Source: a virus (lineage: Duplodnaviria; Heunggongvirae; Uroviricota; Caudoviricetes). From it: a DNA stretch of 64,000 nucleotides. The notes below the pieces were generated by a model that worked only from the letters and a program-made list of their open reading frames with translations, did no database searches and had not been told where the DNA came from. Position 1 is the stretch's first letter. Each line of letters starts with the position of its first letter. The translations under genes were made by a program, and so were the position numbers. The stretch lies in IMG/VR virus record IMGVR_UViG_3300048865_000005; one strand, given 5' to 3'. Positions 1 to 64,000 of the stretch are shown one piece after another.

Positions 1-141
1 ATCATACACTACGGTTTCACCCTTTACCGGCTCTTTGCCATAGGGGAAGCTTTCTTGCTTTTCGCTGAATGACATAAGAAGTGCAAGACGTTCTGAGAAG
101 GTTTCCGGCTGTTTCGCAGTGTATTCAATAGCGTTGTACAT
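1..141 (-). CDS. hypothetical small early protein, partial (continues left of window)
   Basis: ATG at 139-141 on minus strand, open to window edge. Product MYNAIEYTAKQPETFSERLALLMSFSEKQESFPYG... shares an RLALL...SFPYG motif with the small ORF at 3558-3719. Immediately downstream of an early promoter at 174-202. Confidence 0.3.
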   Translation of the reverse strand, partial: MYNAIEYTAKQPETFSERLALLMSFSEKQESFPYGKEPVKGETVVYD

Positions 142-173
142 CTCTGGCGTTCCTGTTGTGTTCCGATTGCATC

Positions 174-202
174 ATTATAAGTGCTTATAATCTTATAGTC
201 AA
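174..202 (-). promoter_or_regulatory. sigma70-type early promoter (TTGACT-N17-TATAAT read on minus strand)
   Basis: Minus strand reads TTGACTataagattataagcactTATAAT. Member of a family with a conserved spacer (plus strand ATTATAAGTGCTTATAAT). Confidence 0.55.
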
Positions 203-238
203 CATATACAAAAAGCTTTACCGCCTATATTTAGGTTT

Positions 239-445
239 TTATTGTTGGTTTATTTCTGCGACTGTTAAGCTTTTAACGTGCCAACCATTAGGAAGAAAAG
301 CGGAGCGCCCCGACAACTTGCGGCAGTGCATCATACTTCCATCGCTGAAAGTGTATTTTGTTTCAAAATCAAAACGTTCTTTACGTACCGCTTGTTCTTG
401 AATTTTGGAAAGGCTTGCTTTCAATAGTTGTTCAGCTTTTGTCAT
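239..445 (-). CDS. hypothetical early protein
   Basis: ORF with ATG and a GGAGAtt RBS. In an operon with the 449-697 and 707-1159 genes. Confidence 0.5.
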   Translation of the reverse strand: MTKAEQLLKASLSKIQEQAVRKERFDFETKYTFSDGSMMHCRKLSGRSAFLPNGWHVKSLTVAEINQQ

Positions 446-448
446 CTT

Positions 449-697
449 TTAATCTCCTTTTGCTGTTAAGGTCTGAGAAAGCTTAGCATCGATAAAACCT
501 TTAGCATTGGCGAGCGTGACACGTTGAGAAATAACAAAGTATTGCCCGTCTCTGACTTCTACAACGTCAACCCAAGGATTGACAGTATAATGAAACAAAA
601 GGAATCCTTTATATTCTCTTGCGTCGGCTAGATTAGCTACATAGACACGCTTGGATACAGGGTTTTCTTCATTATAAAAAGTGTTGATGAGTTCCAT
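449..697 (-). CDS. hypothetical early protein
   Basis: 82-aa ORF, tightly packed with neighbours on the same strand. Confidence 0.55.
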   Translation of the reverse strand: MELINTFYNEENPVSKRVYVANLADAREYKGFLLFHYTVNPWVDVVEVRDGQYFVISQRVTLANAKGFIDAKLSQTLTAKGD

Positions 698-706
698 AAA
701 TTCACC

Positions 707-1159
707 TTATGCCTTTTTGCGGAAGTCCGCAAAGTTATAAATCTTAGCCGTCTGCACTGGCTTGGCTTCTTGCTGTGCTTCCTGCACTCCACCACGTACA
801 CAGGTACGGATTAGGTTTTTAATCTCTTCGAACTGGTCAGGCGTGAACAGGCTTTCACCTTCTTTCATCAACTCTGCTAGTGAATCGTTTTTCTTATCTT
901 CTAGGTATTCTGCATTTGCTTTGGCTTCTTTTTGCTCTTCAGTCAATACCATATCATCAGCACCGATAACAGGGCACATGCTATATTTACCCATTGGTCG
1001 CACTTGCTCGAAACCTTCGTATTCAAAGCAGCGGAGAGTTTTTCCACACTCTGTTTTGATAGTCTTAGCGGTACGGCTTACAACTGTAATAGAGAATACA
1101 GAATTTGAGTCACAGATTGAGCTAGTCGCGTATGTCTTGCCTACTTGAAACTGTACCAT
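707..1159 (-). CDS. hypothetical early protein (150 aa)
   Basis: ORF directly downstream of the consensus promoter at 1192-1220. No recognisable domain. Confidence 0.6.
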   Translation of the reverse strand: MVQFQVGKTYATSSICDSNSVFSITVVSRTAKTIKTECGKTLRCFEYEGFEQVRPMGKYSMCPVIGADDMVLTEEQKEAKANAEYLEDKKNDSLAELMKEGESLFTPDQFEEIKNLIRTCVRGGVQEAQQEAKPVQTAKIYNFADFRKKA

Positions 1160-1191
1160 TTTGTAAACTCCATTACGTTGTTGATGTGATA

Positions 1192-1220
1192 ATTATAAGT
1201 GCTTATAATCTATTTGTCAA
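1192..1220 (-). promoter_or_regulatory. sigma70-type early promoter (TTGACA-N17-TATAAT)
   Basis: Minus strand reads TTGACAaatagattataagcactTATAAT, a perfect consensus. About 35 nt upstream of the 707-1159 gene start. Confidence 0.65.
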
Positions 1221-1226
1221 ATAGTT

Positions 1227-1415
1227 TTAGAAAATTATTCTTTCTTTCTTCGGAGTTCTGAACAATCCTTTATAGCAGGATGTTTCGTGATATTTTTCTC
1301 TAATCTTTTGTTCGGCTCTTATGCAATCTTCATAAGATGCATACACAGCCGGGACTGACTCGTACCGTTCGCCGTTCACTAATACTACTACTAGAAGTCC
1401 GAACGCGGATACCAT
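1227..1415 (-). CDS. hypothetical early protein
   Basis: 62-aa ORF downstream of the early motif at 1464-1480. Confidence 0.45.
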   Translation of the reverse strand: MVSAFGLLVVVLVNGERYESVPAVYASYEDCIRAEQKIREKYHETSCYKGLFRTPKKERIIF

Positions 1416-1489
1416 TTTACTATTCCTTCAGGCTTACCGTTAAAGATAAGCCATTTTAAGGAAATTATAAGCACTTGTAAACAGGCTTA

Positions 1490-1678
1490 TTAAATTAATT
1501 TTCCTTCTCTTTCAAATCTTCTGTACTGTTTGAGTAGAATATATGCTTCACCTTTTGAACGTGTCGATGTGACGTATTTACCGACACTCTCACCTTCCTT
1601 CCCTTGGAAGTCCTCTATGTACCATAACGGAGCACCTTTCCGGCCTCTGTTCGCCATTTGATAGCGTGACTTCTTCAC
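1490..1678 (-). CDS. hypothetical early protein (basic)
   Basis: 62-aa ORF, Lys/Arg-rich. Confidence 0.45.
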   Translation of the reverse strand: MKKSRYQMANRGRKGAPLWYIEDFQGKEGESVGKYVTSTRSKGEAYILLKQYRRFEREGKLI

Positions 1679-1680
1679 CG

Positions 1681-1917
1681 TTAAGCTTCCATAAGCATTT
1701 TATAAAGATCATCTGTGTCTATATCTTCTAAAGGCTCTTTGTTGGCATTAACACCTTTAGACTTGAGGAATTCTATTTCTCTTTGAACTTCCTTTTCGCA
1801 CTGCGCAACCCAAACACTACGCTGAACAATTTCATCCGGCTTAGTTGCATTGGCTAGCCTTGCACGTTCATGTGAAAGGCGAAGCTGTAGAGTGTTTAAA
1901 TGGTCTGTGTTATACAT
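1681..1917 (-). CDS. hypothetical early protein
   Basis: 78-aa ORF. Overlaps the upstream 1910-2344 gene by 8 nt, typical of phage packing. Confidence 0.5.
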   Translation of the reverse strand: MYNTDHLNTLQLRLSHERARLANATKPDEIVQRSVWVAQCEKEVQREIEFLKSKGVNANKEPLEDIDTDDLYKMLMEA

Positions 1918-2344
1918 TTTCTGTACCTTCTAGTGACTTCAGGTCACTACGGAAAACGTATGGATTCATATTACTAAATGCCCACCGCTCAGGATTGTCC
2001 AGCTTAACGACAACACGTGAAGGATTGCCCGGTTCTGTTTGTTTAACTTCCACGCTATTGCCTAAATCGTCAAAATCTTCAAAGCCAATAACAGTACCAG
2101 TGCCTAAACCTTTCACCTCTACTCGCTCACCGACTTTATATGTTGTTTTAAACTTAGTATTAAAATCTTTCAGCAAGGTTTCAAAACGGTTTTCCAGTTT
2201 GTTCACCCAAAAATCTGCATTGTTGTCGTCTGCGGAAATTTCAAGCATATCAATACAGAAGGTGAACTTTTCCTCTGTTCTTTCGTATGCTTTCGCGTCG
2301 TTGAGTGTGGCATTATTGATAATATCTAAGAGTGTATTTGTCAT
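1910..2344 (-). CDS. hypothetical early protein (144 aa)
   Basis: ORF 33 nt downstream of the promoter at 2382-2410, with a GGAAGG RBS. Confidence 0.6.
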   Translation of the reverse strand: MTNTLLDIINNATLNDAKAYERTEEKFTFCIDMLEISADDNNADFWVNKLENRFETLLKDFNTKFKTTYKVGERVEVKGLGTGTVIGFEDFDDLGNSVEVKQTEPGNPSRVVVKLDNPERWAFSNMNPYVFRSDLKSLEGTENV

Positions 2345-2381
2345 TTTAAAACCTTCCGGGTTTGTCGATTTGATGAAAGAG

Positions 2382-2410
2382 ATTATAAGTACTTGTAATT
2401 ATAAAGGCAA
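2382..2410 (-). promoter_or_regulatory. sigma70-type early promoter (TTGCCT-N17-TATAAT)
   Basis: Conserved motif ATTATAAGTACTTGTAA on the plus strand. -10 TATAAT on minus. Confidence 0.5.
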
Positions 2411-2438
2411 GCACTTTTTGATACTTGCCTTTATATTT

Positions 2439-2558
2439 TTAGGCTTTGATTAGATAAAGCCCTAGTAAAGCAAACATAAGGATGAGAGAGCAGTTAGTAA
2501 ACCAAGCTAACACGTTCTCTTTACGCTTCGCTCTTTCTAAATCTTCTTGCCTTGTCAT
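2439..2558 (-). CDS. small membrane protein (39 aa)
   Basis: ATG with a GGAGCATATT RBS. Single hydrophobic helix (LILMFALLGLYLI). Below the ORF-track size cutoff. Confidence 0.3.
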   Translation of the reverse strand: MTRQEDLERAKRKENVLAWFTNCSLILMFALLGLYLIKA

Positions 2559-2614
2559 AATATGCTCCGATTGTCAAGCATCTAACTAATACTAGACTGA
2601 ATTGCTGGCTTTGT

Positions 2615-2905
2615 CTAGTGGAAAAGCTTATAAATCAAGACTAGCGAAGCGACTAAAGCCCCGGCACCTGTAGCGACCTGTACCGATCCGTACCACTTTA
2701 TTTCCTTTCTTGTTTTCTCTGCGGTTAGCGGTACTAGCATTGACTCTTCTAGAGTTTTTGCCGTCTCGACTTCCATTTTCGAGATTTCCTGAATCAGCTT
2801 TAATCGCTGTAACTCTTCGACGGATTGCCCTTTGTCTTCCATTTCTACCTCTCTGTGTGGTTGACGAGAGATATTATAAGTGCTTGTAACTGAAAGATCA
2901 AGCAC
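2615..2905 (-). CDS. hypothetical early protein with C-terminal transmembrane helix
   Basis: 96-aa ORF. C-terminal VQVATGAGALVASLVLIYKLF hydrophobic segment. Promoter at 2873-2901 lies upstream. Confidence 0.55.
   Translation of the reverse strand: MLDLSVTSTYNISRQPHREVEMEDKGQSVEELQRLKLIQEISKMEVETAKTLEESMLVPLTAEKTRKEIKWYGSVQVATGAGALVASLVLIYKLFH
2873..2901 (-). promoter_or_regulatory. sigma70-type early promoter (TTGATC-N17-TATAAT)
   Basis: Same conserved-spacer family. Confidence 0.5.
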
Positions 2906-2917
2906 TTATTAGGTATT

Positions 2918-3148
2918 TTATTTCAAAAGAACAATTTCTTTTATTTCGTCATCTTCGTTTGTGTCTGTCTCCTCTCCTATGACTTTTAATTCTTCGTTAT
3001 AGGTCGAATATTTGACAGATTCATACTGTGCGCGACGAATCGGTATAGCTAAAACATGTCTCCAATAATTTCCGGTGTGATGTTCAAAACATACTTCCAT
3101 ATCATCATCGAAACCATCTAATAATTTTTTCAGTTCAGCCACTTTCAT
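2918..3148 (-). CDS. hypothetical early protein (acidic)
   Basis: 76-aa ORF. Confidence 0.5.
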   Translation of the reverse strand: MKVAELKKLLDGFDDDMEVCFEHHTGNYWRHVLAIPIRRAQYESVKYSTYNEELKVIGEETDTNEDDEIKEIVLLK

Positions 3149-3149
3149 T

Positions 3150-3494
3150 TTATGCTCCGAAGTATTTAGCGGTATAAGCTTTCGCAGTTTCTAGAATTTT
3201 TTCTATTTCCGCATTGTCTGTATAATCTGCTATAACATCATATCCATCGTTCCCGTATACTAAATGTACAGTACCTACGGGTTCGCCTTTCTTCTCGCCT
3301 TCCGCATAACGGAACTTCAAAAAATCCCAATCAGTAGTTTGCACCGCTTCCATAACTTCTGTGACTTTAACAGAACGTTTTACCGTCCATGCCTCCCCAT
3401 CGTTGAGGCTGACTGTATAACCGATGGCAATAGCATTCTGTACAATCTTACGGACGATTCTTTTTTCTAGGTCTATGCGAGCTTGAACGTTCAT
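3150..3494 (-). CDS. hypothetical early protein (114 aa)
   Basis: ORF downstream of the promoter at 3533-3561. Confidence 0.55.
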   Translation of the reverse strand: MNVQARIDLEKRIVRKIVQNAIAIGYTVSLNDGEAWTVKRSVKVTEVMEAVQTTDWDFLKFRYAEGEKKGEPVGTVHLVYGNDGYDVIADYTDNAEIEKILETAKAYTAKYFGA

Positions 3495-3532
3495 TCTGAT
3501 TCCTTACCGTTACAGTAGCTTTGATATGTGGA

Positions 3533-3561
3533 ATTATAAGTATTTGTAATTAGGTAGTCAA
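3533..3561 (-). promoter_or_regulatory. sigma70-type early promoter (TTGACT-N17-TATAAT)
   Basis: Minus strand reads TTGACTacctaattacaaatactTATAAT. Confidence 0.55.
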
Positions 3562-3719
3562 GCAAAATTTTGTATATTTTTTGGAGAATTTCTCAGCTTA
3601 GCCACTGCCTCTACGTAAGCTTCGAAACCATACGGGAAGCTGGCATTATGCTCAAGACTCGGAGTTGCTTTGTGTACAAGCAGTGCCAGACGTTGTTTAA
3701 AGGATAATTGTTTTTTCAT
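3558..3719 (-). CDS. small hypothetical protein (53 aa), paralog of the partial ORF at 1-141
   Basis: ATG at 3717-3719. Product MKKQLSFKQRLALLVHKATPSLEHNASFPYG... shares the RLALL..SFPYG motif with the ORF at 1-141. Confidence 0.35.
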   Translation of the reverse strand: MKKQLSFKQRLALLVHKATPSLEHNASFPYGFEAYVEAVAKLRNSPKNIQNFA

Positions 3720-3781
3720 TGCTTCGCTTCCCGTTTATTCAGGGGAAGCTTCCGCCTCCCTTTAACTAGACTTAAATAAGA

Positions 3782-3997
3782 TTACAGGTAGATTTGAGAA
3801 TTGCAGAAGGTTGTAAACTCTTCCTCTGTTAGCTTTTCAGAGAGAGCCTGTAACATTGCATCAAACACAGAGTTTGGCAAGGCTGGTGACTTTGAGTCTT
3901 TGATGATCTCCGCCTTTAGATTCTCTACCGAAAGCTCAGATGCTTTATCAACCATTTGAGAAAAAATTATAGCTTGTTCACGGTTTACAGCAGTCAT
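3782..3997 (-). CDS. hypothetical early protein
   Basis: 71-aa ORF downstream of the promoter at 4053-4081. Confidence 0.5.
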   Translation of the reverse strand: MTAVNREQAIIFSQMVDKASELSVENLKAEIIKDSKSPALPNSVFDAMLQALSEKLTEEEFTTFCNSQIYL

Positions 3998-4052
3998 TTT
4001 CGATTCCTTCTTTTCGGTAGACTCGACTCTGTGTCTCGTCTTGATGAGATAA

Positions 4053-4081
4053 ATTATAATTACTTATAATATTGCAGTCAA
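4053..4081 (-). promoter_or_regulatory. sigma70-type early promoter (TTGACT-N17-TATAAT)
   Basis: Minus strand reads TTGACTgcaatattataagtaatTATAAT. Confidence 0.55.
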
Positions 4082-4095
4082 GCAGAATTTGCGAT

Positions 4096-4278
4096 TTATT
4101 TTACATGCTCAAAACAGCGCTCACAATTTCCCATCCGAGGAATTCTATTGACACTCCCTGCTATTGTGTGGCTGTGCCCACAAGAAAACGTTACGTTAAA
4201 AATCCCGCTTCCTACGTAGGATAGTTGAGTAATTTTTCTGCGCTTCATGCTTGATTTTTCCTGATGCACCAAGCACAT
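4096..4278 (-). CDS. hypothetical small Cys/His-containing protein
   Basis: 60-aa ORF with a CGHSH....C..C pattern, possibly zinc binding. Confidence 0.4.
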   Translation of the reverse strand: MCLVHQEKSSMKRRKITQLSYVGSGIFNVTFSCGHSHTIAGSVNRIPRMGNCERCFEHVK

Positions 4279-4521
4279 AAAATGCCTTTACTAATACCTA
4301 AACCACACTGCGCACAGGTTCCGTGACTCTTGCTATACATTTTCATCTTAAGCTCTTATGCCTGAACTTCCCGGATTATATGGACATACGAACCATATTG
4401 GCAATCTTTCTTATCGCGGGAACGAATGGCTCCGCTTTTTGTTTTGCAACGGGCAACAACTGCTTGAGTCAAGCGGTTTACGATGTAGTATGCAACTTCA
4501 GTACTTGCTGTATTCATTATC

Positions 4522-4719
4522 TTAAACCATCACAATGCCATAGAAAGGTTCGAAACGTGCAACTAGACGGGAAACGCCACTCCCTATAGTGTAGATATAA
4601 CCGAAACCGTTATTTTCCATAACCTTCTTGACTTGTTCGGATACTTCATTTCCAGAAGTACAGTAAATAGAGTTGCTACCGGGAGCCATGATTCTGTGCG
4701 TGATTTTCTTTGAGTTCAT
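4522..4719 (-). CDS. hypothetical early protein
   Basis: 65-aa ORF downstream of the promoter at 4752-4780. Confidence 0.5.
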   Translation of the reverse strand: MNSKKITHRIMAPGSNSIYCTSGNEVSEQVKKVMENNGFGYIYTIGSGVSRLVARFEPFYGIVMV

Positions 4720-4751
4720 TTTCTTATTCCTTTAGCTAGTTGATGGGAGAG

Positions 4752-4780
4752 ATTATAAGTACTTATAACCTCTCAGTCAA
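4752..4780 (-). promoter_or_regulatory. sigma70-type early promoter (TTGACT-N17-TATAAT)
   Basis: Conserved motif GATTATAAGTACTTATAA on the plus strand. Confidence 0.55.
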
Positions 4781-4787
4781 TAAATAT

Positions 4788-5105
4788 TTAATCTGCGTTT
4801 ACTGACATACTATAATTCAGTTCATCTATTTCTTCGTCTGACATATTGCCGTGACAGGCTCGAAGAGTTACATAAGCATTGTAACCATCGTCTCCGCCGT
4901 TGTCGCGGCCTTTATCGTCTATGTACTTCCAAGAACGCAGAATCACACCTTTTTCACTGACAACCTCGTCCAGCAACTCAAATGCTGCTAGGTCAGTAAA
5001 GTTTGAAGTGTGCTCTTCATTTGTTGCTATGTCGCGGTACTTGATGATTAGCATGATTCTCTTCCTCTTCCCTGAGAGGCTTTGTGCCTCTCTTGTGTGA
5101 TCCAT
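4788..5105 (-). CDS. hypothetical early protein (105 aa)
   Basis: ORF downstream of the early motif at 5114-5130. Confidence 0.55.
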   Translation of the reverse strand: MDHTREAQSLSGKRKRIMLIIKYRDIATNEEHTSNFTDLAAFELLDEVVSEKGVILRSWKYIDDKGRDNGGDDGYNAYVTLRACHGNMSDEEIDELNYSMSVNAD

Positions 5106-5138
5106 TCTAGCAAATTATAAGTACTTGTAAAGTATTTT

Positions 5139-5282
5139 TTATTGTTCTTCTAAAATTTTTTCTAACTCGTCTTCTAGGTCTAGCACTTCCCTGTCAGGCT
5201 CGAAACATTCCGGGCACATTCCCCGTTCCTTACTTAAATCGCTCCACAACTTAACGTCGCATTCGCTACATTGCGTCTTCAT
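5139..5282 (-). CDS. small zinc-ribbon protein (47 aa)
   Basis: ATG with a strong GAGGAGG RBS. CxxC...CxxC (CSECD...CPECF). Start overlaps the upstream ORF's stop (ATGA). Below the ORF-track cutoff. Confidence 0.45.
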   Translation of the reverse strand: MKTQCSECDVKLWSDLSKERGMCPECFEPDREVLDLEDELEKILEEQ

Positions 5283-5431
5283 AACTCAACCTCCTCAGCG
5301 AGATTCCAGTTCATTTGCTGGATGAGTTCTCTACAGTGTTTTTCGCTTGGACGTGTGCGGAGAATCTTTCCGCTTTTCGCTTCCAGTATACGCCAGAACT
5401 GCCGACTTTGTTGCTTAATGATAACTCTCAT
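5279..5431 (-). CDS. small hypothetical protein (50 aa)
   Basis: ATG with a GAGGGTTAT RBS, downstream of the promoter at 5471-5498. Translationally coupled to the 5139-5282 ORF. Confidence 0.4.
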   Translation of the reverse strand: MRVIIKQQSRQFWRILEAKSGKILRTRPSEKHCRELIQQMNWNLAEEVEL

Positions 5432-5470
5432 ATAACCCTCACACAGACGTTACTGCTCTTGATGCAAGTG

Positions 5471-5498
5471 ATTATAATCACTTGAAATATACAGTCAA
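5471..5498 (-). promoter_or_regulatory. sigma70-type early promoter (TTGACT-N16-TATAAT)
   Basis: Minus strand reads TTGACTgtatatttcaagtgatTATAAT. Confidence 0.5.
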
Positions 5499-5529
5499 TA
5501 GAAATTTATAATTATTTGAAATTTATTAC

Positions 5530-5557
5530 AAACACAAAAGCCCGCTTATTAGCGGGC
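5530..5557 (-). terminator. rho-independent terminator (hairpin GCCCGCT-TATT-AGCGGGC plus U-run)
   Basis: 7-bp GC-rich stem overlapping the stop of the 5549-5980 gene. On minus it is followed by TTTTGTGTTT. Confidence 0.45.
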
Positions 5558-5980
5558 TACAGTATTCGTTTTTTCAGATAGTAGACTGTCTCTGTATTGT
5601 TCAAGCTGAAGATTCAACACATCAACACCCGAGCCTAGAACGGTCTGAACTTTTTCATTGGTAGCCAGTGTCTCTACACCGTAGGCCGCAACCATTGCGT
5701 ACAACGTCTTTTCAGATGGGATCATTACACAAGTAAAACCCATAAGTACCGGGACAACCATTAAGAAAATACAACGCTTTCCCCATCTCACCATCGAAAG
5801 TTGTTTTTCTTGTGCCTCTTGTCTGTCTCCTCTGTAGTCGTATCTACTAGAGTTACCCTCTAGCAAGAGGAAGAGAGCAGAGCCGAAAAGCCCGACTGCT
5901 AGAACAAAAGCAAAGAAGCCTAACCACGAGGAGACTTGAGGAAGAACGCCAATCAAATAAACAATTAAAGCTAGTGTCAA
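5549..5980 (-). CDS. integral membrane protein (3-4 TM helices)
   Basis: 143-aa ORF with long hydrophobic stretches (LIVYLIGVLPQVSSWLGFFAFVLAVGLFGSALFLLL, LMVVPVLMGFTCVMI). TTG start. Confidence 0.55.
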   Translation of the reverse strand: MTLALIVYLIGVLPQVSSWLGFFAFVLAVGLFGSALFLLLEGNSSRYDYRGDRQEAQEKQLSMVRWGKRCIFLMVVPVLMGFTCVMIPSEKTLYAMVAAYGVETLATNEKVQTVLGSGVDVLNLQLEQYRDSLLSEKTNTVAR

Positions 5981-6144
5981 TTTAATGTAACCTCGGAAAT
6001 AACCTTTCCGCTTAATATCAACTCAATCTTGTCAACATCTTTTGTATTAAGCTGGTCGTTGTACCAGCCGATATATTCAGATGTTTTCCTGTGCTCCAAC
6101 TTTAGATTTTCTTTTAGATATTTGTTTAGTTCATCAATAGACAC
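5977..6144 (-). CDS. small hypothetical protein (55 aa, GTG start)
   Basis: GGAG RBS 7 nt before GTG. Stop overlaps the TTG start of the 5549-5980 gene (TTGA). Below the ORF-track cutoff. Confidence 0.3.
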   Translation of the reverse strand: MSIDELNKYLKENLKLEHRKTSEYIGWYNDQLNTKDVDKIELILSGKVISEVTLN

Positions 6145-6281
6145 TTATTGACTCCATATACTTTTCCGGGATTTTCTCAGGTCTCTAAGAGAACGATCTG
6201 AGCGCTTAAGCTCTTGGCGTACCTGATTGAATTCCCAAGGTTGGAGTGTTTGCGCGATTTTCTTTAGATTCGTTTTCATTC

Positions 6282-6467
6282 TTACTCTTCAATAATAAAT
6301 AATTCTTCAAGAAGTAGGGCTTGATAAGAGGATTGTTGCCGAAACCCTGCCGCTGCTACCTTATTTCCCATCAATTCAAGCGTTTCAGCCGTAGAATGAT
6401 TATCTTTTTCGGCTTTTTTCAGTGTGTTGTAGAGTTGTTCTGTACTGTATCTAAACTGGATGTCCAT
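6282..6467 (-). CDS. hypothetical early protein
   Basis: 61-aa ORF. Confidence 0.4.
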   Translation of the reverse strand: MDIQFRYSTEQLYNTLKKAEKDNHSTAETLELMGNKVAAAGFRQQSSYQALLLEELFIIEE

Positions 6468-6615
6468 GATTTGTTATGTAATTTGATAAAAATTCTTTGG
6501 ATTTTTCTCTAGGCGACAAAAAACCCTTCTGAATCAATGATATACCACACACCATCTTGACGGAATATTTTATGACGTACACCAACAGAAGCCAAAAGAA
6601 AAGACCGTTCGAACG

Positions 6616-7215
6616 CTACCTTACGAGACATGCAAAAATTCCCTTTAACTTTTTGATAGAAATTGTGAGGATTTTTTCAAAGGCGACAAAAAACATCATC
6701 AGGGAGTCTTGGTCTTCTACTCCTCGGAACATGCCGCCTTGTTGCCACTTTACGAAAGTATCGGAGGGCTTGTCAACTTTTTTCGAAAGTTTTTTAGGTT
6801 TTTCAGTAATTTCTTCAAATTCTTCAGAATTTTCTTCTGTCCAGCCGCGCTCTTTTGCCAGCCGTGCAAAACCTTTCTCTAGTCTTTCATCCATTTTCTG
6901 CCGAGCATACCAATAAACATCAGTAGGAATATTACCATTTTTATATTCCCGCTCTAGCTCAAGACTCATAGTCTCTAGACGGCTGTAATTACCTTCAGCC
7001 AAACAGACGCGCTCAACAATAGAACGCTTTTTTACACTTTTCTTTTCTGAAGGAGAGTCTGCATAAAAAGAAAGATTTGCAGAATTTCCTTTAAAATGGT
7101 TTTCATACTCGGATAAATTGACAGAACGTCCCGCTCTATTGCCAATCTGTTCACCGCTGTACTCATCACCAGCAGCAGCACCTACCCAAGACTGCACAAT
7201 ATACGTTCTAGCCAT
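6616..7215 (-). CDS. hypothetical early protein (199 aa)
   Basis: Long ORF, no domain recognised. Confidence 0.6.
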   Translation of the reverse strand: MARTYIVQSWVGAAAGDEYSGEQIGNRAGRSVNLSEYENHFKGNSANLSFYADSPSEKKSVKKRSIVERVCLAEGNYSRLETMSLELEREYKNGNIPTDVYWYARQKMDERLEKGFARLAKERGWTEENSEEFEEITEKPKKLSKKVDKPSDTFVKWQQGGMFRGVEDQDSLMMFFVAFEKILTISIKKLKGIFACLVR

Positions 7216-7226
7216 GATTACTTACC

Positions 7227-7553
7227 TCAAGCTGAAAAGTTACCAACAAAATACACAAAAACGCAGAACCCGGCAATCACAAAAAACCAGTATCTTACCC
7301 TTGCTGTTCGTTCTTCGTGAGCAAGCGCTGTTTTCTGTTCTTCTTCCGGTAAAGTTGCAATTGCGCAGGTATCAGCAATTCTTCTCTTGATTTTATTGTT
7401 ATGCGAATAAATCGTTAAACAATGAATAAAGAAGATTGGAAGCCATAATAGGGAAGTAAAAATACAGAGAAGCAAATGAAGAACAATTACACCTATTCCC
7501 ATTTTCTTTTTCTGATTTTCCAAAGTCATTAATGCAAAATATGCTTTGTCCAT
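7227..7553 (-). CDS. membrane protein (2-3 TM)
   Basis: 108-aa ORF with hydrophobic segments (IGVIVLHLLLCIFTSLLWLPIFFI, WFFVIAGFCVFVYFV). Confidence 0.5.
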   Translation of the reverse strand: MDKAYFALMTLENQKKKMGIGVIVLHLLLCIFTSLLWLPIFFIHCLTIYSHNNKIKRRIADTCAIATLPEEEQKTALAHEERTARVRYWFFVIAGFCVFVYFVGNFSA

Positions 7554-7587
7554 TATCCTTCCTTAGCTACTTCCTGCTTTATAATTA

Positions 7588-7791
7588 TTATTTACGACGT
7601 TTTGATTTAAAGGCAATAAAGTTGCCAATAATTTCAAGGTGGTCATTCAAGATTGCATGTAAATCCATTGCGTCTTCGATGGAAATTTTACTAAAATCTT
7701 TTTCCACTAATGCAGCTTCGATAATTGCAGCATGAGCTAAATAATCTTTAGGTATAATCTCCATCTGCCGACGAATTGTTCTTTCTTGCAT
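7588..7791 (-). CDS. hypothetical early protein
   Basis: 67-aa ORF. Confidence 0.45.
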   Translation of the reverse strand: MQERTIRRQMEIIPKDYLAHAAIIEAALVEKDFSKISIEDAMDLHAILNDHLEIIGNFIAFKSKRRK

Positions 7792-7882
7792 TTTCTCTAC
7801 TCCTTCCTCAAGGGGAACGTATCAAAAGATTAGTCCAAAATTGAAGCACTGTCAACGTCAGACAGCCACCCTTGACAAAAGT

Positions 7883-8200
7883 TTACACTCCAACTCGAAG
7901 TTCCATTTTAAACGGCTTACTTGTGCTAACTGGATCAACTGTTGAGTCTACTCGGAACCCTAAACGAAGCATCATTTCCATTAATACATCTACGGAAAAG
8001 AGGTCATAATGTCCTTTAACTAGCGTGTTCAGCCTTGGAGCGCTAACACCTAGAACTTTCGCTGCTTCGTTTTGCTTCCACCCACGCTGCTTAATAGCGT
8101 TAGTAATTGCAGACGCTAGCCGCTCTTTTAGAGTGTGCATCTGGTACTTAACAGGATCGGTAGTTACAAGTTCCAAGATTTTCGATACTTCTGTACTCAT
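7883..8200 (-). CDS. XRE-family helix-turn-helix protein (HigA/antidote-like)
   Basis: Motif QNEAAKVLGVSAPRLNTLVKGH....SVDVLMEMMLRLG is typical of XRE HTH antitoxin-like regulators. Confidence 0.55.
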   Translation of the reverse strand: MSTEVSKILELVTTDPVKYQMHTLKERLASAITNAIKQRGWKQNEAAKVLGVSAPRLNTLVKGHYDLFSVDVLMEMMLRLGFRVDSTVDPVSTSKPFKMELRVGV

Positions 8201-8520
8201 TACAACACCTTTAACCTTTTAGCAGGAGTTACACAATTAAGTAATCTCTCTAGCTTAATTCGTATTCTTTCAACTTCAGTATATGATAACACACCATCTT
8301 GTGTTTGTGCTATGTACGCTATACCGCCTATCCATGCTGAAACAGATAATTGATAAGCTGTTATCATATGCTCTTTATTCTGCAACTTCTTGAGCTTAAT
8401 TAATTCTTTAGTTTTTGTTTTATATTCTTTAAAAATCCTTTTTCTAACTAATTCAATATAAAATGAATTCCGTTTCAAGGTATTTTTCACTTTCTTGGAG
8501 CCTCTAAGGGACCACACCAT
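8200..8520 (-). CDS. hypothetical basic protein (upstream partner of the XRE gene)
   Basis: 106-aa Lys/Arg-rich ORF. Stop abuts the XRE gene start. No clear RBS. Overlaps the 8487-8681 ORF by 34 nt. Confidence 0.3.
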   Translation of the reverse strand: MVWSLRGSKKVKNTLKRNSFYIELVRKRIFKEYKTKTKELIKLKKLQNKEHMITAYQLSVSAWIGGIAYIAQTQDGVLSYTEVERIRIKLERLLNCVTPAKRLKVL

Positions 8521-8681
8521 AAAGTCTGTACGCTGAAATCCAAATCGTTCAGATTTCTATTAAACTTCTCGAAATATACAACACCATTATAAACTCTTAC
8601 AACTTTTGGAACATGGGTATAATTATCTAGTGTGAACCAGTAATAACCATTAACTTTCGGAACTATTCGTGACCATCTCAT
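8487..8681 (-). CDS. hypothetical early protein
   Basis: 64-aa ORF with ATG start, downstream of the promoter at 8745-8773. Confidence 0.4.
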   Translation of the reverse strand: MRWSRIVPKVNGYYWFTLDNYTHVPKVVRVYNGVVYFEKFNRNLNDLDFSVQTLWCGPLEAPRK

Positions 8682-8744
8682 TAAATCTCTGTCCGTCCTG
8701 ATGTGATAATTATCTAATATAGAAGAAATAACGTCAACAAATAT

Positions 8745-8773
8745 TTATAAGTATTTGTAACTTTATACTCAAC
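8745..8773 (-). promoter_or_regulatory. sigma70-type early promoter (TTGAGT-N17-TATAAA)
   Basis: Conserved motif TTTATAAGTATTTGTAA on the plus strand. Confidence 0.45.
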
Positions 8774-8774
8774 A

Positions 8775-8798
8775 AAAAGCCCCGACAAAAGCCGGGGC
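8775..8798 (-). terminator. rho-independent terminator (GCCCCG stem, U-run on minus strand)
   Basis: Hairpin gccccg-acaaaagc-cggggc. On minus it is followed by TTTTTGTTG. Lies just downstream of the 8842-9066 gene. Confidence 0.5.
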
Positions 8799-8841
8799 GC
8801 TCTGTGATAATGCCCGTATTTTAGGGCAAAATCTTTTCATG

Positions 8842-9066
8842 TTAGTTCAAGCGAGCGATAGACTTTTTCGCTTCTTCTAAAGTGCTCTTGATACGCTGCT
8901 TACCATCGCTGACACGATGTACACGGTATCCGCCTTCAGGACGCTTTGTGATAGTGCCTAAATAGTTACCGGAGGCATCGTACATACGGCGAACCCGCTT
9001 TGCAGCTTCTTCGTTTGCATCACTAAACCGACCAACTACTACCTTAGCCATAATTAACTTCCCCAC
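8842..9066 (-). CDS. small DNA-binding protein with integrase-arm/AP2-like domain
   Basis: Pattern GGYRVHRVSDGKQRIKSTLEEAKKS resembles integrase N-terminal arm-type / AP2-like DNA-binding domains. No catalytic domain present. Confidence 0.4.
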   Translation of the reverse strand: MGKLIMAKVVVGRFSDANEEAAKRVRRMYDASGNYLGTITKRPEGGYRVHRVSDGKQRIKSTLEEAKKSIARLN

Positions 9067-9219
9067 TTCTTAGTTATGAGAAGAAGTATTAAAACTCCTT
9101 CTTTCTTCCTGTACTGTTACGACGTAATTTTGAACAAAAAGTTCGAAACTATCTATCGGGCACAATAAAGGAATCTTCGTTTGTCAGTTAGCGGTGAAGT
9201 GCTAACTGGAATGTCGGCT

Positions 9220-9247
9220 ATCATAACAGCGGGCACAGCTATGTCAA
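9220..9247 (-). promoter_or_regulatory. sigma70-type promoter (TTGACA-N16-TATGAT)
   Basis: Minus strand reads TTGACAtagctgtgcccgctgtTATGAT. Would give a ~150-nt structured leader for the 8842-9066 gene. Confidence 0.45.
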
Positions 9248-9419
9248 TACCCTAAGTGAAAATATTTTCAGGGCATGCCGCAGGTTCGTAAGTGCTTGAT
9301 TGCAAACGAAGATTTGAGGAAAGAGCGCTAAGGCGTGTTTGACTAAAACGAAAAAATCGTTTATCGTTTTTGAACTGAACGAGGCTCCTCCGCAAAAGAA
9401 GCCCCTTCAGGTGACGAGC

Positions 9420-9722
9420 TTACAAAATATTAAAAAGCTCTAACTGCATGTCATCTGCAACCGCTGTAATCGTTTTTCCGTGCTTCTTGATTACACGCTT
9501 AGCCATTTTCGCATTCAGCATTGTCGTAGAATGCTGGATGTGAAGTGCTTTCGCTATGAGCCGTATCGTGCTTTCAGATACCGGCAAAATATCTACAATA
9601 TTCGTATCCACTTTGTAAAATCCATCTACACGCCCTATTACGGGTGTTCCATCTGATGTAAAGATAATCCTTACATTGTACTCTTTATCGTGTAATTCAT
9701 TTTCACGAGTCGGCATTTCCAA
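9420..9722 (-). CDS. hypothetical protein (100 aa), first gene left of the ori-like noncoding region
   Basis: ORF with ATG. Possible regulator, no motif confirmed. Confidence 0.5.
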   Translation of the reverse strand: MEMPTRENELHDKEYNVRIIFTSDGTPVIGRVDGFYKVDTNIVDILPVSESTIRLIAKALHIQHSTTMLNAKMAKRVIKKHGKTITAVADDMQLELFNIL

Positions 9723-10059
9723 AATACTCCTAGCCGTGTAAGGCTTTACGTGCTCGAACCTCTCCCCTTGTGAGAGACCTCCGGTCCTTCGAGCTATGCG
9801 GTTTTATGCCGCATCTGGTGACTATCAGCCGTCACTAGCTACTACTGAGCCTTATGTGACGTTCTGCGGCAGTATATTACCGTTCTGCGTCACTAAGATG
9901 GCATTTTACTACTATCCATTTGGTTTGCAAGCTACTTAACAAAATATTTTGATAATTTTTAGGAACTTTTTCTATTTGTATGATATTTGGGCGCGTGCTA
10001 ATCAGTATCACATCGCTATCATACCAATGCGCTGTACGTCTGTACAGTGCTTTTCCTCT

Positions 10060-10270
10060 AGTCTACCTCTCTACTTCTTTGCTTATTGAAGCAAGTGCTT
10101 CAATGCTTCAATGCTTGCTTGCTTAATGAACCAATGAATTGTGTGCTTGCGTTAGCACTTCAATACTTCAGTGCTTGCTGAAGTGCTTACTTAGGTATTT
10201 ACTTGCTTAAGTACGTACTTGCTCAACTGCTTGCTTCTGCGCATAAGGAAGTACTTACTATATCGGCCTC
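10060..10270. repeat. iteron array upstream of parA (TTGAAGCA / TGCTTCAA half-sites)
   Basis: More than 10 direct and inverted copies of GCTTCAAT/TTGAAGCA-like 8-mers. Includes the near-perfect inverted repeat ATTGAAGCAAGTGCTTCAAT at 10085-10104. Confidence 0.7.
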
Positions 10271-10297
10271 TCATTGATTAGCTTTAAGGATGGAATT

Positions 10298-10927
10298 ATG
10301 GAAGTTATCGCTATGGCTTCGCGGAAGGGTGGAGTAGGCAAGACGAACACGACCGAGAATTTAGGAGTGGAACTCTCTCGCCGGGGCTATAAAGTGATGC
10401 TACTAGATACTGACGATCAAGGGAGCCTTACGCAGTGGTGGAATGATCGTAAAGAGGAAGAACCCTCATTGATGCAGGTTGAGTTCCAAGAGCTTCCAAG
10501 GGCTTTACAATTGCTCGAAAGTAACGGCTTTGATTACGTGTTAATCGACACTCCCCCAATGGCTAACGAGGTAATACGCTTCGTTACTCGCTATGCGGAC
10601 CTAGTAGTAATTCCCTGTAAAGCTGGTTCCTCTGACCTAAAGGCAATAACCCAGACTATCTCTATCGTCAAAGAAGCCAAGAAGCCTTATGTTTTCCTGC
10701 TGAACGAAGTCATGCCCAACGCTAAAATCACAAAAGACGTAATGATAGCCCTGTCTCAACATGGCAAGCTCTGTCCGATCATCCCGGCACGGACTGTATA
10801 TAAGGAAGCAGGCTTCAGCGGTCTAACACCTATAGATATGCGCGTAAGCTCCCCTGCTTCATTGGAATTCAGACGTTTAGCGGATTACATCCTTAGCGAA
10901 ATTTCAACACTACAAGCAAGTGCTTGA
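10298..10927 (+). CDS. parA: ParA/Soj-family partition ATPase (type Ib-like, no N-terminal HTH)
   Basis: Deviant Walker A box ASRKGGVGKT. About 210 aa. ATG at 10298 with AAGGA RBS (the ORF track's TTG at 10274 is less likely). Flanked by iteron arrays. Confidence 0.8.
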   Translation: MEVIAMASRKGGVGKTNTTENLGVELSRRGYKVMLLDTDDQGSLTQWWNDRKEEEPSLMQVEFQELPRALQLLESNGFDYVLIDTPPMANEVIRFVTRYADLVVIPCKAGSSDLKAITQTISIVKEAKKPYVFLLNEVMPNAKITKDVMIALSQHGKLCPIIPARTVYKEAGFSGLTPIDMRVSSPASLEFRRLADYILSEISTLQASA

Positions 10928-11040
10928 GTGCTTATTGAAGCATTGATATATTGAAGCATTGATTGAAGCAAGCAGTGAAGCATTTGCTGAAGTACGTAAC
11001 CATGTATTGAAGTACATGCTTCTTTGCTTAAGTAAAGAAG
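10925..11040. repeat. iteron array downstream of parA (direct repeats ATTGAAGCA)
   Basis: ttattgaagcattgatatattgaagcattgattgaagcaagcagtgaagcatttgctgaagta... with at least 6 half-sites. Confidence 0.7.
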
Positions 11041-11050
11041 GAATGAATGA

Positions 11051-11332
11051 ATGACCAAGAAAGCTTACCAGTTGGAAGACTTAACTAAGTCCCTAAATGC
11101 TCAGCCTGTAGTGACTACAGCGGCTCAGTTGGCAGTAGTTGAGCCAACACCAGCAACACAGTCCACACCATCAGCGGATCAAATTTTTGCAGGTGCCCAT
11201 AAGACGCTCAGTGTGCGTACCGATCCAGCACGCTATAAGAAGCTTCGCCGGGCTTGCTTGGACTATGACAAGACAGGGCAAGATATTTTTATTGAAGCCC
11301 TAGACGACTGGTTCAAAAAACATAACCTATAA
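11051..11332 (+). CDS. small centromere-binding protein candidate (ParG-like ribbon-helix-helix)
   Basis: 93 aa: Ala/Thr/Pro-rich N-terminus, then C-terminal KTLSVRTDPARYKKLRRACLD...GQDIFIEALDDWFKK, consistent with a beta-strand plus two helices (RHH). Sits immediately downstream of parA. Confidence 0.5.
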   Translation: MTKKAYQLEDLTKSLNAQPVVTTAAQLAVVEPTPATQSTPSADQIFAGAHKTLSVRTDPARYKKLRRACLDYDKTGQDIFIEALDDWFKKHNL

Positions 11333-11337
11333 GACTA

Positions 11338-11365
11338 AGCCCCTTCACAGGGGCTTCATTGTTTC
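11338..11365 (+). terminator. rho-independent terminator (AGCCCCT-TCAC-AGGGGCT then T-rich)
   Basis: 7-bp GC stem after the par operon. Possibly bidirectional, since the convergent 11369-12031 gene ends here. Confidence 0.5.
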
Positions 11366-11368
11366 TGT

Positions 11369-12031
11369 TCACCGTATAACATCAAGTATCACGATATTGT
11401 TGTAGCCGTTCGCTACTGCTGCCTTGATTGCTGCCTCTACTGCTTCGGTCTCGTTGCGTGTCTCTTCTGTATGTTCAAACTGTACGTTAAACCCGCTTCC
11501 ATCCTTCGGACGGCATGAGAGCTTTACACGGATTTTGTGCGGCTTAGCTCCACGACGAGGCTTGTTCTCAACAGGTATAAGCTGAAAGTCATCATTGCTT
11601 GAATCATTCACTGCTTGAGCGGGTACTTCAGTAGTTACTTCAGCAAATGCTTCGGTAGGCACTTCCTTTGGCAATTCATTCAGTGCTTCCTTCTGTACTT
11701 CTTGAGGCGTTGAAGTGCTTGCTTCTTTGCTTATTGAAGCACTTGCTTCAATACTTGCCTGCTTACTTGCTTTCGTCGGCTTTTTAGTCGTCGGCTTCTT
11801 TTCTGCCGCTTTCTTTTCTACTGGCTTATCTGCTGCTTTGGTTGTAGCAGGCTTCTTTGCCGGGGTTTTCTTCGGAGTAGGGGAGGTCTTTTCCTCCTTC
11901 TTCGCAGGCGTACCAAACGCTTCAGCAAAAGCGCGCTCAGCCTCTTCTTTCTGTGCTCTTCTTATCATCTCAGCCTCATGCGCGGATTGTTCTTTTTTAG
12001 AAATACGAGAGTGGTTTTGACGGTACTGCAT
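11369..12031 (-). CDS. K/P/A/T-rich basic protein (histone H1/AlgP-like low complexity) with structured C-terminal domain
   Basis: Repeats of the KKPxxxK type (TPKKTPAKKPATTKAADKPVEKKAAEKKPTTKKPTK). An iteron palindrome lies in its coding sequence at 11733-11752, encoding ASIEASAS. Confidence 0.6.
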   Translation of the reverse strand: MQYRQNHSRISKKEQSAHEAEMIRRAQKEEAERAFAEAFGTPAKKEEKTSPTPKKTPAKKPATTKAADKPVEKKAAEKKPTTKKPTKASKQASIEASASISKEASTSTPQEVQKEALNELPKEVPTEAFAEVTTEVPAQAVNDSSNDDFQLIPVENKPRRGAKPHKIRVKLSCRPKDGSGFNVQFEHTEETRNETEAVEAAIKAAVANGYNNIVILDVIR

Positions 12032-12213
12032 GTCCGCTCCTTATCACAGAGATATTTTTAACTATAGCTATTCACTAGAGATGTGCCAGTTAGAGAGGCT
12101 GGCACACACATTAAGAGTGTTCTCACTCTAGATAATCGTCATAGATTTTTAAATTGAGCATACCGTTAAGATTGGCAGAAATTACACAACTTCCATGTTC
12201 GTTTGTATAAAGA

Positions 12214-12576
12214 TCATTCTTCAAGCTCGGTGTATTCGCGCGGCGGCGGCGGTGTATCACCGTTGTAGCCGTCCACTTCATCATCATGCGGCAGAACGTA
12301 CAGCTTTTTGAATTTGATCAAGTCGGTGATCGTCGCATAGCTGCCAACCGACATACCGTGAACCACCTGACCGCATTCATTCACATAGGTGGCATGCGCC
12401 TGCCAAGCCCGAACATCGAACATCGCACGGCGGGAGCGCCAAGCGCCTTTCACCGGATAGACGCTCTCAGGCGACCAAGTGAGCGCTTGCCCGTTACGCT
12501 CAGGGAACGCCGCTTGAAGCATCGCGCACAGCTTTCTGACCTTGTAGCCTGCCGGTTTACGCTTTTCCATTTTCAT
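12214..12576 (-). CDS. hypothetical protein encoded by a GC-rich island (moron-like)
   Basis: ORF of about 120 aa with GGGAG RBS. Local GC is clearly higher (about 55-60% by eye) than the flanks (about 38-42%). No domain recognised. Confidence 0.55.
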   Translation of the reverse strand: MKMEKRKPAGYKVRKLCAMLQAAFPERNGQALTWSPESVYPVKGAWRSRRAMFDVRAWQAHATYVNECGQVVHGMSVGSYATITDLIKFKKLYVLPHDDEVDGYNGDTPPPPREYTELEE

Positions 12577-12591
12577 CTCCCGTTGACGGCT

Positions 12592-12951
12592 CTACAGGCC
12601 GTCTATCTCATTGACTTTAGAAAGAACATCTACAGCCTGCTCCTCAGCCTTAACAAGTAAGGCGACAGCCTTGGCTATATCTACGTTCGTATTTGCAGCG
12701 GAACGTTTAGCTTCTTGGGCCTGAACGAACGACTGCAATGCAGATACTAAAACTTCACGCTCTTGCTTCCATTCTTCCAGTACATCACGTCTCATGTCTT
12801 CTTGACGTTGTATTTCTTTCTGCAACTCTATGTTGTCTTTTCGAAGCTCTTCTATCGTTTGGCCGCGTTGAGTTTTGTGGTAGTTAGCTTGATCTTTCAG
12901 AGCCTTCTCATTACTCAGGTCGTGCTCAAGCTGAGCAATACGCTCTTTCAA
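12592..12951 (-). CDS. coiled-coil protein
   Basis: 119-aa highly charged E/K/Q-rich heptad-like sequence. The in-frame region upstream of the TTG start encodes IEASIEASASIS from the iteron palindrome, so the true start is uncertain. Confidence 0.5.
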   Translation of the reverse strand: MKERIAQLEHDLSNEKALKDQANYHKTQRGQTIEELRKDNIELQKEIQRQEDMRRDVLEEWKQEREVLVSALQSFVQAQEAKRSAANTNVDIAKAVALLVKAEEQAVDVLSKVNEIDGL

Positions 12952-13039
12952 ATCACTTATTGAAGTACTTCCTTCATTGCTTATTGAAGCGCTTGCTTCA
13001 ATGCTTGCTTCAATAACGGGTTTTCAGATTTTGCCATTT

Positions 13040-13345
13040 TTAAAAATTCTCTATCTTTGCGAGCCGCCAAAGCTCTGATGTGAACCATTCTACAAGGGAA
13101 TTCTGTTCAATAATAGTGTCAATATTATAAATATCTGTAATTTTCTCTATCGTATTACAAGGGCTTATAATTTCTATCAATGTACATCGCCATTCCATCT
13201 CCTCTGTACCTGCATAGTCCCAATCACTCGCCCATGTGGTAGGGGAGGGAGGTATGCGAATTATTGAACAAATTTCTAAGGAAAATGTTGCAGGCACGTC
13301 AATATATCGATCCGTTGAGATCGTTGCTTTTATGTCATAAAACAC
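13040..13345 (-). CDS. hypothetical protein
   Basis: 101-aa ORF. Confidence 0.45.
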   Translation of the reverse strand: MFYDIKATISTDRYIDVPATFSLEICSIIRIPPSPTTWASDWDYAGTEEMEWRCTLIEIISPCNTIEKITDIYNIDTIIEQNSLVEWFTSELWRLAKIENF

Positions 13346-13367
13346 TGCCGACTTTTAACCTTTCACC

Positions 13368-13550
13368 TTACGCTTCCATCCATTCCACTGCCTCATCTAC
13401 ACCAGCGAATAGCTTAGAATTTTTACTGTCCTTTGAAACTCGTTTTTCACCTTTCTGACCAACTTCTTTTACAATAAAAGCTTTTGGAGTTTCCCGTAAT
13501 ATCTGAACTGCAATAAGCCAGCCGGATTTAGTTGCTAATATCCTTCTCAA
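13368..13550 (-). CDS. hypothetical protein
   Basis: 60-aa ORF. Confidence 0.4.
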   Translation of the reverse strand: MRRILATKSGWLIAVQILRETPKAFIVKEVGQKGEKRVSKDSKNSKLFAGVDEAVEWMEA

Positions 13551-13656
13551 CCATTAATACTTTTCCTTATACTTACCTGAACGTTTTGCTTCTTTCTTTC
13601 TATCTACAAATGTAGCAGGCTTATTGAAGCTATTAAAGAACTTAGCAACTGTGTTT

Positions 13657-14031
13657 TTAACCTTTGTATTCATGCCCGACAATACCTCCGTGACCTACAA
13701 TTACCGCTTCAATGATGCCTTTAGGGACATACGGGTATACTGTTTGTGTAGGCTTATCAGACTCTTCTGCATAAGGTAGAAGCTCTTCGATACACTCAGA
13801 AGGAAAGCCAATCTCGAACGATTCATACTCCGCATATGGTAGCGTCTCCCTTGGCATACAATAGTGATATTGGGAAGCCTGAATAGATAACGAAATACCA
13901 TCTCCTAATACTATTCGCTCTGTATGGCGTAGCCTGTAAGCTGAAGAAATGTCTGGTAATGTAGCCGGGAATGGACCATTCGACTCAACACCTTCTTCTA
14001 ACCACTCAGCCAAACTTTTTTCTCTGTTCAT
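13657..14031 (-). CDS. hypothetical protein (124 aa)
   Basis: ORF with GGAG RBS. Promoter-like motif at about 14046-14090 upstream. Confidence 0.5.
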   Translation of the reverse strand: MNREKSLAEWLEEGVESNGPFPATLPDISSAYRLRHTERIVLGDGISLSIQASQYHYCMPRETLPYAEYESFEIGFPSECIEELLPYAEESDKPTQTVYPYVPKGIIEAVIVGHGGIVGHEYKG

Positions 14032-14096
14032 TTCTATCTCTCCTTAGCGATTTTTACCAATGTTATCAGTGTTTATAATTTTATGCAAGTGGTATT

Positions 14097-14309
14097 TTAT
14101 TCTTCTTCATCTTTAGCTAATAACTCAATTTCTTCAGCTTCCTCTAACTCTCGCTCTAATTGTTCCCACCGCTCTTGTTGAGCCTTCTTGAACTCTTCTT
14201 TCTCTGCTTCTGACATAGCATCCCATTCTTCTTGTTGTTGGGCTAACCGCTCTTCGCGTGCTTTCATAGCACGTTCGTATTCTCTTTTCTTAAATTCTTC
14301 GAGATTCAT
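14097..14309 (-). CDS. highly acidic coiled-coil protein
   Basis: 70 aa dominated by E/K/Q (EEWDAMSEAEKEEFKKAQQERWEQLERELEEAEE). Confidence 0.45.
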   Translation of the reverse strand: MNLEEFKKREYERAMKAREERLAQQQEEWDAMSEAEKEEFKKAQQERWEQLERELEEAEEIELLAKDEEE

Positions 14310-14983
14310 ATATAACTATTTATCCTATCTACACTTAATTCCTGAATCATCAGATGCTCAAATAATCTAAAATAATCTCTTTCTATAGTAATCATTTGTA
14401 GATTATCTGAAACATCCCCTCGTCCACCAAATACATTAAAGCCTCCTCTTGCTTGAGGAATGTCGTAGATAATATGGAAGTCGTCTATCTTAGACGCCCA
14501 ATACACGCTCTTATTTCCTACGAATACTAAATATTTTTTATTATCAAAGAAATAAACATCACACTCTTGCATTGCTCCAACTACTAGACGAATTGCCTCG
14601 TAAGGCCACTGATAACAGAACGTATCATATACTCTAGGTTTTCTCGGTGCCCTAGGTTTTTTCAACTTTTGAACTATCTCTTTATTTTCAATAATTTTTA
14701 TATTATCGATCATTACTGAGATAGTATGCAGAACGTCTTCATGAAACCACTCTGAATACCCATCTTCTTTTTCTAAAATCTCATATTTCCTAGGAAGAAA
14801 TGCTTTATGTAGTTTCTTCTCTAAAGCTAAAGCGGAAGATTCGTCTTCGCACTCTTTATAAAAGCTCTCTTGGAAGTTGAAGCAATTTCCTAACTGATTC
14901 CAGCGATTTTCAAGATTTACAGCTTTCCCAATTTTAACTCTAGGTTCAGTTAAATGTTTCATGAAATAAACAAATGCAGTCAT
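14306..14983 (-). CDS. T5orf172 / GIY-YIG-like domain protein
   Basis: N-terminus FVYFMKHLTEPRVKIGKAVNLENRWNQL matches the T5orf172 (GIY-YIG superfamily) signature. 225 aa. Confidence 0.55.
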   Translation of the reverse strand: MTAFVYFMKHLTEPRVKIGKAVNLENRWNQLGNCFNFQESFYKECEDESSALALEKKLHKAFLPRKYEILEKEDGYSEWFHEDVLHTISVMIDNIKIIENKEIVQKLKKPRAPRKPRVYDTFCYQWPYEAIRLVVGAMQECDVYFFDNKKYLVFVGNKSVYWASKIDDFHIIYDIPQARGGFNVFGGRGDVSDNLQMITIERDYFRLFEHLMIQELSVDRINSYI

Positions 14984-16255
14984 TTACGTACAAACCTTAT
15001 CTTCTTGGACAACACCGTCTAATCTGTATTTGATACCGACTGGAACAACACCAGCAGTACCGAACCGTTCCCTGAATTTACCGCCCATCGTATTACACAG
15101 AAGATTGAGATGTTCCAGCGGCACAATAAACGAGTCGTGCACCGGCAAACATGGAACGCCCCTCTCAACCATAGTAGACAAAACATCGCTAGCTAGATGA
15201 CTATCGGCATTTTGTAAAACTCTTCCAAACGAACCTTCTCGGCAAAACAAGTGCCTAAAGGTAGGGTATGCCCGGTACACCAGTTCCATGACTTGTGTTG
15301 CTGTACCAAGAGAAAACTTAAATTTTTCTTCATTTTTTAAATAATTAATTTCTTTTTGGATTGCTGCACGTGCTTTCTTCTCGTTATCGCAGTTGAACAT
15401 CATGTTCACAGCGAGCTTCACGATACGTCGATCTATTGGATTTTTCTCGTCTTCTAAAATTCCTGAGTAAACATCTAGAGGAATTTCATTGGAGTCTAAG
15501 CCTTCCATTGCAGCGGCAATACGAAAATGTAGGTTTGAGTAGTCGATTTCGACGACTGGCTTACCGTCTATCGTAATGTCTAGCCTTGCGTTATCATCCC
15601 TGTTCTTTATTGCCAACACATCGGCATGATAGAAGCGACCACCATGCTCGAAAGATTCATTGAAAATTCTGCAATAAATATTTGTTAGTAATTTTCCTGT
15701 ACCGTCTCGAATTTCTGAAGATTCATTCAATTTATTCAGATTTCTTACAGATTCCGACATTCTCTCAATATGTTCAGAATTTCTATAGGAAATACTTTTT
15801 TTATCAGAATCTCGTAATTCGATGACTTCTACTTGTTCTAGATAATCTTGTTCAGCTAATTCAACAATTTCTTGAAACCCCCATTCATTCAGGAATTTAT
15901 CTGTAGGTTCGATCCAAGATGATGACCTATTGTTAAGAAATACTGAAGATTTACCAATATGGTTGGTTATAAGACCCTGATTTTCAAGGAAATTTACAGC
16001 TTTTATAACTCTTTCAGGATTTATCTTCTTTCTACCGACACCGTAAGCAGAATTCTTACTACGACAGTAGGCAAGAGTACTCCCTTTCCGTAGGCAAGCT
16101 ATGAGGTTATATACAACAACAGACAACACTTCATTGTCTTTGTACGGATACCAACGAACCCGGTTACTTACTGACTTTCTGACACGCAATCTGTATGTCA
16201 GTAATCGACTATACCGCATAGCATCAGAACCACTCTCCATCCTCACATCCTGCAT
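14984..16255 (-). CDS. large early protein of unknown function (423 aa), possible DNA-binding/replication initiation role
   Basis: First gene of the leftward early block. GGAGG RBS. No confident motif (PVHDSF, NLHFRIAAA noted). Confidence 0.6.
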   Translation of the reverse strand: MQDVRMESGSDAMRYSRLLTYRLRVRKSVSNRVRWYPYKDNEVLSVVVYNLIACLRKGSTLAYCRSKNSAYGVGRKKINPERVIKAVNFLENQGLITNHIGKSSVFLNNRSSSWIEPTDKFLNEWGFQEIVELAEQDYLEQVEVIELRDSDKKSISYRNSEHIERMSESVRNLNKLNESSEIRDGTGKLLTNIYCRIFNESFEHGGRFYHADVLAIKNRDDNARLDITIDGKPVVEIDYSNLHFRIAAAMEGLDSNEIPLDVYSGILEDEKNPIDRRIVKLAVNMMFNCDNEKKARAAIQKEINYLKNEEKFKFSLGTATQVMELVYRAYPTFRHLFCREGSFGRVLQNADSHLASDVLSTMVERGVPCLPVHDSFIVPLEHLNLLCNTMGGKFRERFGTAGVVPVGIKYRLDGVVQEDKVCT

Positions 16256-16396
16256 ACCGGGCCTCCATATCAGGGTGTTTTTTCTCTAGAACCCACGTGG
16301 CACTAAGGCTAGAGGGCTATTTTCATCGACATTTTCTGTCAATTCGAAGCGAATCCTACAGGAAAAAATAAATTCCTCAAGAATTTCTAAAAATTT

Positions 16397-16456
16397 AAGT
16401 TTTTTGAAAATTTCTAAAAAATCTTGTTGACGCTCTCGTTAGGCGATGGCAGTATG
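16397..16456 (+). promoter_or_regulatory. divergent control region: degenerate copy of the TTTTTTGAAA motif plus a weak sigma70-like promoter (TTGACG-N17-CAGTAT)
   Basis: AAGTTTTTTGAAAATTTC at 16397-16414. TTGACG at 16427-16432. Start of the rightward gene block. Confidence 0.3.
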
Positions 16457-16491
16457 CCGTCCCATCGAGCCTTGAGAAAAATGTCAACTTT

Positions 16492-16698
16492 TTGGAGAAC
16501 ATTGCTGTGAGAAGGGCTGTAGAGCTTGTAGGTGCAGGGTTAACGCTAGAGCTTTCCAAAGTGACGGCAGTTAGGACAAAACAAAAAATGATCCATTTTG
16601 ATGAATTACCAGATGGGACGTGGAGACTCATTTACAACGGAGAACAAATTCCAGATTTTTCGAAAATTACAGAATTTAAGATAGTTCGAGAAAATTAA
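16492..16698 (+). CDS. hypothetical protein
   Basis: 68-aa ORF. The real start may be GTG at 16507. Confidence 0.45.
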   Translation: MENIAVRRAVELVGAGLTLELSKVTAVRTKQKMIHFDELPDGTWRLIYNGEQIPDFSKITEFKIVREN

Positions 16699-16701
16699 AA
16701 A

Positions 16702-16908
16702 ATGGAAGTAATCCGTCAGCACGTAGGAATAATGAGTAAAGACGAATTTCAAGATTGGGTTGCTGGGCAAGAAGCTATCCGCGAGATAAGTAAATTTCTA
16801 TTCGGTGTCCGTGATGGTATCAGTGGTCGGGTGTTCGGTTACTACGCTCTGCTTGATTTGAGTCCCTTAGTTAAAGGTCAGAAGATAGTAGAGGTCGGTG
16901 GCCTGTGA
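16702..16908 (+). CDS. hypothetical protein
   Basis: 68-aa ORF. Confidence 0.5.
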   Translation: MEVIRQHVGIMSKDEFQDWVAGQEAIREISKFLFGVRDGISGRVFGYYALLDLSPLVKGQKIVEVGGL

Positions 16909-17318
16909 GAATTCCAGTACATTATTTGCCAAACCCATTCGAAGTGAACATTTTGGGAACGACTGAACAGCTTACTCGCTGGCACGTTTCTGAAGCAATC
17001 CGTAAGGGCATACAGAAGAGCTTACCTTTGCTACTAGACGAGGATTATTCTAATGTCTGGCTACATGCGTACAGAATTTCTTATTTCGTTTTAAACGCTG
17101 AAAAGCTACCGAAGGAACCTATTAAGGTAGACATTCAGCTCGCCCATGATGCGCTATCGTACACTTTGCCTGTAGATGGGTGGTATATTTTAGCAAAATC
17201 TATTTATGTGCTTGACAAGAGCATTGATGTAGTAGATGATAGGGAACTCTTGAGCCGAGTAATTAACCTACAAATTCTTGGGAGTTATGAAGAAATGTGC
17301 TTTCGGGGTGTAGTATGA
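16905..17318 (+). CDS. hypothetical protein (137 aa)
   Basis: ORF whose start overlaps the upstream stop. Confidence 0.55.
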   Translation: MRIPVHYLPNPFEVNILGTTEQLTRWHVSEAIRKGIQKSLPLLLDEDYSNVWLHAYRISYFVLNAEKLPKEPIKVDIQLAHDALSYTLPVDGWYILAKSIYVLDKSIDVVDDRELLSRVINLQILGSYEEMCFRGVV

Positions 17319-17485
17319 CTAGCTTTGTGCCCGTACCGCAGACGGAAAAGGTACAAGAGGTTGTGTGCATGACTCTAGCTGAGTTGAACGCGAAGCTGGA
17401 ACAGTCGAAACGGGAGGGGTATTCCGCAGGCTATTCGATTGGCTTTGAGGATGCAGTAGAGGAGTTTTCTAAATTTGGAGCGTAG
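17315..17485 (+). CDS. hypothetical protein
   Basis: ATG at 17315 overlaps the previous stop (ATGA). The ORF track gives a 17297 alternative start. Confidence 0.4.
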   Translation: MTSFVPVPQTEKVQEVVCMTLAELNAKLEQSKREGYSAGYSIGFEDAVEEFSKFGA

Positions 17486-17653
17486 TAGTTGGAGCATTTA
17501 ACAAAAGAAGAGTTACGCGGAATTCTTAATAAATTCCCGATTGAAGAATTAATGGCGATACAAGAGATAATCGAAACGATCCTAGAAGAACGTAATGCAG
17601 GTTTGTACCTGATAATGAAAGACGTTCTAAGCGGTATCAATTCGTCTGAAGAA

Positions 17654-17679
17654 AAATCCTAACTTTTTTGAAACATTTG
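17654..17679 (+). promoter_or_regulatory. conserved middle-block motif copy 1 (CCTAAC-TTTTTTGAAACATTT)
   Basis: One of 6-7 near-identical ~26-nt motifs preceding plus-strand genes. Confidence 0.5.
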
Positions 17680-17689
17680 AGTATAGGAT

Positions 17690-17929
17690 TTGAAGAAGAA
17701 GATTATTCATGTAAACCAACACAAAATTAGATCAAACGCAAAAGACGGAAAGACAGAACCAGTACTTACCGTCAAAACCTATAACAGCAATCAATATGCA
17801 CACGAAGTTGACATTATTGAAGCTGGTAAGGTTGTAGCAACAGTTAAGTATTCCCCTGATAAGCCTCTACCATGTGGAGCTAGAGTTTGGATTGAAACTC
17901 AGGCGGATGTGCTATTGCGTTTAATTTAA
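17690..17929 (+). CDS. hypothetical protein
   Basis: 79-aa ORF with TTG start and weak SD spacing, 10 nt after the motif. Confidence 0.45.
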   Translation: MKKKIIHVNQHKIRSNAKDGKTEPVLTVKTYNSNQYAHEVDIIEAGKVVATVKYSPDKPLPCGARVWIETQADVLLRLI

Positions 17930-17952
17930 TCTCAACTTTTTTGAAACATTTA
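17927..17952 (+). promoter_or_regulatory. conserved middle-block motif copy 2 (CTCAAC-TTTTTTGAAACATTT)
   Basis: Followed by AGGAG and GTG at 17962. Confidence 0.5.
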
Positions 17953-17961
17953 GGAGCTATT

Positions 17962-18276
17962 GTGCAAATTAGTTATGGTCTGCTGTCGGCTAGATTTTTT
18001 GTAAATAATGTTGGAAATCTTGTCCCTATAACTTTAAGCGAAAAGATTATTTATACCTACATGAAGGAACGTTGGATTACGTTCAACAGGAACGGTGACG
18101 AGTTCCTTGATACTGTAAACGAAATTGCAGAAGCTCTTAATGTGGACAGAAAGACCGTCATGTCAACAATCAAGAAGCTTACAGAGAACGGGGTGGTAGA
18201 AGGCTATAAGGGAAGATTAGGAAGTAGCAATAAGTGGATTTGGAATAATTTTAACGAGTTTACCCTGAGAGGCTAA
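17962..18276 (+). CDS. hypothetical protein, possible winged-helix DNA-binding
   Basis: GTG start with AGGAG RBS (the ORF track's TTG at 17941 lies inside the motif). KTVMSTIKKLTENGVVEGYK resembles a wHTH recognition helix. Confidence 0.45.
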   Translation: MQISYGLLSARFFVNNVGNLVPITLSEKIIYTYMKERWITFNRNGDEFLDTVNEIAEALNVDRKTVMSTIKKLTENGVVEGYKGRLGSSNKWIWNNFNEFTLRG

Positions 18277-18293
18277 CAGGAGCATTTAGAGGA

Positions 18294-18503
18294 GTGATTA
18301 TGCAGATTGATATTCGTGAAACAGAAGAAGAAATTAATGAGATTGTGTTTGCCGATGAGGGTTCCCATGCCCATACATTAACAAAGAGCCATTACACATC
18401 TATTCGAGATAACTGTGATTATGTGAATCTTTGTAATAAAGAACACGCTCTTAATTTGATTAAAGCTATCGAAAAAGCTATTGAGCTTGATTGGTTTGAG
18501 TAA
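18294..18503 (+). CDS. small protein, tandem paralog A
   Basis: IDIRETEEEINEIVF...NLIKAIEKAIELDWFE aligns with the next ORF. Confidence 0.55.
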   Translation: MIMQIDIRETEEEINEIVFADEGSHAHTLTKSHYTSIRDNCDYVNLCNKEHALNLIKAIEKAIELDWFE

Positions 18504-18512
18504 GGATTAATT

Positions 18513-18743
18513 ATGGAAATCGATATTAGAGAACATAAAGAAGAAGGAGAAATAACTAAGATTGTTTTTAGTGAAGACGATCCTTGTGTTTTTGCTGCAA
18601 GTTATATTGAAAACTACGGAAAAGCTTTTCCGCGTATATATGACGAAATGGGAGAACATCTTATGCTTCCATCTTCCGTCGAAGGTGTGGAGAACCTAAT
18701 TAAAGCGCTTGAAAAAGCTAAACAACTTGGTTGGTTTAAATAA
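18513..18743 (+). CDS. small protein, tandem paralog B
   Basis: IDIREHKEEGEITKIVF...NLIKALEKAKQLGWFK. Confidence 0.55.
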   Translation: MEIDIREHKEEGEITKIVFSEDDPCVFAASYIENYGKAFPRIYDEMGEHLMLPSSVEGVENLIKALEKAKQLGWFK

Positions 18744-18753
18744 AGAGATGTAA

Positions 18754-20484
18754 ATGGCACACGTTGTAGGGAAGGAACAATGTTGGAAATGTGCTAAAGA
18801 AGGTCGGGACAGGTCACAAAATAATGCAGCGGTTTATTCTGATGGTGGAATTTATTGTTGGAGTGGGCATGGCCTACTTAAGCCGGGTACTGAATCGCAA
18901 TTCTACAAAAAGGAAGAGGAAGCTTACGTAGAGATTATGGGTAGTATTTTTAACGAAGAGGTTCATGAGGAGTTAAAAGCAGTTACAGGTGTAGACCCGG
19001 CAGGGTTCCGGGGACTAACAAGAGAAACGTGTGCTTATTTCGGTGTGCGTCACGAGTACGATGCGACTACAGGTGAAGTCACTCGTCAGGTTTACCCAAC
19101 AACTATTAACTACGAAATTAGCGGTTATAAAAGTCGTCATATTCCTAAAGATTTTAGCAAACCTATCGGCATTACTGGTAGGGATTGCGAGCTTTTCGGA
19201 CAATTCAGATTCAAAAACTCTGTAGGTAAGTATGCTTTGTTGGTTGCTGGTGAGATTGACCAGTTATCCGGCTTCCAGATGTTACGTAACTATCAAAAGC
19301 AACGCGGCAATGATGCTTATGAAGCAATTCCGGTAGTTAGTGCAACATGTGGCGAAACAGGCGGTATTAACCAAGTACAAAAGCAATATGAATGGTTTGA
19401 CCGATTCGAACGTATTATCGTCTGTTATGACGCAGACCCAGCGGGAGAGGAAGCAACACAAAAGCTCTTGAAAGTTCTTCCGAAAGGTAAAGTATACATT
19501 ATGCGCTTGCCAGCCGGAGATAGTAATAAATATCTCGTGAATGGAAAAGAGAAAGAGTGGGTAGCAGCGTTTTTCAATGCACGGAAATTCGTTCCTGAAG
19601 GCGTTACTTCAAGTCTCGACTTAGAAGATAAGATGCTTGAGTACCTTAGTACTCCTCGTCTCAGTCTTCCGCCATTCATGCACAAGTTGCAAAACATGCT
19701 GTGTGGTGGTTTTCCTTATGACAGTATCGTTAATATTCTTTCGGCTTCTGGTACTGGTAAGTCCACTATTACAGACGCTCTAATCCTTCACTGGATTACG
19801 AATGAGAACGTTACTGTTGGTATTGTTTCGCTTGAAGCTTCTGAAGGGGAATATGCAGTTAACTTGAGTAGTCAATACTTGAAGTTCAAGATTAACTTAC
19901 TCGAAACTCCTGAAGAACGTATTGAGTTTATTAGTCGCCCTGAAAACATTGAGCGACGTAAACAACTTTGGCAGAAAGAGAATGGAGACCCGCGTTTCTA
20001 TCTGGTTGATGCTGATATTGATAACTTAAAGGCTAAGGTTGAATACCTTGTCCGTGGTTTAGGATGTAAAGTAATCGTGCTTGATCCATTACAAGATATC
20101 TTCGATGCACTGCCGGAAGATGAACAAGCTAAGTTCATGAAGTGGCAGAAAGACCTACGTAAGAGTGAAGGTATTATTTTCATCAATATCAACCACTCCC
20201 GTAAGTCTAGTAAGGGACAAAAAGCAAACAGTGCCGGTGCTGAACTTCATGAAGAAGATATGCACGGTCACAGCAGTATTTTTAAATCCGGCTCCATCAA
20301 CTTGATTGCGACCCGCGATAAAGAAAATGCAGACCCTATGATTAGGAATACGACAAAGCTAAAGCTAACAAAAGCTCGTGGTATTGGTAACACAGGGAAT
20401 GCAGGCGAACTTCTATATGTTAATGAAGAACATCAACTATATGACAAAGACGACTACATGTTAACTATGCAGGTAGAGTTTTAA
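18754..20484 (+). CDS. bifunctional DNA primase-helicase (T7 gp4-like, DnaB-family)
   Basis: N-terminal Cys cluster (CWKCAKEG...CWSGHG). TOPRIM-like acidic motifs (LVAGEIDQ, CYDADPAGEE). Walker A SASGTGKST. Walker B VIVLDPLQD. 576 aa. Confidence 0.8.
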   Translation: MAHVVGKEQCWKCAKEGRDRSQNNAAVYSDGGIYCWSGHGLLKPGTESQFYKKEEEAYVEIMGSIFNEEVHEELKAVTGVDPAGFRGLTRETCAYFGVRHEYDATTGEVTRQVYPTTINYEISGYKSRHIPKDFSKPIGITGRDCELFGQFRFKNSVGKYALLVAGEIDQLSGFQMLRNYQKQRGNDAYEAIPVVSATCGETGGINQVQKQYEWFDRFERIIVCYDADPAGEEATQKLLKVLPKGKVYIMRLPAGDSNKYLVNGKEKEWVAAFFNARKFVPEGVTSSLDLEDKMLEYLSTPRLSLPPFMHKLQNMLCGGFPYDSIVNILSASGTGKSTITDALILHWITNENVTVGIVSLEASEGEYAVNLSSQYLKFKINLLETPEERIEFISRPENIERRKQLWQKENGDPRFYLVDADIDNLKAKVEYLVRGLGCKVIVLDPLQDIFDALPEDEQAKFMKWQKDLRKSEGIIFININHSRKSSKGQKANSAGAELHEEDMHGHSSIFKSGSINLIATRDKENADPMIRNTTKLKLTKARGIGNTGNAGELLYVNEEHQLYDKDDYMLTMQVEF

Positions 20485-20495
20485 AGGAGAGACAT

Positions 20496-22931
20496 TTGAT
20501 TATAACGTGGGACCGGGAAACAACAGGACTACTAGACGAAACAGCGATTGATTACACAGCTATTCCGTATAAGCTTCGAGATTCATTCAAGACACATGTA
20601 ATTGTTGTTGAAGAGCACGAAACTAGAAAACTAATTGCTTTCTATGACGGTCCTACGTATATCTTGGACGGTCGCAAGTACGATGAAACTGATGGTGTAA
20701 ATCAATATGTTCTAGAGGACTACCAGCCTCTAGAGTATGAACACCGACCTCTTAAAGAATTTAAACCTTATATCGAAAGTAGTCCAATTGTTAAAGTTGT
20801 AGCCCATAACCAAATCAACTTCGACTTGCTTGTTGGAAAGCTCGAAGAGGGGATGGAATACACAATAGGGGAGGATACTTGGTGCGGTAAGCCAGTAGAG
20901 TTCGTAGACACGCTTGTAATGTCGAAGACGCTCAATCCTGATAGATACGGTGGGCACAGCCTTGACAAGCTGTCCGAAAAGGCAGGTGTACGTAAGGTCT
21001 CGTTCCGTAAGGAGGTACACGAGAGCGAGCGATTCAAGTTTTTTGCCGCTGACATGCTCTACTACTGTCTGTATGACGTAAAAGCCAATACAGCGGTCTA
21101 CATGATGCTTGAGGCCGAGAAAGGTAATTGGCCGTGGGCTGGTCCTATAGCTCTAGAGAAGGCTGTAGCCGATGTTATTACCCGGCAGAGTCATAGGGGC
21201 TTTTTCTTCGATAAGGACTTGGCTGAAAGCAACATACGTGAGTTGGATGCGCTTATGGAAGAGCGTAGGCAGCGGGTAGAACCTATCCTACCTAAACGCC
21301 CAGCTACACAGAAGTTCATGAAGGACTTTACGCCTCCGAAATTGCAGTTCAAGCAAAACGGAGAACCAACGTCGAACCTTCTAAAATTTGTTGAAAAACA
21401 TGGTGGAGAGTTCCTAGAAGGAAGGCAGGTAAAGCTTTGGGGGAACGTCTACAAGCTCCCACTCCCGAATGAGCCTTTAATCACGGAAATGGACGCCACA
21501 ATTGACGATACGACCCACATTAAGAATTGGCTTGTCGGTCTAGGTTGGAACGTCTCAGAGTACAAAGAGAAAGACCTGTCTGTAAACACTAAGAAAGAGC
21601 AACTTACTCTAACGAAGTTGGAAGAGGCTATTGATAGATATGTTGAACAGACTTTAAACAGTAACTTTTGTAAGGACCGATGCGACCACTTAGAAACAAC
21701 TCCTAAAAACCTCAAAAAGAAGTTGATGAGTTTTAGAGAGGGGCGGAAAATCAAAGTACTGACCAATCCAAGCTTCACAGTTGGTCAAGACAAGGAAATG
21801 GACCCAAATCTAAACGATATTATTAAGAATTTCCCATTTGCTAAAGATGTAGTTGAATACCTAACCTATAAACATCGTCGGAATAGTATTCTTGGTGGTG
21901 GTATTGATTGGGACGAGGATGAAGAACCAGAAAAAGGATATGTCGCTAACGTAAGGGAAGATGGACGTATTCCAACACCGGCAGATACTTGCGGTGCTGC
22001 AACTTCCCGGATGAAACATAAATCAGTTGCTAACATTCCTCGTGTTACTTCGTTATATGGTCCGAAGATGCGTGCATTGTTCGGTACGGATGACGATTGC
22101 CTTCAAATTGGATACGACTTCGATAGCTTAGAAGCTAAAGAGGAAGCCCATTATTGTTGGAGATACGATCCAGATAAAGAGTATTGCCATTCTCTTACAA
22201 TGGATAAGCCAAACGATGTACACACTAAAATGGCAGCACGTATTAGTGAGATTATCGGTCGTAAGTTCGCACGTTCTCCTGCAAAGAATGTGAAATATGG
22301 TTGCACTTATGGAGCACAGGCGGCAAAAGTAGCTAAGACGATTGGTAGCGACTTAACAACGGGTAATATTGTTTTCGAAGCGTTCTGGCAAGCAGCCTTC
22401 CCACTGAAGGAGCTAAAAGACCGTCTTAAGCATTATTGGGAAACTACAGGCGAGAAAAAATTTATCCTTGGGATTGATGGTCGTAAAGTTCCGACACGTT
22501 CTGCACATGCGATTCTGAACAGTTTGTTCCAGTCCGCAGGCGTTATTTGTGCAAAGCGTGCAATGGTGTTGCATGACCGTAAACTGAAGGCTGAAGGGTT
22601 ATCTGTAGACTTCTTTAGGGAGGATTGGAGACAGAAGGAATTCTGTCAACAGTTGATTGCGTATCACGACGAAGCTCAGCTTGAGGTATCAAAACGGTCT
22701 GTCCGTTTTAAGACTTTTGCAACTGAAGAAGAGGCTAAGAATTTTAAAGAATCGGAAAACAAGATTTGGTCAGACATTAAGCCAGCCAAAAACGGCGGTT
22801 TTTACGTTGCATACTGCCGTGCAGGTGAATTAGCTATCGAATCTGTAGTAGAAGCAGGTAGATACTATAATTTAAATGTTGACCTTTCCGCTGGTTATAT
22901 GCTAGGTCGAAATTGGAGAGATTGCCACTAA
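20496..22931 (+). CDS. family A DNA polymerase with 3'-5' exonuclease domain
   Basis: Exo I WDRETTGL. Exo motif YCLYDVKA. Pol motif A DFDSLEAK. Motif B K..KYGCTYGA. Motif C YHDEAQLEV. 811 aa. Confidence 0.85.
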   Translation: MIITWDRETTGLLDETAIDYTAIPYKLRDSFKTHVIVVEEHETRKLIAFYDGPTYILDGRKYDETDGVNQYVLEDYQPLEYEHRPLKEFKPYIESSPIVKVVAHNQINFDLLVGKLEEGMEYTIGEDTWCGKPVEFVDTLVMSKTLNPDRYGGHSLDKLSEKAGVRKVSFRKEVHESERFKFFAADMLYYCLYDVKANTAVYMMLEAEKGNWPWAGPIALEKAVADVITRQSHRGFFFDKDLAESNIRELDALMEERRQRVEPILPKRPATQKFMKDFTPPKLQFKQNGEPTSNLLKFVEKHGGEFLEGRQVKLWGNVYKLPLPNEPLITEMDATIDDTTHIKNWLVGLGWNVSEYKEKDLSVNTKKEQLTLTKLEEAIDRYVEQTLNSNFCKDRCDHLETTPKNLKKKLMSFREGRKIKVLTNPSFTVGQDKEMDPNLNDIIKNFPFAKDVVEYLTYKHRRNSILGGGIDWDEDEEPEKGYVANVREDGRIPTPADTCGAATSRMKHKSVANIPRVTSLYGPKMRALFGTDDDCLQIGYDFDSLEAKEEAHYCWRYDPDKEYCHSLTMDKPNDVHTKMAARISEIIGRKFARSPAKNVKYGCTYGAQAAKVAKTIGSDLTTGNIVFEAFWQAAFPLKELKDRLKHYWETTGEKKFILGIDGRKVPTRSAHAILNSLFQSAGVICAKRAMVLHDRKLKAEGLSVDFFREDWRQKEFCQQLIAYHDEAQLEVSKRSVRFKTFATEEEAKNFKESENKIWSDIKPAKNGGFYVAYCRAGELAIESVVEAGRYYNLNVDLSAGYMLGRNWRDCH

Positions 22932-22963
22932 GAGAAATAAATCCAAAATAGCTAAGAATATTG

Positions 22964-22992
22964 TTGACCATGCGGAAGTACATCTGTATCAT
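22964..22992 (+). promoter_or_regulatory. sigma70-like promoter (TTGACC-N17-TATCAT)
   Basis: ttgaccatgcggaagtacatctgtatcat, located between pol and the next gene. Confidence 0.45.
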
Positions 22993-23026
22993 TCATAACT
23001 TCGGTTAGGAAAAAAGTGGAACAATT

Positions 23027-23422
23027 TTGAGTAAAATAGTTAGCATTAAAGAAACAAGCTTTCCGCTTATCCCTTCAGGGCGTGACGAGTATGACGGCTA
23101 TGTGATCTCGCTAGAAGACGGGGAGCAAGTCAAGATGGGAATCAGCAACACTCAAAGTTGCTGTGAGAATTGGGGATACCTGACTTCAGAAGATAATCTT
23201 GAGGAGTTTGTAGGTGCTGAGCTTATCTCTGTTGGAGTTGTTGATGAGGCTCTAAACGTTAAAGACATACCAGCAGTATATGACGGTGGAGTAATGTTTA
23301 TTAACGTCTATACAAGCAGTGGGATGTTTCAATTCATAGCTTACAACGAACACGACGGGTATTACAGTCACGATGCTGTTTTGATCGTGAGAGATAGAGT
23401 CGAAGGGAGTGAGTATCTTTGA
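23027..23422 (+). CDS. hypothetical protein (131 aa)
   Basis: ORF with TTG start. Confidence 0.5.
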   Translation: MSKIVSIKETSFPLIPSGRDEYDGYVISLEDGEQVKMGISNTQSCCENWGYLTSEDNLEEFVGAELISVGVVDEALNVKDIPAVYDGGVMFINVYTSSGMFQFIAYNEHDGYYSHDAVLIVRDRVEGSEYL

Positions 23423-23577
23423 GTGATGATGTTGTAGTTATTTCAGAAGATAGATACGACCAGCTATTAGGTCGTGAAATGTTTCTAGGATGCCTTGAGG
23501 CAGCAGGCGTAGATAATTGGGATGGTTATAGCTTCGCACAGGATATGTTTAACGAAGCATACGGGGAAGAAGATTAA
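23419..23577 (+). CDS. small hypothetical protein (52 aa, TTG start)
   Basis: GGGAG 9 nt upstream. Overlaps the previous stop. Below the cutoff. Confidence 0.3.
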   Translation: MSDDVVVISEDRYDQLLGREMFLGCLEAAGVDNWDGYSFAQDMFNEAYGEED

Positions 23578-23589
23578 CAGGAGAAGAAA

Positions 23590-23769
23590 ATGCAAGCGAT
23601 TAAATATGAGTACGCAGTAGTAGATAAAAGTAATGAAACAGTGGTCGAGATTCTTAATACTCGTTCGCAAGCTCGGGAAGCAAAGAACTTCTACAAAGAG
23701 AATTATGAAATGCCAGCGGCAATCTTGCAGCGTAAATACCAACTCACTGAAGAGCGAGTGATTCGATAA
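23590..23769 (+). CDS. small hypothetical protein (59 aa)
   Basis: ATG with GGAGAAG RBS. Stop overlaps the next start (TAATG). Confidence 0.4.
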   Translation: MQAIKYEYAVVDKSNETVVEILNTRSQAREAKNFYKENYEMPAAILQRKYQLTEERVIR

Positions 23770-24068
23770 TGGGTGCAGTAACTTGTTTAGAGCAAGTAGG
23801 TGATGTTCAAAAGTTCATCCACTTTGAAGTGTTCACTGATTTCATGAAGTACGAAGAAATGATGCTAGAACGTCTAGCAGCAAATGAGTCAACAATTGAC
23901 GACGATGGTTGGCATGATAATCCGGGGTATATGCCGGTACTCGGCGGAACCCACGTAGCTGTAAAGTTCCGTAATGGAGACATGGACAGTACTGAGTATG
24001 CATCTTATTGGAACTGGTGCATCAGTGATTCAGGGTATTCTGTTACGAAATACAAGGTGATTAACTAA
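23769..24068 (+). CDS. hypothetical protein
   Basis: 99-aa ORF. Confidence 0.55.
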   Translation: MGAVTCLEQVGDVQKFIHFEVFTDFMKYEEMMLERLAANESTIDDDGWHDNPGYMPVLGGTHVAVKFRNGDMDSTEYASYWNWCISDSGYSVTKYKVIN

Positions 24069-24247
24069 TGTATTATCTATATTTCGCTATCTTCCTAATT
24101 TTTCTGACTCTGAAACTTGTAGGTATTGGGATTGTAGCAACTTGGTCATGGGTTTGGATATTTGCTCCTTTGTGGATTCCATTCTTGTTAGGTGTTGTAT
24201 TTTTGACAGTTTACTGGCTGATTCTCGGCGTAATTTTAAAGCGATAG
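24068..24247 (+). CDS. small membrane protein (59 aa, 2 TM)
   Basis: Hydrophobic throughout (YFAIFLIFLTLKLVGIGIVATWSWVWIFAPLWIPFLLGVVFLTVYWLILGVIL). TAATG-coupled to the upstream gene. Confidence 0.4.
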   Translation: MYYLYFAIFLIFLTLKLVGIGIVATWSWVWIFAPLWIPFLLGVVFLTVYWLILGVILKR

Positions 24248-24256
24248 GAGAAATAA

Positions 24257-24466
24257 TTGAATCAAAAGAAAGCAAAGCTTCTGCGTCGTGAAGCTAAACA
24301 ATTAGCTGGTATGTTGTCCGGTAAGATGGGTAGCGAAGTAGTAGATAAGGCGTATCAAGCAACTACTATTATGAAGCACGGTCAAGTAAAACATACTTTC
24401 CAACTAGCTCCGCACACCACACGATCTATCAATCAGAAATTAAAAGATATCGTAAAAGCGCGATAA
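24257..24466 (+). CDS. hypothetical basic protein
   Basis: 69-aa ORF. Confidence 0.45.
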   Translation: MNQKKAKLLRREAKQLAGMLSGKMGSEVVDKAYQATTIMKHGQVKHTFQLAPHTTRSINQKLKDIVKAR

Positions 24467-24511
24467 ACTCTATTTGTAAAAATCTCTATAATTAAAAGGT
24501 AAATAATTTAA

Positions 24512-25504
24512 ATGTCATTTGAAGTATACGGTGCTGCCCAAAATAACTCTTCCAGTCAAGTTCAAGTTGATTTCGATGAACTGAATAAGTATGTAGTTGA
24601 TACAGCACAACTCCAACAGCGTGAAACTCTTGTTGGTCACGTTGCAATGCTAGTCGATCTTGGTACACAAGAACTACCAGACGCAGAGAATGTTTTTAAT
24701 GGTACTGAAGAGGACGAACGCAAGACTATTGCAGAGTATCCAGATACCTATTTTAAAGACGGTATTGACCCTGAAACCAAGAAGCCAGTACGCCTAAAGT
24801 GCTACCCGCAGAAGCCGGTACAGTGTGCAGCGTTAGGTATTGATTTTACCGATATCATGATTGATAAAGGCATCTTCTTTGGTGAATCCAAGCCGCTCCC
24901 TCTACGTCTCTGGTTGGGTGGTCAGTTCTACATTCAAGATCAAGGCATGGTGATTGGCCGTCCTACTCCTCTGAAGGTGAACAAGAAGCTGGGCGATTGG
25001 AGTTTGGATCAGAAGAACCTGTTCTACAAAATGGCTGTAGCAGATAAAGCAATCCAGCCGGGACAAGTATACAAACCACAACGTATTAGCGAGCTGTTGG
25101 GTAAAGCTTTCCAATTTGAAGCTCAAGTGTTTTTTAAAGAAAGTAAAGGTAAGCAGTACTATACCGAATATGTAAAGTTCGTTTCAGGTTTGGGCCGTGG
25201 TCAGGTAGCTCCTGAAATGCTCACAACTCCTATGATGATTCAGTTCAACAAAGAGAACGAACCTACCGCAATTAAAGAATTGCGTGCTCACGTAGTAAAC
25301 ACTATTAAAAGGGCAAGTAACTACGAAGGCAGCGTTATTCAGAAGCAGATTGAAGAGGTTCGCGGTACAAAGCCTGCCCAAGAGAAGCCGGAAGCAGATA
25401 CGCAACAACAGGAACAGGAAGCTCCTAAGCCGACTAAGACTACTAAGTCGAAGCCAGCCACGAAGCCGGTGCCTGATAACCTTGACGACGATATTCCGTT
25501 CTGA
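24512..25504 (+). CDS. single-stranded DNA-binding protein candidate (T7 gp2.5-like) with E. coli SSB-type C-terminal tip DDDIPF
   Basis: Acidic/Pro-rich tail ending ...DNLDDDIPF is identical to the bacterial SSB C-terminal interaction motif. Body is loosely similar to gp2.5 (VRLKCYPQKP). Adjacent to replication genes. Confidence 0.5.
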   Translation: MSFEVYGAAQNNSSSQVQVDFDELNKYVVDTAQLQQRETLVGHVAMLVDLGTQELPDAENVFNGTEEDERKTIAEYPDTYFKDGIDPETKKPVRLKCYPQKPVQCAALGIDFTDIMIDKGIFFGESKPLPLRLWLGGQFYIQDQGMVIGRPTPLKVNKKLGDWSLDQKNLFYKMAVADKAIQPGQVYKPQRISELLGKAFQFEAQVFFKESKGKQYYTEYVKFVSGLGRGQVAPEMLTTPMMIQFNKENEPTAIKELRAHVVNTIKRASNYEGSVIQKQIEEVRGTKPAQEKPEADTQQQEQEAPKPTKTTKSKPATKPVPDNLDDDIPF

Positions 25505-25525
25505 TGGTTTTTGTTCGTCCGCAAT

Positions 25526-25552
25526 AAATTCCTAACTTTTTTGAAACATTTA
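25526..25552 (+). promoter_or_regulatory. conserved middle-block motif copy 3 (CCTAAC-TTTTTTGAAACATTT) followed by a UUCG-tetraloop hairpin (25553-25570)
   Basis: Motif, then GCCCTTC-TTCG-GAAGGGC stem-loop, then AAGGAG RBS, then TTG at 25588. Confidence 0.5.
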
Positions 25553-25587
25553 GCCCTTCTTCGGAAGGGCACTTTAAGGAGAGTTAC

Positions 25588-26157
25588 TTGAGTAAGACTA
25601 AACAAAAAGAAGCAGTTGAGATTTTCGCAATTATTGACCGTAGTGGCTCTATGCGTCCACTTACAGCAGAAGCTATCGGCGGTTTCAATGCCTTCCTCGC
25701 AGAACAGAAAGCAGTTAAAGGTAAGGCCAATCTTACCCTTGTATTGTTCGACCATGAGTATCTAGTCGTTGAAGACCAGACTGATATTCAAGACGTTAAA
25801 GAGTTGACTCTTGAAACCTACGTACCTCGTGGTATGACTGCGCTGAATGACGCTCTCGGTATGTCTCTAGTTAAGCTAGAAGAGATCAATCCGAAGAAAG
25901 CAATCATCTGTGTACTTACAGACGGTGCAGAAAATTCAAGCAAGGAATTTACCGGACTTCAAGTTAAAGAGTTGATGACGAAAGCAGAAGATAAGGGCTA
26001 TCAGACAGTCTTCCTAGCCGCAAACATCGATGCCAATCTTGTAAGTAAATCTCTCGGTGTAACTCGCGGAGTTGTACAAGGTTTTGGAGCTGATGCGGAC
26101 GGTATGCACACCGCTTACGCCACAATGGGCCTTTGTGCTTCTGCTTATCGGGCTTAA
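25588..26157 (+). CDS. von Willebrand factor A (vWA) domain protein
   Basis: MIDAS motif DRSGSM, then TALNDAL and LTDGAEN. 189 aa. Confidence 0.65.
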   Translation: MSKTKQKEAVEIFAIIDRSGSMRPLTAEAIGGFNAFLAEQKAVKGKANLTLVLFDHEYLVVEDQTDIQDVKELTLETYVPRGMTALNDALGMSLVKLEEINPKKAIICVLTDGAENSSKEFTGLQVKELMTKAEDKGYQTVFLAANIDANLVSKSLGVTRGVVQGFGADADGMHTAYATMGLCASAYRA

Positions 26158-26159
26158 TT

Positions 26160-26336
26160 ATGAAGTACGAAGAAGCTAGAAAAGTACTTCAAAAAGCATG
26201 GGGAGCCTTCTTTGACAGTATAAAAGAGGCAGGTATCGATCACTATGCGGTAGATGATGCAATCGACTGTAAAGACGGTTTCAATCTAGTGGACGATGCT
26301 TTTATGGAAGTTGCACTTTCAAGGAGTGAAGATTAA
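26160..26336 (+). CDS. hypothetical protein
   Basis: ATG at 26160 (the ORF track's 26133 is an alternative). Confidence 0.4.
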   Translation: MKYEEARKVLQKAWGAFFDSIKEAGIDHYAVDDAIDCKDGFNLVDDAFMEVALSRSED

Positions 26337-26644
26337 TGGGAGTAGAGTGTACAGCTTATTTGTGTATCGGGACGTATGCTGAGGATGCAGAGCAATATCT
26401 AATCGAACACGGTCTTCTTCAAGTTGGAGAGCTTGAAGATAAGTATGGCGGTGATATTGAATTAGTAGATCACTTAGAAGTTAAACCTGCTAGTCGTTAC
26501 TCAGATAGCGGTTATTACGTTGGTTTCTTCGTATATAAAGGCGAGGTAAAAGATTTTGCAACAGAAGTAGTCGCCTCAGCAAATATCTTCAAAGCACTTA
26601 CAGGTGAAGAAGCAACAGTAAACTTATTCGAGCATTGGCACTGA
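26336..26644 (+). CDS. hypothetical protein
   Basis: 102-aa ORF. Confidence 0.5.
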   Translation: MGVECTAYLCIGTYAEDAEQYLIEHGLLQVGELEDKYGGDIELVDHLEVKPASRYSDSGYYVGFFVYKGEVKDFATEVVASANIFKALTGEEATVNLFEHWH

Positions 26645-26811
26645 TGAAATATGTATATGTAGTAACTTCAAGAGATTTGGGGTGGGATAATGTTGTAGGT
26701 GTATTTGATGCTTCGACAATTACTCTTGAAGAGTTACAAGCAGTATTCCGTGAACCTCCTTACTATATCGACCATCGCCGCGTAGAAGTTGATTTCGAGA
26801 ATTACGAATGA
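26644..26811 (+). CDS. small hypothetical protein (55 aa)
   Basis: ATG overlapping the previous stop (TGATG). ATGA-coupled to the next gene. Confidence 0.35.
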   Translation: MKYVYVVTSRDLGWDNVVGVFDASTITLEELQAVFREPPYYIDHRRVEVDFENYE

Positions 26812-27044
26812 AGCCTACGGATTACGCTTTCTTCTTAGAAATGGCAAAGAAACATGAGAACGATGGAACAATTCAACACTTCGTTCTCAATACTAATCCA
26901 AACAGTAACTTTGAATCAGTATTAAAAGAAATGGTTGATAGATTGTTAGCCGATAAACGCGGGACTATTCAAGAGAATCAGAAAATGTCTTCAATACTGA
27001 AAAAGCACGGACTATATTATTTAATTTTAGAGGAGGATATTTGA
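26808..27044 (+). CDS. hypothetical protein
   Basis: 78-aa ORF. Confidence 0.5.
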   Translation: MKPTDYAFFLEMAKKHENDGTIQHFVLNTNPNSNFESVLKEMVDRLLADKRGTIQENQKMSSILKKHGLYYLILEEDI

Positions 27045-28033
27045 GTCTAAAAGCAATTGTAGATACCGATTTTATAAAATATGCAGTAGCTTGTGCAGGC
27101 GAAAAAAGATCGATCCAAGTAATCCATAAGCAAAGCGGTAGAGAAAAAGAGTTCAAAACCCGTACAGAGTTTTACGGAAGAGATAAAAAGAAGTCAGGTG
27201 GTTGGTTAGGCGAGCTTAATAAGAATCGAACCTCCCCGTTTATGTTAGACGAATTCGAAATCGTCGATGTACAAACTCCCGAACCTCTAAACAACGTTCT
27301 CCACTCTGCAAAGTTAATGTTTCAGCGAACATTAGAGAAAGTCGGTACAACTAAATATAAAGGCTATATTGGAAAGGGTGATAGCTTCCGGGTAAACCTT
27401 TCCACCATCATTAAATACAAAGGCAATCGTGAAGAGACACTTCGTGCAGTATACATGCAGGAAGTTGAAGACTATCTAATTAAGAAATTTAATTTAGAAA
27501 CAGTAAGAGATTACGAAGCTGACGATGTATGTGTAATGGATTGCTATAAGAATCCTGATAATGTACTTGTCGGAGTAGATAAAGATTACGCTGGGCAACC
27601 GGTAAGGTGGTTTAATCCTAATAATCCTGATGTTGGTATTCAAGATTGCGATTGCTTCGGCAAGTTGTTCTTAAGTGCTAAAGGTCATGTTAAGGGAATT
27701 GGAAGAGCTTTCCTCTACCATCAGATAGGTAGCGGAGACTCTAGCGATAATTATAAAGCCAACTCTGCCAGTGAGCGTGCATGGGGAGATAAGAGTTCAT
27801 TCGATATTCTTAGCCAAGCCACAAACGATAAGGAAGCTCTAGAGGGGTTGGTTCGAATCTACAAGGAAGAACTCTACCCTGAACCCGTAATGATTAAGGG
27901 TTGGCGTGGTGACGAGTTCGAAGTCGATTGGCTGTACGTTCTCGAAGAAAACTTTCAAATGGCACGCATGAAGCGATTTGAAGGCGATGATGTGTACATT
28001 AAAGAAGTTCTGCAAAGGTTCGGTCTCTTATGA
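27041..28033 (+). CDS. 5'-3' exonuclease / flap endonuclease (FEN, RNase H-like)
   Basis: N-terminal AIVDTDFIKYAVA (compare LLVDGSSLAFRA). YEADDV (GYEADDVIA motif). VLVGVDKDYAG (TxDKD motif). Confidence 0.65.
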   Translation: MSLKAIVDTDFIKYAVACAGEKRSIQVIHKQSGREKEFKTRTEFYGRDKKKSGGWLGELNKNRTSPFMLDEFEIVDVQTPEPLNNVLHSAKLMFQRTLEKVGTTKYKGYIGKGDSFRVNLSTIIKYKGNREETLRAVYMQEVEDYLIKKFNLETVRDYEADDVCVMDCYKNPDNVLVGVDKDYAGQPVRWFNPNNPDVGIQDCDCFGKLFLSAKGHVKGIGRAFLYHQIGSGDSSDNYKANSASERAWGDKSSFDILSQATNDKEALEGLVRIYKEELYPEPVMIKGWRGDEFEVDWLYVLEENFQMARMKRFEGDDVYIKEVLQRFGLL

Positions 28034-28611
28034 TTCCGAGCCAAGCAGATATTGAGAAACGGCAAGCCAATCTCGCTAAGTTTCTGAAGCAAATCGATCC
28101 AGTCACAGGCAAAGCCCCTGAAAAGACAATGGTACAGGTTGTACGCAGTGCCATACGTCAAGCATGGATGAAGAGTCCGACAAAGTTAGCGTATCTGTAT
28201 CAACACACAGAGGCAGATATGGATAACAACACACGTACTAAATGGAAAGTACGGTGTGAGATTTGCGGTGAACATTTCAAAGTAAATGAAGTTGAGATTG
28301 ACCACATCAGAGGCAATCACTCATTCACGCGTGTTGAAGATTTTGAAGATTATTTTAACAACATTTTGATGGTTGGTTTTGATGATCTTCAGGTTCTATG
28401 TAAAGACGGTTGCCATGCAATCAAAACATTATCTGAACGTCTTGGTATTACTTTCGAAGAGGCAAAAGTGGAGAAGGAAGTAATCGAAATATGTAAGACG
28501 AAGAAAGATAAAGACTTCATTAAAAAGAATGGCCTAATTCCTGAATCGAATGCAGATAAGAGGAGGGCACAAGTAAGGAGAATACTTAGTGACAGTACGG
28601 AGAAAAAGTAA
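28030..28611 (+). CDS. HNH endonuclease (homing-endonuclease-like)
   Basis: CEICGEHF...EIDHIRGNH...DGCHAIK matches the HNH CxxC/DH/N/CxxCH arrangement. Confidence 0.6.
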   Translation: MIPSQADIEKRQANLAKFLKQIDPVTGKAPEKTMVQVVRSAIRQAWMKSPTKLAYLYQHTEADMDNNTRTKWKVRCEICGEHFKVNEVEIDHIRGNHSFTRVEDFEDYFNNILMVGFDDLQVLCKDGCHAIKTLSERLGITFEEAKVEKEVIEICKTKKDKDFIKKNGLIPESNADKRRAQVRRILSDSTEKK

Positions 28612-29221
28612 ATTAATTTTTGGCGTTGGAATTAATGATGCTGATTATGTAGTTGCAACGAATGTACAAATTGATGGAAAGCATAAGAGATTACGGATTT
28701 GTCCTTTCTACGCTAGATGGAAGAAAATGCTTGAGCGGTGCTACTCAGGAAGTTGGCACACACTCAAACCAACGTACAAAGATTGTTACGTTTGTGAAGA
28801 GTGGAAAACTTTCTCAAACTTTAAATCTTGGATGGAGAAGCAAGATTGGGAAGGTAAGCAGTTAGATAAAGACATACTCTTCCGTAACAATAAAGAATAT
28901 TCGCCGCTGACGTGTGTTTTTGTTGACTCTCATGTAAATAGCTTCCTGATTGAAAGAGACAGTAAGCGTGGTGAATACATGATTGGCGTCCACTGGCATA
29001 AGCGAGACAAAAGGTTTACTTCCGCTTGTGGTGATGGTCTAGGTAAGACAACTTATCTAGGTAATTTCAATACAGAACTTGAAGCTCATCTTGCTTGGCT
29101 TTCATATAAATTAGAACGAGCTAAAGAATTAGCAGCAAAACAAACTGATTCACGAGTCGCAAAAGCACTTATTGATCGTTACCAAAATTATCATGTATTT
29201 CAAGAAGCAGAGGCAGCATGA
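28589..29221 (+). CDS. HNH-family / AP2-domain endonuclease-like protein
   Basis: N-terminal RICPFYARWKKMLERCYS...DCYVCEEWKTFSNFKSWM (HNH_3-like). C-terminal YIGVHWHKRDKRFTSACGDGLGKTTYLGNFNTELEAHLAW (AP2-like). Confidence 0.55.
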   Translation: MTVRRKSKLIFGVGINDADYVVATNVQIDGKHKRLRICPFYARWKKMLERCYSGSWHTLKPTYKDCYVCEEWKTFSNFKSWMEKQDWEGKQLDKDILFRNNKEYSPLTCVFVDSHVNSFLIERDSKRGEYMIGVHWHKRDKRFTSACGDGLGKTTYLGNFNTELEAHLAWLSYKLERAKELAAKQTDSRVAKALIDRYQNYHVFQEAEAA

Positions 29222-29577
29222 GTAAAGATAAGAAGTATTCTCTATATATTATCCGCCACAAGACTACTGGTGAGGTTTTCCGGGCACCTTCAGGAAAAAC
29301 AAGTTGGCGAGCAGCTAACCATGCTAAAGCTGCATTTGCACGTATTCACCGTTGGCAGTGTGAGTCGTATGGACTCCCCCTAATTGCAGAACGTATTTCG
29401 CCACGAGCACCTAAGTTCGATGAACAAGATGTTTACGAATTAGTAGAGCTTGTCGGTACTGCCGAAGATCGACTGAAGCAGGCTGAAGACCTTTTGGAAC
29501 ATGTGTATGCACTGAAGCCAGACCTGCCCACTGAACTAGCGAGACTTATTAAGGAGTTTTTAAAAATTGAAGAATAA
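29218..29577 (+). CDS. hypothetical protein
   Basis: 119-aa ORF. Confidence 0.5.
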   Translation: MSKDKKYSLYIIRHKTTGEVFRAPSGKTSWRAANHAKAAFARIHRWQCESYGLPLIAERISPRAPKFDEQDVYELVELVGTAEDRLKQAEDLLEHVYALKPDLPTELARLIKEFLKIEE

Positions 29578-29691
29578 AGTAATGGAGTGTCTATTTGAAC
29601 TCTACAAAGAAGGCTTTTTTCTCTTGTGTGAGAAGTGTGTAGAGCTACAAGTGTTCTGGTATGTATTCGTAAATCAATTAGGGTTGAATTA

Positions 29692-29886
29692 ATGTCCGCT
29701 CAAATAATTAGCCTTTTTAGTACTGTCGAATCTCAGTGGAATCCTGAAGAGCATATCGAGATGTTGCAACGCCTACAGAGCGATTTTCACAAACTATCAG
29801 TAATTCAGAAACAACAAGTTTTCGACAATGTTTCAAATTCCTTGATTCAAATATTTTCTAAAGTTAAACTTACAAAGGAGAGTTAA
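29692..29886 (+). CDS. hypothetical protein
   Basis: ATG at 29692 (the ORF track's 29635 is an alternative). Confidence 0.4.
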   Translation: MSAQIISLFSTVESQWNPEEHIEMLQRLQSDFHKLSVIQKQQVFDNVSNSLIQIFSKVKLTKES

Positions 29887-30818
29887 TGCAAATTAAGCAA
29901 TGGCATAAGTACGCAGATGAGCTAAAAGCCAAAGGATACCCAAGCCGTAAAATCTCTAAGATGATCGGTAAAAGCAAATCAGCAATTAACGATTATTTCG
30001 CAAAAAAGAAAGCAACTAATTTTGGTAGCCTGCCGATTAACGCAGATGTTAACGGTCCTAAAATTCTCTTTATTGATATCGAATTAAAACCAATTCTTGC
30101 CCAAGTGTGGCAACTTTGGGATAACAATGTAGGACTTCCGCAGATACAAGAAGATTGGAGTATTCTTTCTTTCTGTGCTAAGTGGGGACACTCAGAAGAG
30201 ATTATTTATCATGACCTCTCTGAAGCTGAAGATTTCGAAGATGACTATGAGCTTCTAGAAATTTTGTGGGACTTACTTAACGAAGCAGATTTTGTAGTAG
30301 GTCAGAACTCTAAACGTTTCGATGTTAAGAAGATCAATGCACGGTTGATCCTGAACGGGTTCCCTAAGCCGTCTTCTTTCCGCCAGATTGATACATTTGA
30401 GATAGCAAAACGCCAGTTCGGATTTACAAGCAACAAACTCCAATACATGACAGAGAAGCTATGCAAGATGTACAAGAAACGTACACATCAGCAATTCCCC
30501 GGTCATTTGTTGTGGTCGGAATGTCTGAAGGGTAATCCTGAAGCTTGGAAAGAGATGCGTGACTATAACATCGATGACGTTCGGTCTCTCGAAGAGTTGT
30601 ACGGAATTTTGGCGTCATGGGATAATACCCTACCGAATTTTGACGTTTATATAGACGCTGTACCTGATATGTCTGAGTGGATCGAAGATGGATTCGTGTA
30701 TACAAACCTTGGAAAGTTCCAGCGTTACAGGAACTTGCGAACAGGTGTACAGCGGAAGGGGAGAACAAACCTCCTTTCGAAAGAAAAAAGAACATCTTTG
30801 CTTGCAAACATTACTTAA
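29886..30818 (+). CDS. DEDD-family 3'-5' exonuclease-like protein with N-terminal HTH
   Basis: ILFIDIE (Exo I DxE). GQNSKRFDV (Exo II). YNIDDV (Exo III Y..D). N-terminal KISKMIGKSKSAINDY. Confidence 0.45.
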   Translation: MQIKQWHKYADELKAKGYPSRKISKMIGKSKSAINDYFAKKKATNFGSLPINADVNGPKILFIDIELKPILAQVWQLWDNNVGLPQIQEDWSILSFCAKWGHSEEIIYHDLSEAEDFEDDYELLEILWDLLNEADFVVGQNSKRFDVKKINARLILNGFPKPSSFRQIDTFEIAKRQFGFTSNKLQYMTEKLCKMYKKRTHQQFPGHLLWSECLKGNPEAWKEMRDYNIDDVRSLEELYGILASWDNTLPNFDVYIDAVPDMSEWIEDGFVYTNLGKFQRYRNLRTGVQRKGRTNLLSKEKRTSLLANIT

Positions 30819-30910
30819 CCCTGTATACTTCACCACAAGCACTGCTGATTCAAATTCATTTCCGTGGCTGGTCTTGATGATGACGCAGTGCTAGTTTTTG
30901 CCTAAAGAAA

Positions 30911-30938
30911 AATAAGGACTTTTTTGAAACAATTTAAT
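30911..30938 (+). promoter_or_regulatory. conserved middle-block motif copy 4 (AAGGAC-TTTTTTGAAACAATTT)
   Basis: Variant upstream half. An ORF start (TTG 30924) lies inside the motif. Confidence 0.45.
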
Positions 30939-31184
30939 CCGAGAGATTATGTCATTATTATAGACGATGTTGGGAGTTTTCAGGGTGTACCTGTTGAGCC
31001 TCTACCTGTGACTGGTAGGGCTAGAATCTTCTCCGCTGAATACGGCATAGAAAATATGTTGGACTTGGAAGAAGATTTACATGAAGCCTTTGGCAAATAT
31101 CATAATATTTTACCTAGAGATAAGAATGGCTTTGTTCGCGGAAGCATCAAGGTCGAAGTTACTTGGACGGATAGTACTGCCTAA
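30924..31184 (+). CDS. hypothetical protein (start uncertain)
   Basis: 86-aa ORF whose only in-frame start is TTG inside the conserved motif. Confidence 0.35.
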   Translation: MKQFNPRDYVIIIDDVGSFQGVPVEPLPVTGRARIFSAEYGIENMLDLEEDLHEAFGKYHNILPRDKNGFVRGSIKVEVTWTDSTA

Positions 31185-31257
31185 GTAGCAACCAAACATT
31201 AAATAGCATAGCTATGTATCCTCAGATTAAGAGGGAGGAATAACTGTGCCTGATAGA

Positions 31258-31285
31258 AAAAACTCAACAATTTTGAAACATTTTA
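31258..31285 (+). promoter_or_regulatory. conserved middle-block motif copy 5 (CTCAAC-AATTTTGAAACATTTT)
   Basis: Followed by AAGGAG and GTG at 31301. Confidence 0.5.
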
Positions 31286-31300
31286 AAGGAGATATACAAA

Positions 31301-31837
31301 GTGGCACTTGAATATAAAGTTGGCGATACAGTGAAGATTAAAAATACGGTAGGTGTTATCGATCTTCGACTAGGTGAAGTTTGTGTGGTAGATGCGGTAG
31401 ACACCTCTGATTCAACGTACTTCCCCTACCGTCTAGTTTCATTTACTCGAAACGCTGCTGAGTGGGTTCCAATTTCGAGTATCGGCCCTGTAGAGGATTC
31501 CGCTGTCCCTGCAAAGTTTACGTTTGCTATACCACATACAGACGTAGAGAGTGAAGCAAGCATTGAAGCAAGTGCTTCAGAGGTTGACTATGTAAATGCT
31601 CCGCCTCATTACATGTTGATTGAAGACTTCGAAGTAAAAGACCTTATGAAGCTTCTGTTGGATCGAATTGAAACGAGTAGTGTTGTTCACTTCTCCCACT
31701 TCCAAAGCTCTTGCTACAAGGAAGCAGTTCAATATCTGGTTCGCTGCATGAATAAGAACGGTATCGAAGATATCCGTAAGGCACAGTATTACATCAACGA
31801 AGTGTTGAAGCTTGAGGATTCAAAAGTTGGGGCCTAA
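31301..31837 (+). CDS. hypothetical protein (178 aa) containing iteron-encoded SIEASAS
   Basis: GTG start with AAGGAG RBS. Internal DNA palindrome-like ATTGAAGCAAGTGCTTCAG at 31562-31580. Confidence 0.55.
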   Translation: MALEYKVGDTVKIKNTVGVIDLRLGEVCVVDAVDTSDSTYFPYRLVSFTRNAAEWVPISSIGPVEDSAVPAKFTFAIPHTDVESEASIEASASEVDYVNAPPHYMLIEDFEVKDLMKLLLDRIETSSVVHFSHFQSSCYKEAVQYLVRCMNKNGIEDIRKAQYYINEVLKLEDSKVGA

Positions 31838-32393
31838 GCGTTTAATTGGAGTAGACGTAGATATCACTCTAGTTTCTAGTGAGTTGGGCTGGTTAGATTG
31901 GTTAAACAGTCAAGATTCAGCGTATACGTGTGATCTGGAAGGATGGAAGCTAATAAAGAATGGAGTTCTTCCTTACAATCTAGGTGCTCTTTATCCAGAC
32001 CTAGAAGACACACTGCAATATTGGCGTGAACTAGATTACTCACAGTTTCAACCACATGCAGGAAGTGTAGAGGCTCTGAAAGAACTTTCTGAATACTTCG
32101 GTATTGTATTCATTAGCAGTGTTAAGGGTAATCACAATAAATCGAAGTACTATTGGCTAAAAGAACACTTTCCGTTTATGGAAGGCTACATTGCTACTAA
32201 AGAGAAGTACCTAATGGCTAACTCTCTCGTTGCAATGATAGATGACCGCAACGAACAGCTAGCAGGTTTCAACATGCTACAGCGCGTACTGTTCGAGAGC
32301 CATTATGACCAAAATGTTGAATGCTTTTCACCATTTAAAATTAAAAGCTGGGAAGACTTCTCAGTTAAAAAGTTTTGCCGAAAATACTTATAA
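31812..32393 (+). CDS. HAD-superfamily hydrolase (putative deoxyribonucleotidase)
   Basis: HAD motif I IGVDVDITL (DxDxT). Motif IV MIDDRNE. Confidence 0.5.
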   Translation: MRIQKLGPKRLIGVDVDITLVSSELGWLDWLNSQDSAYTCDLEGWKLIKNGVLPYNLGALYPDLEDTLQYWRELDYSQFQPHAGSVEALKELSEYFGIVFISSVKGNHNKSKYYWLKEHFPFMEGYIATKEKYLMANSLVAMIDDRNEQLAGFNMLQRVLFESHYDQNVECFSPFKIKSWEDFSVKKFCRKYL

Positions 32394-32401
32394 GGAGATA
32401 T

Positions 32402-32764
32402 ATGACAATTAGATTTGAACACATGGTTGCAGCACTGGCTAAAGACGGCCAAGCAATCTTGAATGAACTGACGCCTGATAAGGCACATGCTCTACACATG
32501 GCTGTAGGCGTAAGCGGTGAAGCAGGAGAGCTTCTAGACGCTGTTAAGAAATCCGTAATCTACAACAAACCACTAGACCGTGAGAACGTTGTCGAAGAGC
32601 TGGGAGACCTTGAGTTCTATATGCAGGGTTTGCGACAAGGCTACGGCATTACTCGTGAAGAGACGATTACAGCAAACATTTTGAAGCTAGGTAAGCGTTA
32701 CTCTTCTGGTACGTATAGCAACCAGCAAGCACAAGAACGTGCAGATAAGTTTGATGTTGTTTAA
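32402..32764 (+). CDS. MazG-like nucleoside triphosphate pyrophosphohydrolase
   Basis: ATG at 32402 with AAGGAG RBS. EELGDLEFY motif (EExxE/D metal-binding helix). Confidence 0.6.
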   Translation: MTIRFEHMVAALAKDGQAILNELTPDKAHALHMAVGVSGEAGELLDAVKKSVIYNKPLDRENVVEELGDLEFYMQGLRQGYGITREETITANILKLGKRYSSGTYSNQQAQERADKFDVV

Positions 32765-32914
32765 ATCATTATGGTTTACAACACATATCATGAAGCTCTA
32801 GCAAAGAAAGAAGAGTTAGAGCGAATAGAAGATAATGAATACTACGTGTGGGAGTTCTATTTATTGGGAGTTCCTTTCTACGAAGTTTGTGTCGTTATTA
32901 TTTAAAGGAGATAC

Positions 32915-33184
32915 ATGCTTTATTTCAAATCCGAAGATCATTACAAAGAATGGTGTAAGAACAATGATTATTCCGCCGAAGAAGAGTTTGATCTAGAAAA
33001 AATTCCTGAGAAAAGAGAAGTTTTCATGGAGTTCTGTATTTATAACTCCAAGATCGACCGTTATGCCCGTGTAGGGTGTACCTATACATATGATTGGGGA
33101 CGAGATAACTACTACGTAGTTGCAGAAGGTTTGAAGCGTATAGAGAAGCAAGTAACTGTTGTTGACTATGTGAGGGCAATTTAA
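32915..33184 (+). CDS. hypothetical protein
   Basis: 89-aa ORF. Confidence 0.5.
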   Translation: MLYFKSEDHYKEWCKNNDYSAEEEFDLEKIPEKREVFMEFCIYNSKIDRYARVGCTYTYDWGRDNYYVVAEGLKRIEKQVTVVDYVRAI

Positions 33185-33185
33185 G

Positions 33186-33407
33186 GTGGAAATTAAACTA
33201 ATTAGCGCTGTATGGTGCAGCGGTTGCAAACAACTTAAGGAAATGTTTGATAGTCGCGGCATTAAGTACGAGGTGATTGACTTTGATACTGACGAAGGCT
33301 TCAAGCTTGCAAGTGAACTTAATGTCCGTTCATTACCTACTGCCGTTGTAAATGGTGAAGTTGCTACAGGTGTTTTGGATATTCTACGTCTGGTTAAGGT
33401 TCAATAA
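33186..33407 (+). CDS. glutaredoxin/NrdH-like redoxin
   Basis: 73 aa. CxxC active site (WCSGCKQ). Thioredoxin-fold pattern (SLPTAVVNGE). Confidence 0.65.
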   Translation: MEIKLISAVWCSGCKQLKEMFDSRGIKYEVIDFDTDEGFKLASELNVRSLPTAVVNGEVATGVLDILRLVKVQ

Positions 33408-33596
33408 ATGGGAGAGCTTGGGGCGGTTATATTTATAACTCTGGCTATTGTATTTGGCATGGTCAGTTGTGAAAGAGAACGCACTAAAGAGGCTTATATA
33501 GAAATGGTTAAACACTGCCAAGAAGTTAAAGGTCAATTCTATTCTGAGAGCGGCAGTGGCGGTATTAAATTTGGTTGTATCGGAGGGAAAGATTGA
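33408..33596 (+). CDS. small membrane protein
   Basis: 62-aa ORF with hydrophobic N-terminus AVIFITLAIVFGMV. Confidence 0.4.
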   Translation: MGELGAVIFITLAIVFGMVSCERERTKEAYIEMVKHCQEVKGQFYSESGSGGIKFGCIGGKD

Positions 33597-34540
33597 TTTC
33601 AGCGGTAATTATTGCACATAGCATTTGTGCACTCAGTGGTAAACAGATTGTAACATTCGAATTAGAATATCCTCGCTTAATCCATTCTGAATTGATGACA
33701 CATCGCCTCTTCAGCCGTAACGCTGCAAGTAGTCGAGCTATTCCTATCTCTAAAGTTATTGAGATGGTTCGTAACGATCCTGCGATGCCTGTGCATTGGG
33801 GAAAGAATCAGCCGGGAATGCAGGCCAATGAAGAGCTGGACGACTCCGCAAAAAGTGCGGTTATTGGGGAGTGGTGTTCCGCAGCTTTAAATGCCTGCGA
33901 TAGTGCTGAATTCATGATGAATGAAGGAGCACATAAACAGGTTGCTAATCGTCTCCTAGAGCCGTTCCAGAGGATGAAGACAGTTCTTACCTTCACAGAA
34001 GGAGATAACTGGTTCTGGCTACGTAGACATACAGATGCAGACCCCACCATTAAAGCGTTAGCTGATGCTATGTGGGAGCAGCTTAAGCGGAGTGTTCCAG
34101 ACCTTCTATATCCGGGCCAATGGCATATGCCGTATGTGTCTACAGATTGGGACGACGAAGGCAACTTTGAATACTGGCTAGACGATGAACAATTGACGCT
34201 AGAACAAGCGTTGATGGTTAGTTCTAGTTGCTGTGCTCAAGTCAGCTACAGGCGTTTGGATGGGAGCCTAGAAAAGGCCGAGATTGTTTATAAGCGACTT
34301 GTCGAGAGTGAGCCTGTACATGCAAGCCCGTTCGAGCATCAAGCAACGCCCATGCGACATATTAGAGCAACAACAAAGATGGGTAAGTTCTCTGACTCTG
34401 TAATCGATGTTGGTATTGTTTTCGAAGATGGAGCTACGCATTTAGATAAGCATGGTTTCTACTGGTCAGGGAATTTCAAAGGATGGATACAGCACCGTCA
34501 ATTGATTAATAAAAATACGTGCTGGGATTACGAGGAGTAA
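33593..34540 (+). CDS. thyX: flavin-dependent thymidylate synthase ThyX
   Basis: ThyX signature THRLFSRNAASSRA (RHR-x7-S). Start probably TTG at 33593 with GGAGG RBS (ORF track gives 33575). Confidence 0.75.
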   Translation: MISAVIIAHSICALSGKQIVTFELEYPRLIHSELMTHRLFSRNAASSRAIPISKVIEMVRNDPAMPVHWGKNQPGMQANEELDDSAKSAVIGEWCSAALNACDSAEFMMNEGAHKQVANRLLEPFQRMKTVLTFTEGDNWFWLRRHTDADPTIKALADAMWEQLKRSVPDLLYPGQWHMPYVSTDWDDEGNFEYWLDDEQLTLEQALMVSSSCCAQVSYRRLDGSLEKAEIVYKRLVESEPVHASPFEHQATPMRHIRATTKMGKFSDSVIDVGIVFEDGATHLDKHGFYWSGNFKGWIQHRQLINKNTCWDYEE

Positions 34541-34546
34541 ATAATA

Positions 34547-34930
34547 ATGGATAAGGCAATTAGCTTTTATACACTAATGCAATACCCGCCTTTTAAGGAG
34601 GCGGTAGAGAAAGAAGATACAGAAACATTTAATAAGATTATTCATGCATCAGGTATCGATACAGACCTACCTTTCGAAATAGTTGTATGCACTCATCGAC
34701 CTAATGCAGAGAAGCCTTTCACGTGGAATGGCCCACGTGTTGAAGGTATTGAACGTACCGATGAAGTCTGGATGAAGAGTAGTAACTGTTCCTTTGAAAA
34801 CAAAGTAGAGCAATCCGACGATAAGTCACTACGTGTAGAACTTAAGGTAATGAGTCGTGAAGGAAACTTTACAGGAAATATTATCGATCACATGAAGCGT
34901 CACCGAAAAGTATTAGCAAAAGGTTTTTAA
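34547..34930 (+). CDS. hypothetical protein
   Basis: 127-aa ORF between thyX and the RNR genes. Does not look like NrdI. Confidence 0.5.
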   Translation: MDKAISFYTLMQYPPFKEAVEKEDTETFNKIIHASGIDTDLPFEIVVCTHRPNAEKPFTWNGPRVEGIERTDEVWMKSSNCSFENKVEQSDDKSLRVELKVMSREGNFTGNIIDHMKRHRKVLAKGF

Positions 34931-35931
34931 TGGATTTTAATCGTAAAACAAAGATTCAAACAAAAACAGAAAGTTACGCAAGACACTATCCCACTATTGT
35001 TGAATTAGCAAACAAGCAACTAGAAGATCAATTATGGTTTAACTCTGAGATGATTGTAGAGTTAGACAAAATGCAACTTCTTTATGAATTGACACCAGCA
35101 CAATTACATGCTGTTAAATACGTACTTCAGCTTTTCCTACGGTATGAACTTATCGTAGGTGAAGAATTCTGGAACTCTCTTGTAATTAAAGAGTTCCCAC
35201 GTCCTGAAGTAAAACTTGCTGCAAGTATTGTAGGCATGATGGAGCTTGCAGTTCATGCAGAGTTCTACAACCAAATTAATATTGTATTAGGACTAGATAA
35301 AGACGAAGACTATGTAGCTTATACGAACGATCCTGAGCTAGCCTCTCGTGTTGAATGGTTGGACGAGATTCTTACAGGGGAAGATAAGGTACTAGCTACA
35401 ATCATCTTCTCTCTGACTGAAACTGCACTTCTGTTTAGTTCGTTCGCTATTCTGAAGAGCTTCCAGTCTAACGGCTTTAACTTGATTCCGGTTATTGCTC
35501 GTGGAGCGAATCAGTCTGCAATTGATGAAGACCTGCACGGCATTATCAGTGCGGAAATTATTAATACACGTTATGCAGAACTTGGTGCAGCTCTAAAGGA
35601 TGACAAGAGACGTGTAGATAAGATTTATGAGGCTGTGTTCTTTGTATATGGGCACGAAAGCCGGATTATTGATAAGGCAATTATTGAAGACTCTTTTAAT
35701 GGAGTTAAAAAGCAAGAGTATAAAGAGTTCGTAAAGAGACGCCTAAATATCTATTTGGAGCGTCTTGGCCTCCCCCCTGCATTTGAAGAAGGCGATTGCA
35801 GTATTAAGGATTGGTTCGAAACTAATACTTACGCCTACAAAGTTATTGATTTCTTCTCTCCCGGTCTCGGTATGGAGTACGAAATGGGCTGGAAGAAGGA
35901 ACTGTTTACATCTGCATGGGAGGATAATTAA
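34930..35931 (+). CDS. ribonucleotide reductase small subunit (R2, ferritin-like)
   Basis: Iron-ligand motifs MMELAVHAEFY (E..H), SLTETALLFSSFA (E), AIDEDLHGIIS (E..H). Confidence 0.75.
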   Translation: MDFNRKTKIQTKTESYARHYPTIVELANKQLEDQLWFNSEMIVELDKMQLLYELTPAQLHAVKYVLQLFLRYELIVGEEFWNSLVIKEFPRPEVKLAASIVGMMELAVHAEFYNQINIVLGLDKDEDYVAYTNDPELASRVEWLDEILTGEDKVLATIIFSLTETALLFSSFAILKSFQSNGFNLIPVIARGANQSAIDEDLHGIISAEIINTRYAELGAALKDDKRRVDKIYEAVFFVYGHESRIIDKAIIEDSFNGVKKQEYKEFVKRRLNIYLERLGLPPAFEEGDCSIKDWFETNTYAYKVIDFFSPGLGMEYEMGWKKELFTSAWEDN

Positions 35932-35933
35932 GA

Positions 35934-37667
35934 GTGATTGATTTTAGTGAGATGCGTAAACGCCAACAAGCGGAAGGAGAAGTTCCGCCTTGGTTTACTA
36001 CAGGCGGTTTACAGCTTTTCCATAATAAATACGCGTACAAGGGCGAGACGGTTAGTAGCCGCTTCCGCACTATTGCAAAAGCAATGGCAAAACATGCTCC
36101 AAAAGTCATGCCTTCGTTTTGGGATACAGACCCATATACAGCCGGTAAGAGTTGGGAAGATGTTTTCTTCAATACTATGTGGGATGGCTTTATTAGCTGT
36201 TCTACTCCACTATTGGCAAACGGAGGATTAAGACAGCGTGGAACTACGGTTAGTTGTGCAGGTGGTTATGTTGGTAATAATTTATTTGATCGTTATAACG
36301 CTATAACCGAAGCTGCGATTCTTACGAAACACAGTCATGGTACAAGCTATAGTATCGATCATTGGCCGCACGAAGGGGCCGAACTGCGTCGTGGTGGTCG
36401 TAGTCAAGGTGTAATGCCTATCGTTCATTCCTTTATTGATGTAATGGAAGACGTTACACAGGGAAGTCGTCGCGGTAGTTTGGCCTATAGTATTCGTCCG
36501 CAACATCCAGATTTCGAGAAAGTATTAGATCACCTATACAAGCGTACTGAGTCTAATAATGTCGGCTGGTTGATTGATGATGAGTTTCGTCGCCTCCTGA
36601 ACGACAAAGACCCAGAGATTTTCGATAAATTCCAAAAGATTCTTGGCGTTAAGATGCCTCGCGGTAAGGGTTACTTTACTTTCATCGATAAAATGAATCG
36701 CCACCTTGCCGAAGCATTCCGTCGAAAGGGTTTGACTGTCAAAGCTTCAAACTTGTGTCAGGAGACATGTCTAGGTTCGGATGAGCGTTACACCTTTAGT
36801 TGTGTGATTCTTAACTACAACTTGGAGCTATACCGTTCGTGGCCTAAGTATCTGGTGTTTATTGGTCAGGTAATGTCTGACTGCAATATTTCAGAATACT
36901 TGGAAACGATGGATGAGATGAGCGAGCTTGACCGCATTGCTCTGACCAAAATCTACCGTTTTACTAAAGAGTTCCGGGCACTCGGTAGTGGTGTTCTTGG
37001 CTGGCATACGTTGATGCAGAAAGAGCGTATCAGCGTAAGTAGCTTGCAGTGCATGTTTTTGAACGATGAAATCTTCCGTCATCTGGACGAAGAATCGCTA
37101 AAGGCTTCCCGTTGGCTAGCGGGTGTGCTGGGAGAGCCTGAAGGTTGTGCTGGTTTGGGTATCCGTAACGCTACCCGGCTAATGATGCCTCCGACGAAAT
37201 CTACCGCTGAAATCATGGCGGGGGCTTCTGAGGGTATCGGCCTTGATCTAGGGATGGCTTTTACAAAGCAATCAGCAGGCGGTGAGTTCTTCCGTATCAA
37301 CAAAGTGTTGCTTGAGTTGATGAAAGAGAAGGAAGTGTTCTCTGATGAGAACGTTAGACAGATCGTAGACGCCAAAGGCAGCGTACAGCAAGTCGATTGG
37401 TTGACAGATGATGAGAAAGCAGTATTCCGAACGGCTTTTGAAGTCCCGATGGAAGACTACCTACGCCTGTGTTCTCGGCGGCAGAAGTACATTGACCAAG
37501 CACAGTCAATCAACCTGTACTTTACGTCTAATGACTCCGAAGAATACATCAGCAAAATTCATAAATTGGCTTTTGAGGATGAGGGCATTCTGAGCCTGTA
37601 TTACATCTATTCCATGCGTGGGGCAGGTCAAATTACCCGCGTAACGGACTGCGAAATGTGTCAATAA
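35934..37667 (+). CDS. ribonucleotide reductase large subunit (short form without obvious ATP-cone)
   Basis: Catalytic NLCQE motif (NxCxE). C-terminal CEMCQ cysteine pair. 577 aa. Immediately downstream of R2. Confidence 0.65.
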   Translation: MIDFSEMRKRQQAEGEVPPWFTTGGLQLFHNKYAYKGETVSSRFRTIAKAMAKHAPKVMPSFWDTDPYTAGKSWEDVFFNTMWDGFISCSTPLLANGGLRQRGTTVSCAGGYVGNNLFDRYNAITEAAILTKHSHGTSYSIDHWPHEGAELRRGGRSQGVMPIVHSFIDVMEDVTQGSRRGSLAYSIRPQHPDFEKVLDHLYKRTESNNVGWLIDDEFRRLLNDKDPEIFDKFQKILGVKMPRGKGYFTFIDKMNRHLAEAFRRKGLTVKASNLCQETCLGSDERYTFSCVILNYNLELYRSWPKYLVFIGQVMSDCNISEYLETMDEMSELDRIALTKIYRFTKEFRALGSGVLGWHTLMQKERISVSSLQCMFLNDEIFRHLDEESLKASRWLAGVLGEPEGCAGLGIRNATRLMMPPTKSTAEIMAGASEGIGLDLGMAFTKQSAGGEFFRINKVLLELMKEKEVFSDENVRQIVDAKGSVQQVDWLTDDEKAVFRTAFEVPMEDYLRLCSRRQKYIDQAQSINLYFTSNDSEEYISKIHKLAFEDEGILSLYYIYSMRGAGQITRVTDCEMCQ

Positions 37668-37675
37668 CCCTTGCA

Positions 37676-37708
37676 CCCTGCATCGAAAGATGCGGGGTTT
37701 TCTTGTTT
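37676..37708 (+). terminator. rho-independent terminator after the RNR operon
   Basis: CCCTGCATC-GAAA-GATGCGGGG hairpin followed by TTTTCTTGTTT. Confidence 0.6.
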
Positions 37709-37817
37709 GCGTAAAAAATCACAAAAAACCTGTATTAACCTATTGACCGATTCGCTTTCCATCTCTATCATTGCACGACTGTTAAGCGAAATATCCCGAC
37801 TTTTTATTGGAAATTAC

Positions 37818-38024
37818 ATGACAATTCAAATACGACCTTCCTTACGGGAGGGGTTAACGTCCTACTTAGTATCTTTAAGCAGCAGCATGAGCTATTACGA
37901 TAAGGAAATTGATGAGGCACGATTCGCTTGCAATTATGTTTATGCTAATAAATTAGAAGTGGAAAAGACCTTACTTAAGGCTCATATAAGCACATTGGCA
38001 AATCTCATGAAGCGTTGTGCTTAA
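37818..38024 (+). CDS. hypothetical protein
   Basis: ATG at 37818 (the ORF track's 37671 alternative would read through the terminator hairpin). Confidence 0.4.
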   Translation: MTIQIRPSLREGLTSYLVSLSSSMSYYDKEIDEARFACNYVYANKLEVEKTLLKAHISTLANLMKRCA

Positions 38025-38218
38025 TGGTACAGATAGTTTCTCCGCCTAAGTTAAGGCAAGCGACATGTAACAGATGTGAGGCTGTAATGACTTACGACCG
38101 AAATGAAGTTCGCTACTTTGATAGAAAGGATTACACAGGAGATAACGAGCGCTGCCATTATATTGTTTGCCCATGTTGTACAAACTCGGTAATTGTTGGT
38201 AGAGGTTATTATTACTAA
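38015..38218 (+). CDS. zinc-ribbon protein
   Basis: CNRCEAV...CPCCTNS, two CxxC pairs. Confidence 0.45.
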   Translation: MCLMVQIVSPPKLRQATCNRCEAVMTYDRNEVRYFDRKDYTGDNERCHYIVCPCCTNSVIVGRGYYY

Positions 38219-38409
38219 TGGGTAGGATTATTTGTATAACTGGTAACTTCCCAATTATCAAAAATGGGTACATAACCCAACTGACAGAGTTCGTTGTATC
38301 TCATGGTGTTGATGAAGATACATTCGAAAATGTCTGTCTTCCATGCGAGCATCCTAAGAATCTAGGAGCTAAATTTGATCAAAATATCGGAGAGTGGGTT
38401 CTAGAGTAA
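38218..38409 (+). CDS. hypothetical protein
   Basis: 63-aa ORF. Confidence 0.45.
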   Translation: MGRIICITGNFPIIKNGYITQLTEFVVSHGVDEDTFENVCLPCEHPKNLGAKFDQNIGEWVLE

Positions 38410-38563
38410 ATGTATCCCTTAGAGGACTTCATACCTTTCGATGGTACGGTTAAAGACGGTAATCAAGTAGTGCTGGTTTGGAGTCAACGGACAGGTTACT
38501 ACTTTGTACAATACGGCTTTACCGCTCTTTCAGATTTAAAAATTATTGCCAAACAGAAATAGA

Positions 38564-38806
38564 ATGCACCATACATCATTAAGTCATCCGAACACACAAG
38601 CTAAAATAGAAACAGCGATTATTAATTGTCTTTGTCTAGCAGAAGAATACGAAGAAAAAGGTATTGATTCAGTACGAAACAGGAAAGGTAAAGAGTTCCT
38701 TCGTATTGTAGCGCATCCAAGTAAAGAAATATTTGCATATGATCTAGACGGGAATGAAGTTACAGAGTACATTTCTGAACTTATTGAACATATAGAAAGG
38801 CATTAA
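38564..38806 (+). CDS. hypothetical protein
   Basis: ATG at 38564 (ORF track 38546). Confidence 0.45.
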   Translation: MHHTSLSHPNTQAKIETAIINCLCLAEEYEEKGIDSVRNRKGKEFLRIVAHPSKEIFAYDLDGNEVTEYISELIEHIERH

Positions 38807-38811
38807 ATTTC

Positions 38812-39147
38812 GTGAAGAATTCTCAGCAAATCCAGCATCTCTTAGGTATGGCTAGAAGTGTCAGACTATTTGATAAAGGAGACATGACGCAGTTGCGTAG
38901 AAACTTCATAGCGAAGGCAATACAGTTGCGTAATGATCGAATGGGAGTTGTATCGAAGCCAGTAATTAAAACCGAGTCTACGAAGTCGGTTGTAGTGAAA
39001 CCTGTAGAGCCTGTAGTAGAGGAAGAAGTAGTAGAAGCTCCTCCTGCAAAATCTCTAGCTCAGCAGATTGCAGAGCAGGCACTAAATAAAGCCAAACGTA
39101 AGCAGAGAGCTAAACGCGGTGAAGAACAATTAGGATTTGATGTATGA
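38812..39147 (+). CDS. hypothetical protein
   Basis: 111-aa ORF. Confidence 0.45.
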   Translation: MKNSQQIQHLLGMARSVRLFDKGDMTQLRRNFIAKAIQLRNDRMGVVSKPVIKTESTKSVVVKPVEPVVEEEVVEAPPAKSLAQQIAEQALNKAKRKQRAKRGEEQLGFDV

Positions 39148-39362
39148 ACATAAATTCTTTAAAAAGATTTATAAACCTTCCAGACGAAGACACTCAAGAT
39201 ATCTATAAGATAATCATAGAAGATGCAGAACAAGATAAAAGCGTCTGTGCTTGTCCAGACCTTCTTGAATATCAAATACAATTACTCATAGAGGACGGTT
39301 ATACGGTAAAGAAAGGAAAGAAAGACCGTGAAACTCAATGGTATTTGATAAGTGGCTGGTAG
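39144..39362 (+). CDS. hypothetical protein
   Basis: 72-aa ORF. Confidence 0.45.
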   Translation: MNINSLKRFINLPDEDTQDIYKIIIEDAEQDKSVCACPDLLEYQIQLLIEDGYTVKKGKKDRETQWYLISGW

Positions 39363-39385
39363 ATGAGGATGTAACATCTTAATAA

Positions 39386-39616
39386 ATGACTTACGAAGAA
39401 TTTAAGAAAGCTTGGATCAGTCAGTCACTAGAAGAGCATGTAGCATTAAGTAAAGGCTACGTAGACACTTCAAACAAAGATAGTTTAACGAAATGTTTTT
39501 CAAGTCTTTTTGATTGGATATATCCTGCACAATTTAAAGAAAACTATGAAGCTAGTTTAGCAACTGGTGAATTACAAGAAAGAATACTTAGGGGGTTTCT
39601 TGAAACAATCAATTGA
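39386..39616 (+). CDS. hypothetical protein
   Basis: 76-aa ORF. Confidence 0.45.
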   Translation: MTYEEFKKAWISQSLEEHVALSKGYVDTSNKDSLTKCFSSLFDWIYPAQFKENYEASLATGELQERILRGFLETIN

Positions 39617-39947
39617 AGTTGATTTGAAGTGGTATCATTTCAGTCAAAACAACAGTGGTGGCTATTTCATCCAAAACGATACAGTAGCAGAAGATGTATT
39701 TATTCAGGCTACATGTGAAGAAGAAGCTTGTCGGATAGCTTCAGATTTGTTCGAAGACTATTCAGATTATTGTGAATGCTGCGGAGAGCGTTGGTCGTAT
39801 TACTATATCGAAGAGGCTGATGTTCCTTCGCGTTATGGTGTCCCGATTACAGAAAAGTACGACCGTTGGGGAGAAGATGCTTACGCAGTATTGCACCACT
39901 ACGACAACACAGTAACTAAGTTCTACCCAAATCAGAAGGAGATTTAA
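39600..39947 (+). CDS. hypothetical Cys-rich protein
   Basis: TTG at 39600 with GGGGG RBS (ORF track 39567). CxC/CC cluster CECCGERW. Confidence 0.4.
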   Translation: MKQSIEVDLKWYHFSQNNSGGYFIQNDTVAEDVFIQATCEEEACRIASDLFEDYSDYCECCGERWSYYYIEEADVPSRYGVPITEKYDRWGEDAYAVLHHYDNTVTKFYPNQKEI

Positions 39948-39948
39948 T

Positions 39949-40287
39949 TTGGATATACGCAAGTCAAAGTTTCGGGTAAGCAGTTCTGAGCAAAGCGAAG
40001 AGGTGCAAAAGTGGTTGTTTACCCAAGGCTGTGCATGGTTCTTGGATACACAAGATTGCCGCCCTAATACCGTAAGACATATTAATGGAGAGTTTCTGTA
40101 TGTTTGTGATGAAAAGTATATTACTTATGGAGGTTGTGAAGACCAATTCTACAAAAAACCTTATAAAGAATTGTCTTTGGTCATAACATATACACCGCAC
40201 TATACAATAGTAGAAACAGAAACAGTTAAAGTGTTAGGTAAAGTAGTTAATAAAAAATTTCTTGAACAGTTCCTATCCCAATTCTGA
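39949..40287 (+). CDS. hypothetical protein
   Basis: 112-aa ORF. Confidence 0.5.
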   Translation: MDIRKSKFRVSSSEQSEEVQKWLFTQGCAWFLDTQDCRPNTVRHINGEFLYVCDEKYITYGGCEDQFYKKPYKELSLVITYTPHYTIVETETVKVLGKVVNKKFLEQFLSQF

Positions 40288-40295
40288 GTAATTAA

Positions 40296-40982
40296 ATGAA
40301 TAGTAATAAAGTGTTCAACTCTCAAATAAGAGAAGTTGGTAGCTTCGCTACGCATGTAAGTAATGAACAAATTAAATTAGAACCAATGTTCTTTAATTGT
40401 GATTTGGATTATGCCTACAGTAACGGAGGACTAATTACAAAAGCATTCATAGATACACTTCCAGCTTATTGGTTTCTAGAAGATTGTGTCTTTGATAGTC
40501 GTGTACACATGCTAATGCCGGGGTGGTATCCGGCGATTCCGGGATTTCACCACGACGACGTACCACGTCCAGATATTCCAGTAGGGCAGCACTTTATTAC
40601 AGCAGGGCAACCAGACTACGACAATCCACGATACTACTCGGAACACATCTTAGGGTTAGTTAACGCGGACGTTTGCCCGACAGAGTTTGCTCTAGGTACT
40701 GCCGAGTTCTCACGTATCCCGGATGGTGAATTGATCTACCGGAAATGGCACGAAGAGGTATTGAATCATCTCGAAGCGGGACGAATGGAGCGCTACACCG
40801 CAAAAGACCGCACGCTAATTGAAATGGACTGGCAAACATTCCACCAAGGGACGGCAGCAGTAAGTAACGGTTGGCGATGGTTTGGACGAGTGAGCCGACA
40901 CACCAATAGGGTGAAGAAAGTAACTAACGAAATGAGGCAGCAGGTACAAGTGTACTTGGAGTTTCCTATGGAGGGATGGTAA
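40296..40982 (+). CDS. hypothetical protein, possibly cupin/2OG-Fe(II) oxygenase-like
   Basis: H-x-D (GFHHDD) and a distal His (TFHQG) about 110 aa apart, plus RVSRH. Speculative. Confidence 0.4.
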   Translation: MNSNKVFNSQIREVGSFATHVSNEQIKLEPMFFNCDLDYAYSNGGLITKAFIDTLPAYWFLEDCVFDSRVHMLMPGWYPAIPGFHHDDVPRPDIPVGQHFITAGQPDYDNPRYYSEHILGLVNADVCPTEFALGTAEFSRIPDGELIYRKWHEEVLNHLEAGRMERYTAKDRTLIEMDWQTFHQGTAAVSNGWRWFGRVSRHTNRVKKVTNEMRQQVQVYLEFPMEGW

Positions 40983-41008
40983 ATCCCAACTTTTTTGAAA
41001 CAATTTGG
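40983..41008 (+). promoter_or_regulatory. conserved middle-block motif copy 6 (CCCAAC-TTTTTTGAAACAATTT)
   Basis: Followed by GGAGG and TTG at 41016. Confidence 0.5.
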
Positions 41009-41015
41009 AGGTCTC

Positions 41016-41201
41016 TTGGAAGACTTGTTGAAGCGATACGCTGATGTAGCAAAAAGCTCTGTTGAGTTCATAGAGGCATTACGAGAAGAGAATGGAAAAC
41101 TTAAACAGGAGTTGAGCAAAGTTCGTAAAGAGTTGGATGAGGCAAATAATCGGTTATCTGATTATGCATGGGAAATTTATCCACAACAGGGGGCATACTA
41201 A
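41016..41201 (+). CDS. small coiled-coil protein
   Basis: TTG at 41016 with GGAGG RBS 4 nt upstream (ORF track 40995 lies inside the motif). Confidence 0.45.
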   Translation: MEDLLKRYADVAKSSVEFIEALREENGKLKQELSKVRKELDEANNRLSDYAWEIYPQQGAY

Positions 41202-41252
41202 TGTCAATTAACAAATTAAACATTGTAAAAGTAGTACTTTAAAAGGAGATAT

Positions 41253-41645
41253 ATGGAGTTTCGTAAGTTCAATAGTTTGGAAAATACCTATCGTCAAAAC
41301 CTTATCGAAAAGGTGTTGTTCGAAGGTAAGGGGAAGGGAGAGTGGATTGTAAGTGAGAAGATTCATGGAGCTAATTTTAGCTTCTGGTGCGATGGTAACG
41401 AAGTTAAGGTTGCTTCTCGGACACAATTTGTAGACGGTACTTTTTTCAACTGCCAATCAGTAATTAATAAGTATCACGATGGAATTCTTAAGTTTCACCG
41501 GGAGCGTCTTGAGAAAGGAGATTTGTTGGTAATTTATGGGGAGTTATACGGGAAGAGTGTTCAAAAGGAAGTCGATTACGGTCCAAAAGATTTTAGAGCA
41601 TTCGATGTGCGTCTTATCCGTCAACAAGAGGAGGATGTAGCATGA
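41253..41645 (+). CDS. RNA ligase 2 (T4 Rnl2-like), N-terminal fragment with motifs I and III
   Basis: KFNSLENTYRQNLIEKV...GEWIVSEKIHGANFSF...VIYGELYGKSVQKEVDYGPKDFRAFDV closely parallels the T4 Rnl2 N-terminus. KIHG is the lysine-adenylate motif. Confidence 0.7.
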   Translation: MEFRKFNSLENTYRQNLIEKVLFEGKGKGEWIVSEKIHGANFSFWCDGNEVKVASRTQFVDGTFFNCQSVINKYHDGILKFHRERLEKGDLLVIYGELYGKSVQKEVDYGPKDFRAFDVRLIRQQEEDVA

Positions 41646-42199
41646 TTTTAAGTAAAGATGAAGCATGTCGTGTAAGTCTTGGATGTGGTATTCAATTCAC
41701 ACCTGTATTGTTCATTGGTACGTTCGAAGAGTGCTTGGAAGTAGAGCATGTATTTCGATCCAAACTCACTCCTGAAGATTTTGAAGGGGAGAATGAAGCA
41801 GAGGGGGTAGTAATCGAACCTGTAATTCCGACCTACTTCGATAACGGTAATCGTATTTACTTCAAAAAGAAAACTGAAGCATTCACAGAACGTAAGAAAG
41901 TTCCACGAGTAAAACAAGTAACCCAACTGAACGAAAGAGAGAATGAACTCCTGACTTTGTTGCTTGAATACAGCACAACTCAGCGGGTAAGCAATGTAAT
42001 TAGTAAGTTTGGTACTGTAACTAATAAAGACTTTAATAAGCTTGTCGGTTTAACTATTCAAGATGTTCTCGAAGAGTTCCACAAAGAGAACGATATCGAC
42101 TTGAAAAAAGAAGCTGAAGAGAATTGGCAACGTTTTAATAAGATGTTTGCGGCTGAAGTTGGTAAGACAGTACGCGAGCAATTTCTAAAAGTAATCTAA
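41642..42199 (+). CDS. RNA ligase 2 (T4 Rnl2-like), C-terminal fragment with motifs IV and V plus C-terminal domain
   Basis: AEGVVIEP (motif IV). RIYFKKKTEAF (motif V). NVISKFGTVTNKDFNKLVGLTIQDVLEE parallels the Rnl2 C-domain. Starts at an ATGA overlap with the previous fragment, in a different frame. Confidence 0.7.
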   Translation: MILSKDEACRVSLGCGIQFTPVLFIGTFEECLEVEHVFRSKLTPEDFEGENEAEGVVIEPVIPTYFDNGNRIYFKKKTEAFTERKKVPRVKQVTQLNERENELLTLLLEYSTTQRVSNVISKFGTVTNKDFNKLVGLTIQDVLEEFHKENDIDLKKEAEENWQRFNKMFAAEVGKTVREQFLKVI

Positions 42200-42216
42200 G
42201 GTTATATAGGTAAGAA

Positions 42217-42507
42217 GTGTACAAACTTAACCCAAGGCAAATTACAATTGACTTCACAGTATCTAACTACGATCTAAAAATGAATCATAGGGTGGTAGAT
42301 TACAAACTAGCCCAAGCCAGAGATGCAATTTTAAAAAGTACTTTCGAGAAAGAATCTCTAAAGAAAACTGAAGATGAGTTCAGTACCAACTATAGAATCT
42401 CTTTATATGTAGCAACACCCGAAGAATTCGAAGCAATGATACATGAGCGTGCTAAACGCATAGCTAAAGATATGGTTTGTAAGATGCCGGGGTGCTATTT
42501 TGACTGA
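42217..42507 (+). CDS. hypothetical protein
   Basis: 96-aa ORF. Confidence 0.5.
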   Translation: MYKLNPRQITIDFTVSNYDLKMNHRVVDYKLAQARDAILKSTFEKESLKKTEDEFSTNYRISLYVATPEEFEAMIHERAKRIAKDMVCKMPGCYFD

Positions 42508-42919
42508 GTTTAAGTCTCTAGTTAAGATCGAAGATAGAAGGTTACTGGTTAAGGCTCTACATAACTACAGAGTTGCAAAAGATATAGAACCTAAACTTAT
42601 TGAGAAGGGTATTAATCTTTACTACTTAGACTGGAAGGAGAAGGCTAATAAGTTCGAGATATGGTGGTACAGGAATTACACGCCAAAGGAACTTGCTAGT
42701 CATCATCTAAGAATGTTCACTCCTTGGTACAAACTATTCTCTGAGGATTGGTTTACTTCATTTGAGTATGAAGTTCTTGAGGATATGGCATGGGATGCCA
42801 GTAGGGAAAGTGCAATAGTAGTTAAAAATATCTTGGAAACAGGAGCTACCGAAATATATGTAGATGTACGTGTAATGCGATTTATAAACAAATGGAAGAA
42901 CTTTAAATGTTATATCTAA
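42500..42919 (+). CDS. hypothetical protein
   Basis: 139-aa ORF. Confidence 0.5.
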   Translation: MTEFKSLVKIEDRRLLVKALHNYRVAKDIEPKLIEKGINLYYLDWKEKANKFEIWWYRNYTPKELASHHLRMFTPWYKLFSEDWFTSFEYEVLEDMAWDASRESAIVVKNILETGATEIYVDVRVMRFINKWKNFKCYI

Positions 42920-43209
42920 GTTGGAGCATTGTTAGGTTAATACTGGTATCTGTGATGTTCTTGCTTCCTCTACTAGCTGCACTTTATTTTAAGAAGGTAA
43001 AGCCAAAGACATTCGTAATATCTGTTGTAGTTGGGTATATGTTTATTGCTTATCTGGCAATTAACGTAGGTGTAAGGCAAGAGAACTTAGGAAGAGAAAG
43101 GTTCGATCAAGTAATAACAGAAACTCAAATAGAAAAGAAACAAGTTACACGATATAACGCTGAAAAAGCACAAGACAATTTTGAAAAAACTTTAAAGGAA
43201 ATTAATTAA
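42907..43209 (+). CDS. membrane protein (2 TM), possible partner of the SPFH protein
   Basis: LILVSVMFLLPLLAALYF and VISVVVGYMFIAYLAINVGV helices. Stop overlaps the SPFH gene start. Confidence 0.5.
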   Translation: MLYLSWSIVRLILVSVMFLLPLLAALYFKKVKPKTFVISVVVGYMFIAYLAINVGVRQENLGRERFDQVITETQIEKKQVTRYNAEKAQDNFEKTLKEIN

Positions 43210-44072
43210 TGAAAAAGCTATTATCTGTATTTGCAATCACCCTAGCTCTAGTTGGCTGCGACCGCGTAACTGTTCCACCAGCAGCGAAGGGAAAAGTCAT
43301 GTCAACGGACGGCTACTCAGCGGACGTTAAAGAGACTGGTCGTTACTGGCTGTTTGGTAGCGAAAAAATGATTATTCTCGACACTTCTACGCAAACGTAT
43401 GGCGAGAGAATGTCGGTTAAAATGGCTGATGATTTAGCACTAGATTTTACTGTTTCCTTCCGTACACGAATTGCAGGAAACGATAAAGTCATTAATGCGA
43501 TGTTCAACGATATTCGTCCTCAACAATCTGAGGAGAGTAATGTGCTGGAAGTAAGCCTGCCTGCCGTATACAAGGTCTATGGTAGTGCTGTAGTACAAAA
43601 CGCTGCACGTTCCATTGTAAGTAAGTATCGTACCGAAGAGGTAGCAGCTAATTTTGACAAGATTACTGAAGATATGCAGGCTCTTCTCACAAAACGTATG
43701 GTTAACAGTCCTCTTGAGGTAAGCAACATTACGTTAGGGAATCTCGAATATCCTGAAGTGATTGTTAAAGCAATCAATGCACAACAAGAACGAGAGCTAG
43801 CAATTAAGACGGAAAGTAATAATCAAGCTGTCAAGATGGTAGAGAAGACGAATGAACTTAAGTTGGCTCAAGCTGATTATGAGATTCGTATGACACGAGC
43901 ACGTGCATTGCGTGATGAGAATAAAACTACTGCCGAAGGTTTGAACCCTATGCTTCTTGAGTATCGCAAACTAGAAGTCATGGAACAGATGACGAAGAAT
44001 AACAACGCGGTATTTGTCCCTTATGACGCTCTTGGTAGCTCTGGACTATCCAACCGTATTTTCAACAAGTAA
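43209..44072 (+). CDS. SPFH/band-7 (prohibitin/flotillin-like) domain lipoprotein
   Basis: Signal peptide with lipobox LALVGC. Long A/E/K/R-rich helix after a beta-rich region (EVIVKAINAQQERELAIKTESNNQAVKMVEKTNELKLAQADYEIRMTRARA), typical of SPFH. Confidence 0.55.
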   Translation: MKKLLSVFAITLALVGCDRVTVPPAAKGKVMSTDGYSADVKETGRYWLFGSEKMIILDTSTQTYGERMSVKMADDLALDFTVSFRTRIAGNDKVINAMFNDIRPQQSEESNVLEVSLPAVYKVYGSAVVQNAARSIVSKYRTEEVAANFDKITEDMQALLTKRMVNSPLEVSNITLGNLEYPEVIVKAINAQQERELAIKTESNNQAVKMVEKTNELKLAQADYEIRMTRARALRDENKTTAEGLNPMLLEYRKLEVMEQMTKNNNAVFVPYDALGSSGLSNRIFNK

Positions 44073-44092
44073 TAGGATTTAACGTAGTTTTT

Positions 44093-44611
44093 ATGGAAGC
44101 GATATTAGTAACAATCATAGTATTCACAGTACTCACATTGCTTTTTATGCTTGTCGGGCATAATCGGGATGCAAGCCAGCGCCGAAAGGCGCTACAGAAT
44201 TTAAAAAAGCTGGAATCAAGGAAGGAACCAATCCTTGTCGAACCTAAACGGAGGGAAGTAGTAAAGAAGCCTCTCAATACCGTTAAGGCTCCTGAAACAC
44301 CACGTAAGGTTGAGGCTTCTCCCTTGTTCGAAAAGCCTTATAGTACTTGTAGTGACCGTTCAGCAGTCAGTAAGGAAGACAATACGGCTAGTCAGTTATT
44401 GTATACGCACATGTTGCTATCTACTGTAGATGACGAGCCTAGTCGTTCTAGTAGTAGCCGTGACGATGATTGTCGAACGAGTTCTTCTAGTTCGCATAGT
44501 TCATTAGATGATGACAACAAGCGTAGCTACTCTTGTAGTACAAGTAGTTGGGGCAGCTCTGATAGCAATTCCTCTACTTCCTATGATAGCGGTTCCAATA
44601 GTTACGATTAA
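44093..44611 (+). CDS. membrane-anchored Ser/Asp-rich low-complexity protein
   Basis: N-terminal TM (ILVTIIVFTVLTLLFMLV). C-terminal SSSSRDDDCRTSSSSSHSSLDDDNKRSYSCSTSSWGSSDSNSSTSYDSGSNSYD. Confidence 0.5.
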   Translation: MEAILVTIIVFTVLTLLFMLVGHNRDASQRRKALQNLKKLESRKEPILVEPKRREVVKKPLNTVKAPETPRKVEASPLFEKPYSTCSDRSAVSKEDNTASQLLYTHMLLSTVDDEPSRSSSSRDDDCRTSSSSSHSSLDDDNKRSYSCSTSSWGSSDSNSSTSYDSGSNSYD

Positions 44612-44629
44612 ATCGTAGGCAATAAAAAA

Positions 44630-44661
44630 GCCCCTACTTCGCTGGCTAGACGAAGAGGGGC
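44630..44661 (-). terminator. strong rho-independent terminator ending the leftward late operon (between convergent blocks)
   Basis: GCCCCTACTTCG-loop-CGAAGAGGGGC stem. On minus it is followed by TTTTTTATT. A-run on the plus side. Confidence 0.65.
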
Positions 44662-44727
44662 TAAACTTGAGGATTATATTTTAAGTTGCGTTTAACGCTT
44701 ATTATTATTTTAGCTGAATTACCTTTG

Positions 44728-45012
44728 TTACTTTCCCTTCTTTTCTAGAGAGTCTTCAAGATTCTTTAGCCTCTCATTATAGAGCACTACCCTTTGCTCT
44801 CTGGTATTTTGATAGTTCATCAAACTATTATCTATTCGATTAATCTTTCCCTCAAAATACGCCCTATCGGAATCCATACGCTCCGTAATTCTTTTATCTA
44901 AATCGTTAAGAGCGCCGTAGTACACACGTTCTTTAGTGATTTGAACCATCATAAGAATAGCGAGAGTTATAATTACAAGTTGGGCTAACGCGCTGATATA
45001 TCGTAACCACAT
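44728..45012 (-). CDS. small membrane protein (lysis-associated?)
   Basis: 94 aa, with TM YISALAQLVIITLAILMMVQI followed by a coiled segment. Confidence 0.45.
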   Translation of the reverse strand: MWLRYISALAQLVIITLAILMMVQITKERVYYGALNDLDKRITERMDSDRAYFEGKINRIDNSLMNYQNTREQRVVLYNERLKNLEDSLEKKGK

Positions 45013-45033
45013 AACACTCCCTCACAATATTCT

Positions 45034-45297
45034 TTACTTCTTCTCACTCATCGCTTTAACAAGTTGTACAAGGAAGTCAACACGTCCACCAAGATCATTA
45101 AATCTATTGTCCATATTCTTATTTAGACGATCTTCTAGTGCTTGAGCTTTTGTATCTGTCATTGCTGTAGCAGACAGTGTAAACACGCGCTCTTCTAACT
45201 TCTGTTGTTCCTGCCATTGCCAGCCAGCAATAAGAAATAACACTCCAAATAATACGTTCTTTAACCCTTCGTAGCGGTTATCATTGTTGGAAGCCAT
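45034..45297 (-). CDS. small membrane protein (lysis-associated?)
   Basis: 87 aa, with TM LKNVLFGVLFLIAGWQW. Confidence 0.45.
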   Translation of the reverse strand: MASNNDNRYEGLKNVLFGVLFLIAGWQWQEQQKLEERVFTLSATAMTDTKAQALEDRLNKNMDNRFNDLGGRVDFLVQLVKAMSEKK

Positions 45298-45594
45298 TTA
45301 TTCTTTCTCATATATTTGTTTTTGTTCTAATTTCCACTCCCGAAGGGACTGCTTATCTTCGTTACATTTTGCTAGGTTGTATGTTTGTGAGACATACGCA
45401 CCTACTAACGCTCTCTTGTCTTCGAAAGAATCTCCTGTAAGAACAGGAGGAGCTTCTACAGCACAATCCATCAGAAGCATATCACTTGGAGTTATTAGTA
45501 CCGGGCTTGGCTGTTTGGTAAGCTGAGTTGAGCAACCGCTGAAACTCAGTATCAGCATCAGACAGGCTACCGGGTACAGGCTCTTTAGATTCAT
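45298..45594 (-). CDS. o-spanin (Rz1-like outer-membrane lipoprotein), overlapping the i-spanin
   Basis: Signal plus lipobox LILSFSGC. Pro-rich mature part. Its 5' end overlaps the 3' end of the i-spanin gene in another frame. Confidence 0.65.
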   Translation of the reverse strand: MNLKSLYPVACLMLILSFSGCSTQLTKQPSPVLITPSDMLLMDCAVEAPPVLTGDSFEDKRALVGAYVSQTYNLAKCNEDKQSLREWKLEQKQIYEKE

Positions 45595-45937
45595 TGTTGT
45601 TGACCTGTATAGGTTTGTTAAACGCTGGTTCTTTGATTCCAGCTAACGTAGCCTTCGCCTCTGTAGCCTTATCACTTATCGTCTGCTTGGCTTTGACGTT
45701 GTTCAAGTCAATTGTCTGCGTAACTTCACACGACTTCGTTTGCTTCTCTTGAGAGGCTTTTAAATTCGCATAGTCGCTAGTCAATGTGCTTATCTCGGCT
45801 TTAGCTTTCACTAGAGCTTTATGCTCATAAGCAGCGAACAAACTAACTCCGAGACACAACAGTAACAAACCCATTATCAGATGCATAGATATTGCAGATA
45901 ATCCAGAGGTGAAGAGTGAAGTTATTTTACTTATCAT
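45482..45937 (-). CDS. i-spanin (Rz-like inner-membrane protein)
   Basis: N-terminal TM (MHLIMGLLLLCLGVSLFAAY) followed by a coiled-coil periplasmic domain. Precedes and overlaps the lipoprotein gene. Confidence 0.65.
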   Translation of the reverse strand: MISKITSLFTSGLSAISMHLIMGLLLLCLGVSLFAAYEHKALVKAKAEISTLTSDYANLKASQEKQTKSCEVTQTIDLNNVKAKQTISDKATEAKATLAGIKEPAFNKPIQVNNNESKEPVPGSLSDADTEFQRLLNSAYQTAKPGTNNSK

Positions 45938-46166
45938 CTTCTTCCCAAAACATTTTTCCGTTGTCGGCTAAGTCTTGTTTGATATACCTACCAACAAAAC
46001 CCAAAATACCTAACACACAAGCACTCCCTATCACCGTCCACATCGCCATATATGTACTTACAACTCCGAGAACTGTAAGACCGGCAGTAGACAGGGCAAC
46101 GAAGATGTTAGCTATGTGGGCAAGATTTATGTAATTCTTGAATCCTTCATTTCTTTGCTTGCTCAT
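45927..46166 (-). CDS. holin (pinholin-like, 2 TM)
   Basis: 79 aa. Two TM helices (IANIFVALSTAGLTVLGVV, TVIGSACVLGILGFVG). Charged C-terminus. Adjacent to the SAR endolysin. Confidence 0.6.
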   Translation of the reverse strand: MSKQRNEGFKNYINLAHIANIFVALSTAGLTVLGVVSTYMAMWTVIGSACVLGILGFVGRYIKQDLADNGKMFWEEDDK

Positions 46167-46698
46167 AGAAATCCTTTACTTCTTGTGGCGGATTACCCAT
46201 ACACCATTGCCACTCATTAGTTCTACGTATAACCAAGCCGTTAAGCTTCTTATTCCCGGCATATACCCACCGAGTAAGTTGGTCACATGCTAATCCGTAC
46301 TGCTTATTGTTTAGTCGCTTTATCAGCGTAGAGGATCGGACATTACCTATACCTACGTTGAAAGTGAATGAAACCAATGCAGCGTGCATATAATCAGACT
46401 TATACGGAACCTGAACTACACGAGATAATTCATTGTCATGCTTCTTAACATCATCAGCTAAGAGCTTGACACATTGTTCGTCAGTAAAGACTTTCTTAGT
46501 ATCTAAGCCTCTGTCCATGTGTCCATAACAAACAGTCGGCAAACCTACTGCATCTAAATATGGCTTATTTCTTAGCCCCTCACTTGGAGCAATTAAGAAT
46601 GCACCGGACAGTGCTAAAGCTCCCGAAAGTCCGTAGGTTGCTAATTTCTTATATAGCGTATTATTAAGTGCCATGATTGCCTTCTTATTATTATGCAC
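46147..46698 (-). CDS. SAR endolysin, glycoside hydrolase family 24 lysozyme
   Basis: T4-lysozyme-like catalytic triad context E-G-LRNKPY-LD-AVGLPTV-CYGH. N-terminal weakly hydrophobic Gly/Ala-rich signal-anchor-release segment (LATYGLSGALALSGAFLIA). Confidence 0.75.
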   Translation of the reverse strand: MHNNKKAIMALNNTLYKKLATYGLSGALALSGAFLIAPSEGLRNKPYLDAVGLPTVCYGHMDRGLDTKKVFTDEQCVKLLADDVKKHDNELSRVVQVPYKSDYMHAALVSFTFNVGIGNVRSSTLIKRLNNKQYGLACDQLTRWVYAGNKKLNGLVIRRTNEWQWCMGNPPQEVKDFYEQAKK

Positions 46699-46717
46699 TT
46701 CCTTGTGCTTATTATTA

Positions 46718-47335
46718 TTAAGAGATATCTTTGAAAGGGTTTATTTCAAAAGTAAAACCTGCAAGATATTTGTACTCTTGTTCTTTTGTATACACCGTAG
46801 TGTTATCTTTAACTTTAAGCTTGTTACCTAACTGCATAACTAAAGCTCTGTTTGACTTTCCATAACGCCATACTCCATAGAACATATAGAAGTGACCACA
46901 CTTCAAGAACTGAGTACCAGTGTTATTAAAGTCATCACGTACATAGTCTTGACCATGTAGTTTCACAACTTCGTTCTTTCTTACATCGCAAGATAGAATG
47001 AATCGTTTGAAATAGTTAAATGGATTACGAACAGCAGTCCACCAAAACTGCCCCATAAAGCTAGTGTTCTTCATTCCGAAAGGAATATCTCTACCAGCCC
47101 AACGGTAAGATGTATCGCCAAGCAACCCATCTACTGAGTTGTTCCACCACTTAGCCCAAGAGGGGAGTTGACGGAACCACCACTCGTTTTTACCATCTGT
47201 TTGATATGTAGCTTCTTTTTGGCTATCGTCTGGCTTCAGTAGTGCGAGAGGTACAATAACGAAACCCAAAAGGATTCCAATCAGTTGTACAATCACCTGA
47301 AAGAACCAAATAAAGCCCGCTCGAATGTAGTTCAT
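46718..47335 (-). CDS. membrane-anchored protein of unknown function (Trp-rich)
   Basis: N-terminal TM (FIWFFQVIVQLIGILLGFVIVPLALL). 205 aa. Confidence 0.5.
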   Translation of the reverse strand: MNYIRAGFIWFFQVIVQLIGILLGFVIVPLALLKPDDSQKEATYQTDGKNEWWFRQLPSWAKWWNNSVDGLLGDTSYRWAGRDIPFGMKNTSFMGQFWWTAVRNPFNYFKRFILSCDVRKNEVVKLHGQDYVRDDFNNTGTQFLKCGHFYMFYGVWRYGKSNRALVMQLGNKLKVKDNTTVYTKEQEYKYLAGFTFEINPFKDIS

Positions 47336-47346
47336 AATTATTATTC

Positions 47347-47769
47347 TTATAGTATGGAGTTGTTATCGTGAAGGACGCGAAGAGCTAAGTCACCGGGGCT
47401 ATATTGAGAGGGATTGTCATAGCCTAACAAGTAGGCACAAATTTCACTACAGAACCACTTAGTATCCGACTGAATACCCAAGTGGAATATCTGTGTACCT
47501 ATGATTCCCTTCCAGTCGTACTCTTTGCCACACTCTTTGTAGAACTTCTTAATAATCTCAGATTGGTCTGTATAAGGTAGCGGGATGAAATCCCACTTGG
47601 AAGAATCTACTTCCTGTCTCTTTGCCCTAACTCCACCATCACGTGGGGAGCTAGACAAGAACAAACCATCATCAGTTACAAGTTCACAATGACTGTAAGG
47701 GCTTTGAGTCCATGTACGTATAGCCTTATCGAATAACCTCCCTGCACCCTTATAGAGTGCAAGTTTCAT
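47347..47769 (-). CDS. putative permuted papain-fold (NlpC/P60-like) peptidase
   Basis: His-then-Cys order (SPYSHCELV ... WFCSEICAYL), consistent with permuted NlpC/P60-type hydrolases. Tentative. Confidence 0.35.
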   Translation of the reverse strand: MKLALYKGAGRLFDKAIRTWTQSPYSHCELVTDDGLFLSSSPRDGGVRAKRQEVDSSKWDFIPLPYTDQSEIIKKFYKECGKEYDWKGIIGTQIFHLGIQSDTKWFCSEICAYLLGYDNPSQYSPGDLALRVLHDNNSIL

Positions 47770-47772
47770 CAG

Positions 47773-48477
47773 CTATTCCTTCCAGCTAATAGCGTTAACA
47801 GCCTCTACTGTAGTAGCAGAATCAATGCTAGCGTTCAGCGCATCTTTAGTAGCAATGATCTTTAATTTCAGCTTAGCGAAAGTAGCACCAACTGTCTGAA
47901 TCTGCTTAGCAGTGTGTGGAACCTTAGACCAGACGCCTTTAGAGTCTGCACAAGCAAAGTATGTGCTCCAACCGTCTACAAGTTCGATCAAAGACAACTG
48001 AATAAGACCAGTCAAGTTCAATTGATCTTCTTGTGTAGAGGGATAGGTGTGTGTGGAACCTAAAGCATCACTTTCGAAACCACCAACAATTGCAGCAGAG
48101 CAAGCTAGGTTGATTTCAGCTTTCTTCCTTACCTTTGCTTCAGCTAGTGTTTCAGCAGGAGCGTCAACAATAAGTACCTTGTCACCTACTACGTTAAGAA
48201 CCTTCCCAGCTACAGCCTTAGCAGCAACATCGCGGTATTTTCTGTATTGCTCGTCAGTGATTTCTATAAGTTCAGAAGCAGCCGGAAGTTTGCAATCAGG
48301 GTTATCAATTACAACCATCTTAGGCATTGCTTCTTTATCTTCTACTTCCTTACCATCTTCATCTTTTACTTTAGGACGAACCCAATTAGGGTCGATGACT
48401 TCCTTGGTACGCTCTCCGAAGAGAGACGTACAGTAGAAGTTCATATCTTTTCTATGAATGTAAAATGTATCTAGCAT
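47773..48477 (-). CDS. putative tail fiber assembly/chaperone protein
   Basis: Immediately downstream of the tail fiber gene. 234 aa. Confidence 0.4.
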   Translation of the reverse strand: MLDTFYIHRKDMNFYCTSLFGERTKEVIDPNWVRPKVKDEDGKEVEDKEAMPKMVVIDNPDCKLPAASELIEITDEQYRKYRDVAAKAVAGKVLNVVGDKVLIVDAPAETLAEAKVRKKAEINLACSAAIVGGFESDALGSTHTYPSTQEDQLNLTGLIQLSLIELVDGWSTYFACADSKGVWSKVPHTAKQIQTVGATFAKLKLKIIATKDALNASIDSATTVEAVNAISWKE

Positions 48478-48480
48478 TTA

Positions 48481-50586
48481 TTAATACCCCCATGCTTCCC
48501 AAGTACAAGCACCCGCTGTAGCATCCTGTACAATTAAGAATGTGCTTCTTGAGAAGTTATATGCTGCAAAGTTTGAACCGTTAGTTGGGTCCACTGGTTT
48601 GTTTGAAGTTACAGTTGCTCCGACCATTGCATTCGGGAATGTAATTGGTAGAGTGATAGTGACATTACCGTCTGTTGGGATAGCGTTAGGGACTCGGCCC
48701 CACTGTCGAATCAATCCAGTATCGGAACACTTCCACCAGCCAGTTTCACCTAAAGAAGCAGTGTTCTTAGCCATGTTGCCGGAATGCCACATAGTGTAAG
48801 CAGCATTACCCATAGACCAGCCGCCAACTTTTAGAACGTTGTCAGTATCAAGCCCGAAGTTAATTGCGTATTGACCTTCCCGCAGGAAAGACATAATGGC
48901 AGAGGCAGCGGTATTCGCATTGTTACTTACAACTAATGGAGCTTGAGCGTCGTATTTCCCGTCAGAGGTAGCTGTAGCTGCAATGTTAGGCATCAGTCCG
49001 TTAGCTAACTTACCACCGTAAACAACGCCTCCGTTTAGTAGTGGCTTTAAACCTCCAATCGTTGCAGAAGGAATAGTTACACTGTTGGAGAAGTTGACGT
49101 TGTTAGCAATAACATCAAGATTACCTGCACCGACTTTACCATTACCACCTAAACCGAGAATACGAGCGTCATAATCGATTTCAGTAGCGCCCGAGTGGAA
49201 ATCAATATAAGGCACCTTAGAAATTGTACCTAGTTCCATAGAACCAGTAGCATTCAAAGAACCTGTAACTGTTGGGTTACTAATTGTTGGGCTTGTGGAG
49301 TTAGCTTTACTGGAAACGGCATTGGCTACCGCTGTATTTACAAATGCAGTGTTCGCTAATTGAGTGTTGTTAGTTCCAACGGCAGCAGTCGGAGCAGTCG
49401 GAGTACCAGTGAACGCTGGCGAGGCAAGATTCGCGCTTTCCCACCAGCCCGACCAAGAGTTCGCGTCGATAGCATAAGAAGTGAATATACGCTGTTGAGT
49501 TTGGAAAGTACGAACACATGAAGCCAGAGCGGTAGTGTCTTTGTACTGCACGTTATAAGTGAGCGAACCGTATACGGTAGTGCCTGAAGGGATAACGTTT
49601 AACCCATTACTCCCACCGTTGACGAAGCCAGAACGCATACCATGACCGGCAGAAATAATGCTTGCCGGAGTTGCCGCAGGATCAGCGTAAACTGTTCCAC
49701 GGAAGTCAGAGTAAGCCCCGATACCGTAGCTAGTTAACTGGTTCTGTACAAACTCTGTAGTAGCTAGCTGTGAAGTGGCTGTGTTTACAGCGGCTGTATC
49801 CGCTGTAGGAGTACCGACCAAACGAAGGTTTGTGGCTTCGTTAAAGCCGACCATAATCCAAGAACTATTCGAATAAAATGTTGACTGCCGACCTTGTGTT
49901 AGAACAATCCCCGCATCTGTAGTACCTCCTTTAAGAGTTACCTTAAAGTTTCCTGCTGTACGGTTGAAGACGGTCCAAGTGCCAGAGATAGGGAACATGA
50001 CGCTAACGTTAGCAGTCAACGTACCTTGAAGGATGATAGTACCGCGCCCTAGTTCGGCAGCAGTAAGGGTTACATCGGAACTTGCAAGGTTTTTGTATAC
50101 AGTTCCATTAACAAGAGTCTGTACAAACTGCGTAGTAGCTAAGCTTGTATCGTTATCACCGTCCGCAGGAGTTGGTGCTTTCGGATCACCTGTGAACGTC
50201 GGAGAAGCGATAGGAGCAAACTTCTTGCTTGCATCTGCTTCGCTGTAACCTACTGGCTTCCAGTATTTTGCAGCGCTATCTGTAGTCGGGTCTTGTACTG
50301 TAGTTGCCGGACCACTAGCTGCAACAGAGCGATAAAGATTACCGTCATTACCTACAACGTATGAAAGACCGCCTGCAACATAATTGACAGACTTATCGTA
50401 AGTCGGGATACCGTGTTGAAACAGATATGCAAATGCAGTATCCACACGGTTCATGAACCAGTTGAACCACTGACGCGGAGGAACTTCAACTTCCCATCCG
50501 GTTTGAATTTTAGTTGACGAAGGAGTAACAGTGTCCCCGCCGGATGCCCATAGAGAGGTAAAATCCGGTTTAGTAATTTCAGCCAT
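48481..50586 (-). CDS. tail fiber protein
   Basis: 701 aa, Gly/Thr/Ser/Asn-rich with repeated beta-rich segments (TAAVNTATSQLATTEFVQ and TGTPTAPTAAVGTNNTQLANTAFVNTAVANA repeats). Follows the baseplate I-like gene. Confidence 0.7.
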   Translation of the reverse strand: MAEITKPDFTSLWASGGDTVTPSSTKIQTGWEVEVPPRQWFNWFMNRVDTAFAYLFQHGIPTYDKSVNYVAGGLSYVVGNDGNLYRSVAASGPATTVQDPTTDSAAKYWKPVGYSEADASKKFAPIASPTFTGDPKAPTPADGDNDTSLATTQFVQTLVNGTVYKNLASSDVTLTAAELGRGTIILQGTLTANVSVMFPISGTWTVFNRTAGNFKVTLKGGTTDAGIVLTQGRQSTFYSNSSWIMVGFNEATNLRLVGTPTADTAAVNTATSQLATTEFVQNQLTSYGIGAYSDFRGTVYADPAATPASIISAGHGMRSGFVNGGSNGLNVIPSGTTVYGSLTYNVQYKDTTALASCVRTFQTQQRIFTSYAIDANSWSGWWESANLASPAFTGTPTAPTAAVGTNNTQLANTAFVNTAVANAVSSKANSTSPTISNPTVTGSLNATGSMELGTISKVPYIDFHSGATEIDYDARILGLGGNGKVGAGNLDVIANNVNFSNSVTIPSATIGGLKPLLNGGVVYGGKLANGLMPNIAATATSDGKYDAQAPLVVSNNANTAASAIMSFLREGQYAINFGLDTDNVLKVGGWSMGNAAYTMWHSGNMAKNTASLGETGWWKCSDTGLIRQWGRVPNAIPTDGNVTITLPITFPNAMVGATVTSNKPVDPTNGSNFAAYNFSRSTFLIVQDATAGACTWEAWGY

Positions 50587-50615
50587 TTATTATAATCCTA
50601 TTATTATTCTTTTAT

Positions 50616-51353
50616 TTAGTAGAGCGTTGCGAAAGTACCGCCAACTGAGGGTTTATTAATATCCCCAAACCCTTTAACACCGGATGCACCCTGAAAGCCA
50701 AAATAATTATTAGATTGGAATTCACCGTACTTAACAGATACACCGACAGGTTTAGGAAGTAATCGGGAAGGGTAGCCGTCTGTGTAAGTTACGTAATTCA
50801 GTAGTGCTTTTTCAAAGCTAGTTAAACCTCTTCCGAAGTAGACCAGTAGTCCAGCCGTATCTTCATAGATATAAATTTGATCTACGTCGAAGATGAGTTT
50901 TACAATTTTGATATATTCTTCAGGGGTACATGCAGTAACGTTTTTATAGATTTTTGCTTTGATAAACTTTCGATAAGTAATGTCGTCTAACTTAACATTG
51001 CCTCCCATTGATTGACCTAAATCATAGAACCAACCACCAGCAGAACTAATATTTAAATCTCCGAAAGTTTGAGCATCTGTAACACCTTGCATAGCAAAGT
51101 ATTTGTAAATCTCTGCTTCGATAAGTGTTCGTTCTTGTCCAACAATATTACCGATTAAATCTAACTGAGCACCTGTAGCAGTATCTACGCTACGTAGCTG
51201 CATCAAGTCTTTGAAAACTCCTTGTAGTTCTTCTTGTCCGTGCAATAGTAGTTGTAGGAACTTGTCGAATACAGGTTTGTTTTTAAATTGCTCAGTTACT
51301 CGGCTTCTTGCTTGTTCTAGATAGTCTACTTCTTCAAATTCGTTAACTGCCAT
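50616..51353 (-). CDS. baseplate protein (gpI/Mu gp48-like)
   Basis: Position after the J-like gene and before the fiber. 245 aa. Confidence 0.5.
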   Translation of the reverse strand: MAVNEFEEVDYLEQARSRVTEQFKNKPVFDKFLQLLLHGQEELQGVFKDLMQLRSVDTATGAQLDLIGNIVGQERTLIEAEIYKYFAMQGVTDAQTFGDLNISSAGGWFYDLGQSMGGNVKLDDITYRKFIKAKIYKNVTACTPEEYIKIVKLIFDVDQIYIYEDTAGLLVYFGRGLTSFEKALLNYVTYTDGYPSRLLPKPVGVSVKYGEFQSNNYFGFQGASGVKGFGDINKPSVGGTFATLY

Positions 51354-51361
51354 GATGTACC

Positions 51362-52804
51362 TTATGTATTAATTGTTATATTGGCAGAAGAAAGAGAAGC
51401 AATAGAATCAAACGCAATATTTACGTTTGCACTACTTAGTGTCTTAGCAGAAGTACCAATCTTTAAGTCGTCAATCTGATGACCAGCGATAGAGTTAATC
51501 GGTGTATACAATCGGCTAAAAATTACTGGTTCACCTACCTTAAATTTACTCTCAGCGTAGTTAATCAAGGCAGTACGAATGTCGTCTGGCCCTGTTGCTG
51601 GAAAGTCATTGTCTGTAGTCAAGCTGAGCGTGATATACAGAGGGACTTGAGTAGGACGTTTAAAAGCGATACGACGTGTGAATCCTTCGCTATCTGTGAC
51701 GTCTACGAATGTATCCCCATAACTCTTAATTCCAGAAGGCTTCTTACTCCAAATAGCCTTTGCAATTGCAGAGCTTAATCCACCTACTACAACTGGCATG
51801 AATGAGTGTGGAGGGATACCGTAAGCATCCACTGTTTCACCTTCATTCTCATAGATGTAAACTTGCTGGACAGAGTGAACGCTAATCAGAGCAGAGTAGA
51901 GAGATTCTAAACTGTTAACAGCTTTCTCGAACTTAGTATTCTTAAAGCGTCGTCTCAGTTCTTCATCTGTTTCTTCATATGCGCCTTCAGATGCAGCGGC
52001 AGGATTGTAAACGCTGTCCCATCCGAGAACTGGTGTCAAAATGCTTGTGATTGTTTTTGCTTCTGCCGAGTTGGGGCCGGGAGTTGTTGCCAACGCCTCT
52101 CCAATCTTCTGGCATTTAGTGATATTTAAGTTATTACTTACAGCGAAGTTTACAGAGCTAAGTACATCGACTTTAGTAATCCGTAAAACACCGTTAGAAA
52201 CCGTTGCGGTTAGAGATGCATGGCTACTTGAAATGCTATCAAGCAAGCCTTGAAGGATTACTGCTTCTGTAGCTGTAGCACCACTGGTAAATGTGATCGC
52301 GTTAGTTGTATAAGCTGTAGCGTAGGTAATTGTGTAAGCCGTCTTTGCAGCTACCGTACCAATCTTGACACTAATACCAACAGCATTAGAAGGGGAGAGA
52401 GCTACAGATGATGCTGTTTGCCATTGCACATTTGACGTGGAGCTTTGAACTGTCTTGCCCGTTGAGATAGTAGTCCCGTTATCACCTTCAAAAACAAGGG
52501 GGACTGTAGAATAACTATCTGAGTTACGAGTCTCGCCACCAAGGAATACTAGATTCTCTAATGCAATCCCTGTTGCAGAGTTAACGTCAAATGCTGAATA
52601 GTCGTGTTGTGCAGCTTCCCATAAGTCATGTAAGGAAGGAGCGATAAGCCCGATTTGACGCCCAATAGCCGTACTATCTGAAGTATCGACTGCCTCGCCT
52701 TCCGGCACTAAATCCTTAAATAACTCTACAGCTTTAGAGCGTAGAGAAGTAATAATTTCATCTAGACGTTTTACTACAAAGCCTGTATCTGAAAGACCAG
52801 CCAT
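51362..52804 (-). CDS. baseplate wedge protein (gpJ/gp6-like)
   Basis: 480 aa, between the W/gp25-like and I-like genes. Conserved Mu/P2 synteny. Confidence 0.55.
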   Translation of the reverse strand: MAGLSDTGFVVKRLDEIITSLRSKAVELFKDLVPEGEAVDTSDSTAIGRQIGLIAPSLHDLWEAAQHDYSAFDVNSATGIALENLVFLGGETRNSDSYSTVPLVFEGDNGTTISTGKTVQSSTSNVQWQTASSVALSPSNAVGISVKIGTVAAKTAYTITYATAYTTNAITFTSGATATEAVILQGLLDSISSSHASLTATVSNGVLRITKVDVLSSVNFAVSNNLNITKCQKIGEALATTPGPNSAEAKTITSILTPVLGWDSVYNPAAASEGAYEETDEELRRRFKNTKFEKAVNSLESLYSALISVHSVQQVYIYENEGETVDAYGIPPHSFMPVVVGGLSSAIAKAIWSKKPSGIKSYGDTFVDVTDSEGFTRRIAFKRPTQVPLYITLSLTTDNDFPATGPDDIRTALINYAESKFKVGEPVIFSRLYTPINSIAGHQIDDLKIGTSAKTLSSANVNIAFDSIASLSSANITINT

Positions 52805-52816
52805 TTATTAACCTCA

Positions 52817-53182
52817 TTACGAAGACGTATTTATTGTTATTGTGTCTGTCTCGTCACCTGAAGTTACTTTTACCTTAAACTCCAAAGAGTATCCTCTACC
52901 CTCAAAAGTAGAGGAGAACGAAGTAATTTCCGAAACACCTTTTTCTTCTAATATCTTTTCTTGGAAGATATTATCAATAGCGCTCTTCGATACCTTACGC
53001 CCTAAAATTCTTTGCCAGTATGGAATTCCGTATTCAGTATCTAGAAACCATTCACCGCGAAATGTTTTAAGTTTTATAAGTAAACGTTGAGCTACTGCTT
53101 CAGTACGATTTGATGTGACCGGACAAGAACCATTTACGAAGACAATATCGTGATTGTCACCAAGTAGAATATCCATGAGCAC
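52817..53182 (-). CDS. baseplate protein gpW / gp25-like
   Basis: 121 aa with TFRGEWFLDTEYGIPYW (compare T4 gp25 TRKGSRPFDPEFGCDL). Confidence 0.65.
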   Translation of the reverse strand: MLMDILLGDNHDIVFVNGSCPVTSNRTEAVAQRLLIKLKTFRGEWFLDTEYGIPYWQRILGRKVSKSAIDNIFQEKILEEKGVSEITSFSSTFEGRGYSLEFKVKVTSGDETDTITINTSS

Positions 53183-53194
53183 CCATTATTATTA

Positions 53195-53908
53195 TTATTT
53201 TGGTCCGCTTGTTGTAGCTGGGCCTGCTTGAACACCACCATGTACGTGAGTATTCATCTTGATACCATCAAGCGTATAAGTACCTGATTGACTAATATTA
53301 CCGTTCCAAGTGATATTTCCATTCCACGTAGTATTAGGAACGTTGAACGTCATAGACTCTGCGTTAATTTCAACACCTTGTTTAGTGTTGATAATCAAGT
53401 TTCCAGAATCTTTAAATCTTATCTCTACCTCTACACCTGTACCAACATTGTGTACAAGAACTGCATCTTTAGTTGTATGTGCCCATGTACGTTTAATAGG
53501 ATTGTTAATTGCATTCTGTGTAGGGAATAAGCCCGGAATAGCAATGCAATCACCCTTGTCAAACTTGGCGTTGTTTGCCGGAGGTGTAGGACGCCCACTT
53601 GATGATTTAAACGCATCCAAGTTCCGCATAGAGAAGACACCTAATACGGTATCTCCAACGTTTACAGGAAATGTAAATCCTGACGTAGATGACGCGGGAA
53701 AGATAACAGGGACACCGGGAATTACAGGTCGCTCTTTTACTGTACCATCAGTAAACTTCTGACTAATACACGGTTGAACGTCTACCATTTGTGTTGTTAG
53801 TGAATCCCGCACAGCGACAACAATACAAGGAATCGCTGTATAGAAGTTATTATGTTTACTATCTAAGAAGCTCTCAAGGACTTCTTGTAATCCCGGAGGC
53901 GACTTCAT
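53195..53908 (-). CDS. baseplate spike/assembly protein V-like
   Basis: 237 aa. C-terminal Gly-rich tip (MNTHVHGGVQAGPATTSGP). Position between the hub and W. Confidence 0.55.
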   Translation of the reverse strand: MKSPPGLQEVLESFLDSKHNNFYTAIPCIVVAVRDSLTTQMVDVQPCISQKFTDGTVKERPVIPGVPVIFPASSTSGFTFPVNVGDTVLGVFSMRNLDAFKSSSGRPTPPANNAKFDKGDCIAIPGLFPTQNAINNPIKRTWAHTTKDAVLVHNVGTGVEVEIRFKDSGNLIINTKQGVEINAESMTFNVPNTTWNGNITWNGNISQSGTYTLDGIKMNTHVHGGVQAGPATTSGPK

Positions 53909-54783
53909 TTCACTACCTTCTCAATTGCTGAGCATCTTAGCTCTGTGTACCAAGGAGTTGCCCGGAATCCACCTGTATGACGCAAAGCATCTACTTTGTA
54001 CCAACCGTCTAGTTGAGTATCTTCGAGCTTAATAATATCTCCTGCGATAATGTCAGGGTTAAGTAACATCTTCCATTGAATAGCTTGTTTCTTTTCGGGA
54101 GTTTTCTTAGAGAGCCTTCCGTAAGTCACTCGGTATGGAGCTTCAATCAGTCCTGTGTATTTAGAAACAACATAAGCTTGAGAGAAATTTTCTCTGTTAC
54201 CTCTGTCTGCATCGTGTACGTAGAGTGCGTCATCTTCAATTTGCCACTCAAGGTTATATTTATGAGATAGTTCGTCCAACATCTCTTTTGGTGTACCCAT
54301 CAACGGATACCCATAGATAATCGGACTGGATAAGTTAGTACCGTTATATAATCCACGAGAGACACCCGGTAGATTCTTTCGAATATCCTCTAGAACGTCT
54401 TTTACTGTTCTGCCGGGAGAAGTTAATTCACTCAAGACTTGATGATTAAGGCTTGTGTAGCCTGTACCCATCTGAATTTGTGTAACTCTATCTGTACGTT
54501 GTTTACGTGTTGTAACTAGATTGACTTGCCCTGAGAATAATTGCTTAATGCCAATATCGACATAACCAGCAGAGAAGTAAGCAGCAGGGAAGTCTGTATC
54601 TAATATCTTTAGAGATTCATCGCTTAGGTTGTAAATCTCAATTGCACAAGAGTTTGTTTCTTTCTTGTTGTCTGTGTTTTTACTAATATCGAAAGTAATC
54701 TGAAGGTTATTTATAAGTAGACCGTTACCAGATTTATAGTCTCCAACCCTCAGTTCGTATTTTCTGTTTTTTTGGAAAATCAT
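53905..54783 (-). CDS. baseplate hub protein candidate
   Basis: 292 aa, between the tape-measure-proximal genes and the spike. Synteny only. Confidence 0.4.
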   Translation of the reverse strand: MIFQKNRKYELRVGDYKSGNGLLINNLQITFDISKNTDNKKETNSCAIEIYNLSDESLKILDTDFPAAYFSAGYVDIGIKQLFSGQVNLVTTRKQRTDRVTQIQMGTGYTSLNHQVLSELTSPGRTVKDVLEDIRKNLPGVSRGLYNGTNLSSPIIYGYPLMGTPKEMLDELSHKYNLEWQIEDDALYVHDADRGNRENFSQAYVVSKYTGLIEAPYRVTYGRLSKKTPEKKQAIQWKMLLNPDIIAGDIIKLEDTQLDGWYKVDALRHTGGFRATPWYTELRCSAIEKVVK

Positions 54784-54805
54784 AAATAACCTTAGATTCT
54801 TATTC

Positions 54806-55138
54806 TTATTTTGTTTCGTAGTAGTACGCGAATGTGTAGTACTGATTAATCTTGTCAGGGTAAGTCTTATATGGCTGAACGTTTGTGTTTGCTACGTTGG
54901 AAAGCCAAAAGAACCCACTAAGGTTCTTGATGTTGTAGTTACTGAGTATTGGATATTCTGGAACTACTGCTTCACATTGAACGAGTGGCTTGCCTTCTGA
55001 GTCGTAAAGATACAGAAAATATAACTTGGCTCTTTCATTGTAGATAAACTGTAAGGTATAAGAGTTACCTTCAAGACTAACTGTGTACTTATAATTTGCA
55101 TCCGAGTACAACGGCAAAGATACGTAGCTGATTTTCAT
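54806..55138 (-). CDS. tail/baseplate protein (unknown)
   Basis: 110-aa Tyr-rich ORF. Confidence 0.4.
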   Translation of the reverse strand: MKISYVSLPLYSDANYKYTVSLEGNSYTLQFIYNERAKLYFLYLYDSEGKPLVQCEAVVPEYPILSNYNIKNLSGFFWLSNVANTNVQPYKTYPDKINQYYTFAYYYETK

Positions 55139-55932
55139 CTTGCCCTCTTAGCTTTTAATTCTTCTTCTACGTGAGCAGTATTCCTTTTAGGATCGATATC
55201 GTCTGGAACTTCTTCTTCTTGAACAGTACTATCTGTTTTGCCTTTTTCTGAAACAGAAGATGCAGATTTTTTAGTACTGGAACCAACACTCTTTGGAATA
55301 TCTTCTTTCTTCAGATAAGCGAAAGTTACTTGTTCAAAACTGATTGTGAACTGAAGTAGATATCCAGTATCAGGAGTTTCTTGGAATGAAACTGAAGTGA
55401 CTACGAGATTAGGACGAGCTTTTATGAGGCTTCCACCGTCATATTCAAAGAGCTTTACAAGCTGAACATTGCTATCAAACTGACCTGTATTTTCGTTGTA
55501 CTTAGTACCAGAAACTAAATCGATAAATTGGTCTCTGATAGATTCCATATCAAAAGCGCGTCTTGGTTCTGTAGTTACTTCTACCGTAGGGTCAGAAAGG
55601 AACTGTGAAACGCTATCTGGCAATAAACCACCAAGCAAAGATGTTTTGCCAGTGTTGATATCTACCCTTCGAGTAGGCTTATTGATATTGGTAGGGGACC
55701 GGCCTTCTTCATCAGCGATTAGATACGAGCCGTGAGTAATGTCCGCACCTGTCATAACACCGGAAACTGTAAACTTAGGATTGTCCTTGAAGAAGTGGTC
55801 CGTAATAGAACCACCTGCATCTATTGGATGTTTAGTTACTTGTCCCGTATATGATTGTGTGTAGTTAGTTACAGCATCGAAATAAAGAAAGCCTCCCGTT
55901 GTTTCATCGCCCCAACGTAAGGCTAACGACAT
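55135..55932 (-). CDS. tail protein downstream of the tape measure (distal tail/DNA-circulation-like position)
   Basis: 265 aa. Synteny only. Confidence 0.4.
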   Translation of the reverse strand: MSLALRWGDETTGGFLYFDAVTNYTQSYTGQVTKHPIDAGGSITDHFFKDNPKFTVSGVMTGADITHGSYLIADEEGRSPTNINKPTRRVDINTGKTSLLGGLLPDSVSQFLSDPTVEVTTEPRRAFDMESIRDQFIDLVSGTKYNENTGQFDSNVQLVKLFEYDGGSLIKARPNLVVTSVSFQETPDTGYLLQFTISFEQVTFAYLKKEDIPKSVGSSTKKSASSVSEKGKTDSTVQEEEVPDDIDPKRNTAHVEEELKAKRAR

Positions 55933-55934
55933 AT

Positions 55935-58385
55935 TTAACTTCCTTTTGGTACTGATTGGAGAATTGCTTTAGAGAAGATATCGCCAAGATGCTGTTCAAA
56001 CTGTGCCTTAAATCCGTCAAAGTTCTCTGATGTGATATGAGCACTAACATCTACATTGATCTTCATCTCTCCCGGTTGCGGAGCAATTTGGTATTGATTC
56101 AAAGAGCCATACAGGGTAAGCATGTCTTGAGAAGTTAGTCCTACCGGAGCAGGAGCAGGATTGCCACCATCAGGCGCATACAATCTCATCGAGCTTTCGG
56201 TAGAGCCTTTGGCTGTGTATCGGCGTCTAGCTTCAATGGCTTCACGATCTAACCTAGCCGCAAAAGCGTTGTCAGCTAGAGTCTTATCGTTACCAGTGTT
56301 CATGTCGAAGGGAGCATTTAAGACAGGATCGGTAATTATCCTAGTACCTTCAATCTCCTTGCCTGCAAATGGTGTAGATTTGCTGAGGCGACTATTGAAC
56401 CATTCCAGACCACTCTTAAACGGTGCAGAACCCATTACGGCGTTAGCACCGCCCCTACCATAACTGGTTATGTAGTTGATGTAGTGTTTACCACCAGCTA
56501 CAGCCATGTCTCCCGCGTCTTTATACCTACCTTCTACAAAAGCGTTCATAGCTCCTGCACCGTTGCGGATAGAAGAGAGAACTTGGTTCATCTTTTCCAT
56601 AACGGTATTCTTATCGAAAATATCAAGAAGCTCAGACCAGCCAGTCTTAATATTGCCGACCAATCCTTTAATCTCTTCTAAACTTCCTTTAAAGTTCTCT
56701 AGGAATTCGAAAGCTTTTTGCTTATCTTCTTCAGTAGGAAATAACTTATCGCCAAGATAACTATCACGTCCTTGGAAGAAACGTTGAATAGATTGGAAAC
56801 TTAGTAAGGCATCTTCAGCGTACTTAGTGGTTTCATTAAATGCATTAGCCAACCACTCTACTTGTGGACCTGATTCGCGTACCGAAGCATTTAGTGTTCT
56901 AAATATACGGGCAAAACCCTCTTCGACACCACGAGAACTAGCAAACTCTGACATATCGCTAAGTGCGTTCTGAAAGCGAGCCTCTTCAGATTGTGAGGTA
57001 TGTGCAGCATGTTCTAACGTCCCTTTGGAACGCTCATGCATAATATCGGCAACATGAGGCATAATGTCTTTAGTCATTACGTTGCCTTTCTGCATCGCAT
57101 CTGCTAATTCTTTAGCTGCTTCCGCACCGACTTTACCGCCACCCTTACCGGATTTTGCTAAGTACCGTTGCCAAGCTAGAGCGAAAATATCTTTTGCTCC
57201 CGGCAAACTGTTTGCTAGCTGTTTAGTAAGTTCTTCAGCTTGTACTTTCTGCTTACCGTACATCTGCGAAATTGCGTTATAAACAAGCTTCTGTCTCGCT
57301 GAACTTACGTGCATTACACGAGAGTATTCCGACAATGCAGAAAACTCTTTCAGACTCTGTTGGGTAGTGTTACCTACACCATAAGAGTTGGACATGAACG
57401 TGTTGAAGTCATTTGCGTTATCAAGGTAGTTGAAACCGATTCGATCACCTTGCTTCTTCAACCAATTAAAGTTGTCATTCCCTGTCTGGACGCCATGACC
57501 GGCAGCATCAGCTACCGCTTGAGATGTTAAGCGTGCAGACTGTACTTCCTGATTCTTCTTGTTAAGCTCAGATAGTCCGTAACCACCTAGTGCCAGAGCA
57601 ACAGCTTTATGGTAGAAACCACCACCAAATAAACCACCATGACTACCTAAACTGTGAGCAGCCCTTTGAGCTGATTTCTCGCTACGTAGCTTGAGCATCC
57701 GTTCTGCATGTGCAAACTGTGCCTTCTGACGCTCCGCAAACATCGCGGATTGCTTTTCCCTATCTAGGTTCTCTAGCTTACGTCTACGGTCCCATTCGGC
57801 ACCGGAGATTCCGCCAATCCCACCACCTATACCAAGTCTGTTGTTTGCGCGTAGGGCAGCATTTAAAGCACCCTGATTAACCTTGAACTTAGCTAACTCA
57901 AAAACCGTAGCACGGCTAGCTACGTCTAATGCATGGCCGATGTGGGCATTGAATTCGCGTTGATCTATACGCACATGCCCAAGTTTCAGTGTCGCGGAAG
58001 AGCCAACACCAGCAAGAGCAATCTTGAGCGCTCTTTGAAGGTCTCTGTAGTCTGCCGTGAAGCGACCGACTTTGAACGACAACTCACGTGAAGCAGAATT
58101 AAGAGCGTGCTCTACGGTTCCTTTAACCTGCTTTTGATCTACTTTGAAATTCTTGACGTGGACTGTTAATGTTTCAGAGAGCTTCTTTGTCGAAGCCTCT
58201 ACAGCCGTCTTTAGAGCCTTATTATCTACACTAAACCGCTGAATCTTTAACGAAGGAATCTTCAGGTTATCAGCGGCTTTCTTTAGCTTAGCTTGTAATT
58301 GTTTAAGAGCAGCATCGACTTTAGCTACTTCAGCTTTGTTAATCTCATAGCCGACTGATACCGTATATTTAGCGATTTGTGTCAT
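55935..58385 (-). CDS. tail tape measure protein
   Basis: 816 aa, Ala/Gly/Lys/Gln-rich with long predicted helices. Sits directly after the chaperone pair and before the baseplate genes. Confidence 0.8.
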   Translation of the reverse strand: MTQIAKYTVSVGYEINKAEVAKVDAALKQLQAKLKKAADNLKIPSLKIQRFSVDNKALKTAVEASTKKLSETLTVHVKNFKVDQKQVKGTVEHALNSASRELSFKVGRFTADYRDLQRALKIALAGVGSSATLKLGHVRIDQREFNAHIGHALDVASRATVFELAKFKVNQGALNAALRANNRLGIGGGIGGISGAEWDRRRKLENLDREKQSAMFAERQKAQFAHAERMLKLRSEKSAQRAAHSLGSHGGLFGGGFYHKAVALALGGYGLSELNKKNQEVQSARLTSQAVADAAGHGVQTGNDNFNWLKKQGDRIGFNYLDNANDFNTFMSNSYGVGNTTQQSLKEFSALSEYSRVMHVSSARQKLVYNAISQMYGKQKVQAEELTKQLANSLPGAKDIFALAWQRYLAKSGKGGGKVGAEAAKELADAMQKGNVMTKDIMPHVADIMHERSKGTLEHAAHTSQSEEARFQNALSDMSEFASSRGVEEGFARIFRTLNASVRESGPQVEWLANAFNETTKYAEDALLSFQSIQRFFQGRDSYLGDKLFPTEEDKQKAFEFLENFKGSLEEIKGLVGNIKTGWSELLDIFDKNTVMEKMNQVLSSIRNGAGAMNAFVEGRYKDAGDMAVAGGKHYINYITSYGRGGANAVMGSAPFKSGLEWFNSRLSKSTPFAGKEIEGTRIITDPVLNAPFDMNTGNDKTLADNAFAARLDREAIEARRRYTAKGSTESSMRLYAPDGGNPAPAPVGLTSQDMLTLYGSLNQYQIAPQPGEMKINVDVSAHITSENFDGFKAQFEQHLGDIFSKAILQSVPKGS

Positions 58386-58397
58386 GAGTCAGACGCC

Positions 58398-58954
58398 TTA
58401 CTTATTATTTTTATTTTCTTCGATAGCCCTCTTTCGGGCAGATTCTTTGTATGTATCGTGTGCATCCATGACTTCAATCATGTCGTACAAATCAGATATC
58501 GTATATTTGGTTCGCATGTCTGAGAGAAGATGGATACCGCCTAACTCATGTGTTGCTACTCTGTACAGCATCCAGTTTTGAGAAAACTCTTCTTGTACTT
58601 TCTTTTCTGCCGTTGAGACAGTTGGTACAGCGTCAGGATTTACTCTGTCTCGTCTGTACCGCTTTCGGTAAAAACATCTTCAAAGTTGTATTTAACTACC
58701 TCTTGAGCAAGCTTATTCAAATGACGAGTGCGACGGGCAAAGATAATGTCAAACGATGCAGGAGTAATCTGCTTATTGTCTTTGGAGACAGTACCGCAAA
58801 TAAGTTTTTTCAGAGTTTCATTCGAGAGTTTGAAATCGGATTCCAACAGTTCTTCTTGCAGAACCAAAGCATCAGTAGCACCCAATGCAGTAATCAGATA
58901 TTCGTCTTCACCAACTGTAATTGTCTCTTGGGGTAGAACTTGAATTTTAGCCAT
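58398..58954 (-). CDS. tail assembly chaperone G-T fusion candidate via -1 programmed frameshift (extension in -1 frame from ~58670 down to 58398)
   Basis: After the G ORF stop (58640), the -1 frame is open for ~90 codons down to a TAA at 58398-58400, just before the tape-measure ATG. U-rich slip candidate GAUGUUUUUACC at ~58666-58678. Confidence 0.4.
58640..58954 (-). CDS. tail assembly chaperone (gpG-like)
   Basis: 104 aa, acidic. Immediately upstream of the tape measure gene. Confidence 0.6.
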   Translation of the reverse strand: MAKIQVLPQETITVGEDEYLITALGATDALVLQEELLESDFKLSNETLKKLICGTVSKDNKQITPASFDIIFARRTRHLNKLAQEVVKYNFEDVFTESGTDETE

Positions 58955-58979
58955 TTTTAATCCTCAATTTTTATTATTC

Positions 58980-59516
58980 TTATTTAAAGATACTGCTAGC
59001 AGTATCTATAATGGAGCTTGTAGTGCGAGATATCCCATTAACAATACTGTCGAATACACCTGTACTCGGTCTGACGTTATCACCAACTACGAAGTCTGTA
59101 GTTGTCTGACAGAAGAACCGCCAAGTACGATATTCAAAACCGCCTGAGAAAGATGTTTCGGGGTAGCCGACAATATAAGCTTCACTTGATTGAAACCTAC
59201 TGTTTCCTGAATTATCTTTAAGCAGTAAATCTAGTCTTGCAGTACCGTTGGAACTATCAGCTTCTAAGATCGATGAGAGTACCAAGTTACTAAGGGATGT
59301 TTGTACTAATGAGATTGCAAGATTTGCAGAAGAGTCTAGAGTCTCAGCACGAGCATGTTTTCCTCTAATGCCGCGTATTGGTCTAAATACTTGAGAACTT
59401 CTTGCGATTGTTATTTTGTCCCAGCCTGTAAGTGTGTATCCACTAATGACCAACTTCACATCGCTAGGAGAGTATGTGTTAATTGTGTTTGCGTTAGCCA
59501 TTGGAGAAGATACCAT
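58980..59516 (-). CDS. tail tube-like protein, tandem paralog 3
   Basis: LLKDNSGNSRFQSSEAYIVGYPETSFSGGFEYRTWRF aligns with the two upstream paralogs. Confidence 0.5.
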   Translation of the reverse strand: MVSSPMANANTINTYSPSDVKLVISGYTLTGWDKITIARSSQVFRPIRGIRGKHARAETLDSSANLAISLVQTSLSNLVLSSILEADSSNGTARLDLLLKDNSGNSRFQSSEAYIVGYPETSFSGGFEYRTWRFFCQTTTDFVVGDNVRPSTGVFDSIVNGISRTTSSIIDTASSIFK

Positions 59517-60006
59517 TTAAAGAAGGCATGACAGATGTAGCCATGTTTGTTAGATCAGTAATGAGACCAGAAGCAGTTTCATTACTACCGACATTGATAG
59601 TCGCCTGAGAGCTTTTAAGTATCCATGTACGGCTTTCAAATTCGTTACTCTTAACAATCGCTGGAATATCTGTAATCCATGTTGTTGCAGAGAAAAATAA
59701 ATCTGTTCCGCTATTGTCTTTAATGAGCAAAGGGAATTTTGCAGCTTGGGTAATTTCGTCTAGTTGCCAGAGCTTAGTTAGAAAGTCGTTACTAGAGCTA
59801 CCACTATAAATGGTAATGCTTATGGTATAGCTTGAATCTTTGTCGTAGAGTCTTGCGATAGTTCCATCAGGAGTACGTACAGATTTATAAGGCTGTACAT
59901 CTTTGGAGATTTCAATGAACTTACCGTCAATAAACCCTTGTACTTTTAACATACCTGCTACAAGGCAGGTTACTTGCTCGGGAATATATGTTGCTAAAGT
60001 AGTCAT
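59494..60006 (-). CDS. tail tube-like protein, tandem paralog 2
   Basis: LLIKDNSGTDLFFSATTWITDIPAIVKSNEFESRTWIL. Confidence 0.5.
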   Translation of the reverse strand: MTTLATYIPEQVTCLVAGMLKVQGFIDGKFIEISKDVQPYKSVRTPDGTIARLYDKDSSYTISITIYSGSSSNDFLTKLWQLDEITQAAKFPLLIKDNSGTDLFFSATTWITDIPAIVKSNEFESRTWILKSSQATINVGSNETASGLITDLTNMATSVMPSLNGIFSNG

Positions 60007-60056
60007 ACTCTCTCCTTTTAAGAGGAGGGGCTTACGCCCCTCTATTTACAGGAGGT

Positions 60057-60578
60057 TTACGCCTTCCATTTTTCATCTACGTCAACACCAAGTACAGACA
60101 ATACGCTTACTGCGGCTTCGTCCATCGGAGTGTTACCGCCTACTGTAGATTGGAGGCTAACTGCGGAGATAGTCCAAGCACGTGTTTCAGCAGTGGTAGC
60201 GAAAGTAGTGTCAGGAACTTTAGCGATGAACGCTTGACTTGCAGAGAAAAGTGTCTGACCAGACAAATCTTTAAGAGTCATAGCAAACACATACTTGTTA
60301 CCGTTATCTTCTTCGTCTGCCCGTTGAATAGCCTGAAGAACTGTATTCGATGGGCTAAACTGGTGAAGAGTTACATCGATATTGCTTGATTTGTTACGTC
60401 GCTTAACACGACCGGCTGACAGATCAGCACCGACATATAATTCAGAAGCAGGAGTTTGACGAGTTACAGTAATGAAAGTACCATCAGCAAAACCTGAAAC
60501 TGTATGAACGAACTCGCTATTAGAGAGTACAAGCACTACAGCCTCGGGACTGTATGTACCTAAAAGTGCATCGGACAT
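60057..60578 (-). CDS. tail tube-like protein, tandem paralog 1 (likely the major tube protein, next to the sheath)
   Basis: MTLKDLSGQTLFSASQAFIAKVPDTTFATTAETRAWTI. N-terminal YSPEAVVLVLS motif shared with the paralogs. Confidence 0.5.
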   Translation of the reverse strand: MSDALLGTYSPEAVVLVLSNSEFVHTVSGFADGTFITVTRQTPASELYVGADLSAGRVKRRNKSSNIDVTLHQFSPSNTVLQAIQRADEEDNGNKYVFAMTLKDLSGQTLFSASQAFIAKVPDTTFATTAETRAWTISAVSLQSTVGGNTPMDEAAVSVLSVLGVDVDEKWKA

Positions 60579-60619
60579 TAGTTATGTTCCTATTTTTATT
60601 ATTGTGAATGCCCGTCTGA

Positions 60620-61648
60620 TTAAACGGTAAGTGTTCCTTCAATACCAACTTTACGCATACTGCCAGCAAGACGAGCTTTGAACTTAAAGCCAGTAGCGAT
60701 ACGCTTAGCACGGTTGTTCATGCCGATTTGAGCCAAAGTAGGTACGCTAACTGTCCAACCCTTAGCAATCAGTTTGTTGGCTTCAGCAGTAGCTAAAACA
60801 GCACGGATTTCATTTTCGATAATTACTAGACCGTCTTCTGTCATATCGATTTTCAAACTATTGATATAACGACCGAAGATTTGTTCTTGCAGACGAGCAT
60901 ATAGCCAGTCAATACCAATTACTTCGTCAATAGGAGTACCATCAAACATATTCCCGTCTTGGAATACATTAACTCCACCGACTTCCGTATACATGTTCCA
61001 GTTCTTAGAACGAAGGTTAGTGCGTGCAGTGTCGTCTATGAAGGAAACAGTAGCACCAGTGCCGCGTTTGAAGTCCCAATCGTTCGAACCCGGCGTATAA
61101 CCAAGTTGGCTACCAATCCACACAGCCTCGGGATATTCAGCATCAGCCGTAGGCAGATAAACACCAAATGTCCGGCCTGCACTCTTGGCTTTCAGCTTCG
61201 CACCGATATCTGTATTTGCAGTAGTGATACAAGCCTTCTCTTGCGAGCTAATGCCCATGATTCTACGACGAGCACCTACAGCGTCACTCAGAGCTTCTTG
61301 AGCAGCAGCATCGTGTGTAGCAGCAACAAGGGCATACCACTTACTATTTGAGCTGTTTACAGCAGCTAGAGCGTCTACCCATGATTCAGCAGCTTCTTTA
61401 CGTCCGACGATAATCTCAGGAGGGACGGAACCGTTAAGCTTCTGACCGAAGAGTTGTGTAGCAAGTTTGTGTACTACATCAGAACTGGCAAAGTCTGCTT
61501 CAACCGCATCAAGGTCTGAATAAATACGAGTACGTTCAGTGAACTTAGTAGTTTCAGCAAGAATCAATGGAATATTGAAAGCGGCTGTACCGACAGCGGT
61601 AGATTCACGAGAGATTGTAATACTTACAATACTGTCTAATTCTGCCAT
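60620..61648 (-). CDS. tail sheath protein (short form) candidate
   Basis: 342 aa, upstream of the tube paralogs. N-terminus ITISRESTAVGTAAFNIPLIL resembles the P2 FI sheath N-terminus (VISTVSTAIVG...PL..PVLI). Alternative: major capsid. Confidence 0.45.
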   Translation of the reverse strand: MAELDSIVSITISRESTAVGTAAFNIPLILAETTKFTERTRIYSDLDAVEADFASSDVVHKLATQLFGQKLNGSVPPEIIVGRKEAAESWVDALAAVNSSNSKWYALVAATHDAAAQEALSDAVGARRRIMGISSQEKACITTANTDIGAKLKAKSAGRTFGVYLPTADAEYPEAVWIGSQLGYTPGSNDWDFKRGTGATVSFIDDTARTNLRSKNWNMYTEVGGVNVFQDGNMFDGTPIDEVIGIDWLYARLQEQIFGRYINSLKIDMTEDGLVIIENEIRAVLATAEANKLIAKGWTVSVPTLAQIGMNNRAKRIATGFKFKARLAGSMRKVGIEGTLTV

Positions 61649-61677
61649 TTTTATTATTATCCTGTTATTGTTATTAT

Positions 61678-62214
61678 TTAGTGTGTCAAATCAAAGGTAT
61701 AAATCTTTCCGGTAAGCTCATCAGTGAGTTCAACGGAATCAATAACATCAACAATTTGTTGTGTATTGACTAGGTAGGAGAACGTAACAGTAATGTTATG
61801 ACTATCAATCCACTGTGTTTCTCTTTTTTGGGGTATATGGGTAATATTATTTTTCCGCATAAATCCCAACTTGTTCTTTCTATATGTTTCACTCGAAGCA
61901 GGAGTGTTTCCAACTCTGTTTTGGAAACTATATGCAATATCTCCGCTACCACTACCAATGAATGTGAAACGAACATCAACCTCATACATAGATTGTATGG
62001 TTAGTTCGTTTGCCTTATTTGATAATGTAGATCGGTAGGATTGGGATAGTTGGTCTATATCTCTAATCTCAATTACTGCATATGTCTCAGCAGGTTCTTT
62101 ACCGTTAGAGTTAGAGAAAATAACAGGAGCAGTTTTAGGATTAGGGAAGAAATCTCTTAATACTTCACACGTACCGCTCCTGATTGCTGTACGCAAATCA
62201 GAATATATACTCAT
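61678..62214 (-). CDS. head-tail joining / tail completion protein candidate
   Basis: 178 aa, between the capsid-proximal genes and the sheath. Confidence 0.4.
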   Translation of the reverse strand: MSIYSDLRTAIRSGTCEVLRDFFPNPKTAPVIFSNSNGKEPAETYAVIEIRDIDQLSQSYRSTLSNKANELTIQSMYEVDVRFTFIGSGSGDIAYSFQNRVGNTPASSETYRKNKLGFMRKNNITHIPQKRETQWIDSHNITVTFSYLVNTQQIVDVIDSVELTDELTGKIYTFDLTH

Positions 62215-62222
62215 ACAGCCTC

Positions 62223-62603
62223 TCAGTTAGGAGTAAGCTCTATACGTACCGCTAGGGATGAGTAGTGGTCTAAGTTGCCCATTGCAAAGTTTCTGACTTG
62301 CATAACTTTGAATCTATCGCCTTGCCACTCGAACTCATCAGCTTCCCAACCGTTATTACCTTCTCTGTCTTCCCTTACTTCTTCCTCTGTAATCAGCTTC
62401 ATCCACTTCTTAGTGCGTAAGCTTTCAGGAAACATTTTTGTCTCGGAATATTTGAGAGGTTGTACGTTAGCTTTTATTGTTAATGTTTGGTCTGCATCAG
62501 CTTCTACCCATTCACCATCAGAGTAATAGCCGTCTGAAGACTTACGGAAGATAGGTAGTTGGACAGTACCGATTCTGAAGAACTTAGGTCTGCTTTTAAT
62601 CAT
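62223..62603 (-). CDS. head-tail joining protein candidate
   Basis: 126 aa. Synteny. Confidence 0.4.
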   Translation of the reverse strand: MIKSRPKFFRIGTVQLPIFRKSSDGYYSDGEWVEADADQTLTIKANVQPLKYSETKMFPESLRTKKWMKLITEEEVREDREGNNGWEADEFEWQGDRFKVMQVRNFAMGNLDHYSSLAVRIELTPN

Positions 62604-63081
62604 TCTTTTTATATATTTTCCAATCTACGGAATCTCTCATATGTCCCGTATCGACTAGAGGATCGTTACGACCTTTCTCTTCAATAGTTTTGTTTGAGTT
62701 TGGAGGTTCACTCCAATCAATAATTATTCGACGCAACATACGCTTGAATTGTGGTCCAAGCTGGGAGAGTTCTTCTGTTTCTGTTGAAGTGCCTTCGAGA
62801 ATACGTTTAGCACTTTCTTTCAGTTGTCTTTGTACTCGACGATTAACCCTTACTTCACTTTTGAAACCATCTGTCATAAATGGTCGTGCTGGATAATCTT
62901 TATCGTGACCATCATTCATCCACTTAGCGACTGTCGCTACTGGAAGATTCCCATTCTCAGGACCATATACAGCATCCTCAAAGAATCCGACTTCTAATTT
63001 TGTATTGGTCTTTTGCGGGATGTTTTCTTTAAGTTTTTCCCAAATTGAGGTATCTATCTTTAAAGACAATGTATACCTCAC
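62596..63081 (-). CDS. head-tail joining protein candidate
   Basis: 161 aa. Synteny. Confidence 0.4.
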   Translation of the reverse strand: MRYTLSLKIDTSIWEKLKENIPQKTNTKLEVGFFEDAVYGPENGNLPVATVAKWMNDGHDKDYPARPFMTDGFKSEVRVNRRVQRQLKESAKRILEGTSTETEELSQLGPQFKRMLRRIIIDWSEPPNSNKTIEEKGRNDPLVDTGHMRDSVDWKIYKKND

Positions 63082-63518
63082 ATATCAAACAATTCGTCGC
63101 GGTTCCAAACATAGTGACGATAAGGGCAACGTGATAAGTGCGGAAGTCCTAAACCTACGCGGTCACGGTTATAATGACTTTGGCGTAGTTCTTCTCTTGA
63201 AGTACCACCGGCAAGAGGAATTGCATTTATGCTTCCATCAGTGCCGCTAATTACTGCATCAAGAGCTTTTGTATAAAGTTGTGCAAACTGATTCCACTCT
63301 TCCATTTCACCGGCAGTTTCACGATGAGGATATTGTGCAATCTGAAATTTTAGTACCTTAGCTGCATCAACAGCCGCTAGGCGTTCATTTTTCTTGTTCT
63401 TATCAATTAGGTACTGGTATGTATTGTCATCCAGTATTTCAAAGTCAGCGAAAACGTCACCAACTGTTAGCCGCACTCTATCAGTAGCAGAAGTTGCGGG
63501 ACTATTAGAGTAAGGCAT
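63078..63518 (-). CDS. head-tail connector/adaptor candidate
   Basis: 146 aa. Synteny. Confidence 0.4.
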   Translation of the reverse strand: MPYSNSPATSATDRVRLTVGDVFADFEILDDNTYQYLIDKNKKNERLAAVDAAKVLKFQIAQYPHRETAGEMEEWNQFAQLYTKALDAVISGTDGSINAIPLAGGTSREELRQSHYNRDRVGLGLPHLSRCPYRHYVWNRDELFDM

Positions 63519-63580
63519 TTGTAATCCTTATAAAGCTTTAGAGATGAAAAAGGGGAACCCGAAGATTCCCCATATCCGTA

Positions 63581-64000
63581 TTACTTCTTCAAGAGGTAAG
63601 AACGAACGATTTCTTGCGGACGACTTACGAAGTTCAGCAAGTTAGTTTCGGTCTCAACTTCAATAATCTCGTCTTTCGGATCACGGTATTCCCAAGCGTA
63701 AGAAGCCTGAGCCGTTTTGTTGATCGAAGAGAACTTATTAGCAGTTGCGTAGTAAGTTTTGAACAGATCATCAACACCCAGCGGCAGGAAGTATGCGTCA
63801 CCAGCAGGGATGAAAGTGTAATTCGCTTGCGGACGAACTTCATAGAAAGTTACGCCTTGGAATTCGAACGAACGATACAGAACACCGAACTGACCAGTTA
63901 CACGGTCCAACAGCAGGTTACGTACACCGCCTGCAAGCTGAGCTTTCAGGATATCAGTTACATAAGCATTGCTGATTAGCGCGTGGAAGTAAGCCGGGGA
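63581..64000 (-). CDS. partial CDS, C-terminal part of a larger structural protein (possibly major capsid protein)
   Basis: The reading frame stays open on minus all the way to the window edge, beyond the ORF-track TTG start. Position upstream of the head-tail genes. Confidence 0.4.
   Translation of the reverse strand, partial: SPAYFHALISNAYVTDILKAQLAGGVRNLLLDRVTGQFGVLYRSFEFQGVTFYEVRPQANYTFIPAGDAYFLPLGVDDLFKTYYATANKFSSINKTAQASYAWEYRDPKDEIIEVETETNLLNFVSRPQEIVRSYLLKK

What the first reader, a model, noticed from the sequence alone, without database searches (positions are those of the whole stretch)
10060..11365. Plasmid-type partition cassette (ParA plus small RHH-like protein) flanked by iteron arrays inside a phage early region
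The ParA gene has a deviant Walker A box (KGGVGKT). Directly downstream is a 93-aa protein whose C-terminus looks like a ribbon-helix-helix centromere binder of the ParG/type-Ib class. Both flanks (10060-10270 and 10925-11040) carry dense arrays of the 8-9-mer TTGAAGCA / TGCTTCAA, including a 9-bp inverted repeat with a 2-nt spacer. That is the architecture of a plasmid segregation locus (ATPase, CBP, centromere repeats). It sits in a genome that otherwise looks like a lytic contractile-tail phage with no integrase. This suggests either a plasmid-prophage or carrier-state lifestyle, or active intracellular positioning of phage DNA.
Basis: partly seen in the sequence, partly recalled or inferred. 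Interest (0 to 1): 0.78.

Follow-up and report, generated by a model that had tools for sequence, protein, structure and literature searches.

The report
Plasmid partition cassette in a phage
An ~88-kb contractile-tailed phage that otherwise looks strictly lytic carries a complete plasmid-style DNA segregation kit (motor ATPase, small DNA-binding adaptor and four arrays of its likely binding sites), so it may be able to persist in dividing cells as a plasmid-like episome.

Summary
Window 10298-10927 encodes a 209-aa small ParA with a deviant Walker A motif (best family: ParA partition ATPase, E 9e-42). Window 11051-11332 encodes a 93-aa protein with a disordered tail and a C-terminal strand-helix-helix domain. 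Its family profile matches the ribbon-helix-helix (RHH) domain of TP228 ParG (hhalign 95%).

The repeats are best read as TRCTT/AAGYA tetramer boxes in strict 4-nt register, often as the 8-nt unit RCTTCAAT. That is the layout of the TP228 parH/OF centromere. There are four arrays, not two: 10049-10260, 10914-11033, 11597-11772 (inside a coding ORF) and 12955-13010. Together they hold 67 boxes in 141 slots, against a 2.6% background. Nothing else in the 64 kb comes close.

The nearest ParA homologues (56-57%) sit on Pseudomonas-type plasmids, with the same gene pair, the same AAGC box and the same array positions. The next nearest (50%) is on an Acinetobacter phage that also exists as a 75-kb plasmid.

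The host genome is a Pseudomonas-myovirus-like phage. No integrase was found in 79 of its 88 kb, and its known relatives lack ParA.

Verdict: a genuine type Ib partition locus, a new member of a known kind in an unusual genome. Its biological role (episomal persistence) is inferred, not shown.

The parts
10049..10260 (.). Array A: 20 RCTT and 5 AAGY tetramer boxes in one 4-nt register, filling 25 of 53 slots. It lies directly upstream of parA and is the presumed operator plus centromere. It contains the 9-bp inverted repeat ATTGAAGCA-AG-TGCTTCAAT at 10085-10104.
10298..10927 (+). parA: a 209-aa small Walker-type partition ATPase with a KGGVGKT deviant Walker A motif and no N-terminal DNA-binding domain.
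   Evidence: NCBIfam NF041546 at E 8.6e-42 over residues 3-196. PHROG 164 at E 2e-41. PDB ParF 4dzz at E 5e-10. Invariant motif columns in the homologue alignment.
10914..11033 (.). Array B: 10 AAGY and 4 RCTT boxes in the parA-to-CBP spacer, mostly in the opposite orientation to array A. Its first boxes overlap the last parA codons. It contains a promoter-like site, TTGAGT-17-TATATT with an extended TG, at 10924-10952.
11051..11332 (+). ParG-like centromere-binding protein (CBP), 93 aa. Residues 1-44 are predicted disordered and carry a conserved Lys-containing N-terminal motif. Residues about 50-90 form strand-helix-helix, the RHH topology.
11337..11356 (+). Terminator-like hairpin AAGCCCCTTCACAGGGGCTT that closes the cassette. 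It lies between the CBP stop codon and the stop codon of the convergent ORF220.
11597..11772 (.). Array C: 17 RCTT and 2 AAGY boxes in register, embedded in the low-complexity linker of the minus-strand ORF220 (11369-12031). Positions 11722-11772 are an 86%-identical direct repeat of 10074-10124 in array A, so arrays A and C bracket the cassette.
   Evidence: (D7, I6)
12955..13010 (.). Array D: 7 RCTT and 2 AAGY boxes in register. It lies in the intergenic DNA immediately upstream of the leftward ORF 12592-12951 and is a possible operator for that leftward operon.

Best explanation
This is a functional type Ib (ParF/ParG-like) DNA partition locus carried by a phage.

Proposed mechanism:
1. Dimers of the 93-aa RHH protein bind the TRCTT tetramer boxes, by analogy one dimer per box at about 8-bp spacing. 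They coat arrays A to D and form a large partition complex spread over about 3 kb.
2. Binding at array A, and at array B with its internal promoter-like site, autoregulates parA and the CBP gene. Array D may repress the neighbouring leftward operon.
3. The disordered, Lys-bearing N-terminal tail of the CBP contacts ATP-bound ParA dimers spread on the host nucleoid and stimulates their ATPase. The phage genome is thereby moved and spaced along the nucleoid.
4. The payoff is stable inheritance of the phage genome whenever it persists as an episome. That could be a plasmid-prophage state or a carrier/pseudolysogenic state.

The cassette shares ancestry with Pseudomonas-type plasmid cassettes and has since adapted to the phage genome.

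Shown: the identity of the three components, the non-randomness and register of the boxes, and the conservation of layout and box core in plasmid relatives.

Inferred: binding of the protein to the boxes, ATPase stimulation, autoregulation and the episomal lifestyle.
For: **ParA.**
- It matches the ParA partition family over its full length.
- All Walker A, A' and B columns are invariant in the homologue alignment.

**CBP.**
- The only PDB hit of the family profile is ParG.
- hhalign gives 95.4% probability and E 1.7e-8 against the ParG RHH domain.
- Of 37 family members, 11 hit Pfam Antitox_RHH and 5 hit Pfam ParG.
- AlphaFold gives pLDDT 85-89 for an extended segment followed by two helices, after a disordered tail.

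**Boxes.**
- There are 67 in-register boxes in 141 slots, against a 2.55% background. T precedes the box in 57 of 67 cases.
- Only four places in the 64 kb carry such arrays, all within 3 kb of the genes.
- The geometry matches the TP228 parH/OF centromere. That site has tetramer boxes with 4-bp spacers in either orientation, takes one ParG dimer per box, and serves as both operator and centromere (PMC3130281).

**Relatives.**
- Plasmid cassettes have ParA 56-57% identical and a CBP with a near-identical beta-strand (TLSV[RK]).
- They use the same AAGC/AAGT core in 8-bp tandem units upstream of parA and in the parA-CBP spacer.
- An IMG/VR contig, L020, has the same layout with a different motif.
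- The nearest phage homologue, vB_IME_Ab2712, also exists as a 75-kb A. baumannii plasmid, pRBH2-3.

**State of the genes.**
- parA and the CBP gene score positive only in their own frame under the phage's codon usage.
- Their GC content (0.47) has moved from the plasmid value (0.54-0.56) towards the phage value (0.41).
Against: - No lysogeny module is visible. No integrase, recombinase or clear CI-type repressor was found in 79 of the 88 kb surveyed.
- The genome carries DNA polymerase, primase-helicase, ribonucleotide reductase, thymidylate synthase and about 30 kb of tiny early ORFs. Its nearest relatives are Pseudomonas myoviruses, a group I know from the literature (not from any tool result) as virulent; searches show the relatedness only.
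- No plasmid-type Rep gene was identified.
- ParA scores below NCBIfam's curated cut-off (143 versus 180 bits). The CBP itself scores below every Pfam cut-off.
- Fold searches with the monomer model were uninformative.
- No sequence variation exists among the metagenomic copies, and no close phage relative covers this region. Conservation within the phage lineage therefore could not be tested.
Confidence: 0.6

Rival explanations
1. The cassette has a role in the lytic cycle only. The RHH protein is mainly a transcriptional repressor of a small early-gene neighbourhood, acting at arrays A, B and D as operators. ParA tethers or positions replicating phage DNA on the nucleoid during a productive infection. 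No heritable episomal state exists.
For: - The genome's gene content is of the virulent type, and no integrase or repressor module was found.
- The cassette lies inside the early region.
- Arrays A, B and D sit at positions where promoters or operators are expected.
- TP228 OF is itself an operator.
Against: - Hundreds of related Pseudomonas myoviruses manage without ParA. At most 3 Pseudomonas records appear among the 363 phage records with a ParA hit. By contrast, 495 Pseudomonas records carry the primase homologue and 232 carry the tail sheath homologue.
- Every close relative of the cassette sits on a plasmid or a phage-plasmid.
- Array C, inside a coding region, makes little sense as an operator.
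Confidence: 0.15
2. The cassette is a weapon of incompatibility or competition. The phage copy of a plasmid partition system, with its very large box arrays, titrates or mis-pairs the partition proteins of resident plasmids or rival phage-plasmids that use the same AAGC boxes. This destabilises them or excludes them.
For: - The same box core is used by related Pseudomonas-type plasmid cassettes.
- The phage arrays are expanded relative to the plasmid ones: 67 boxes, and a spacer array about 70 nt longer.
Against: - The cassette is a complete, intact ATPase-plus-CBP operon with its own regulation, which titration alone would not need.
- There is no evidence that the host carries such plasmids.
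- Centromere-based incompatibility is a known side effect of partition systems (my own knowledge, not checked here). I know of no documented case where it is a phage strategy.
Confidence: 0.08
3. The cassette is an inert passenger. It was recently captured from a plasmid by recombination, has no function for the phage and is on its way to being lost.
For: - It is transcribed against the flanking early genes.
- It is bracketed by 86%-identical 51-nt direct repeats that could delete it (D7).
- Its GC content is slightly above that of the flanks.
- It is absent from known relatives.
Against: - Both ORFs are intact, with all catalytic motifs present.
- Codon usage and GC content have moved towards the phage values, and the nearest homologue is only 57% identical. 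The capture is therefore not recent.
- The arrays are expanded and spread to four sites, including a site inside a phage gene.
- The sequence is identical in several independent samples.
Confidence: 0.07
4. The repeat arrays are replication-origin iterons bound by an initiator protein, and the ParA pair merely lies next to an origin.
For: They are dense direct and inverted repeats in an ORF-poor region next to divergent transcription.
Against: - The periodicity is 4/8 nt. It is not the roughly 17-22-bp unit typical of Rep-bound iterons (iteron length is from my own knowledge).
- No Rep gene is adjacent. The only initiator-like ORF lies 7 kb away, at 17941-18276.
- In the plasmid relatives the same boxes lie beside parA and about 3-4 kb from the Rep_3/replication-initiator gene, not next to it.
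Confidence: 0.03

Closest known systems
TP228 parFGH (ParF ATPase, ParG RHH protein, parH/OF centromere-operator) of E. coli
   Same: - Small ParA (209 aa here; the solved ParF chain is 206 aa).
- A roughly 80-100-aa CBP with a flexible N-terminal tail and a C-terminal RHH domain.
- A centromere built from degenerate tetramer boxes at 8-bp centre-to-centre spacing, in both orientations, upstream of the operon, doubling as an operator.

   Different: - The box sequence is TRCTT rather than ACTC.
- Boxes are often directly adjacent (4-bp spacing) as well as 8 bp apart.
- There are 67 boxes in four arrays over 3 kb, against 20 boxes in one place.
- A 123-nt array-bearing spacer separates the two genes.
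- Sequence identity is low: ParF E 5e-10, and the ParG match is seen only at profile level.
- The carrier is a phage, not a resistance plasmid.
ParA-CBP cassettes of the Pseudomonas oryzihabitans plasmid NZ_CP044072 and of small Rep_3 plasmid contigs (L008-L010)
   Same: - Closest homologues: ParA 56-57% identical, CBP about 42-48% identical, with a conserved beta-strand TLSV[RK].
- Same gene order.
- Same AAGC/AAGT box core.
- Arrays both upstream of parA and in the parA-CBP spacer. The first spacer boxes overlap the last parA codons.

   Different: - The plasmid arrays are neat 8-bp tandem units (AAGCACCC x7, AAGCACCT x5, ACTTACGC x7) lying 0.5-0.9 kb upstream.
- The phage arrays are degenerate, longer and placed at four sites, one of them inside a gene.
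- GC content is 0.54-0.58 in the plasmids and 0.45-0.47 in the phage cassette.
Acinetobacter phage vB_IME_Ab2712 (OK149216), also found as A. baumannii plasmid pRBH2-3 (NZ_CP110465), a phage-plasmid
   Same: - The only phage record with homologues of both proteins: ParA 49.8% identical, and the CBP C-terminal domain 45% identical.
- It shows that this ParA/CBP lineage accompanies a phage genome that is maintained as a plasmid.

   Different: - There is no spacer between the two genes, and no RCTT box arrays near them.
- The CBP beta-strand differs (QVSVK).
- The phage backbone is unrelated and is followed by an HTH protein gene.
pB171 par2 (parC1-parA-parB-parC2), a type Ib system
   Same: Centromere arrays lie on both sides of the partition genes (construct descriptions in PMC4270457). 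That its ParB is an RHH protein is my own knowledge.
   Different: - It has two arrays, not four, and none inside a coding gene.
- Its repeat unit is different.
- It sits on a plasmid.
Classical plasmid-prophages with partition systems (P1 parABS, N15 sopAB with dispersed centromeres, cluster A mycobacteriophage parABS)
   Same: - A phage genome carries an ATPase, a CBP and centromeres for inheritance as an episome.
- In N15 the centromere sites are scattered through the phage genome (my own knowledge; Ravin and Lane 1999 and Grigoriev and Lobocka 2001 are listed in the references of PMC5016525).
- Mycobacteriophage ParA homologues are the largest group of phage hits: 163 records.
   Different: - By my own knowledge these elements use type Ia or chromosomal-type systems with HTH ParB proteins, not an RHH CBP, and they are recognised temperate phages with repressors. 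Neither point was tested here.
- The present genome has the gene content of a virulent phage and no recognisable immunity module.

Membership tests
Type Ib plasmid partition system (ParF/ParG-like) | Small Walker-type ParA of about 200-230 aa, without an N-terminal HTH domain, carrying the deviant Walker A motif KGGxxK[ST] | tested here: met
   The protein is 209 aa with KGGVGKT at residues 10-16. It aligns end to end with the 203-position NF041546 model. The Walker A, A' and B columns are invariant in the alignment.
Type Ib plasmid partition system (ParF/ParG-like) | Centromere-binding protein with an RHH DNA-binding fold and a flexible N-terminal tail | tested here: met
Type Ib plasmid partition system (ParF/ParG-like) | Centromere of short direct and inverted repeats next to (upstream of) the operon | tested here: met
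   Four arrays hold 67 in-register tetramer boxes. The counts per 96 nt are 13, 10, 13 and 9, against a shuffle maximum of 7. Array A is directly upstream of parA.
Type Ib plasmid partition system (ParF/ParG-like) | The CBP binds the repeats, stimulates the ParA ATPase and stabilises a replicon | not testable with these tools
   This needs EMSA or footprinting, ATPase assays and plasmid-stability assays. The only indirect support is that the box core and the CBP beta-strand are conserved together between the phage and plasmid cassettes.
NCBIfam NF041546 ParA_partition (equivalog) | Whole-protein score at or above the curated cut-off of 180 bits | tested here: not met
   The score is 143 bits at E 8.6e-42. 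This is the best-matching family and the match is full-length, but it falls below the equivalog threshold. ParA is therefore filed as a related subfamily, not as an equivalog.
Pfam PF09274 ParG | Match to the ParG model at the gathering threshold | tested here: not met
   The window protein hits only Antitox_RHH, at E 0.0077 and 16.8 bits against a cut-off of 27.2. Five of 37 family members hit PF09274, the best at E 3e-4. The relationship to ParG is remote homology seen at profile level.
MinD/FleN cell-division or flagellar ATPases | Best full-length match is to MinD/FleN models | tested here: not met
   MinD models match at E about 1e-12 to 1e-13, with the best-scoring stretch on residues 2-39, the P-loop. 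PDB MinD hits are likewise limited to the P-loop.
Phage-plasmid (temperate phage maintained as a plasmid) | A full set of phage genes together with plasmid maintenance genes (partition and/or replication) | tested here: inconclusive
   Phage genes are present: terminase, portal, capsid, sheath, baseplate and lysozyme. A partition locus is present. No plasmid-type Rep gene, repressor or integrase was recognised. The first 9.3 kb of the 88-kb contig were not examined.
Phage-plasmid (temperate phage maintained as a plasmid) | Observed extrachromosomal maintenance in a host lineage | not testable with these tools
   The phage is known only from metagenome assemblies. A scan of genome contigs found no copy in an isolate genome.
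Anti-phage defence system component (PADLOC) | Match to a defence-system protein model | tested here: not met
   The only hit is a P-loop-restricted match of ParA, at E 1.4e-4 on residues 4-39. The CBP and the neighbouring ORFs gave no hit.

The most novel reading that the evidence does not exclude
A truly virulent-type myovirus uses a plasmid partition machine, with a 3-kb multi-array centromere, to be inherited as a segregating episome in dividing cells. It replicates with its own machinery and has no integrase or classical immunity module. This would be a genetically encoded carrier or pseudolysogenic state. Alternatively, the machine spaces the phage's replication and packaging centres along the nucleoid during lytic growth.
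Probability: 0.25. Interest if true: 0.75.

Novelty: new member of a known kind. Interest (0 to 1): 0.45.

Why it matters
Phage-borne partition systems are well known from plasmid-prophages, and small ParA genes are common in viral contigs (at least 337 hits in IMG/VR). The cassette as such is therefore not a new kind of system.

Three things are worth noting.

- **The carrier.** The genome is an ~88-kb phage resembling Pseudomonas myoviruses, with its own DNA polymerase, primase-helicase and ribonucleotide reductase. No integrase was found in 79 of its 88 kb, and its database relatives lack ParA. A recent survey of 373 'persistent virulent' E. coli phages found no ParA in any of them (bioRxiv 10.1101/2024.12.31.630880). 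If this phage proves to be non-temperate, it would offer a concrete, testable genetic basis for persistence.
- **The centromere.** It is a clean natural example of a ParG-type tetramer-box centromere. It is much larger than parH, and one array is written into the disordered linker of a protein-coding gene.
- **The plasmid relatives.** Their cassettes keep the same box core as the phage cassette, which gives a ready-made pair for specificity and incompatibility experiments.

Tried and rejected
**Searches for relatives that led nowhere**
- Megablast of 9000-13000 against the phage collection found no match.
- The word-index homologue search for the 93-aa protein found only the protein itself. 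Homologues appeared only with exhaustive HMMER and with a seeded alignment.
- The search for related loci with ParA alone in viral contigs found nothing. In genome contigs it found only a P-loop fragment in a Phycisphaerales MAG.
- I looked for phage relatives that cover the cassette region. The best relative, L015 (primase 66% identical), ends before that region. The metagenome scan gave only a truncated contig. Conservation within the phage lineage therefore remains untested.
- All six metagenomic contigs (L002-L007) are 100% identical wherever they overlap 9001-14000, four of them across the whole stretch, so they carry no covariation or selection signal.

**Fold and family searches that were uninformative**
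- Rfam (gathering and permissive thresholds) and tRNA scans found nothing.
- PADLOC gave no link to defence systems.
- ORF220 has no homologue in the phage collection, the plasmid collection, the PDB, PHROGs, Pfam or NCBIfam.

**Readings considered and rejected**
- Rep-type iterons or an origin: the periodicity is wrong and no Rep gene is adjacent.
- MinD: only the P-loop matches.
- Array C as an artefact of a spurious ORF: codon-usage scoring supports the ORF220 reading frame across the array.

**Not found**
- No sigma-70-like promoter of at least 9/12 matches was found for parA between 10050 and 10297.
Full report
**1. What is in the sequence**

The region holds two plus-strand genes, set against a run of minus-strand early genes.

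- **parA.** It starts at ATG 10298, with an AAGGA ribosome-binding site at 10286-10290, and ends at 10927. It encodes 209 aa. Homologues align from its first residue.
- **The 93-aa ORF.** After a 123-nt spacer, it runs 11051-11332.
- **End of the cassette.** A terminator-like hairpin follows at 11337-11356. A convergent 220-aa ORF occupies 11369-12031 on the minus strand.

The octamer TTGAAGCA occurs 15 times in the window against 4.0 +/- 1.9 expected. Eight of those copies lie between 10086 and 11751.

**2. The repeats are tetramer boxes in strict register, in four arrays**

Written in 4-nt slots, the DNA upstream of parA reads '...GCTT attg AAGC AAGT GCTT caat GCTT caat GCTT GCTT GCTT...' for about 200 bp. 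I scored RCTT or AAGY tetramers that fall in a single 4-nt register within 96-nt windows.

- Four places in the 64 kb reach 13, 10, 13 and 9 boxes. The maximum over 100 Markov-1 shuffles of the whole window is 7.
- The next best place anywhere in the window scores 6.

The four arrays are:

| Array | Coordinates | Boxes | Location |
|---|---|---|---|
| A | 10049-10260 | 25 | upstream of parA |
| B | 10914-11033 | 14 | the spacer; opposite orientation; starts in the last parA codons |
| C | 11597-11772 | 19 | inside ORF220 |
| D | 12955-13010 | 9 | intergenic, just upstream of a leftward ORF |

Together 67 of 141 slots are boxes, against a background frequency of 2.55% per position. The base before the box is T in 57 of 67 cases. 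The commonest neighbouring tetramer is CAAT/ATTG, which gives the unit RCTTCAAT. A 3-nt codon rhythm cannot produce a 4-nt register. Even so, codon-usage scoring supports only the ORF220 frame across array C. That array is therefore written into a low-complexity linker of a real gene.

Arrays A and C share an 86%-identical 51-nt direct repeat that brackets the cassette (D7).

**3. The proteins**

*ParA.*
- Its best family is NCBIfam ParA_partition, at E 8.6e-42 over residues 3-196 of a 203-position model. The score of 143 bits is below the curated 180.
- PHROG 164 'ParA-like partition protein' matches at E 2e-41.
- MinD, Soj and NifH models match only the P-loop.
- TP228 ParF (4dzz) aligns over residues 1-125 at E 5e-10.
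- The signature Lys, Walker A, A' and B columns are invariant among homologues.

*The 93-aa protein.*
- Standard searches treat it as an orphan. Exhaustive HMMER found about 35 small homologues.
- They share three features: an N-terminal M-x-K...L...K motif, a variable Pro/Ala-rich linker, and a conserved C-terminal block K-x-L-[ST]-V-K-x-D-x-x-R-Y-x-x-L-...-Q-D-I-F-x-E-A-L-D-x-W.
- The family profile hits only ParG of TP228 in the PDB, at E 0.04 over the whole RHH domain.
- hhalign against that domain gives 95.4% probability and E 1.7e-8.
- Of 37 members, 11 hit Pfam Antitox_RHH (best 6e-20) and 5 hit Pfam ParG.
- AlphaFold predicts residues 1-44 as disordered. An extended segment follows, then helices 59-72 and 76-90, at pLDDT 85-89. 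This is the RHH topology as seen in a monomer.
- Fold searches were not significant.

**4. Comparison with related loci**

*Plasmid relatives.*
- The closest ParA proteins, 56-57% identical, are on a 132-kb Pseudomonas oryzihabitans plasmid and on small contigs that carry a Rep_3 gene.
- Each is followed by a 98-aa homologue of the 93-aa protein. The putative DNA-reading strand is nearly the same: TLSVK versus TLSVR.
- These plasmids carry AAGC/AAGT boxes at exact 8-bp periodicity (AAGCACCC x7, AAGCACCT x5, ACTTACGC x7) upstream of parA. A short box cluster begins in the last parA codons and fills the parA-CBP spacer.
- The phage and plasmid cassettes thus share gene order, array positions and box core. 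This is the best available indirect evidence that the boxes are the protein's binding sites.

*Viral contigs.*
- A more distant IMG/VR contig, L020 (ParA 43% identical), has the same layout with a different motif.
- About 14 of 80 sampled viral contigs with small ParA genes have a member of this RHH family immediately downstream.

*The nearest phage.*
- The nearest phage record, Acinetobacter phage vB_IME_Ab2712 (ParA 49.8% identical), matches a 75-kb plasmid of A. baumannii RBH2 in this region, with the same neighbouring genes. It is therefore a phage-plasmid.

**5. Comparison with the known system**

In TP228, parH plus OF comprise 20 degenerate ACTC tetramer boxes separated by 4-bp AT-rich spacers, in direct and inverted orientation. 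Each box is bound by one ParG dimer. OF is both an operator and a centromere, and the flexible ParG tail is needed to recruit ParF (PMC3130281).

The locus here has the same logic with a different box, many more boxes and a split layout. Flanking centromeres are known from pB171 par2, which is laid out parC1-parA-parB-parC2 (PMC4270457).

**6. The genome around it**

- The window is part of an 88.3-kb metagenomic contig that was recovered identically from several samples.
- It encodes a primase-helicase, DNA polymerase I, exonucleases, ribonucleotide reductase, thymidylate synthase, RNA ligase and HNH endonucleases. It also encodes a full set of myovirus structural genes and a lysozyme.
- About 30 kb consists of tiny early ORFs of unknown function.
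- The nearest database relatives are 88-99-kb Pseudomonas myoviruses, at 42-49% protein identity.
- No integrase, recombinase, transposase or plasmid Rep family appeared in the 79 kb surveyed. The only regulator-like proteins are a 105-aa XRE-type HTH protein (7883-8200) and a 111-aa winged-helix initiator-like protein (17941-18276).
- ParA is essentially absent from the Pseudomonas relatives. At most 3 Pseudomonas records appear among the 363 phage records with a ParA hit. By contrast, 495 carry the primase homologue and 232 the sheath homologue.
- The cassette is slightly more GC-rich than the phage (0.45-0.47 versus 0.41). It is well below the plasmid homologues (0.54-0.56), and it fits the phage's codon usage. 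It is an old, adapted acquisition rather than a fresh insert.

**7. Interpretation**

The identity of the locus as a type Ib partition cassette is well supported; I put it at about 0.85. The mechanism is inferred by homology: RHH dimers coat the boxes, the tail activates nucleoid-bound ParA, and arrays A and B autoregulate.

The biological role is the open point. Episomal inheritance, whether as a plasmid-prophage or as a carrier state, is the most economical reading. Every close relative of the cassette serves a plasmid or a phage-plasmid. Against it, the genome shows no lysogeny module. A purely lytic-cycle role (regulation and positioning), an incompatibility weapon and a non-functional passenger remain possible, in decreasing order of likelihood.

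**8. Verdict**

The finding is real and correctly interpreted. It is a new member of a known kind (a phage-borne type Ib partition system) in an unusual genomic setting. Interest is moderate (0.45). It would rise considerably if the phage proved non-temperate and the cassette mediated persistence.

Noticed in passing
window 9725-10060: A 336-nt ORF-poor stretch lies just upstream of array A. Its plus strand folds unusually well (-97.9 kcal/mol, z = -4.05, 0 of 100 shuffles fold as well). The minus strand gives z = -2.84. The stretch ends in a hairpin at 10029-10050 followed by TTTTCC. There is no Rfam match. It could be a non-coding RNA or an insulating terminator in front of the par promoter region.
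   Followed up: partly
window 11369-12031 (minus strand): ORF220 is an orphan with no hit in the phage collection, the plasmid collection, the PDB, PHROGs, Pfam or NCBIfam. Its N-terminal half is rich in Lys, Ala and Pro, resembling histone H1. Its last 75 or so residues, after the low-complexity linker, are non-repetitive. Array C is encoded within its low-complexity linker, and the reading frame is supported by codon usage. Whether ORF220 takes part in the partition complex is unknown.
   Followed up: partly
window 12200-12800: This is a GC-rich island (0.53-0.56, against a window mean of 0.41) covering ORF 12214-12576. That ORF has no family match and looks like separately acquired DNA lying between arrays C and D.
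   Followed up: no
window 16363-16416, 17655-17678, 17928-17951: A motif resembling AACTTTTTTGAAACATTT recurs in the leader and intergenic regions of the rightward replication module. It may be a phage-specific promoter or operator.
   Followed up: no
L006 and L007 (= window 10227-11524 and 10227-11460): Two independent metagenome assemblies yielded contigs of about 1.2-1.3 kb that start inside array A and end at 11460-11524, 70-140 nt short of array C. The assembly graphs seem to break at or near the arrays. That would fit repeat-induced ambiguity, or real rearrangement between the 51-nt direct repeats at 10074 and 11722.
   Followed up: no
L020 4990-5180 and 5800-6060 (IMG/VR UViG_3300028786_000012, 46.8 kb): A viral contig with a ParA 43% identical to the window's, plus an RHH gene of the same family. 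It has TAGGGA/TCCC inverted-repeat arrays both upstream of parA and in a 268-nt parA-RHH spacer. The split-array layout thus recurs with a lineage-specific motif.
   Followed up: partly
L008 1-56 and 318-372; L013 3330-3380 and 3460-3510: The plasmid relatives carry perfect 8-bp tandem arrays (ACTTACGC x7, AAGCACCC x7, AAGCACCT x5) 0.5-0.9 kb upstream of parA. These are likely their main centromeres and are good substrates for cross-specificity tests with the phage protein.
   Followed up: partly
window 14306-14983 and 28030-29221: A T5orf172/GIY-YIG-type endonuclease gene and two adjacent HNH endonuclease genes sit within the early and replication regions. They are typical mobile homing-endonuclease cargo of virulent phages.
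   Followed up: no

Follow-up and report, generated by a model that had tools for sequence, protein, structure and literature searches.

Why should a 20-bp palindrome recur around the parA gene of a phage genome and again, kilobases away, inside protein-coding genes where it spells out the same short peptide? The first-pass annotation of this locus had proposed two answers, either that the copies are dispersed, parS-like sites for a centromere-binding protein or that the peptide repeat has a function of its own. We addressed the question in a 64,000-nucleotide stretch of DNA, referred to here as the window, and in the contig to which it belongs.

Tetramer boxes in a strict 4-nt register

The palindrome ATTGAAGCANNTGCTTCAAT is matched with at most two mismatches at positions 10085-10104 (0 mismatches), 11733-11752 (0), 12983-13002 (1) and 31562-31581 (2). 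These four matches compare with 0.02 expected, and none of 100 shuffles reached four (0/100), so the recurrence noticed earlier is real and its frequency lies above chance. The half-site ATTGAAGCA is present in 14 copies, counting both strands, in the assembly used for genome counts (79 kb of the 88.3-kb contig) against 1.9 expected from Markov-2 simulations (maximum 9), and 13/14 copies fall within the six arrays described below. While the 20-bp sequence is present as first described, it is not itself the repeat unit. What repeats is a tetramer box, RCTT/AAGY, held in a strict 4-nt register; AAGY and its complement RCTT usually have a purine next and often lie within the 8-bp unit ATTGAAGC. 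The palindrome is one layout of such boxes (ATTG AAGC AAGT GCTT CAAT) and marks where they are packed most densely.

About 83 in-phase boxes are distributed over six arrays, five in the window (A1-A5) and a sixth (A6) on the same contig but outside the window, ~15.7 kb upstream of parA. A1 (10049..10256; 25 boxes, one 4-nt phase) occupies the divergent intergenic region upstream of parA and includes the perfect palindrome at 10085-10104. A2 (10914..11033; 14 boxes, one phase) runs across the stop codon of parA into the interval before parG, such that the final parA codons (QASA*) already belong to it; ATTGAAGCA occurs in it three times, and it holds a promoter-like TTGAGT-17-TATATT. Box orientation is mixed in both A1 and A2. 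A3 (11597..11772) is located inside the coding sequence of a gene we call gene 3, with the second perfect palindrome at 11733-11752, whereas A4 (12955..13014; 9 boxes, one phase) abuts the start codon of a coiled-coil gene and features the palindrome at 12983-13002 and an additional half-site at 13006-13014. The shortest, A5 (31554..31581), lies 21 kb from parA and comprises 5 contiguous in-phase boxes (AAGC AAGC attg AAGC AAGT GCTT).

The boxes sharing a single 4-nt phase amount to 24/24, 14/14, 19/21, 9/9 and 5/5 for A1 to A5, respectively, the A3 region being counted over 11585-11790. Within the window, only array regions attain at least 6 in-phase boxes per 64 nt, and in 100 Markov simulations the maximum per 64 nt was 4 in 71 runs, 5 in 27 and 6 in 2; across the 79-kb assembly A6, with 7, is the sole further region at this level. 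When all 136 tetramer classes were scanned without bias, every top in-phase cluster likewise mapped to the par region. For A5, with 5-6 boxes, genome-wide significance is marginal on box count alone (2/100 simulations). Many boxes are just 4 nt apart, with boxes on both 8-nt sublattices. A1, A3 and A4 have closely similar cores (86% and 71% over 51 nt), so that recent duplication or gene conversion could also account for some of what is seen, the apparent bias in synonymous codons reported below included.

A ParF-ParG-like gene pair and its plasmid relatives

The parA gene (10298..10927, + strand) encodes a small Walker-type ParA of 209 aa, of type Ib and ParF-like, which is devoid of an N-terminal DNA-binding domain and matches the Pfam families AAA_31, CbiA and VirC1, phrog_164 and the PDB entries for ParF (4dzz and 5u1g, E about 5e-10). 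No ParB-type protein is encoded beside parA; the neighbouring gene (11051..11332, + strand), starting 123 nt past parA, specifies a 93-aa protein whose family profile has ParG (1p94) as its best, if remote, match in the PDB (E=1.6e-4). In the AF2 model, residues ~50-93 are predicted to form a ribbon-helix-helix (RHH) domain at pLDDT 95-98, built from the strand KTLSVRTD and the helices 59-72 and 76-90, and residues 1-49, at pLDDT 58-75, would fit a flexible tail. Foldseek returned 1p94 as the top match for this model (probability 0.99, rmsd 1.8 Å over 47 residues, but E=0.17), with other RHH proteins ranking below it, and in comparisons of the protein family with Pfam 3/33 members match ParG and 9/33 Antitox_RHH. 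Judged by sequence and predicted fold, ParA and the ParG-like 93-aa protein are a type Ib partition pair. A terminator-like GC-rich hairpin (11337..11356) separates the convergent parG-like gene and gene 3.

The boxes are kept at the DNA level in relatives of this pair, since they surround parA at six independent par loci of plasmids whose proteins are related to those of the phage (42-57% identity where compared). A metagenomic Rep_3 plasmid (L123), whose ParA is 56-57% and whose RHH protein is 42% identical to that of the phage, carries the units ACTTacgc (x7), acccAAGC (x7) and atttAAGC. A metagenomic RepA_C plasmid (L134; 42% for ParA and 48% for the RHH protein) displays 'attg AAGC' units, and TGATATATTGAAGCA is common to its par locus and phage array A2. 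AAGC/ACTT/GCTT boxes are also found at the par loci of three further metagenomic plasmids (L136, L138 and L139), and the same boxes occur at the par locus of Pseudomonas oryzihabitans plasmid NZ_CP044072.1 (ParA 56.5% identical). The RHH strand shows residues T-S-R/K in alternation in the phage (KTLSVR), in L123 (RTLSVK) and in L134 (KTLSYR). As in the phage, the boxes of this plasmid subfamily keep the 4-nt register and are placed both ahead of parA and over its end, from the stop codon into the intergenic region; unlike those of the phage, the plasmid arrays are noncoding and restricted to the par locus. Because no arrays were found away from the par locus in a related complete 132-kb plasmid, array dispersal and the overprinting of ORFs are, on this sequence comparison, specific to the phage.

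The plasmid loci also bear on whether the sites serve another protein or process altogether, as operators of a phage HTH regulator or as iterons of a replication origin. Candidate regulators would be the products of an HTH_37/HTH_3 gene (7883-8200) and an HTH_36 gene (17941-18276). A 20-bp palindrome does resemble a classical dimeric HTH operator, the divergent intergenic region that holds A1 probably contains promoters, and short-repeat arrays are typical of origins too. However, at the six plasmid loci the boxes accompany a ParA/ParG-like pair in the company of differing replication proteins (Rep_3, RepA_C) and without the phage regulators, and the restriction of the arrays to the par locus of the 132-kb plasmid likewise speaks against this explanation. 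Stretches of 60-200 bp filled with 4-8-bp units in either orientation are, moreover, what one expects of RHH arrays and not of 17-22-bp iterons or single HTH operators. We therefore consider it improbable that the sites are operators of an HTH regulator or iterons of an origin.

DNA signal and peptide in the intragenic arrays

Of the three coding sites listed in the first-pass annotation, those at 11733 and 31562 do lie in called coding sequences. Gene 3 (11369..12031, - strand) encodes an ORFan protein of 220 aa that is rich in K, P and A in its N-terminal half; the central linker of the protein is encoded by A3 and reads KQASIEASASIS at the palindrome; the DUF3310-domain gene (31301..31837, + strand, 178 aa) carries A5 in the linker ahead of the DUF3310 domain and reads SEASIEASASEV at the motif. 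The third site, at 12983-13014, is in frame with the ORF of the coiled-coil gene (12592..12951, - strand, 119 aa), which heads the leftward group ending with gene 3, but it is situated downstream of an in-frame stop and upstream of the first canonical start, TTG 12951. Between that stop and TTG 12951 there is no ATG, GTG or TTG, and public gene calls put the start at TTG 12951 too. Because it lies upstream of the called start codon, the 12983 site, and with it A4, is probably noncoding.

In the coding copies, GCA AGY ATT GAA GCA AGT GCT TCA encodes (A)SIEASAS. One could regard (A)SIEASAS(I) as a peptide under selection in its own right, perhaps as a linker, modification or interaction site, with the likeness at the DNA level being secondary. 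In line with this, two unrelated proteins share it, each time encoded on the sense strand and in the same frame. The translations are indeed as originally described, but little can be built on the shared phase: a TGA closes the third frame of the palindrome in either orientation, leaving only two open frames, and thus two coding sites would fall in one frame by chance with a probability of ~0.5. Against a selected peptide stand further the periodicity of 4 nt rather than 3, the noncoding position of the best-conserved copies (A1 and, by gene calls, A4), and the presence of the motif at par loci of plasmids without such proteins. A6 contains one and the same 9-mer, ATTGAAGCA, in two reading frames, where it encodes LKQ in one case and IEA in the other; together with the noncoding A4, this indicates that the conserved entity is the DNA.

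Codon usage points in the same direction, as synonymous codons are biased toward boxes. Synonymous resampling of the gene 3 segment (5000 resamplings) produced a mean of 8.5 and a maximum of 15 in-phase boxes compared to the 19 observed, and shuffling of codon order produced a mean of 3.3 and a maximum of 8. Tested apart by synonymous resampling, the two halves of A3 gave p=0.007 and p<1e-4, and the corresponding values are p=0.0024 for A5 and p=0.018 for A6. The number and register of the in-gene boxes exceed what the amino-acid sequences allow. In the left half of A3 boxes recur at 12-nt intervals, leading to a 4-residue E[AV] periodicity in the protein, and the boxes of the in-gene arrays are chiefly AAGY on the sense strand, whichever strand the gene is on. 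Since the box register exceeds amino-acid limits, one array is read in two frames and the phase argument is weak, the SIEASAS peptide is a by-product of the DNA signal. Peptide-level function is largely refuted, and the functional peptide repeat once offered as an alternative has become very improbable.

Putative docking sites of a plasmid-type segregation system

The array anatomy and statistics, the family of the 93-aa protein and the conservation of boxes at related par loci lead us to propose, with a probability of roughly 0.7, that the arrays are docking sites of a plasmid-type DNA-segregation system on the ~88-kb phage, bound by the 93-aa RHH protein. The parS-like reading of the first pass, dispersed sites for a centromere-binding protein, passed every computational test run and points the same way; binding and centromere activity of the arrays are inferred from sequence and from analogy with known systems, as would be any regulatory role. 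Following the example of ParG on TP228 parH/OF, one RHH dimer may bind per box or per 8-bp unit and the arrays may be coated cooperatively, although a spacing of 4 nt would make simultaneous occupation of every box by a dimer too crowded. A1 and A2 at parA-parG would act as operator and centromere, A3 and A4 would stretch the partition complex over about 3 kb, and A5, 21 kb downstream, and A6, ~15.7 kb upstream, would provide further docking sites. ParB-style spreading along DNA is not known for RHH centromere-binding proteins, so a large replicon could enlarge its partition complex only through added arrays. Nucleoid-bound ParA-ATP might then pull or position the phage DNA, resulting in plasmid-like inheritance of a ~88-kb myovirus-type genome, in the examined parts of which no integrase was found. 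Because this genome is densely coding, three arrays are overprinted on ORFs, which would have adapted to them in the way the boxes face (AAGY on the sense strand), in their choice of codons and even in the order of their amino acids. The nearest phage-borne ParA, that of Acinetobacter phage Ab2712 (50% identity), comes from a phage that shares a 12.6-kb segment, at 98.7% identity, with a circular plasmid of 75 kb found in an A. baumannii isolate, implying that phages with this module can exist as plasmids.

A different account of the dispersal would hold that A3-A6 are functionless, not yet decayed copies of the parA-proximal repeats that ended up in tolerant linkers by chance, through slippage, gene conversion or illegitimate recombination. 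In its favour, A1, A3, A4 and A5 have almost the same core, A5 matching the A3 core at 25/26 nt on the sense strand (compared by eye on printed sequences), gene 3 is an ORFan, and the arrays are located in low-complexity linkers. A newly copied array would, in addition, pass synonymous resampling just as well. Long-term conservation of the arrays finds no support from relatives in the collections searched, where no closer relative of the phage was present and all available copies are 100% identical over 9000-14500. Yet the left half of A3 (11597-11700) is only 60-65% similar to A1 and still has 8/8 boxes in phase at 12-nt spacing with the p=0.007 given above, A6 has a distinct arrangement read in two frames, and the preference for AAGY on the sense strand regardless of gene strand suggests adaptation to coding rather than random insertion. 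Neutrality would, furthermore, have to apply to six arrays at once in a densely coding genome. Relic duplication is hence unlikely, though it is the alternative to be taken most seriously.

The proposed segregation system was compared with known partition systems. The linear plasmid-prophage N15 offers the precedent of a phage genome kept as a plasmid, with SopAB and four separate centromere sites, IR1-IR4, reportedly dispersed through the genome. It is of type Ia, however, with a large SopA, an HTH SopB that spreads and single 16-bp-type palindromes, and an N15-type system was rejected for the phage in view of its 209-aa ParA, RHH binding protein and multi-box arrays; the examined parts of the phage genome contain no protelomerase or lambdoid features. 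Chromosomal ParABS, characterised by an HTH ParB-CTPase, a 16-bp palindrome and spreading or sliding, was rejected given the 93-aa RHH protein beside parA, its only resemblance to the phage being that sites overlap coding sequence.

Much closer is TP228 ParF-ParG, where, as in the phage, the gene for a small ParA without an HTH domain precedes that for a small RHH protein whose N-terminal tail is flexible (predicted in the phage), and short-repeat arrays of tetramer boxes in both orientations adjoin the operon; sequence-profile and fold searches for the 93-aa protein both put ParG first. At TP228 parH/OF, tetramer boxes stand at a regular 4-bp separation with direct and inverted copies mixed, and one ParG dimer binds per box, 20 boxes lying upstream of parFG (PMC3130281). 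The boxes differ (AAGY/RCTT in the phage, ACTC in TP228), as do the spacers, which are often ATTG/CAAT in the phage, where many boxes are contiguous, and simply AT-rich in TP228. In contrast to the single block of 20 boxes in TP228, the phage has its boxes in six arrays, some of which are found within ORFs, in the parA-parG interval or at a distance of 16-21 kb, its replicon is a phage genome, and the similarity to ParG is remote. Arrays far from the segregation genes and within protein-coding genes, with a DNA signal dictating peptide, are the unusual aspects of the phage locus.

The delta/omega system of the Firmicute plasmid pSM19035 shares with the phage an RHH centromere-binding protein and short-repeat arrays at several separate loci (six parS sites). 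Its arrays act as centromeres and operators, with at least 4 contiguous repeats required for full ParA activation, and the 5-6 boxes of A5 are close to the minimum giving partial activity in TP228 and pSM19035. The pSM19035 repeats are 7-bp heptads, WATCACW, and heptads do not describe the phage arrays with their 4-nt register and AAGY box. They are also found in promoter regions only, with no arrays in coding sequences described there. In the phage, a consensus promoter scan stayed at chance level, with one promoter-like site inside A2; A1 is divergent intergenic, A4 abuts a start codon, and A3, A5 and A6 are intragenic.

Tetramer boxes in a single register

The first-pass annotation had singled out a dispersed 20-bp palindrome, present in coding and noncoding DNA, as a possible set of parS-like sites. 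Repetition of the motif is above chance: allowing up to 2 mismatches, ATTGAAGCANNTGCTTCAAT matches four times in the window against 0.02 expected from shuffles. The copies at 10085 and 11733 are exact, the one at 12983 departs from the pattern at 1 position and the one at 31562 at 2. The palindrome is present as a sequence but does not hold as a unit, resolving into RCTT/AAGY boxes that share one 4-nt register (e.g., ATTG AAGC AAGT GCTT CAAT GCTT CAAT GCTT GCTT GCTT). Inside the window the boxes form arrays A1 (10049-10256, 25 in-phase boxes) 5′ of parA, A2 (10914-11033, 14 in-phase boxes) spanning the parA stop codon together with the spacer between parA and parG, A3 (11597-11772, 19 in-phase boxes) within gene 3, A4 (12955-13014, 9 in-phase boxes) adjoining the start of the coiled-coil gene, and A5 (31554-31581) within the DUF3310 gene, a small array of 5 contiguous boxes (6 per 64 nt). 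In the scanned regions A1 to A5, a single phase accounts for 24/24, 14/14, 19/21, 9/9 and 5/5 boxes, respectively. Densities of at least 6 in-phase boxes per 64 nt occur within the window only in these array regions, and in 100 Markov simulations the in-phase maximum was 4 (71 runs), 5 (27) or 6 (2). When all 136 tetramer classes were scanned without bias, every top cluster fell in the par region. The consensus of 79 oriented boxes is AAGY followed by a purine, which is A in 85%. An 8-nt sublattice was considered as the true register and rejected; both sublattices are populated, which leaves 4 nt as the basic register. At a distance of 4 nt, not every box can be occupied simultaneously. A role of the palindromes as hairpins or terminators was likewise discarded, since they lack a T-tract, have a centre of 2 nt and lie in arrays in both orientations. 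A promoter and terminator consensus scan stayed at chance level, and Rfam and tRNA scans gave no match.

By exact-protein look-up, the window belongs to a metagenomic contig of 88,310 bp (Logan SRR35925424_36083; the JGI contigs are 88.4 kb; source samples SRR35925424 and JGI 3300046793), of which positions 9281-88310 make up the assembled sequence, 79 kb in total. This assembly contains a sixth array, A6, at window coordinates ~-5622 to -5545, ~15.7 kb 5′ of parA (~12,950-13,030 on contig SRR35925424_36083; ~16,670-16,800 at locus L126). In A6 the in-phase count reaches 7 per 64 nt, with two ATTGAAGCA units placed 16 nt apart; the array sits in the 3′ end of a 79-aa gene whose peptide ends in ...GLKQASIEARKGGLN*. 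An isolated single ATTGAAGCA unit at 7840-7848, with a TTGACA hexamer 25 nt downstream, adjoins the downstream side of an HTH_37/HTH_3 gene (7883-8200, Cro/CI-like); being one box only, it is probably due to chance.

Partition proteins and their plasmid relatives

The parA gene (10298-10927, plus strand) encodes a 209-aa small Walker ATPase that matches ParF of TP228 in the PDB (E=5e-10). For the 93-aa product of the gene downstream (11051-11332, plus strand), the single-sequence match to ParG is weak. A HMMER search of the full library retrieved ~30 small homologous proteins that align as an RHH family, and the profile of this family finds ParG (1p94) as its best PDB match (E=1.6e-4), followed by other RHH proteins. 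Setting aside a single-sequence AF2 model (pLDDT 57), we used an alignment-based model, which reaches pLDDT 95-98 at residues 50-93 and shows an extended segment ahead of two helices, 59-72 and 76-90. Confidence is low at residues 1-49, which fits a flexible tail, and 1p94 ranks first in a Foldseek search with the model. ParA and the 93-aa protein are thus a type Ib ParF/ParG-like pair. Most members of the RHH family begin with the motif M-x-K-x-A-x-L ... KG-x-A-x-P, which precedes a variable low-complexity tail and, by analogy with the ParG N-terminal tail, may be a ParA-contacting peptide.

The nearest ParA proteins (56-57% identical) belong to small Rep_3 plasmids (loci L123-L125) and to a 132-kb Pseudomonas oryzihabitans plasmid (NZ_CP044072.1); further par relatives are found at L134 (a RepA_C plasmid; ParA 42%, RHH 48%), L136, L138 and L139. 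All these plasmid par loci carry in-phase AAGC/ACTT/GCTT boxes, placed 5′ of parA as well as over its stop codon and the intergenic region that follows (unit examples are ACTTacgc x7, acccAAGC x6-7 and atttAAGC). L134 has the same unit as the phage, 'attg AAGC', and shares TGATATATTGAAGCA with phage A2, despite par proteins that are less than 50% identical. The alternating strand residues T-S-R/K, inferred from other RHH proteins to face the DNA, read KTLSVR in the phage, RTLSVK in L123 and KTLSYR in L134. As the same boxes and units recur at related par loci, comparison of these loci, the check that the first-pass annotation had called for, indicates that the box varies together with this ParG-like subfamily and that its conservation is at the DNA level. 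The phage system is of ParF/ParG type by its testable features, and its box specificity would be a new one, common to the plasmid subfamily. The arrays of the complete 132-kb P. oryzihabitans plasmid are confined to 44.5-46.1 kb, its par locus, and in the small plasmids every array is noncoding and adjoins parA. With plasmid arrays restricted to par loci, dispersal over at least 37 kb and the overprinting of ORFs are features of the phage only and not a family trait.

The last parA codons are themselves box-encoded, giving QASA* in the phage and QQARA* in plasmid L123. The sequence at this end of parA, CAAGCA[A/C]GTGCTT[G/A]AGTGCTT (window 10914-10927; L123 1498-1511; ~4618-4632 in L140, the P. 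oryzihabitans locus), is far better conserved than the remainder of parA, at 56-57% amino-acid identity. In P. oryzihabitans a 98-aa ParG-like gene (MARTPRDLGSMLN...) lies 3′ of parA (L140 ~4696-4992, equal to NZ_CP044072.1 ~46,119-46,415). It is absent from the PLSDB gene table, which is incomplete, and may be annotated in the original record.

Among phages, the closest ParA (50% identical) is that of Acinetobacter phage vB_IME_Ab2712 (L001; OK149216.1), a 74.6-kb deposit labelled Schitoviridae and UNVERIFIED that also has a ParG-like gene. A 12.6-kb segment of Ab2712 recurs, at 98.7% identity, in a 75-kb circular plasmid of a clinical A. baumannii isolate (NZ_CP110465.1), so Ab2712 looks like a phage-plasmid, which supports a plasmid lifestyle for the present phage. 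Ab2712 has neither RCTT arrays nor other in-phase tetramer clusters, and therefore offers no second case of dispersal. DNA relatives of the phage were absent from the phage collection, IMG/VR contained no ParA relatives and no match to the RHH sub-alignment, tblastn of the DUF3310 protein against phages gave no match, and apart from the phage itself no ParA homologue exceeded 57% identity. Motif scans of IMG/VR and GTDB genomes returned single hits only, at chance level, and a word-seeded search with gene 3 and the RHH protein returned self matches only. Over positions 9000-14500, every public contig of this phage has the same sequence (100% identity). The 88.8-kb contig P0085 was dismissed as a relative, its ParA being unrelated and chromosomal.

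Boxes inside genes

The palindrome had also been proposed to encode SIEASAS at three coding sites. Two of them stand: the motif translates as KQASIEASASIS in gene 3 (11369-12031, minus strand) and as SEASIEASASEV in the DUF3310 gene (31301-31837, plus strand). The 12983 copy lies outside any called CDS, in frame with the coiled-coil ORF (12592-12951, minus strand) but flanked by an in-frame stop on one side and the first canonical start (TTG 12951) on the other; since the public calls for this gene begin at that TTG, the copy is most probably noncoding.

Within genes, the codons favour the boxes. The gene 3 segment 11585-11790 contains 19 in-phase boxes. Synonymous resampling from the phage's own codon usage averages 8.5 and reaches 15 at most over 5000 trials, and codon-order shuffling averages 3.3 and reaches 8 at most. 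Each half of A3 is significant when tested separately (p=0.007 and p<1e-4), and the synonymous-codon test gives p=0.0024 for A5 and p=0.018 for A6. The chance of finding 19 of the 21 boxes of the A3 region in one phase is ~2e-9. In the left half of A3, boxes spaced 12 nt apart give the peptide an E[A/V] period of four residues. The A6 9-mer is translated as LKQ in one copy and IEA in the other. The third frame of the palindrome contains TGA, leaving two usable frames only. Irrespective of gene strand, most boxes in each of the three in-gene arrays read AAGY on the sense strand, an orientation that encodes the hydrophilic residues K, Q, E, A and S. As box orientation is of little functional importance in TP228 (PMC3130281), orientation would be free to adapt to coding. 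Taken with the two-frame reading of A6 and the two open frames, these in-gene statistics indicate that the SIEASAS-type peptide is a by-product of the DNA signal, and the idea of a peptide repeat with a function of its own is not borne out. The cores of A1, A3, A4 and A5 are nearly identical and may have been produced by recent duplication, a possible origin given that no diverged phage relatives were found.

Gene 3 is an ORFan, with no match but itself among 5.8 billion proteins. Its N-terminal half is K/P/A-rich and histone-H1-like, and its middle is the A3 array. The Shine-Dalgarno sequence (AGGAG) is good, and the gene may have originated or grown across a putative centromere downstream of parG.

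A proposed divided centromere on a large phage

Type Ib (RHH) partition is known from plasmids, whose arrays are found in promoter regions or as a single noncoding block. The plasmid-prophage N15 is known for dispersed centromere sites (IR1-4); its system is of type Ia. In TP228, the OF operator and parH centromere together comprise 20 degenerate 5′-ACTC-3′ tetramer boxes, direct and inverted, with regular 4-bp spacers and one ParG dimer per box, and sites of four to six boxes keep about half of the centromere activity (PMC3130281). The phage arrays are alike in architecture and differ in box sequence. Multi-site RHH centromeres have a precedent in pSM19035, in which the RHH protein omega binds six separate promoter-overlapping parS arrays of 7-10 heptads each, ParA activation requiring at least 4 contiguous repeats (PMC9499535).

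The main reading of the first-pass annotation, dispersed parS-like sites, is supported, and the system agrees with the ParF/ParG type in every respect in which membership could be tested; what is unusual is that, on a large phage, the arrays are dispersed and lie embedded in ORFs. Most likely, RHH dimers would coat the arrays, A1 and A2 serving as operator and centromere, A3 and A4 enlarging the complex over ~3 kb, and A5 and A6 acting as distal docking sites, and nucleoid-bound ParA-ATP would segregate the phage DNA as a plasmid. The intragenic arrays could possibly also be regulatory or act as roadblocks.

The phage is a large myovirus, encoding a primase-helicase, PolA, exonucleases, RNR and thymidylate synthase, HNH and GIY-YIG endonucleases, and lysozyme, terminase, portal, capsid and contractile-tail proteins; no integrase was seen among the genes examined. 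To the most comprehensive reading we assign roughly one chance in four: that this 88-kb myovirus, with lytic-phage gene content (its own primase-helicase, PolA, RNR and thymidylate synthase, the parts examined containing no integrase), is maintained as a low-copy plasmid by a ParF/ParG-type centromere divided into at least six tetramer-box arrays. RHH protein on intragenic and promoter-proximal arrays would, under the same reading, act as a genome-wide silencer or roadblock that keeps the carrier state, selection on the arrays would have written the IEASAS linkers and the 4-residue E[A/V] periodicity, and ORFan gene 3 would possibly have originated across an ancestral downstream centromere. 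Compared with the known plasmid systems, the present one would be distinct in dividing an RHH-type centromere among many arrays that extend over 37 kb or more of a large phage genome, in overprinting arrays of up to 19 boxes on ORFs, where the 4-nt register visibly shapes codon choice and peptide, and in being a clean natural case of dual coding. It would open to direct test how centromere-binding proteins that do not spread assemble a partition complex of sufficient size on a big replicon, and how phages with virulent-type gene content can be inherited like plasmids. The arrays also yield a search rule for cis sites of this ParA/ParG subfamily, namely AAGY every 4 nt with the unit ATTGAAGC.

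Several neighbouring features were noted. The GC-rich, highly structured stretch 9723-9900, directly 5′ of the leftward gene 9420-9722 and adjoining A1, has RNA fold z-scores of -3.8 (minus strand) and -3.9 (plus strand), with 0/200 shuffles as stable and no match in Rfam; it could represent a small RNA or else a structured 5′ leader. Two gene-free gaps, 13015-13555 (~540 nt, directly past A4) and 16256-16700 (~450 nt, divergent between leftward early genes and the rightward replication module), may house promoters or an origin. The GIY-YIG/T5orf172 (14306-14983, minus strand) and HNH (28030-28611, plus strand) endonuclease genes are located in or close to the early and replication modules, and their products are likely homing endonucleases.

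Follow-up and report, generated by a model that had tools for sequence, protein, structure and literature searches.

A GC-rich gene shared with Pseudomonas conjugative megaplasmids in the early region of an AT-rich myovirus and its possible link to DNA-end metabolism

Morons, in the concept of Hendrix and Juhala, are extra genes that lie between the conserved genes of lambdoid and HK97-like phages, and in their classical form they come with a promoter and a terminator of their own and are often expressed from a prophage. Phages also encode small inhibitors of the RecBCD nuclease, including lambda Gam, P22 Abc2 and T7 gp5.9, of which Gam inhibits SbcCD too. A further set of small genes, ArdA and other establishment and anti-defence genes, is found in the leading regions of conjugative plasmids (Samuel et al. 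2024, PMC11541004).

Here we describe a GC-rich gene at positions 12214-12576 (minus strand) of a 64-kb stretch of phage DNA, which was analysed as a whole and is referred to as the window. The phenomenon is a moron-like accessory gene, and it encodes an uncharacterised protein family with an unrecognised fold. Like morons, the gene is a single imported extra gene of deviant composition; it was not found in the phages that share its polymerase, primase or tail sheath. Unlike morons, it has no promoter or terminator that we could find, is embedded in the early operon of a virulent-type myovirus, and was exchanged exactly within the limits of the ORF, its start codon having been built anew. Its product resembles Gam, Abc2 and gp5.9 in being a small protein encoded in or beside phage recombination modules, and the role that we propose is of the same kind; membership in that group was rejected, as sequence and fold similarity were both lacking, and the resemblance is functional and hypothetical. 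With ArdA-type genes it shares small size, occurrence on both conjugative plasmids and phages and a place in co-oriented arrays of small ORFs, and one chimeric protein (P0009) joins the two; unlike ArdA, the window protein has no ArdA domain. ArdA antirestriction (PF07275) was accordingly discarded as an identity, given that no Pfam hit was obtained, the core of the protein has a pI of 9.7 and PF07275 occurs only in the non-homologous N-terminal half of P0009. The protein also belongs, by sequence or fold, to none of the catalogued defence or anti-defence families. Its true homologues, all unannotated, include the plasmid protein WP_054902295.1 and hypothetical proteins of the phages U9, U7 and PfAn1, from which the window copy differs by the N-terminus MEKRKP in place of M and by a genome that is 15-20 GC points lower.

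The GC-rich gene and its transcriptional setting

A sequence-only reading of this DNA had pointed to a GC-rich ORF, and the ORF is present at 12214-12576, on the minus strand, together with the GC-rich runs and the peptide MEKRKPAGYKVRKL... quoted for it. Several lines of evidence mark it as protein-coding: the ORF listing, outlying GC and GC3 values, a conserved family, dN/dS and an AF2 structure model. Its GC content is 55.9%, versus 41.0% for the window; compared with all segments of 363 nt, this corresponds to a z-score of 3.9, with just 0.08% of the segments equally high, and the GC peak of the window (57.6%) falls within the ORF. With the remaining 87 non-overlapping ORFs (80 aa or longer) as the reference, both its GC (mean of the others 40.8%, sd 3.4, maximum 46.9; z 4.5) and its GC3 (63.6%, versus a mean of 37.3%, sd 6.2, maximum 55.8; z 4.2) were far outside the distribution. 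The codon usage of the Pseudomonas megaplasmid pBYT1-1 explains the gene better than phage usage does, with a log-likelihood difference per codon of -0.20 that is the most extreme of the 88 ORFs, the others averaging +0.25. These calculations bear out the compositional anomaly that had been claimed, with codons that are plasmid-like; the immediate neighbours, however, had been put at 38-42% GC and are at 45-47%. Elsewhere in the window, 52% GC is attained in one place only (40498-40881), within the ORF at 40296-40982, which encodes a 228-aa protein of phrog_1843, a PHROG without a functional annotation.

The ORF has two candidate start codons, a first ATG at 12576 that yields 120 aa and a second at 12570 that yields 118 aa (MEKRKPAGYKV...). 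The GGGAG that had been proposed as its ribosome-binding site is indeed found at 12581-12577, where it touches the ATG at 12576 and lies 6 nt ahead of the ATG at 12570. Because of this 6-nt spacing, translation likely starts at ATG 12570, as the earlier reader had assumed, giving a product of 118 aa. The first part of the product, some 95 aa, is a basic core (pI 9.7); the C-terminal tail behind it is acidic, rich in Pro and disordered, and its last residues are EYTELEE.

Across comparisons of the nearest copies, which are separated by dS of 0.15-0.25, dN/dS was 0.11-0.22, and therefore the gene is functional and held under purifying selection. At the level of sequence comparison this shows the ORF at 12214-12576 to be a genuine gene under purifying selection. 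A different account would be that there is no gene here at all, the ORF having arisen by chance in a GC-rich noncoding insert, or that the true gene is the antisense ORF of 124 aa at 12286-12660 (plus strand) that appears in the ORF list. Long ORFs do occur on both strands in GC-rich DNA, and the antisense ORF is such a by-product of high GC; however, amino-acid conservation extends down to about 30% identity and over more than 30 clusters solely in the minus-strand frame, and both the dN/dS of 0.11-0.22 and the confident AF2 model speak against a chance origin, so that this account is effectively refuted and retains a negligible probability. With conservation and purifying selection all in the minus-strand frame, 12286-12660 was rejected as a gene. 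The antisense ORF is longer than the real gene, and a naive longest-ORF rule would pick it.

The gene is part of a minus-strand operon. The preceding gene, at 12592-12951 on the same strand, encodes a 119-aa coiled-coil protein (taken from the ORF list, with weak coiled-coil-type Pfam noise), and ends 15 nt short of the first ATG of the GC-rich gene; the same gene order is repeated on an independent contig (L023). The noncoding region upstream of the gene had been called unusual, but no such region exists: the preceding ORF has its stop at 12592, which leaves a gap of just 15-21 nt. A consensus scan found no sigma-70-like site upstream of the gene on the minus strand, non-canonical promoters being outside the reach of such a scan. 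The 182-nt intergenic region downstream (12032-12213, minus strand), subjected to a promoter and terminator scan, RNA folding and an Rfam search, gave no Rfam match, no significant structure and no intrinsic terminator. It contains a single 9-bp hairpin (12081-12107; fold z-score of the region -1.1), which has no U-tract and is not an intrinsic terminator, and a weak sigma-70-like site running from 12089 to 12061, ahead of the next gene at 11369-12031. That next gene (minus strand), directly downstream of the GC-rich gene, encodes a 220-aa Lys/Ala/Pro-rich, histone-H1-like protein with a weak HC2 hit. As a promoter and terminator of its own are missing, the gene is a moron by composition only: it has the deviant composition of a moron in the strict sense and is not an autonomous transcription unit. 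The earlier description of a recently acquired foreign moron thus stands for the foreign origin, on the evidence of DNA identity, codon usage and absence from the phages that share its polymerase, primase or tail sheath, and falls for the autonomous transcription unit.

Horizontal acquisition as a single open reading frame

A megablast search with positions 9000-17000 of the window as the query against 72,556 plasmids matched at 12214-12553 only. This segment is 91.8% identical at the nucleotide level to a hypothetical gene of two Pseudomonas conjugative megaplasmids, pBYT1-1 of Pseudomonas sp. BYT-1 and the BYT-5 plasmid, whose product (WP_054902295.1) shares 88% amino-acid identity with the window protein. 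Over the same 340 nt, a copy on L004, a metagenomic contig of 49.5% GC with plasmid- or ICE-like gene content, is 94.4% identical. No match to 9000-17000 was obtained by megablast among 50,697 phage records. The transferred segment (12214-12553, minus strand), as delimited by megablast, pairwise and four-way alignments and local blastn against all loci, extends from donor-type codon 2 through the stop codon, and the homology ends sharply on both sides; local blastn found no resemblance between the rest of the window and the pBYT1-1, BYT-5 and L004 loci. The L004 and pBYT1-1 loci themselves have just 385 nt in common, with unrelated flanks there too. Homology that is limited to the ORF, both in the window and between L004 and pBYT1-1, argues for circulation of the gene as a one-ORF module.

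The 5′ end of the gene (12554-12581, minus strand) appears to be new, as judged from the alignments and from direct reading of the sequence. The donor ATG is replaced by CCG (Pro) in the window copy, and therefore translation must begin 6-8 codons further upstream; in the alignments, these N-terminal codons (M(KM)EKRKP) and the adjoining GGGAG had no clear homology to the donor. Substitutions specific to the window copy comprised 4 GC-to-AT versus 11 AT-to-GC changes, and thus the amelioration toward AT that we looked for was not seen. An identical protein is encoded on two further contigs, and one of them, a JGI contig, has the same gene order, which argues that the arrangement in the window is not an assembly chimera.

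Given these comparisons, we are confident that the gene was acquired horizontally, very probably as a one-ORF cassette drawn from a pool common to Pseudomonas-type (50-64% GC) conjugative plasmids and phages, and a recent date for the acquisition is supported. The recipient is a 41%-GC, Pseudomonas-phage-like myovirus, and the donor start codon was lost. The gene now starts from a new upstream ATG behind GGGAG, is in all probability co-transcribed with the minus-strand early genes of the phage, and has stayed under purifying selection without drifting to the AT-rich composition of its new genome. This history makes the locus an unusually clean and datable case of gene flow between the conjugative megaplasmid pool and a virulent-type phage of very different base composition, in which the ORF-exact exchange and the rebuilt start codon illustrate how single genes circulate among unrelated mobile elements.

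The recipient phage has no nucleotide-level relative in the phage collection, as judged by megablast of 28 kb of the window. Its DNA polymerase, primase-helicase and tail sheath are 61%, 48% and 46% identical in amino acids to those of the nearest phages, which by these proteins are the 90-100-kb Pseudomonas myoviruses Y1-MI, UAVern, ventosus, PAK_P1 and M1; we infer a host that is Pseudomonas or related. Close relatives with an empty site were found neither in IMG/VR, by neighbour-protein scans and a degenerate pattern for the 3′ end of the preceding ORF, nor in scans of JGI metagenomes. Not one of the phages with a PolA, primase or sheath 42-61% identical to that of the window phage carries the gene, the collections searched containing no close relatives. 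It is present in 3 of the 50,697 phage records, none of which is related to the window phage, and this rarity is in keeping with the accessory status first suggested for it.

An uncharacterised protein family and its possible function

Homologues of the window protein formed 24 clusters in a phmmer search of 1.84 billion representative proteins and 34 in a profile search of 5.8 billion proteins, and all of them are unnamed and free of Pfam domains except for the chimera P0009. Only three cultured phages carry the gene, Pseudomonas aeruginosa vB_Pae_U9 and U7 (53% amino-acid identity) and P. fluorescens PfAn1 (40%), and two scans of GTDB detected no family member in 185,579 species-representative genomes. 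The window is the sole low-GC carrier, all other carrier loci having 50-64% GC. Family members are about 90-115 aa long, with P23, W32, G42, R45, D52, W56 and T80 invariant or nearly so and a consensus (A2/A3) that reads G-[YR]-K..KL..LLQ..FP...G..W.PE..YP..G.WR....D...W.A........[VG][GC][SW][YE]T[IM]TE[LC][IL]K. The window protein matches the family HMM over its full length (158.8 bits, E 1.9e-47), and each locus holds one copy. Two subfamilies can be told apart by the motifs VGSYATITELIK and GCWETMTECLK, and the close subfamily has an acidic, Pro-rich tail that ends in (E/K)YTEFEE. In two fusion members of 237-241 aa, no extra domain could be recognised.

Searches of the window protein and 31 family members against Pfam, PHROGs, NCBIfam and PADLOC returned no family; with the PADLOC defence HMMs, the window protein was unmatched and one of the 31 members gave a spurious hit (E 0.008). 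A sequence-profile search of the PDB returned nothing below E 0.13. The AF2 model of the window protein is confident (pLDDT 85.9) and found no fold match in the PDB or BFVD. Remote-homology and structure searches therefore agree with the initial impression that the product has no recognisable motif. Literature searches on the plasmid protein, the family, the plasmid and inhibitors of SbcCD found nothing relevant. The family is rare and has been conserved by selection; its fold is predicted with confidence, yet neither solved nor annotated proteins resemble it.

The phage loci that carry the family provide the main lead to its function. Among the temperate phages, vB_Pae_U9 has the gene after Erf and an exonuclease, and PfAn1 has it in the region bounded by replication protein P and RusA. 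Four uncultured, high-GC, lytic-type phages (L006, L016, L018 and L021), which represent three lineages, carry it next to genes for SbcD- and SbcC-like proteins. In L006 (family gene at 10001-10345), a Metallophos (SbcD-like) gene, a 114-aa ORF and an AAA_23 (SbcC-like) gene precede the family gene; in L018 (7241-7534), Metallophos and SMC_N/AAA_23 genes are followed by the family gene, which overlaps the SbcC stop; and in L016 (8001-8291) and L021 (7001-7300), the family gene follows Metallophos with a 4-nt overlap and is separated from AAA_23 by a small ORF. The L016 and L021 order has been kept even as the family protein diverged to 49% identity, and the SbcC-like proteins of the three lineages are 23-27% identical pairwise. 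SbcD/SbcC adjacency in 3 of about 9 independent phage contexts is unlikely to be due to chance, with a probability below 1% on a rough estimate that involved no formal test. Six other phage contexts, like every plasmid context, offer just small ORFs of no assigned role as neighbours. In the window, the surroundings of the GC-rich gene contain no SbcC- or SbcD-like gene, and the closest exonuclease ORF lies at a distance of 15 kb.

From this genomic context, which points to DNA-end or recombination metabolism rather than to the host-interaction, anti-defence or toxin classes first considered for the gene, we tentatively favour the view that the gene encodes a small alpha/beta protein of basic character whose C-terminal tail is acidic, and that this protein acts on DNA ends or in recombination, perhaps as a nuclease binder or modulator, although we put the chance of this at clearly below even. 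By analogy, a Gam-like modulator or inhibitor of SbcCD- or RecBCD-class nucleases is the most economical reading, because it explains both the linkage to recombination modules and the stand-alone spread on plasmids and phages; our confidence in it is low. The protein would bind or modulate an SbcCD/Mre11-Rad50-class or a RecBCD-class nuclease, and this modulation would shield or channel the DNA ends of mobile elements as they enter the cell or replicate, a role comparable to that of lambda Gam or P22 Abc. Since the gene occurs alone on plasmids and in the window phage, the target would probably be a host factor and not one particular phage partner. The SbcD/SbcC abutment in three lytic lineages, the Erf and exonuclease neighbours in U9, the P-RusA region in PfAn1, the core pI of 9.7 and the acidic tail are consistent with a modulator. 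Against it, the protein resembles neither Gam, Abc2 and gp5.9 nor any other protein of solved structure in sequence or fold, the window is without a nearby SbcC/D-like gene, and small ORFs are the only neighbours in the six phage contexts and the plasmid contexts mentioned. In addition, accessory genes often land where replication operons end, and the SbcD/SbcC adjacency could therefore be partly positional. Taken as a whole, an acquired gene that encodes a DNA-end modulator is the best explanation that we can offer, at somewhat less than even probability.

The same adjacency could be read more literally. The placement in L016, L018, L021 and L006 points to a possible third component or regulator of phage Mre11/Rad50. 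The family protein might serve this (gp46/47-like) recombination nuclease specifically, as a subunit or cofactor, and in the window phage have become a partnerless, nearly neutral passenger. Starts and stops that overlap and are translationally coupled with those of the SbcD/SbcC-like genes in L016, L021 and L018, and a place between SbcD and SbcC that is kept while the sequence diverges, would fit this. But the closest subfamily (70-94% identity) is found mostly on plasmids and in the window phage, without adjacent SbcCD; dN/dS of 0.18-0.22 in the comparisons that take in the window copy means that selection persists without SbcCD; and SbcC partners that are just 23-27% identical disfavour a specific obligate interface. 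We therefore consider a dedicated cofactor improbable.

The plasmid contexts raise other options. In the plasmid-like loci (pBYT1-1, L004, L014/15, L005 and L009), the gene lies within long co-oriented arrays of small ORFs, among which dnaB, rdgC, SprT-like, TraR/DksA, NinX, orphan cytosine methyltransferase, nucleotidyltransferase and CbtA genes are scattered; in 118 kb of pBYT1-1 annotation, a relaxase or oriT was not found. An anti-defence protein that phages express early and plasmids express on entry, and that acts on something else than end-processing nucleases (for example as an inhibitor of restriction, CRISPR, Lamassu/Wadjet-type SMC or abortive-infection systems), would account for the patchy, cassette-like spread on conjugative plasmids and phages, which is typical of anti-defence genes, for the small size of the gene and its position in the early operon of the window, and for the establishment-type plasmid neighbours (SprT-like, TraR/DksA, rdgC, orphan cytosine methyltransferases and NinX). 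It also draws on P0009 (L009, 14-325), a protein of 103 aa in which the N-terminal 55 residues of ArdA are joined in frame to the C-terminal 48 residues of the family and which is followed by the same NTP_transf_2/Polbeta gene that is located two genes downstream in L004. P0009 is either a natural deletion fusion or an assembly chimera; if natural, it would imply that ardA and a family gene are neighbours on some plasmid. Against an anti-defence role, P0009 may be just such a chimera or deletion, no model for ArdA or in Pfam, PADLOC or NCBIfam was hit, a core pI of 9.7 excludes an acidic DNA mimic, no solved anti-CRISPR or anti-restriction protein matches the fold, and the repeated SbcD/SbcC adjacency is left unexplained. 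We regard this role as unlikely, yet as the most serious competitor of a DNA-end modulator.

The unrecognised fold of a small early-region protein, and the CbtA-toxin and nucleotidyltransferase genes within a few kb in L004, might instead suggest a toxin, a superinfection-exclusion protein or a host-takeover factor with no tie to DNA ends. However, no antitoxin-like neighbour is conserved across contexts, neither a signal peptide nor a membrane segment is present in the sequence or the model, and large plasmids stably carry the gene singly, so that we judge a factor of this kind very improbable.

Returning to the DNA-end modulator, its widest form would see in the family a new class of small proteins, encoded by mobile elements, that attach to ATPase-nuclease machines of the Rad50/SMC type, adopt a new fold and travel as ORF-precise cassettes, which we put forward as a speculative and rather unlikely extension. 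If true, the targets would be SbcCD of the host, enzymes of the RecBCD kind or defences built on SMC proteins, such as Lamassu and Wadjet, and virulent phages, temperate phages and conjugative plasmids alike would use such proteins to shield DNA ends from these machines or to evade them. The SbcD/SbcC placement is a testable lead to a cofactor or inhibitor of DNA-end-processing machines, and if the lead holds, the family would be a new player in phage and plasmid establishment and possibly a tool for controlling RecBCD and SbcCD in Pseudomonas.

Other mobile-element-type genes in the window

The window also codes for ThyX, ribonucleotide reductase, RNA ligase and homing-endonuclease-like ORFs. 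One of the latter, at 14306-14983 (minus strand), is of the GIY-YIG/T5orf172 type and, at 33.5% GC, marks the regional minimum; two HNH ORFs at 28030-28611 and 28589-29221 (plus strand) lie directly behind an exonuclease gene (27041-28033). The homing-endonuclease-like ORFs are further signs of mobile-element traffic in the phage genome. An early protein of 423 aa (14984-16255, minus strand), which falls in phrog_4756, a PHROG without a functional annotation, has relatives in Vibrio, Aeromonas and Rheinheimera phages and not in Pseudomonas phages, and therefore the early region appears mosaic relative to the replication and structural modules.

Adjoining the GC-rich gene, the region 10060-13020 holds a type Ib-like, plasmid-type partition cassette. 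It includes ParA (10274-10927, plus strand) and a protein of 93 aa whose C-terminus is of the ribbon-helix-helix type (11051-11332, plus strand). Their counterparts on a plasmid of Pseudomonas oryzihabitans, 55% and 42% identical, are encoded by an adjacent gene pair next to the replication initiator gene. Clusters of repeats with an 8-nt periodicity (GCTTCAAT/GCTTGCTT) surround the partition genes, and palindromes of 20-21 nt (ATTGAAGC-N4-GCTTCAAT) are found at 10084-10104, 10949-10973, 11733-11753 and 12982-13002; one palindromic repeat falls inside the coding sequence of the histone-H1-like gene (11369-12031). These repeats and palindromes are candidate centromere or operator sites. Direct copies at 11713-11772 and 12963-13022, 1250 nt apart, flank the GC-rich gene and the coiled-coil ORF. 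At 45-47% GC versus 41% for the genome, the partition module may also be plasmid-derived, and its presence suggests that this myovirus, for all its virulent look, has a carrier or plasmid-like state.
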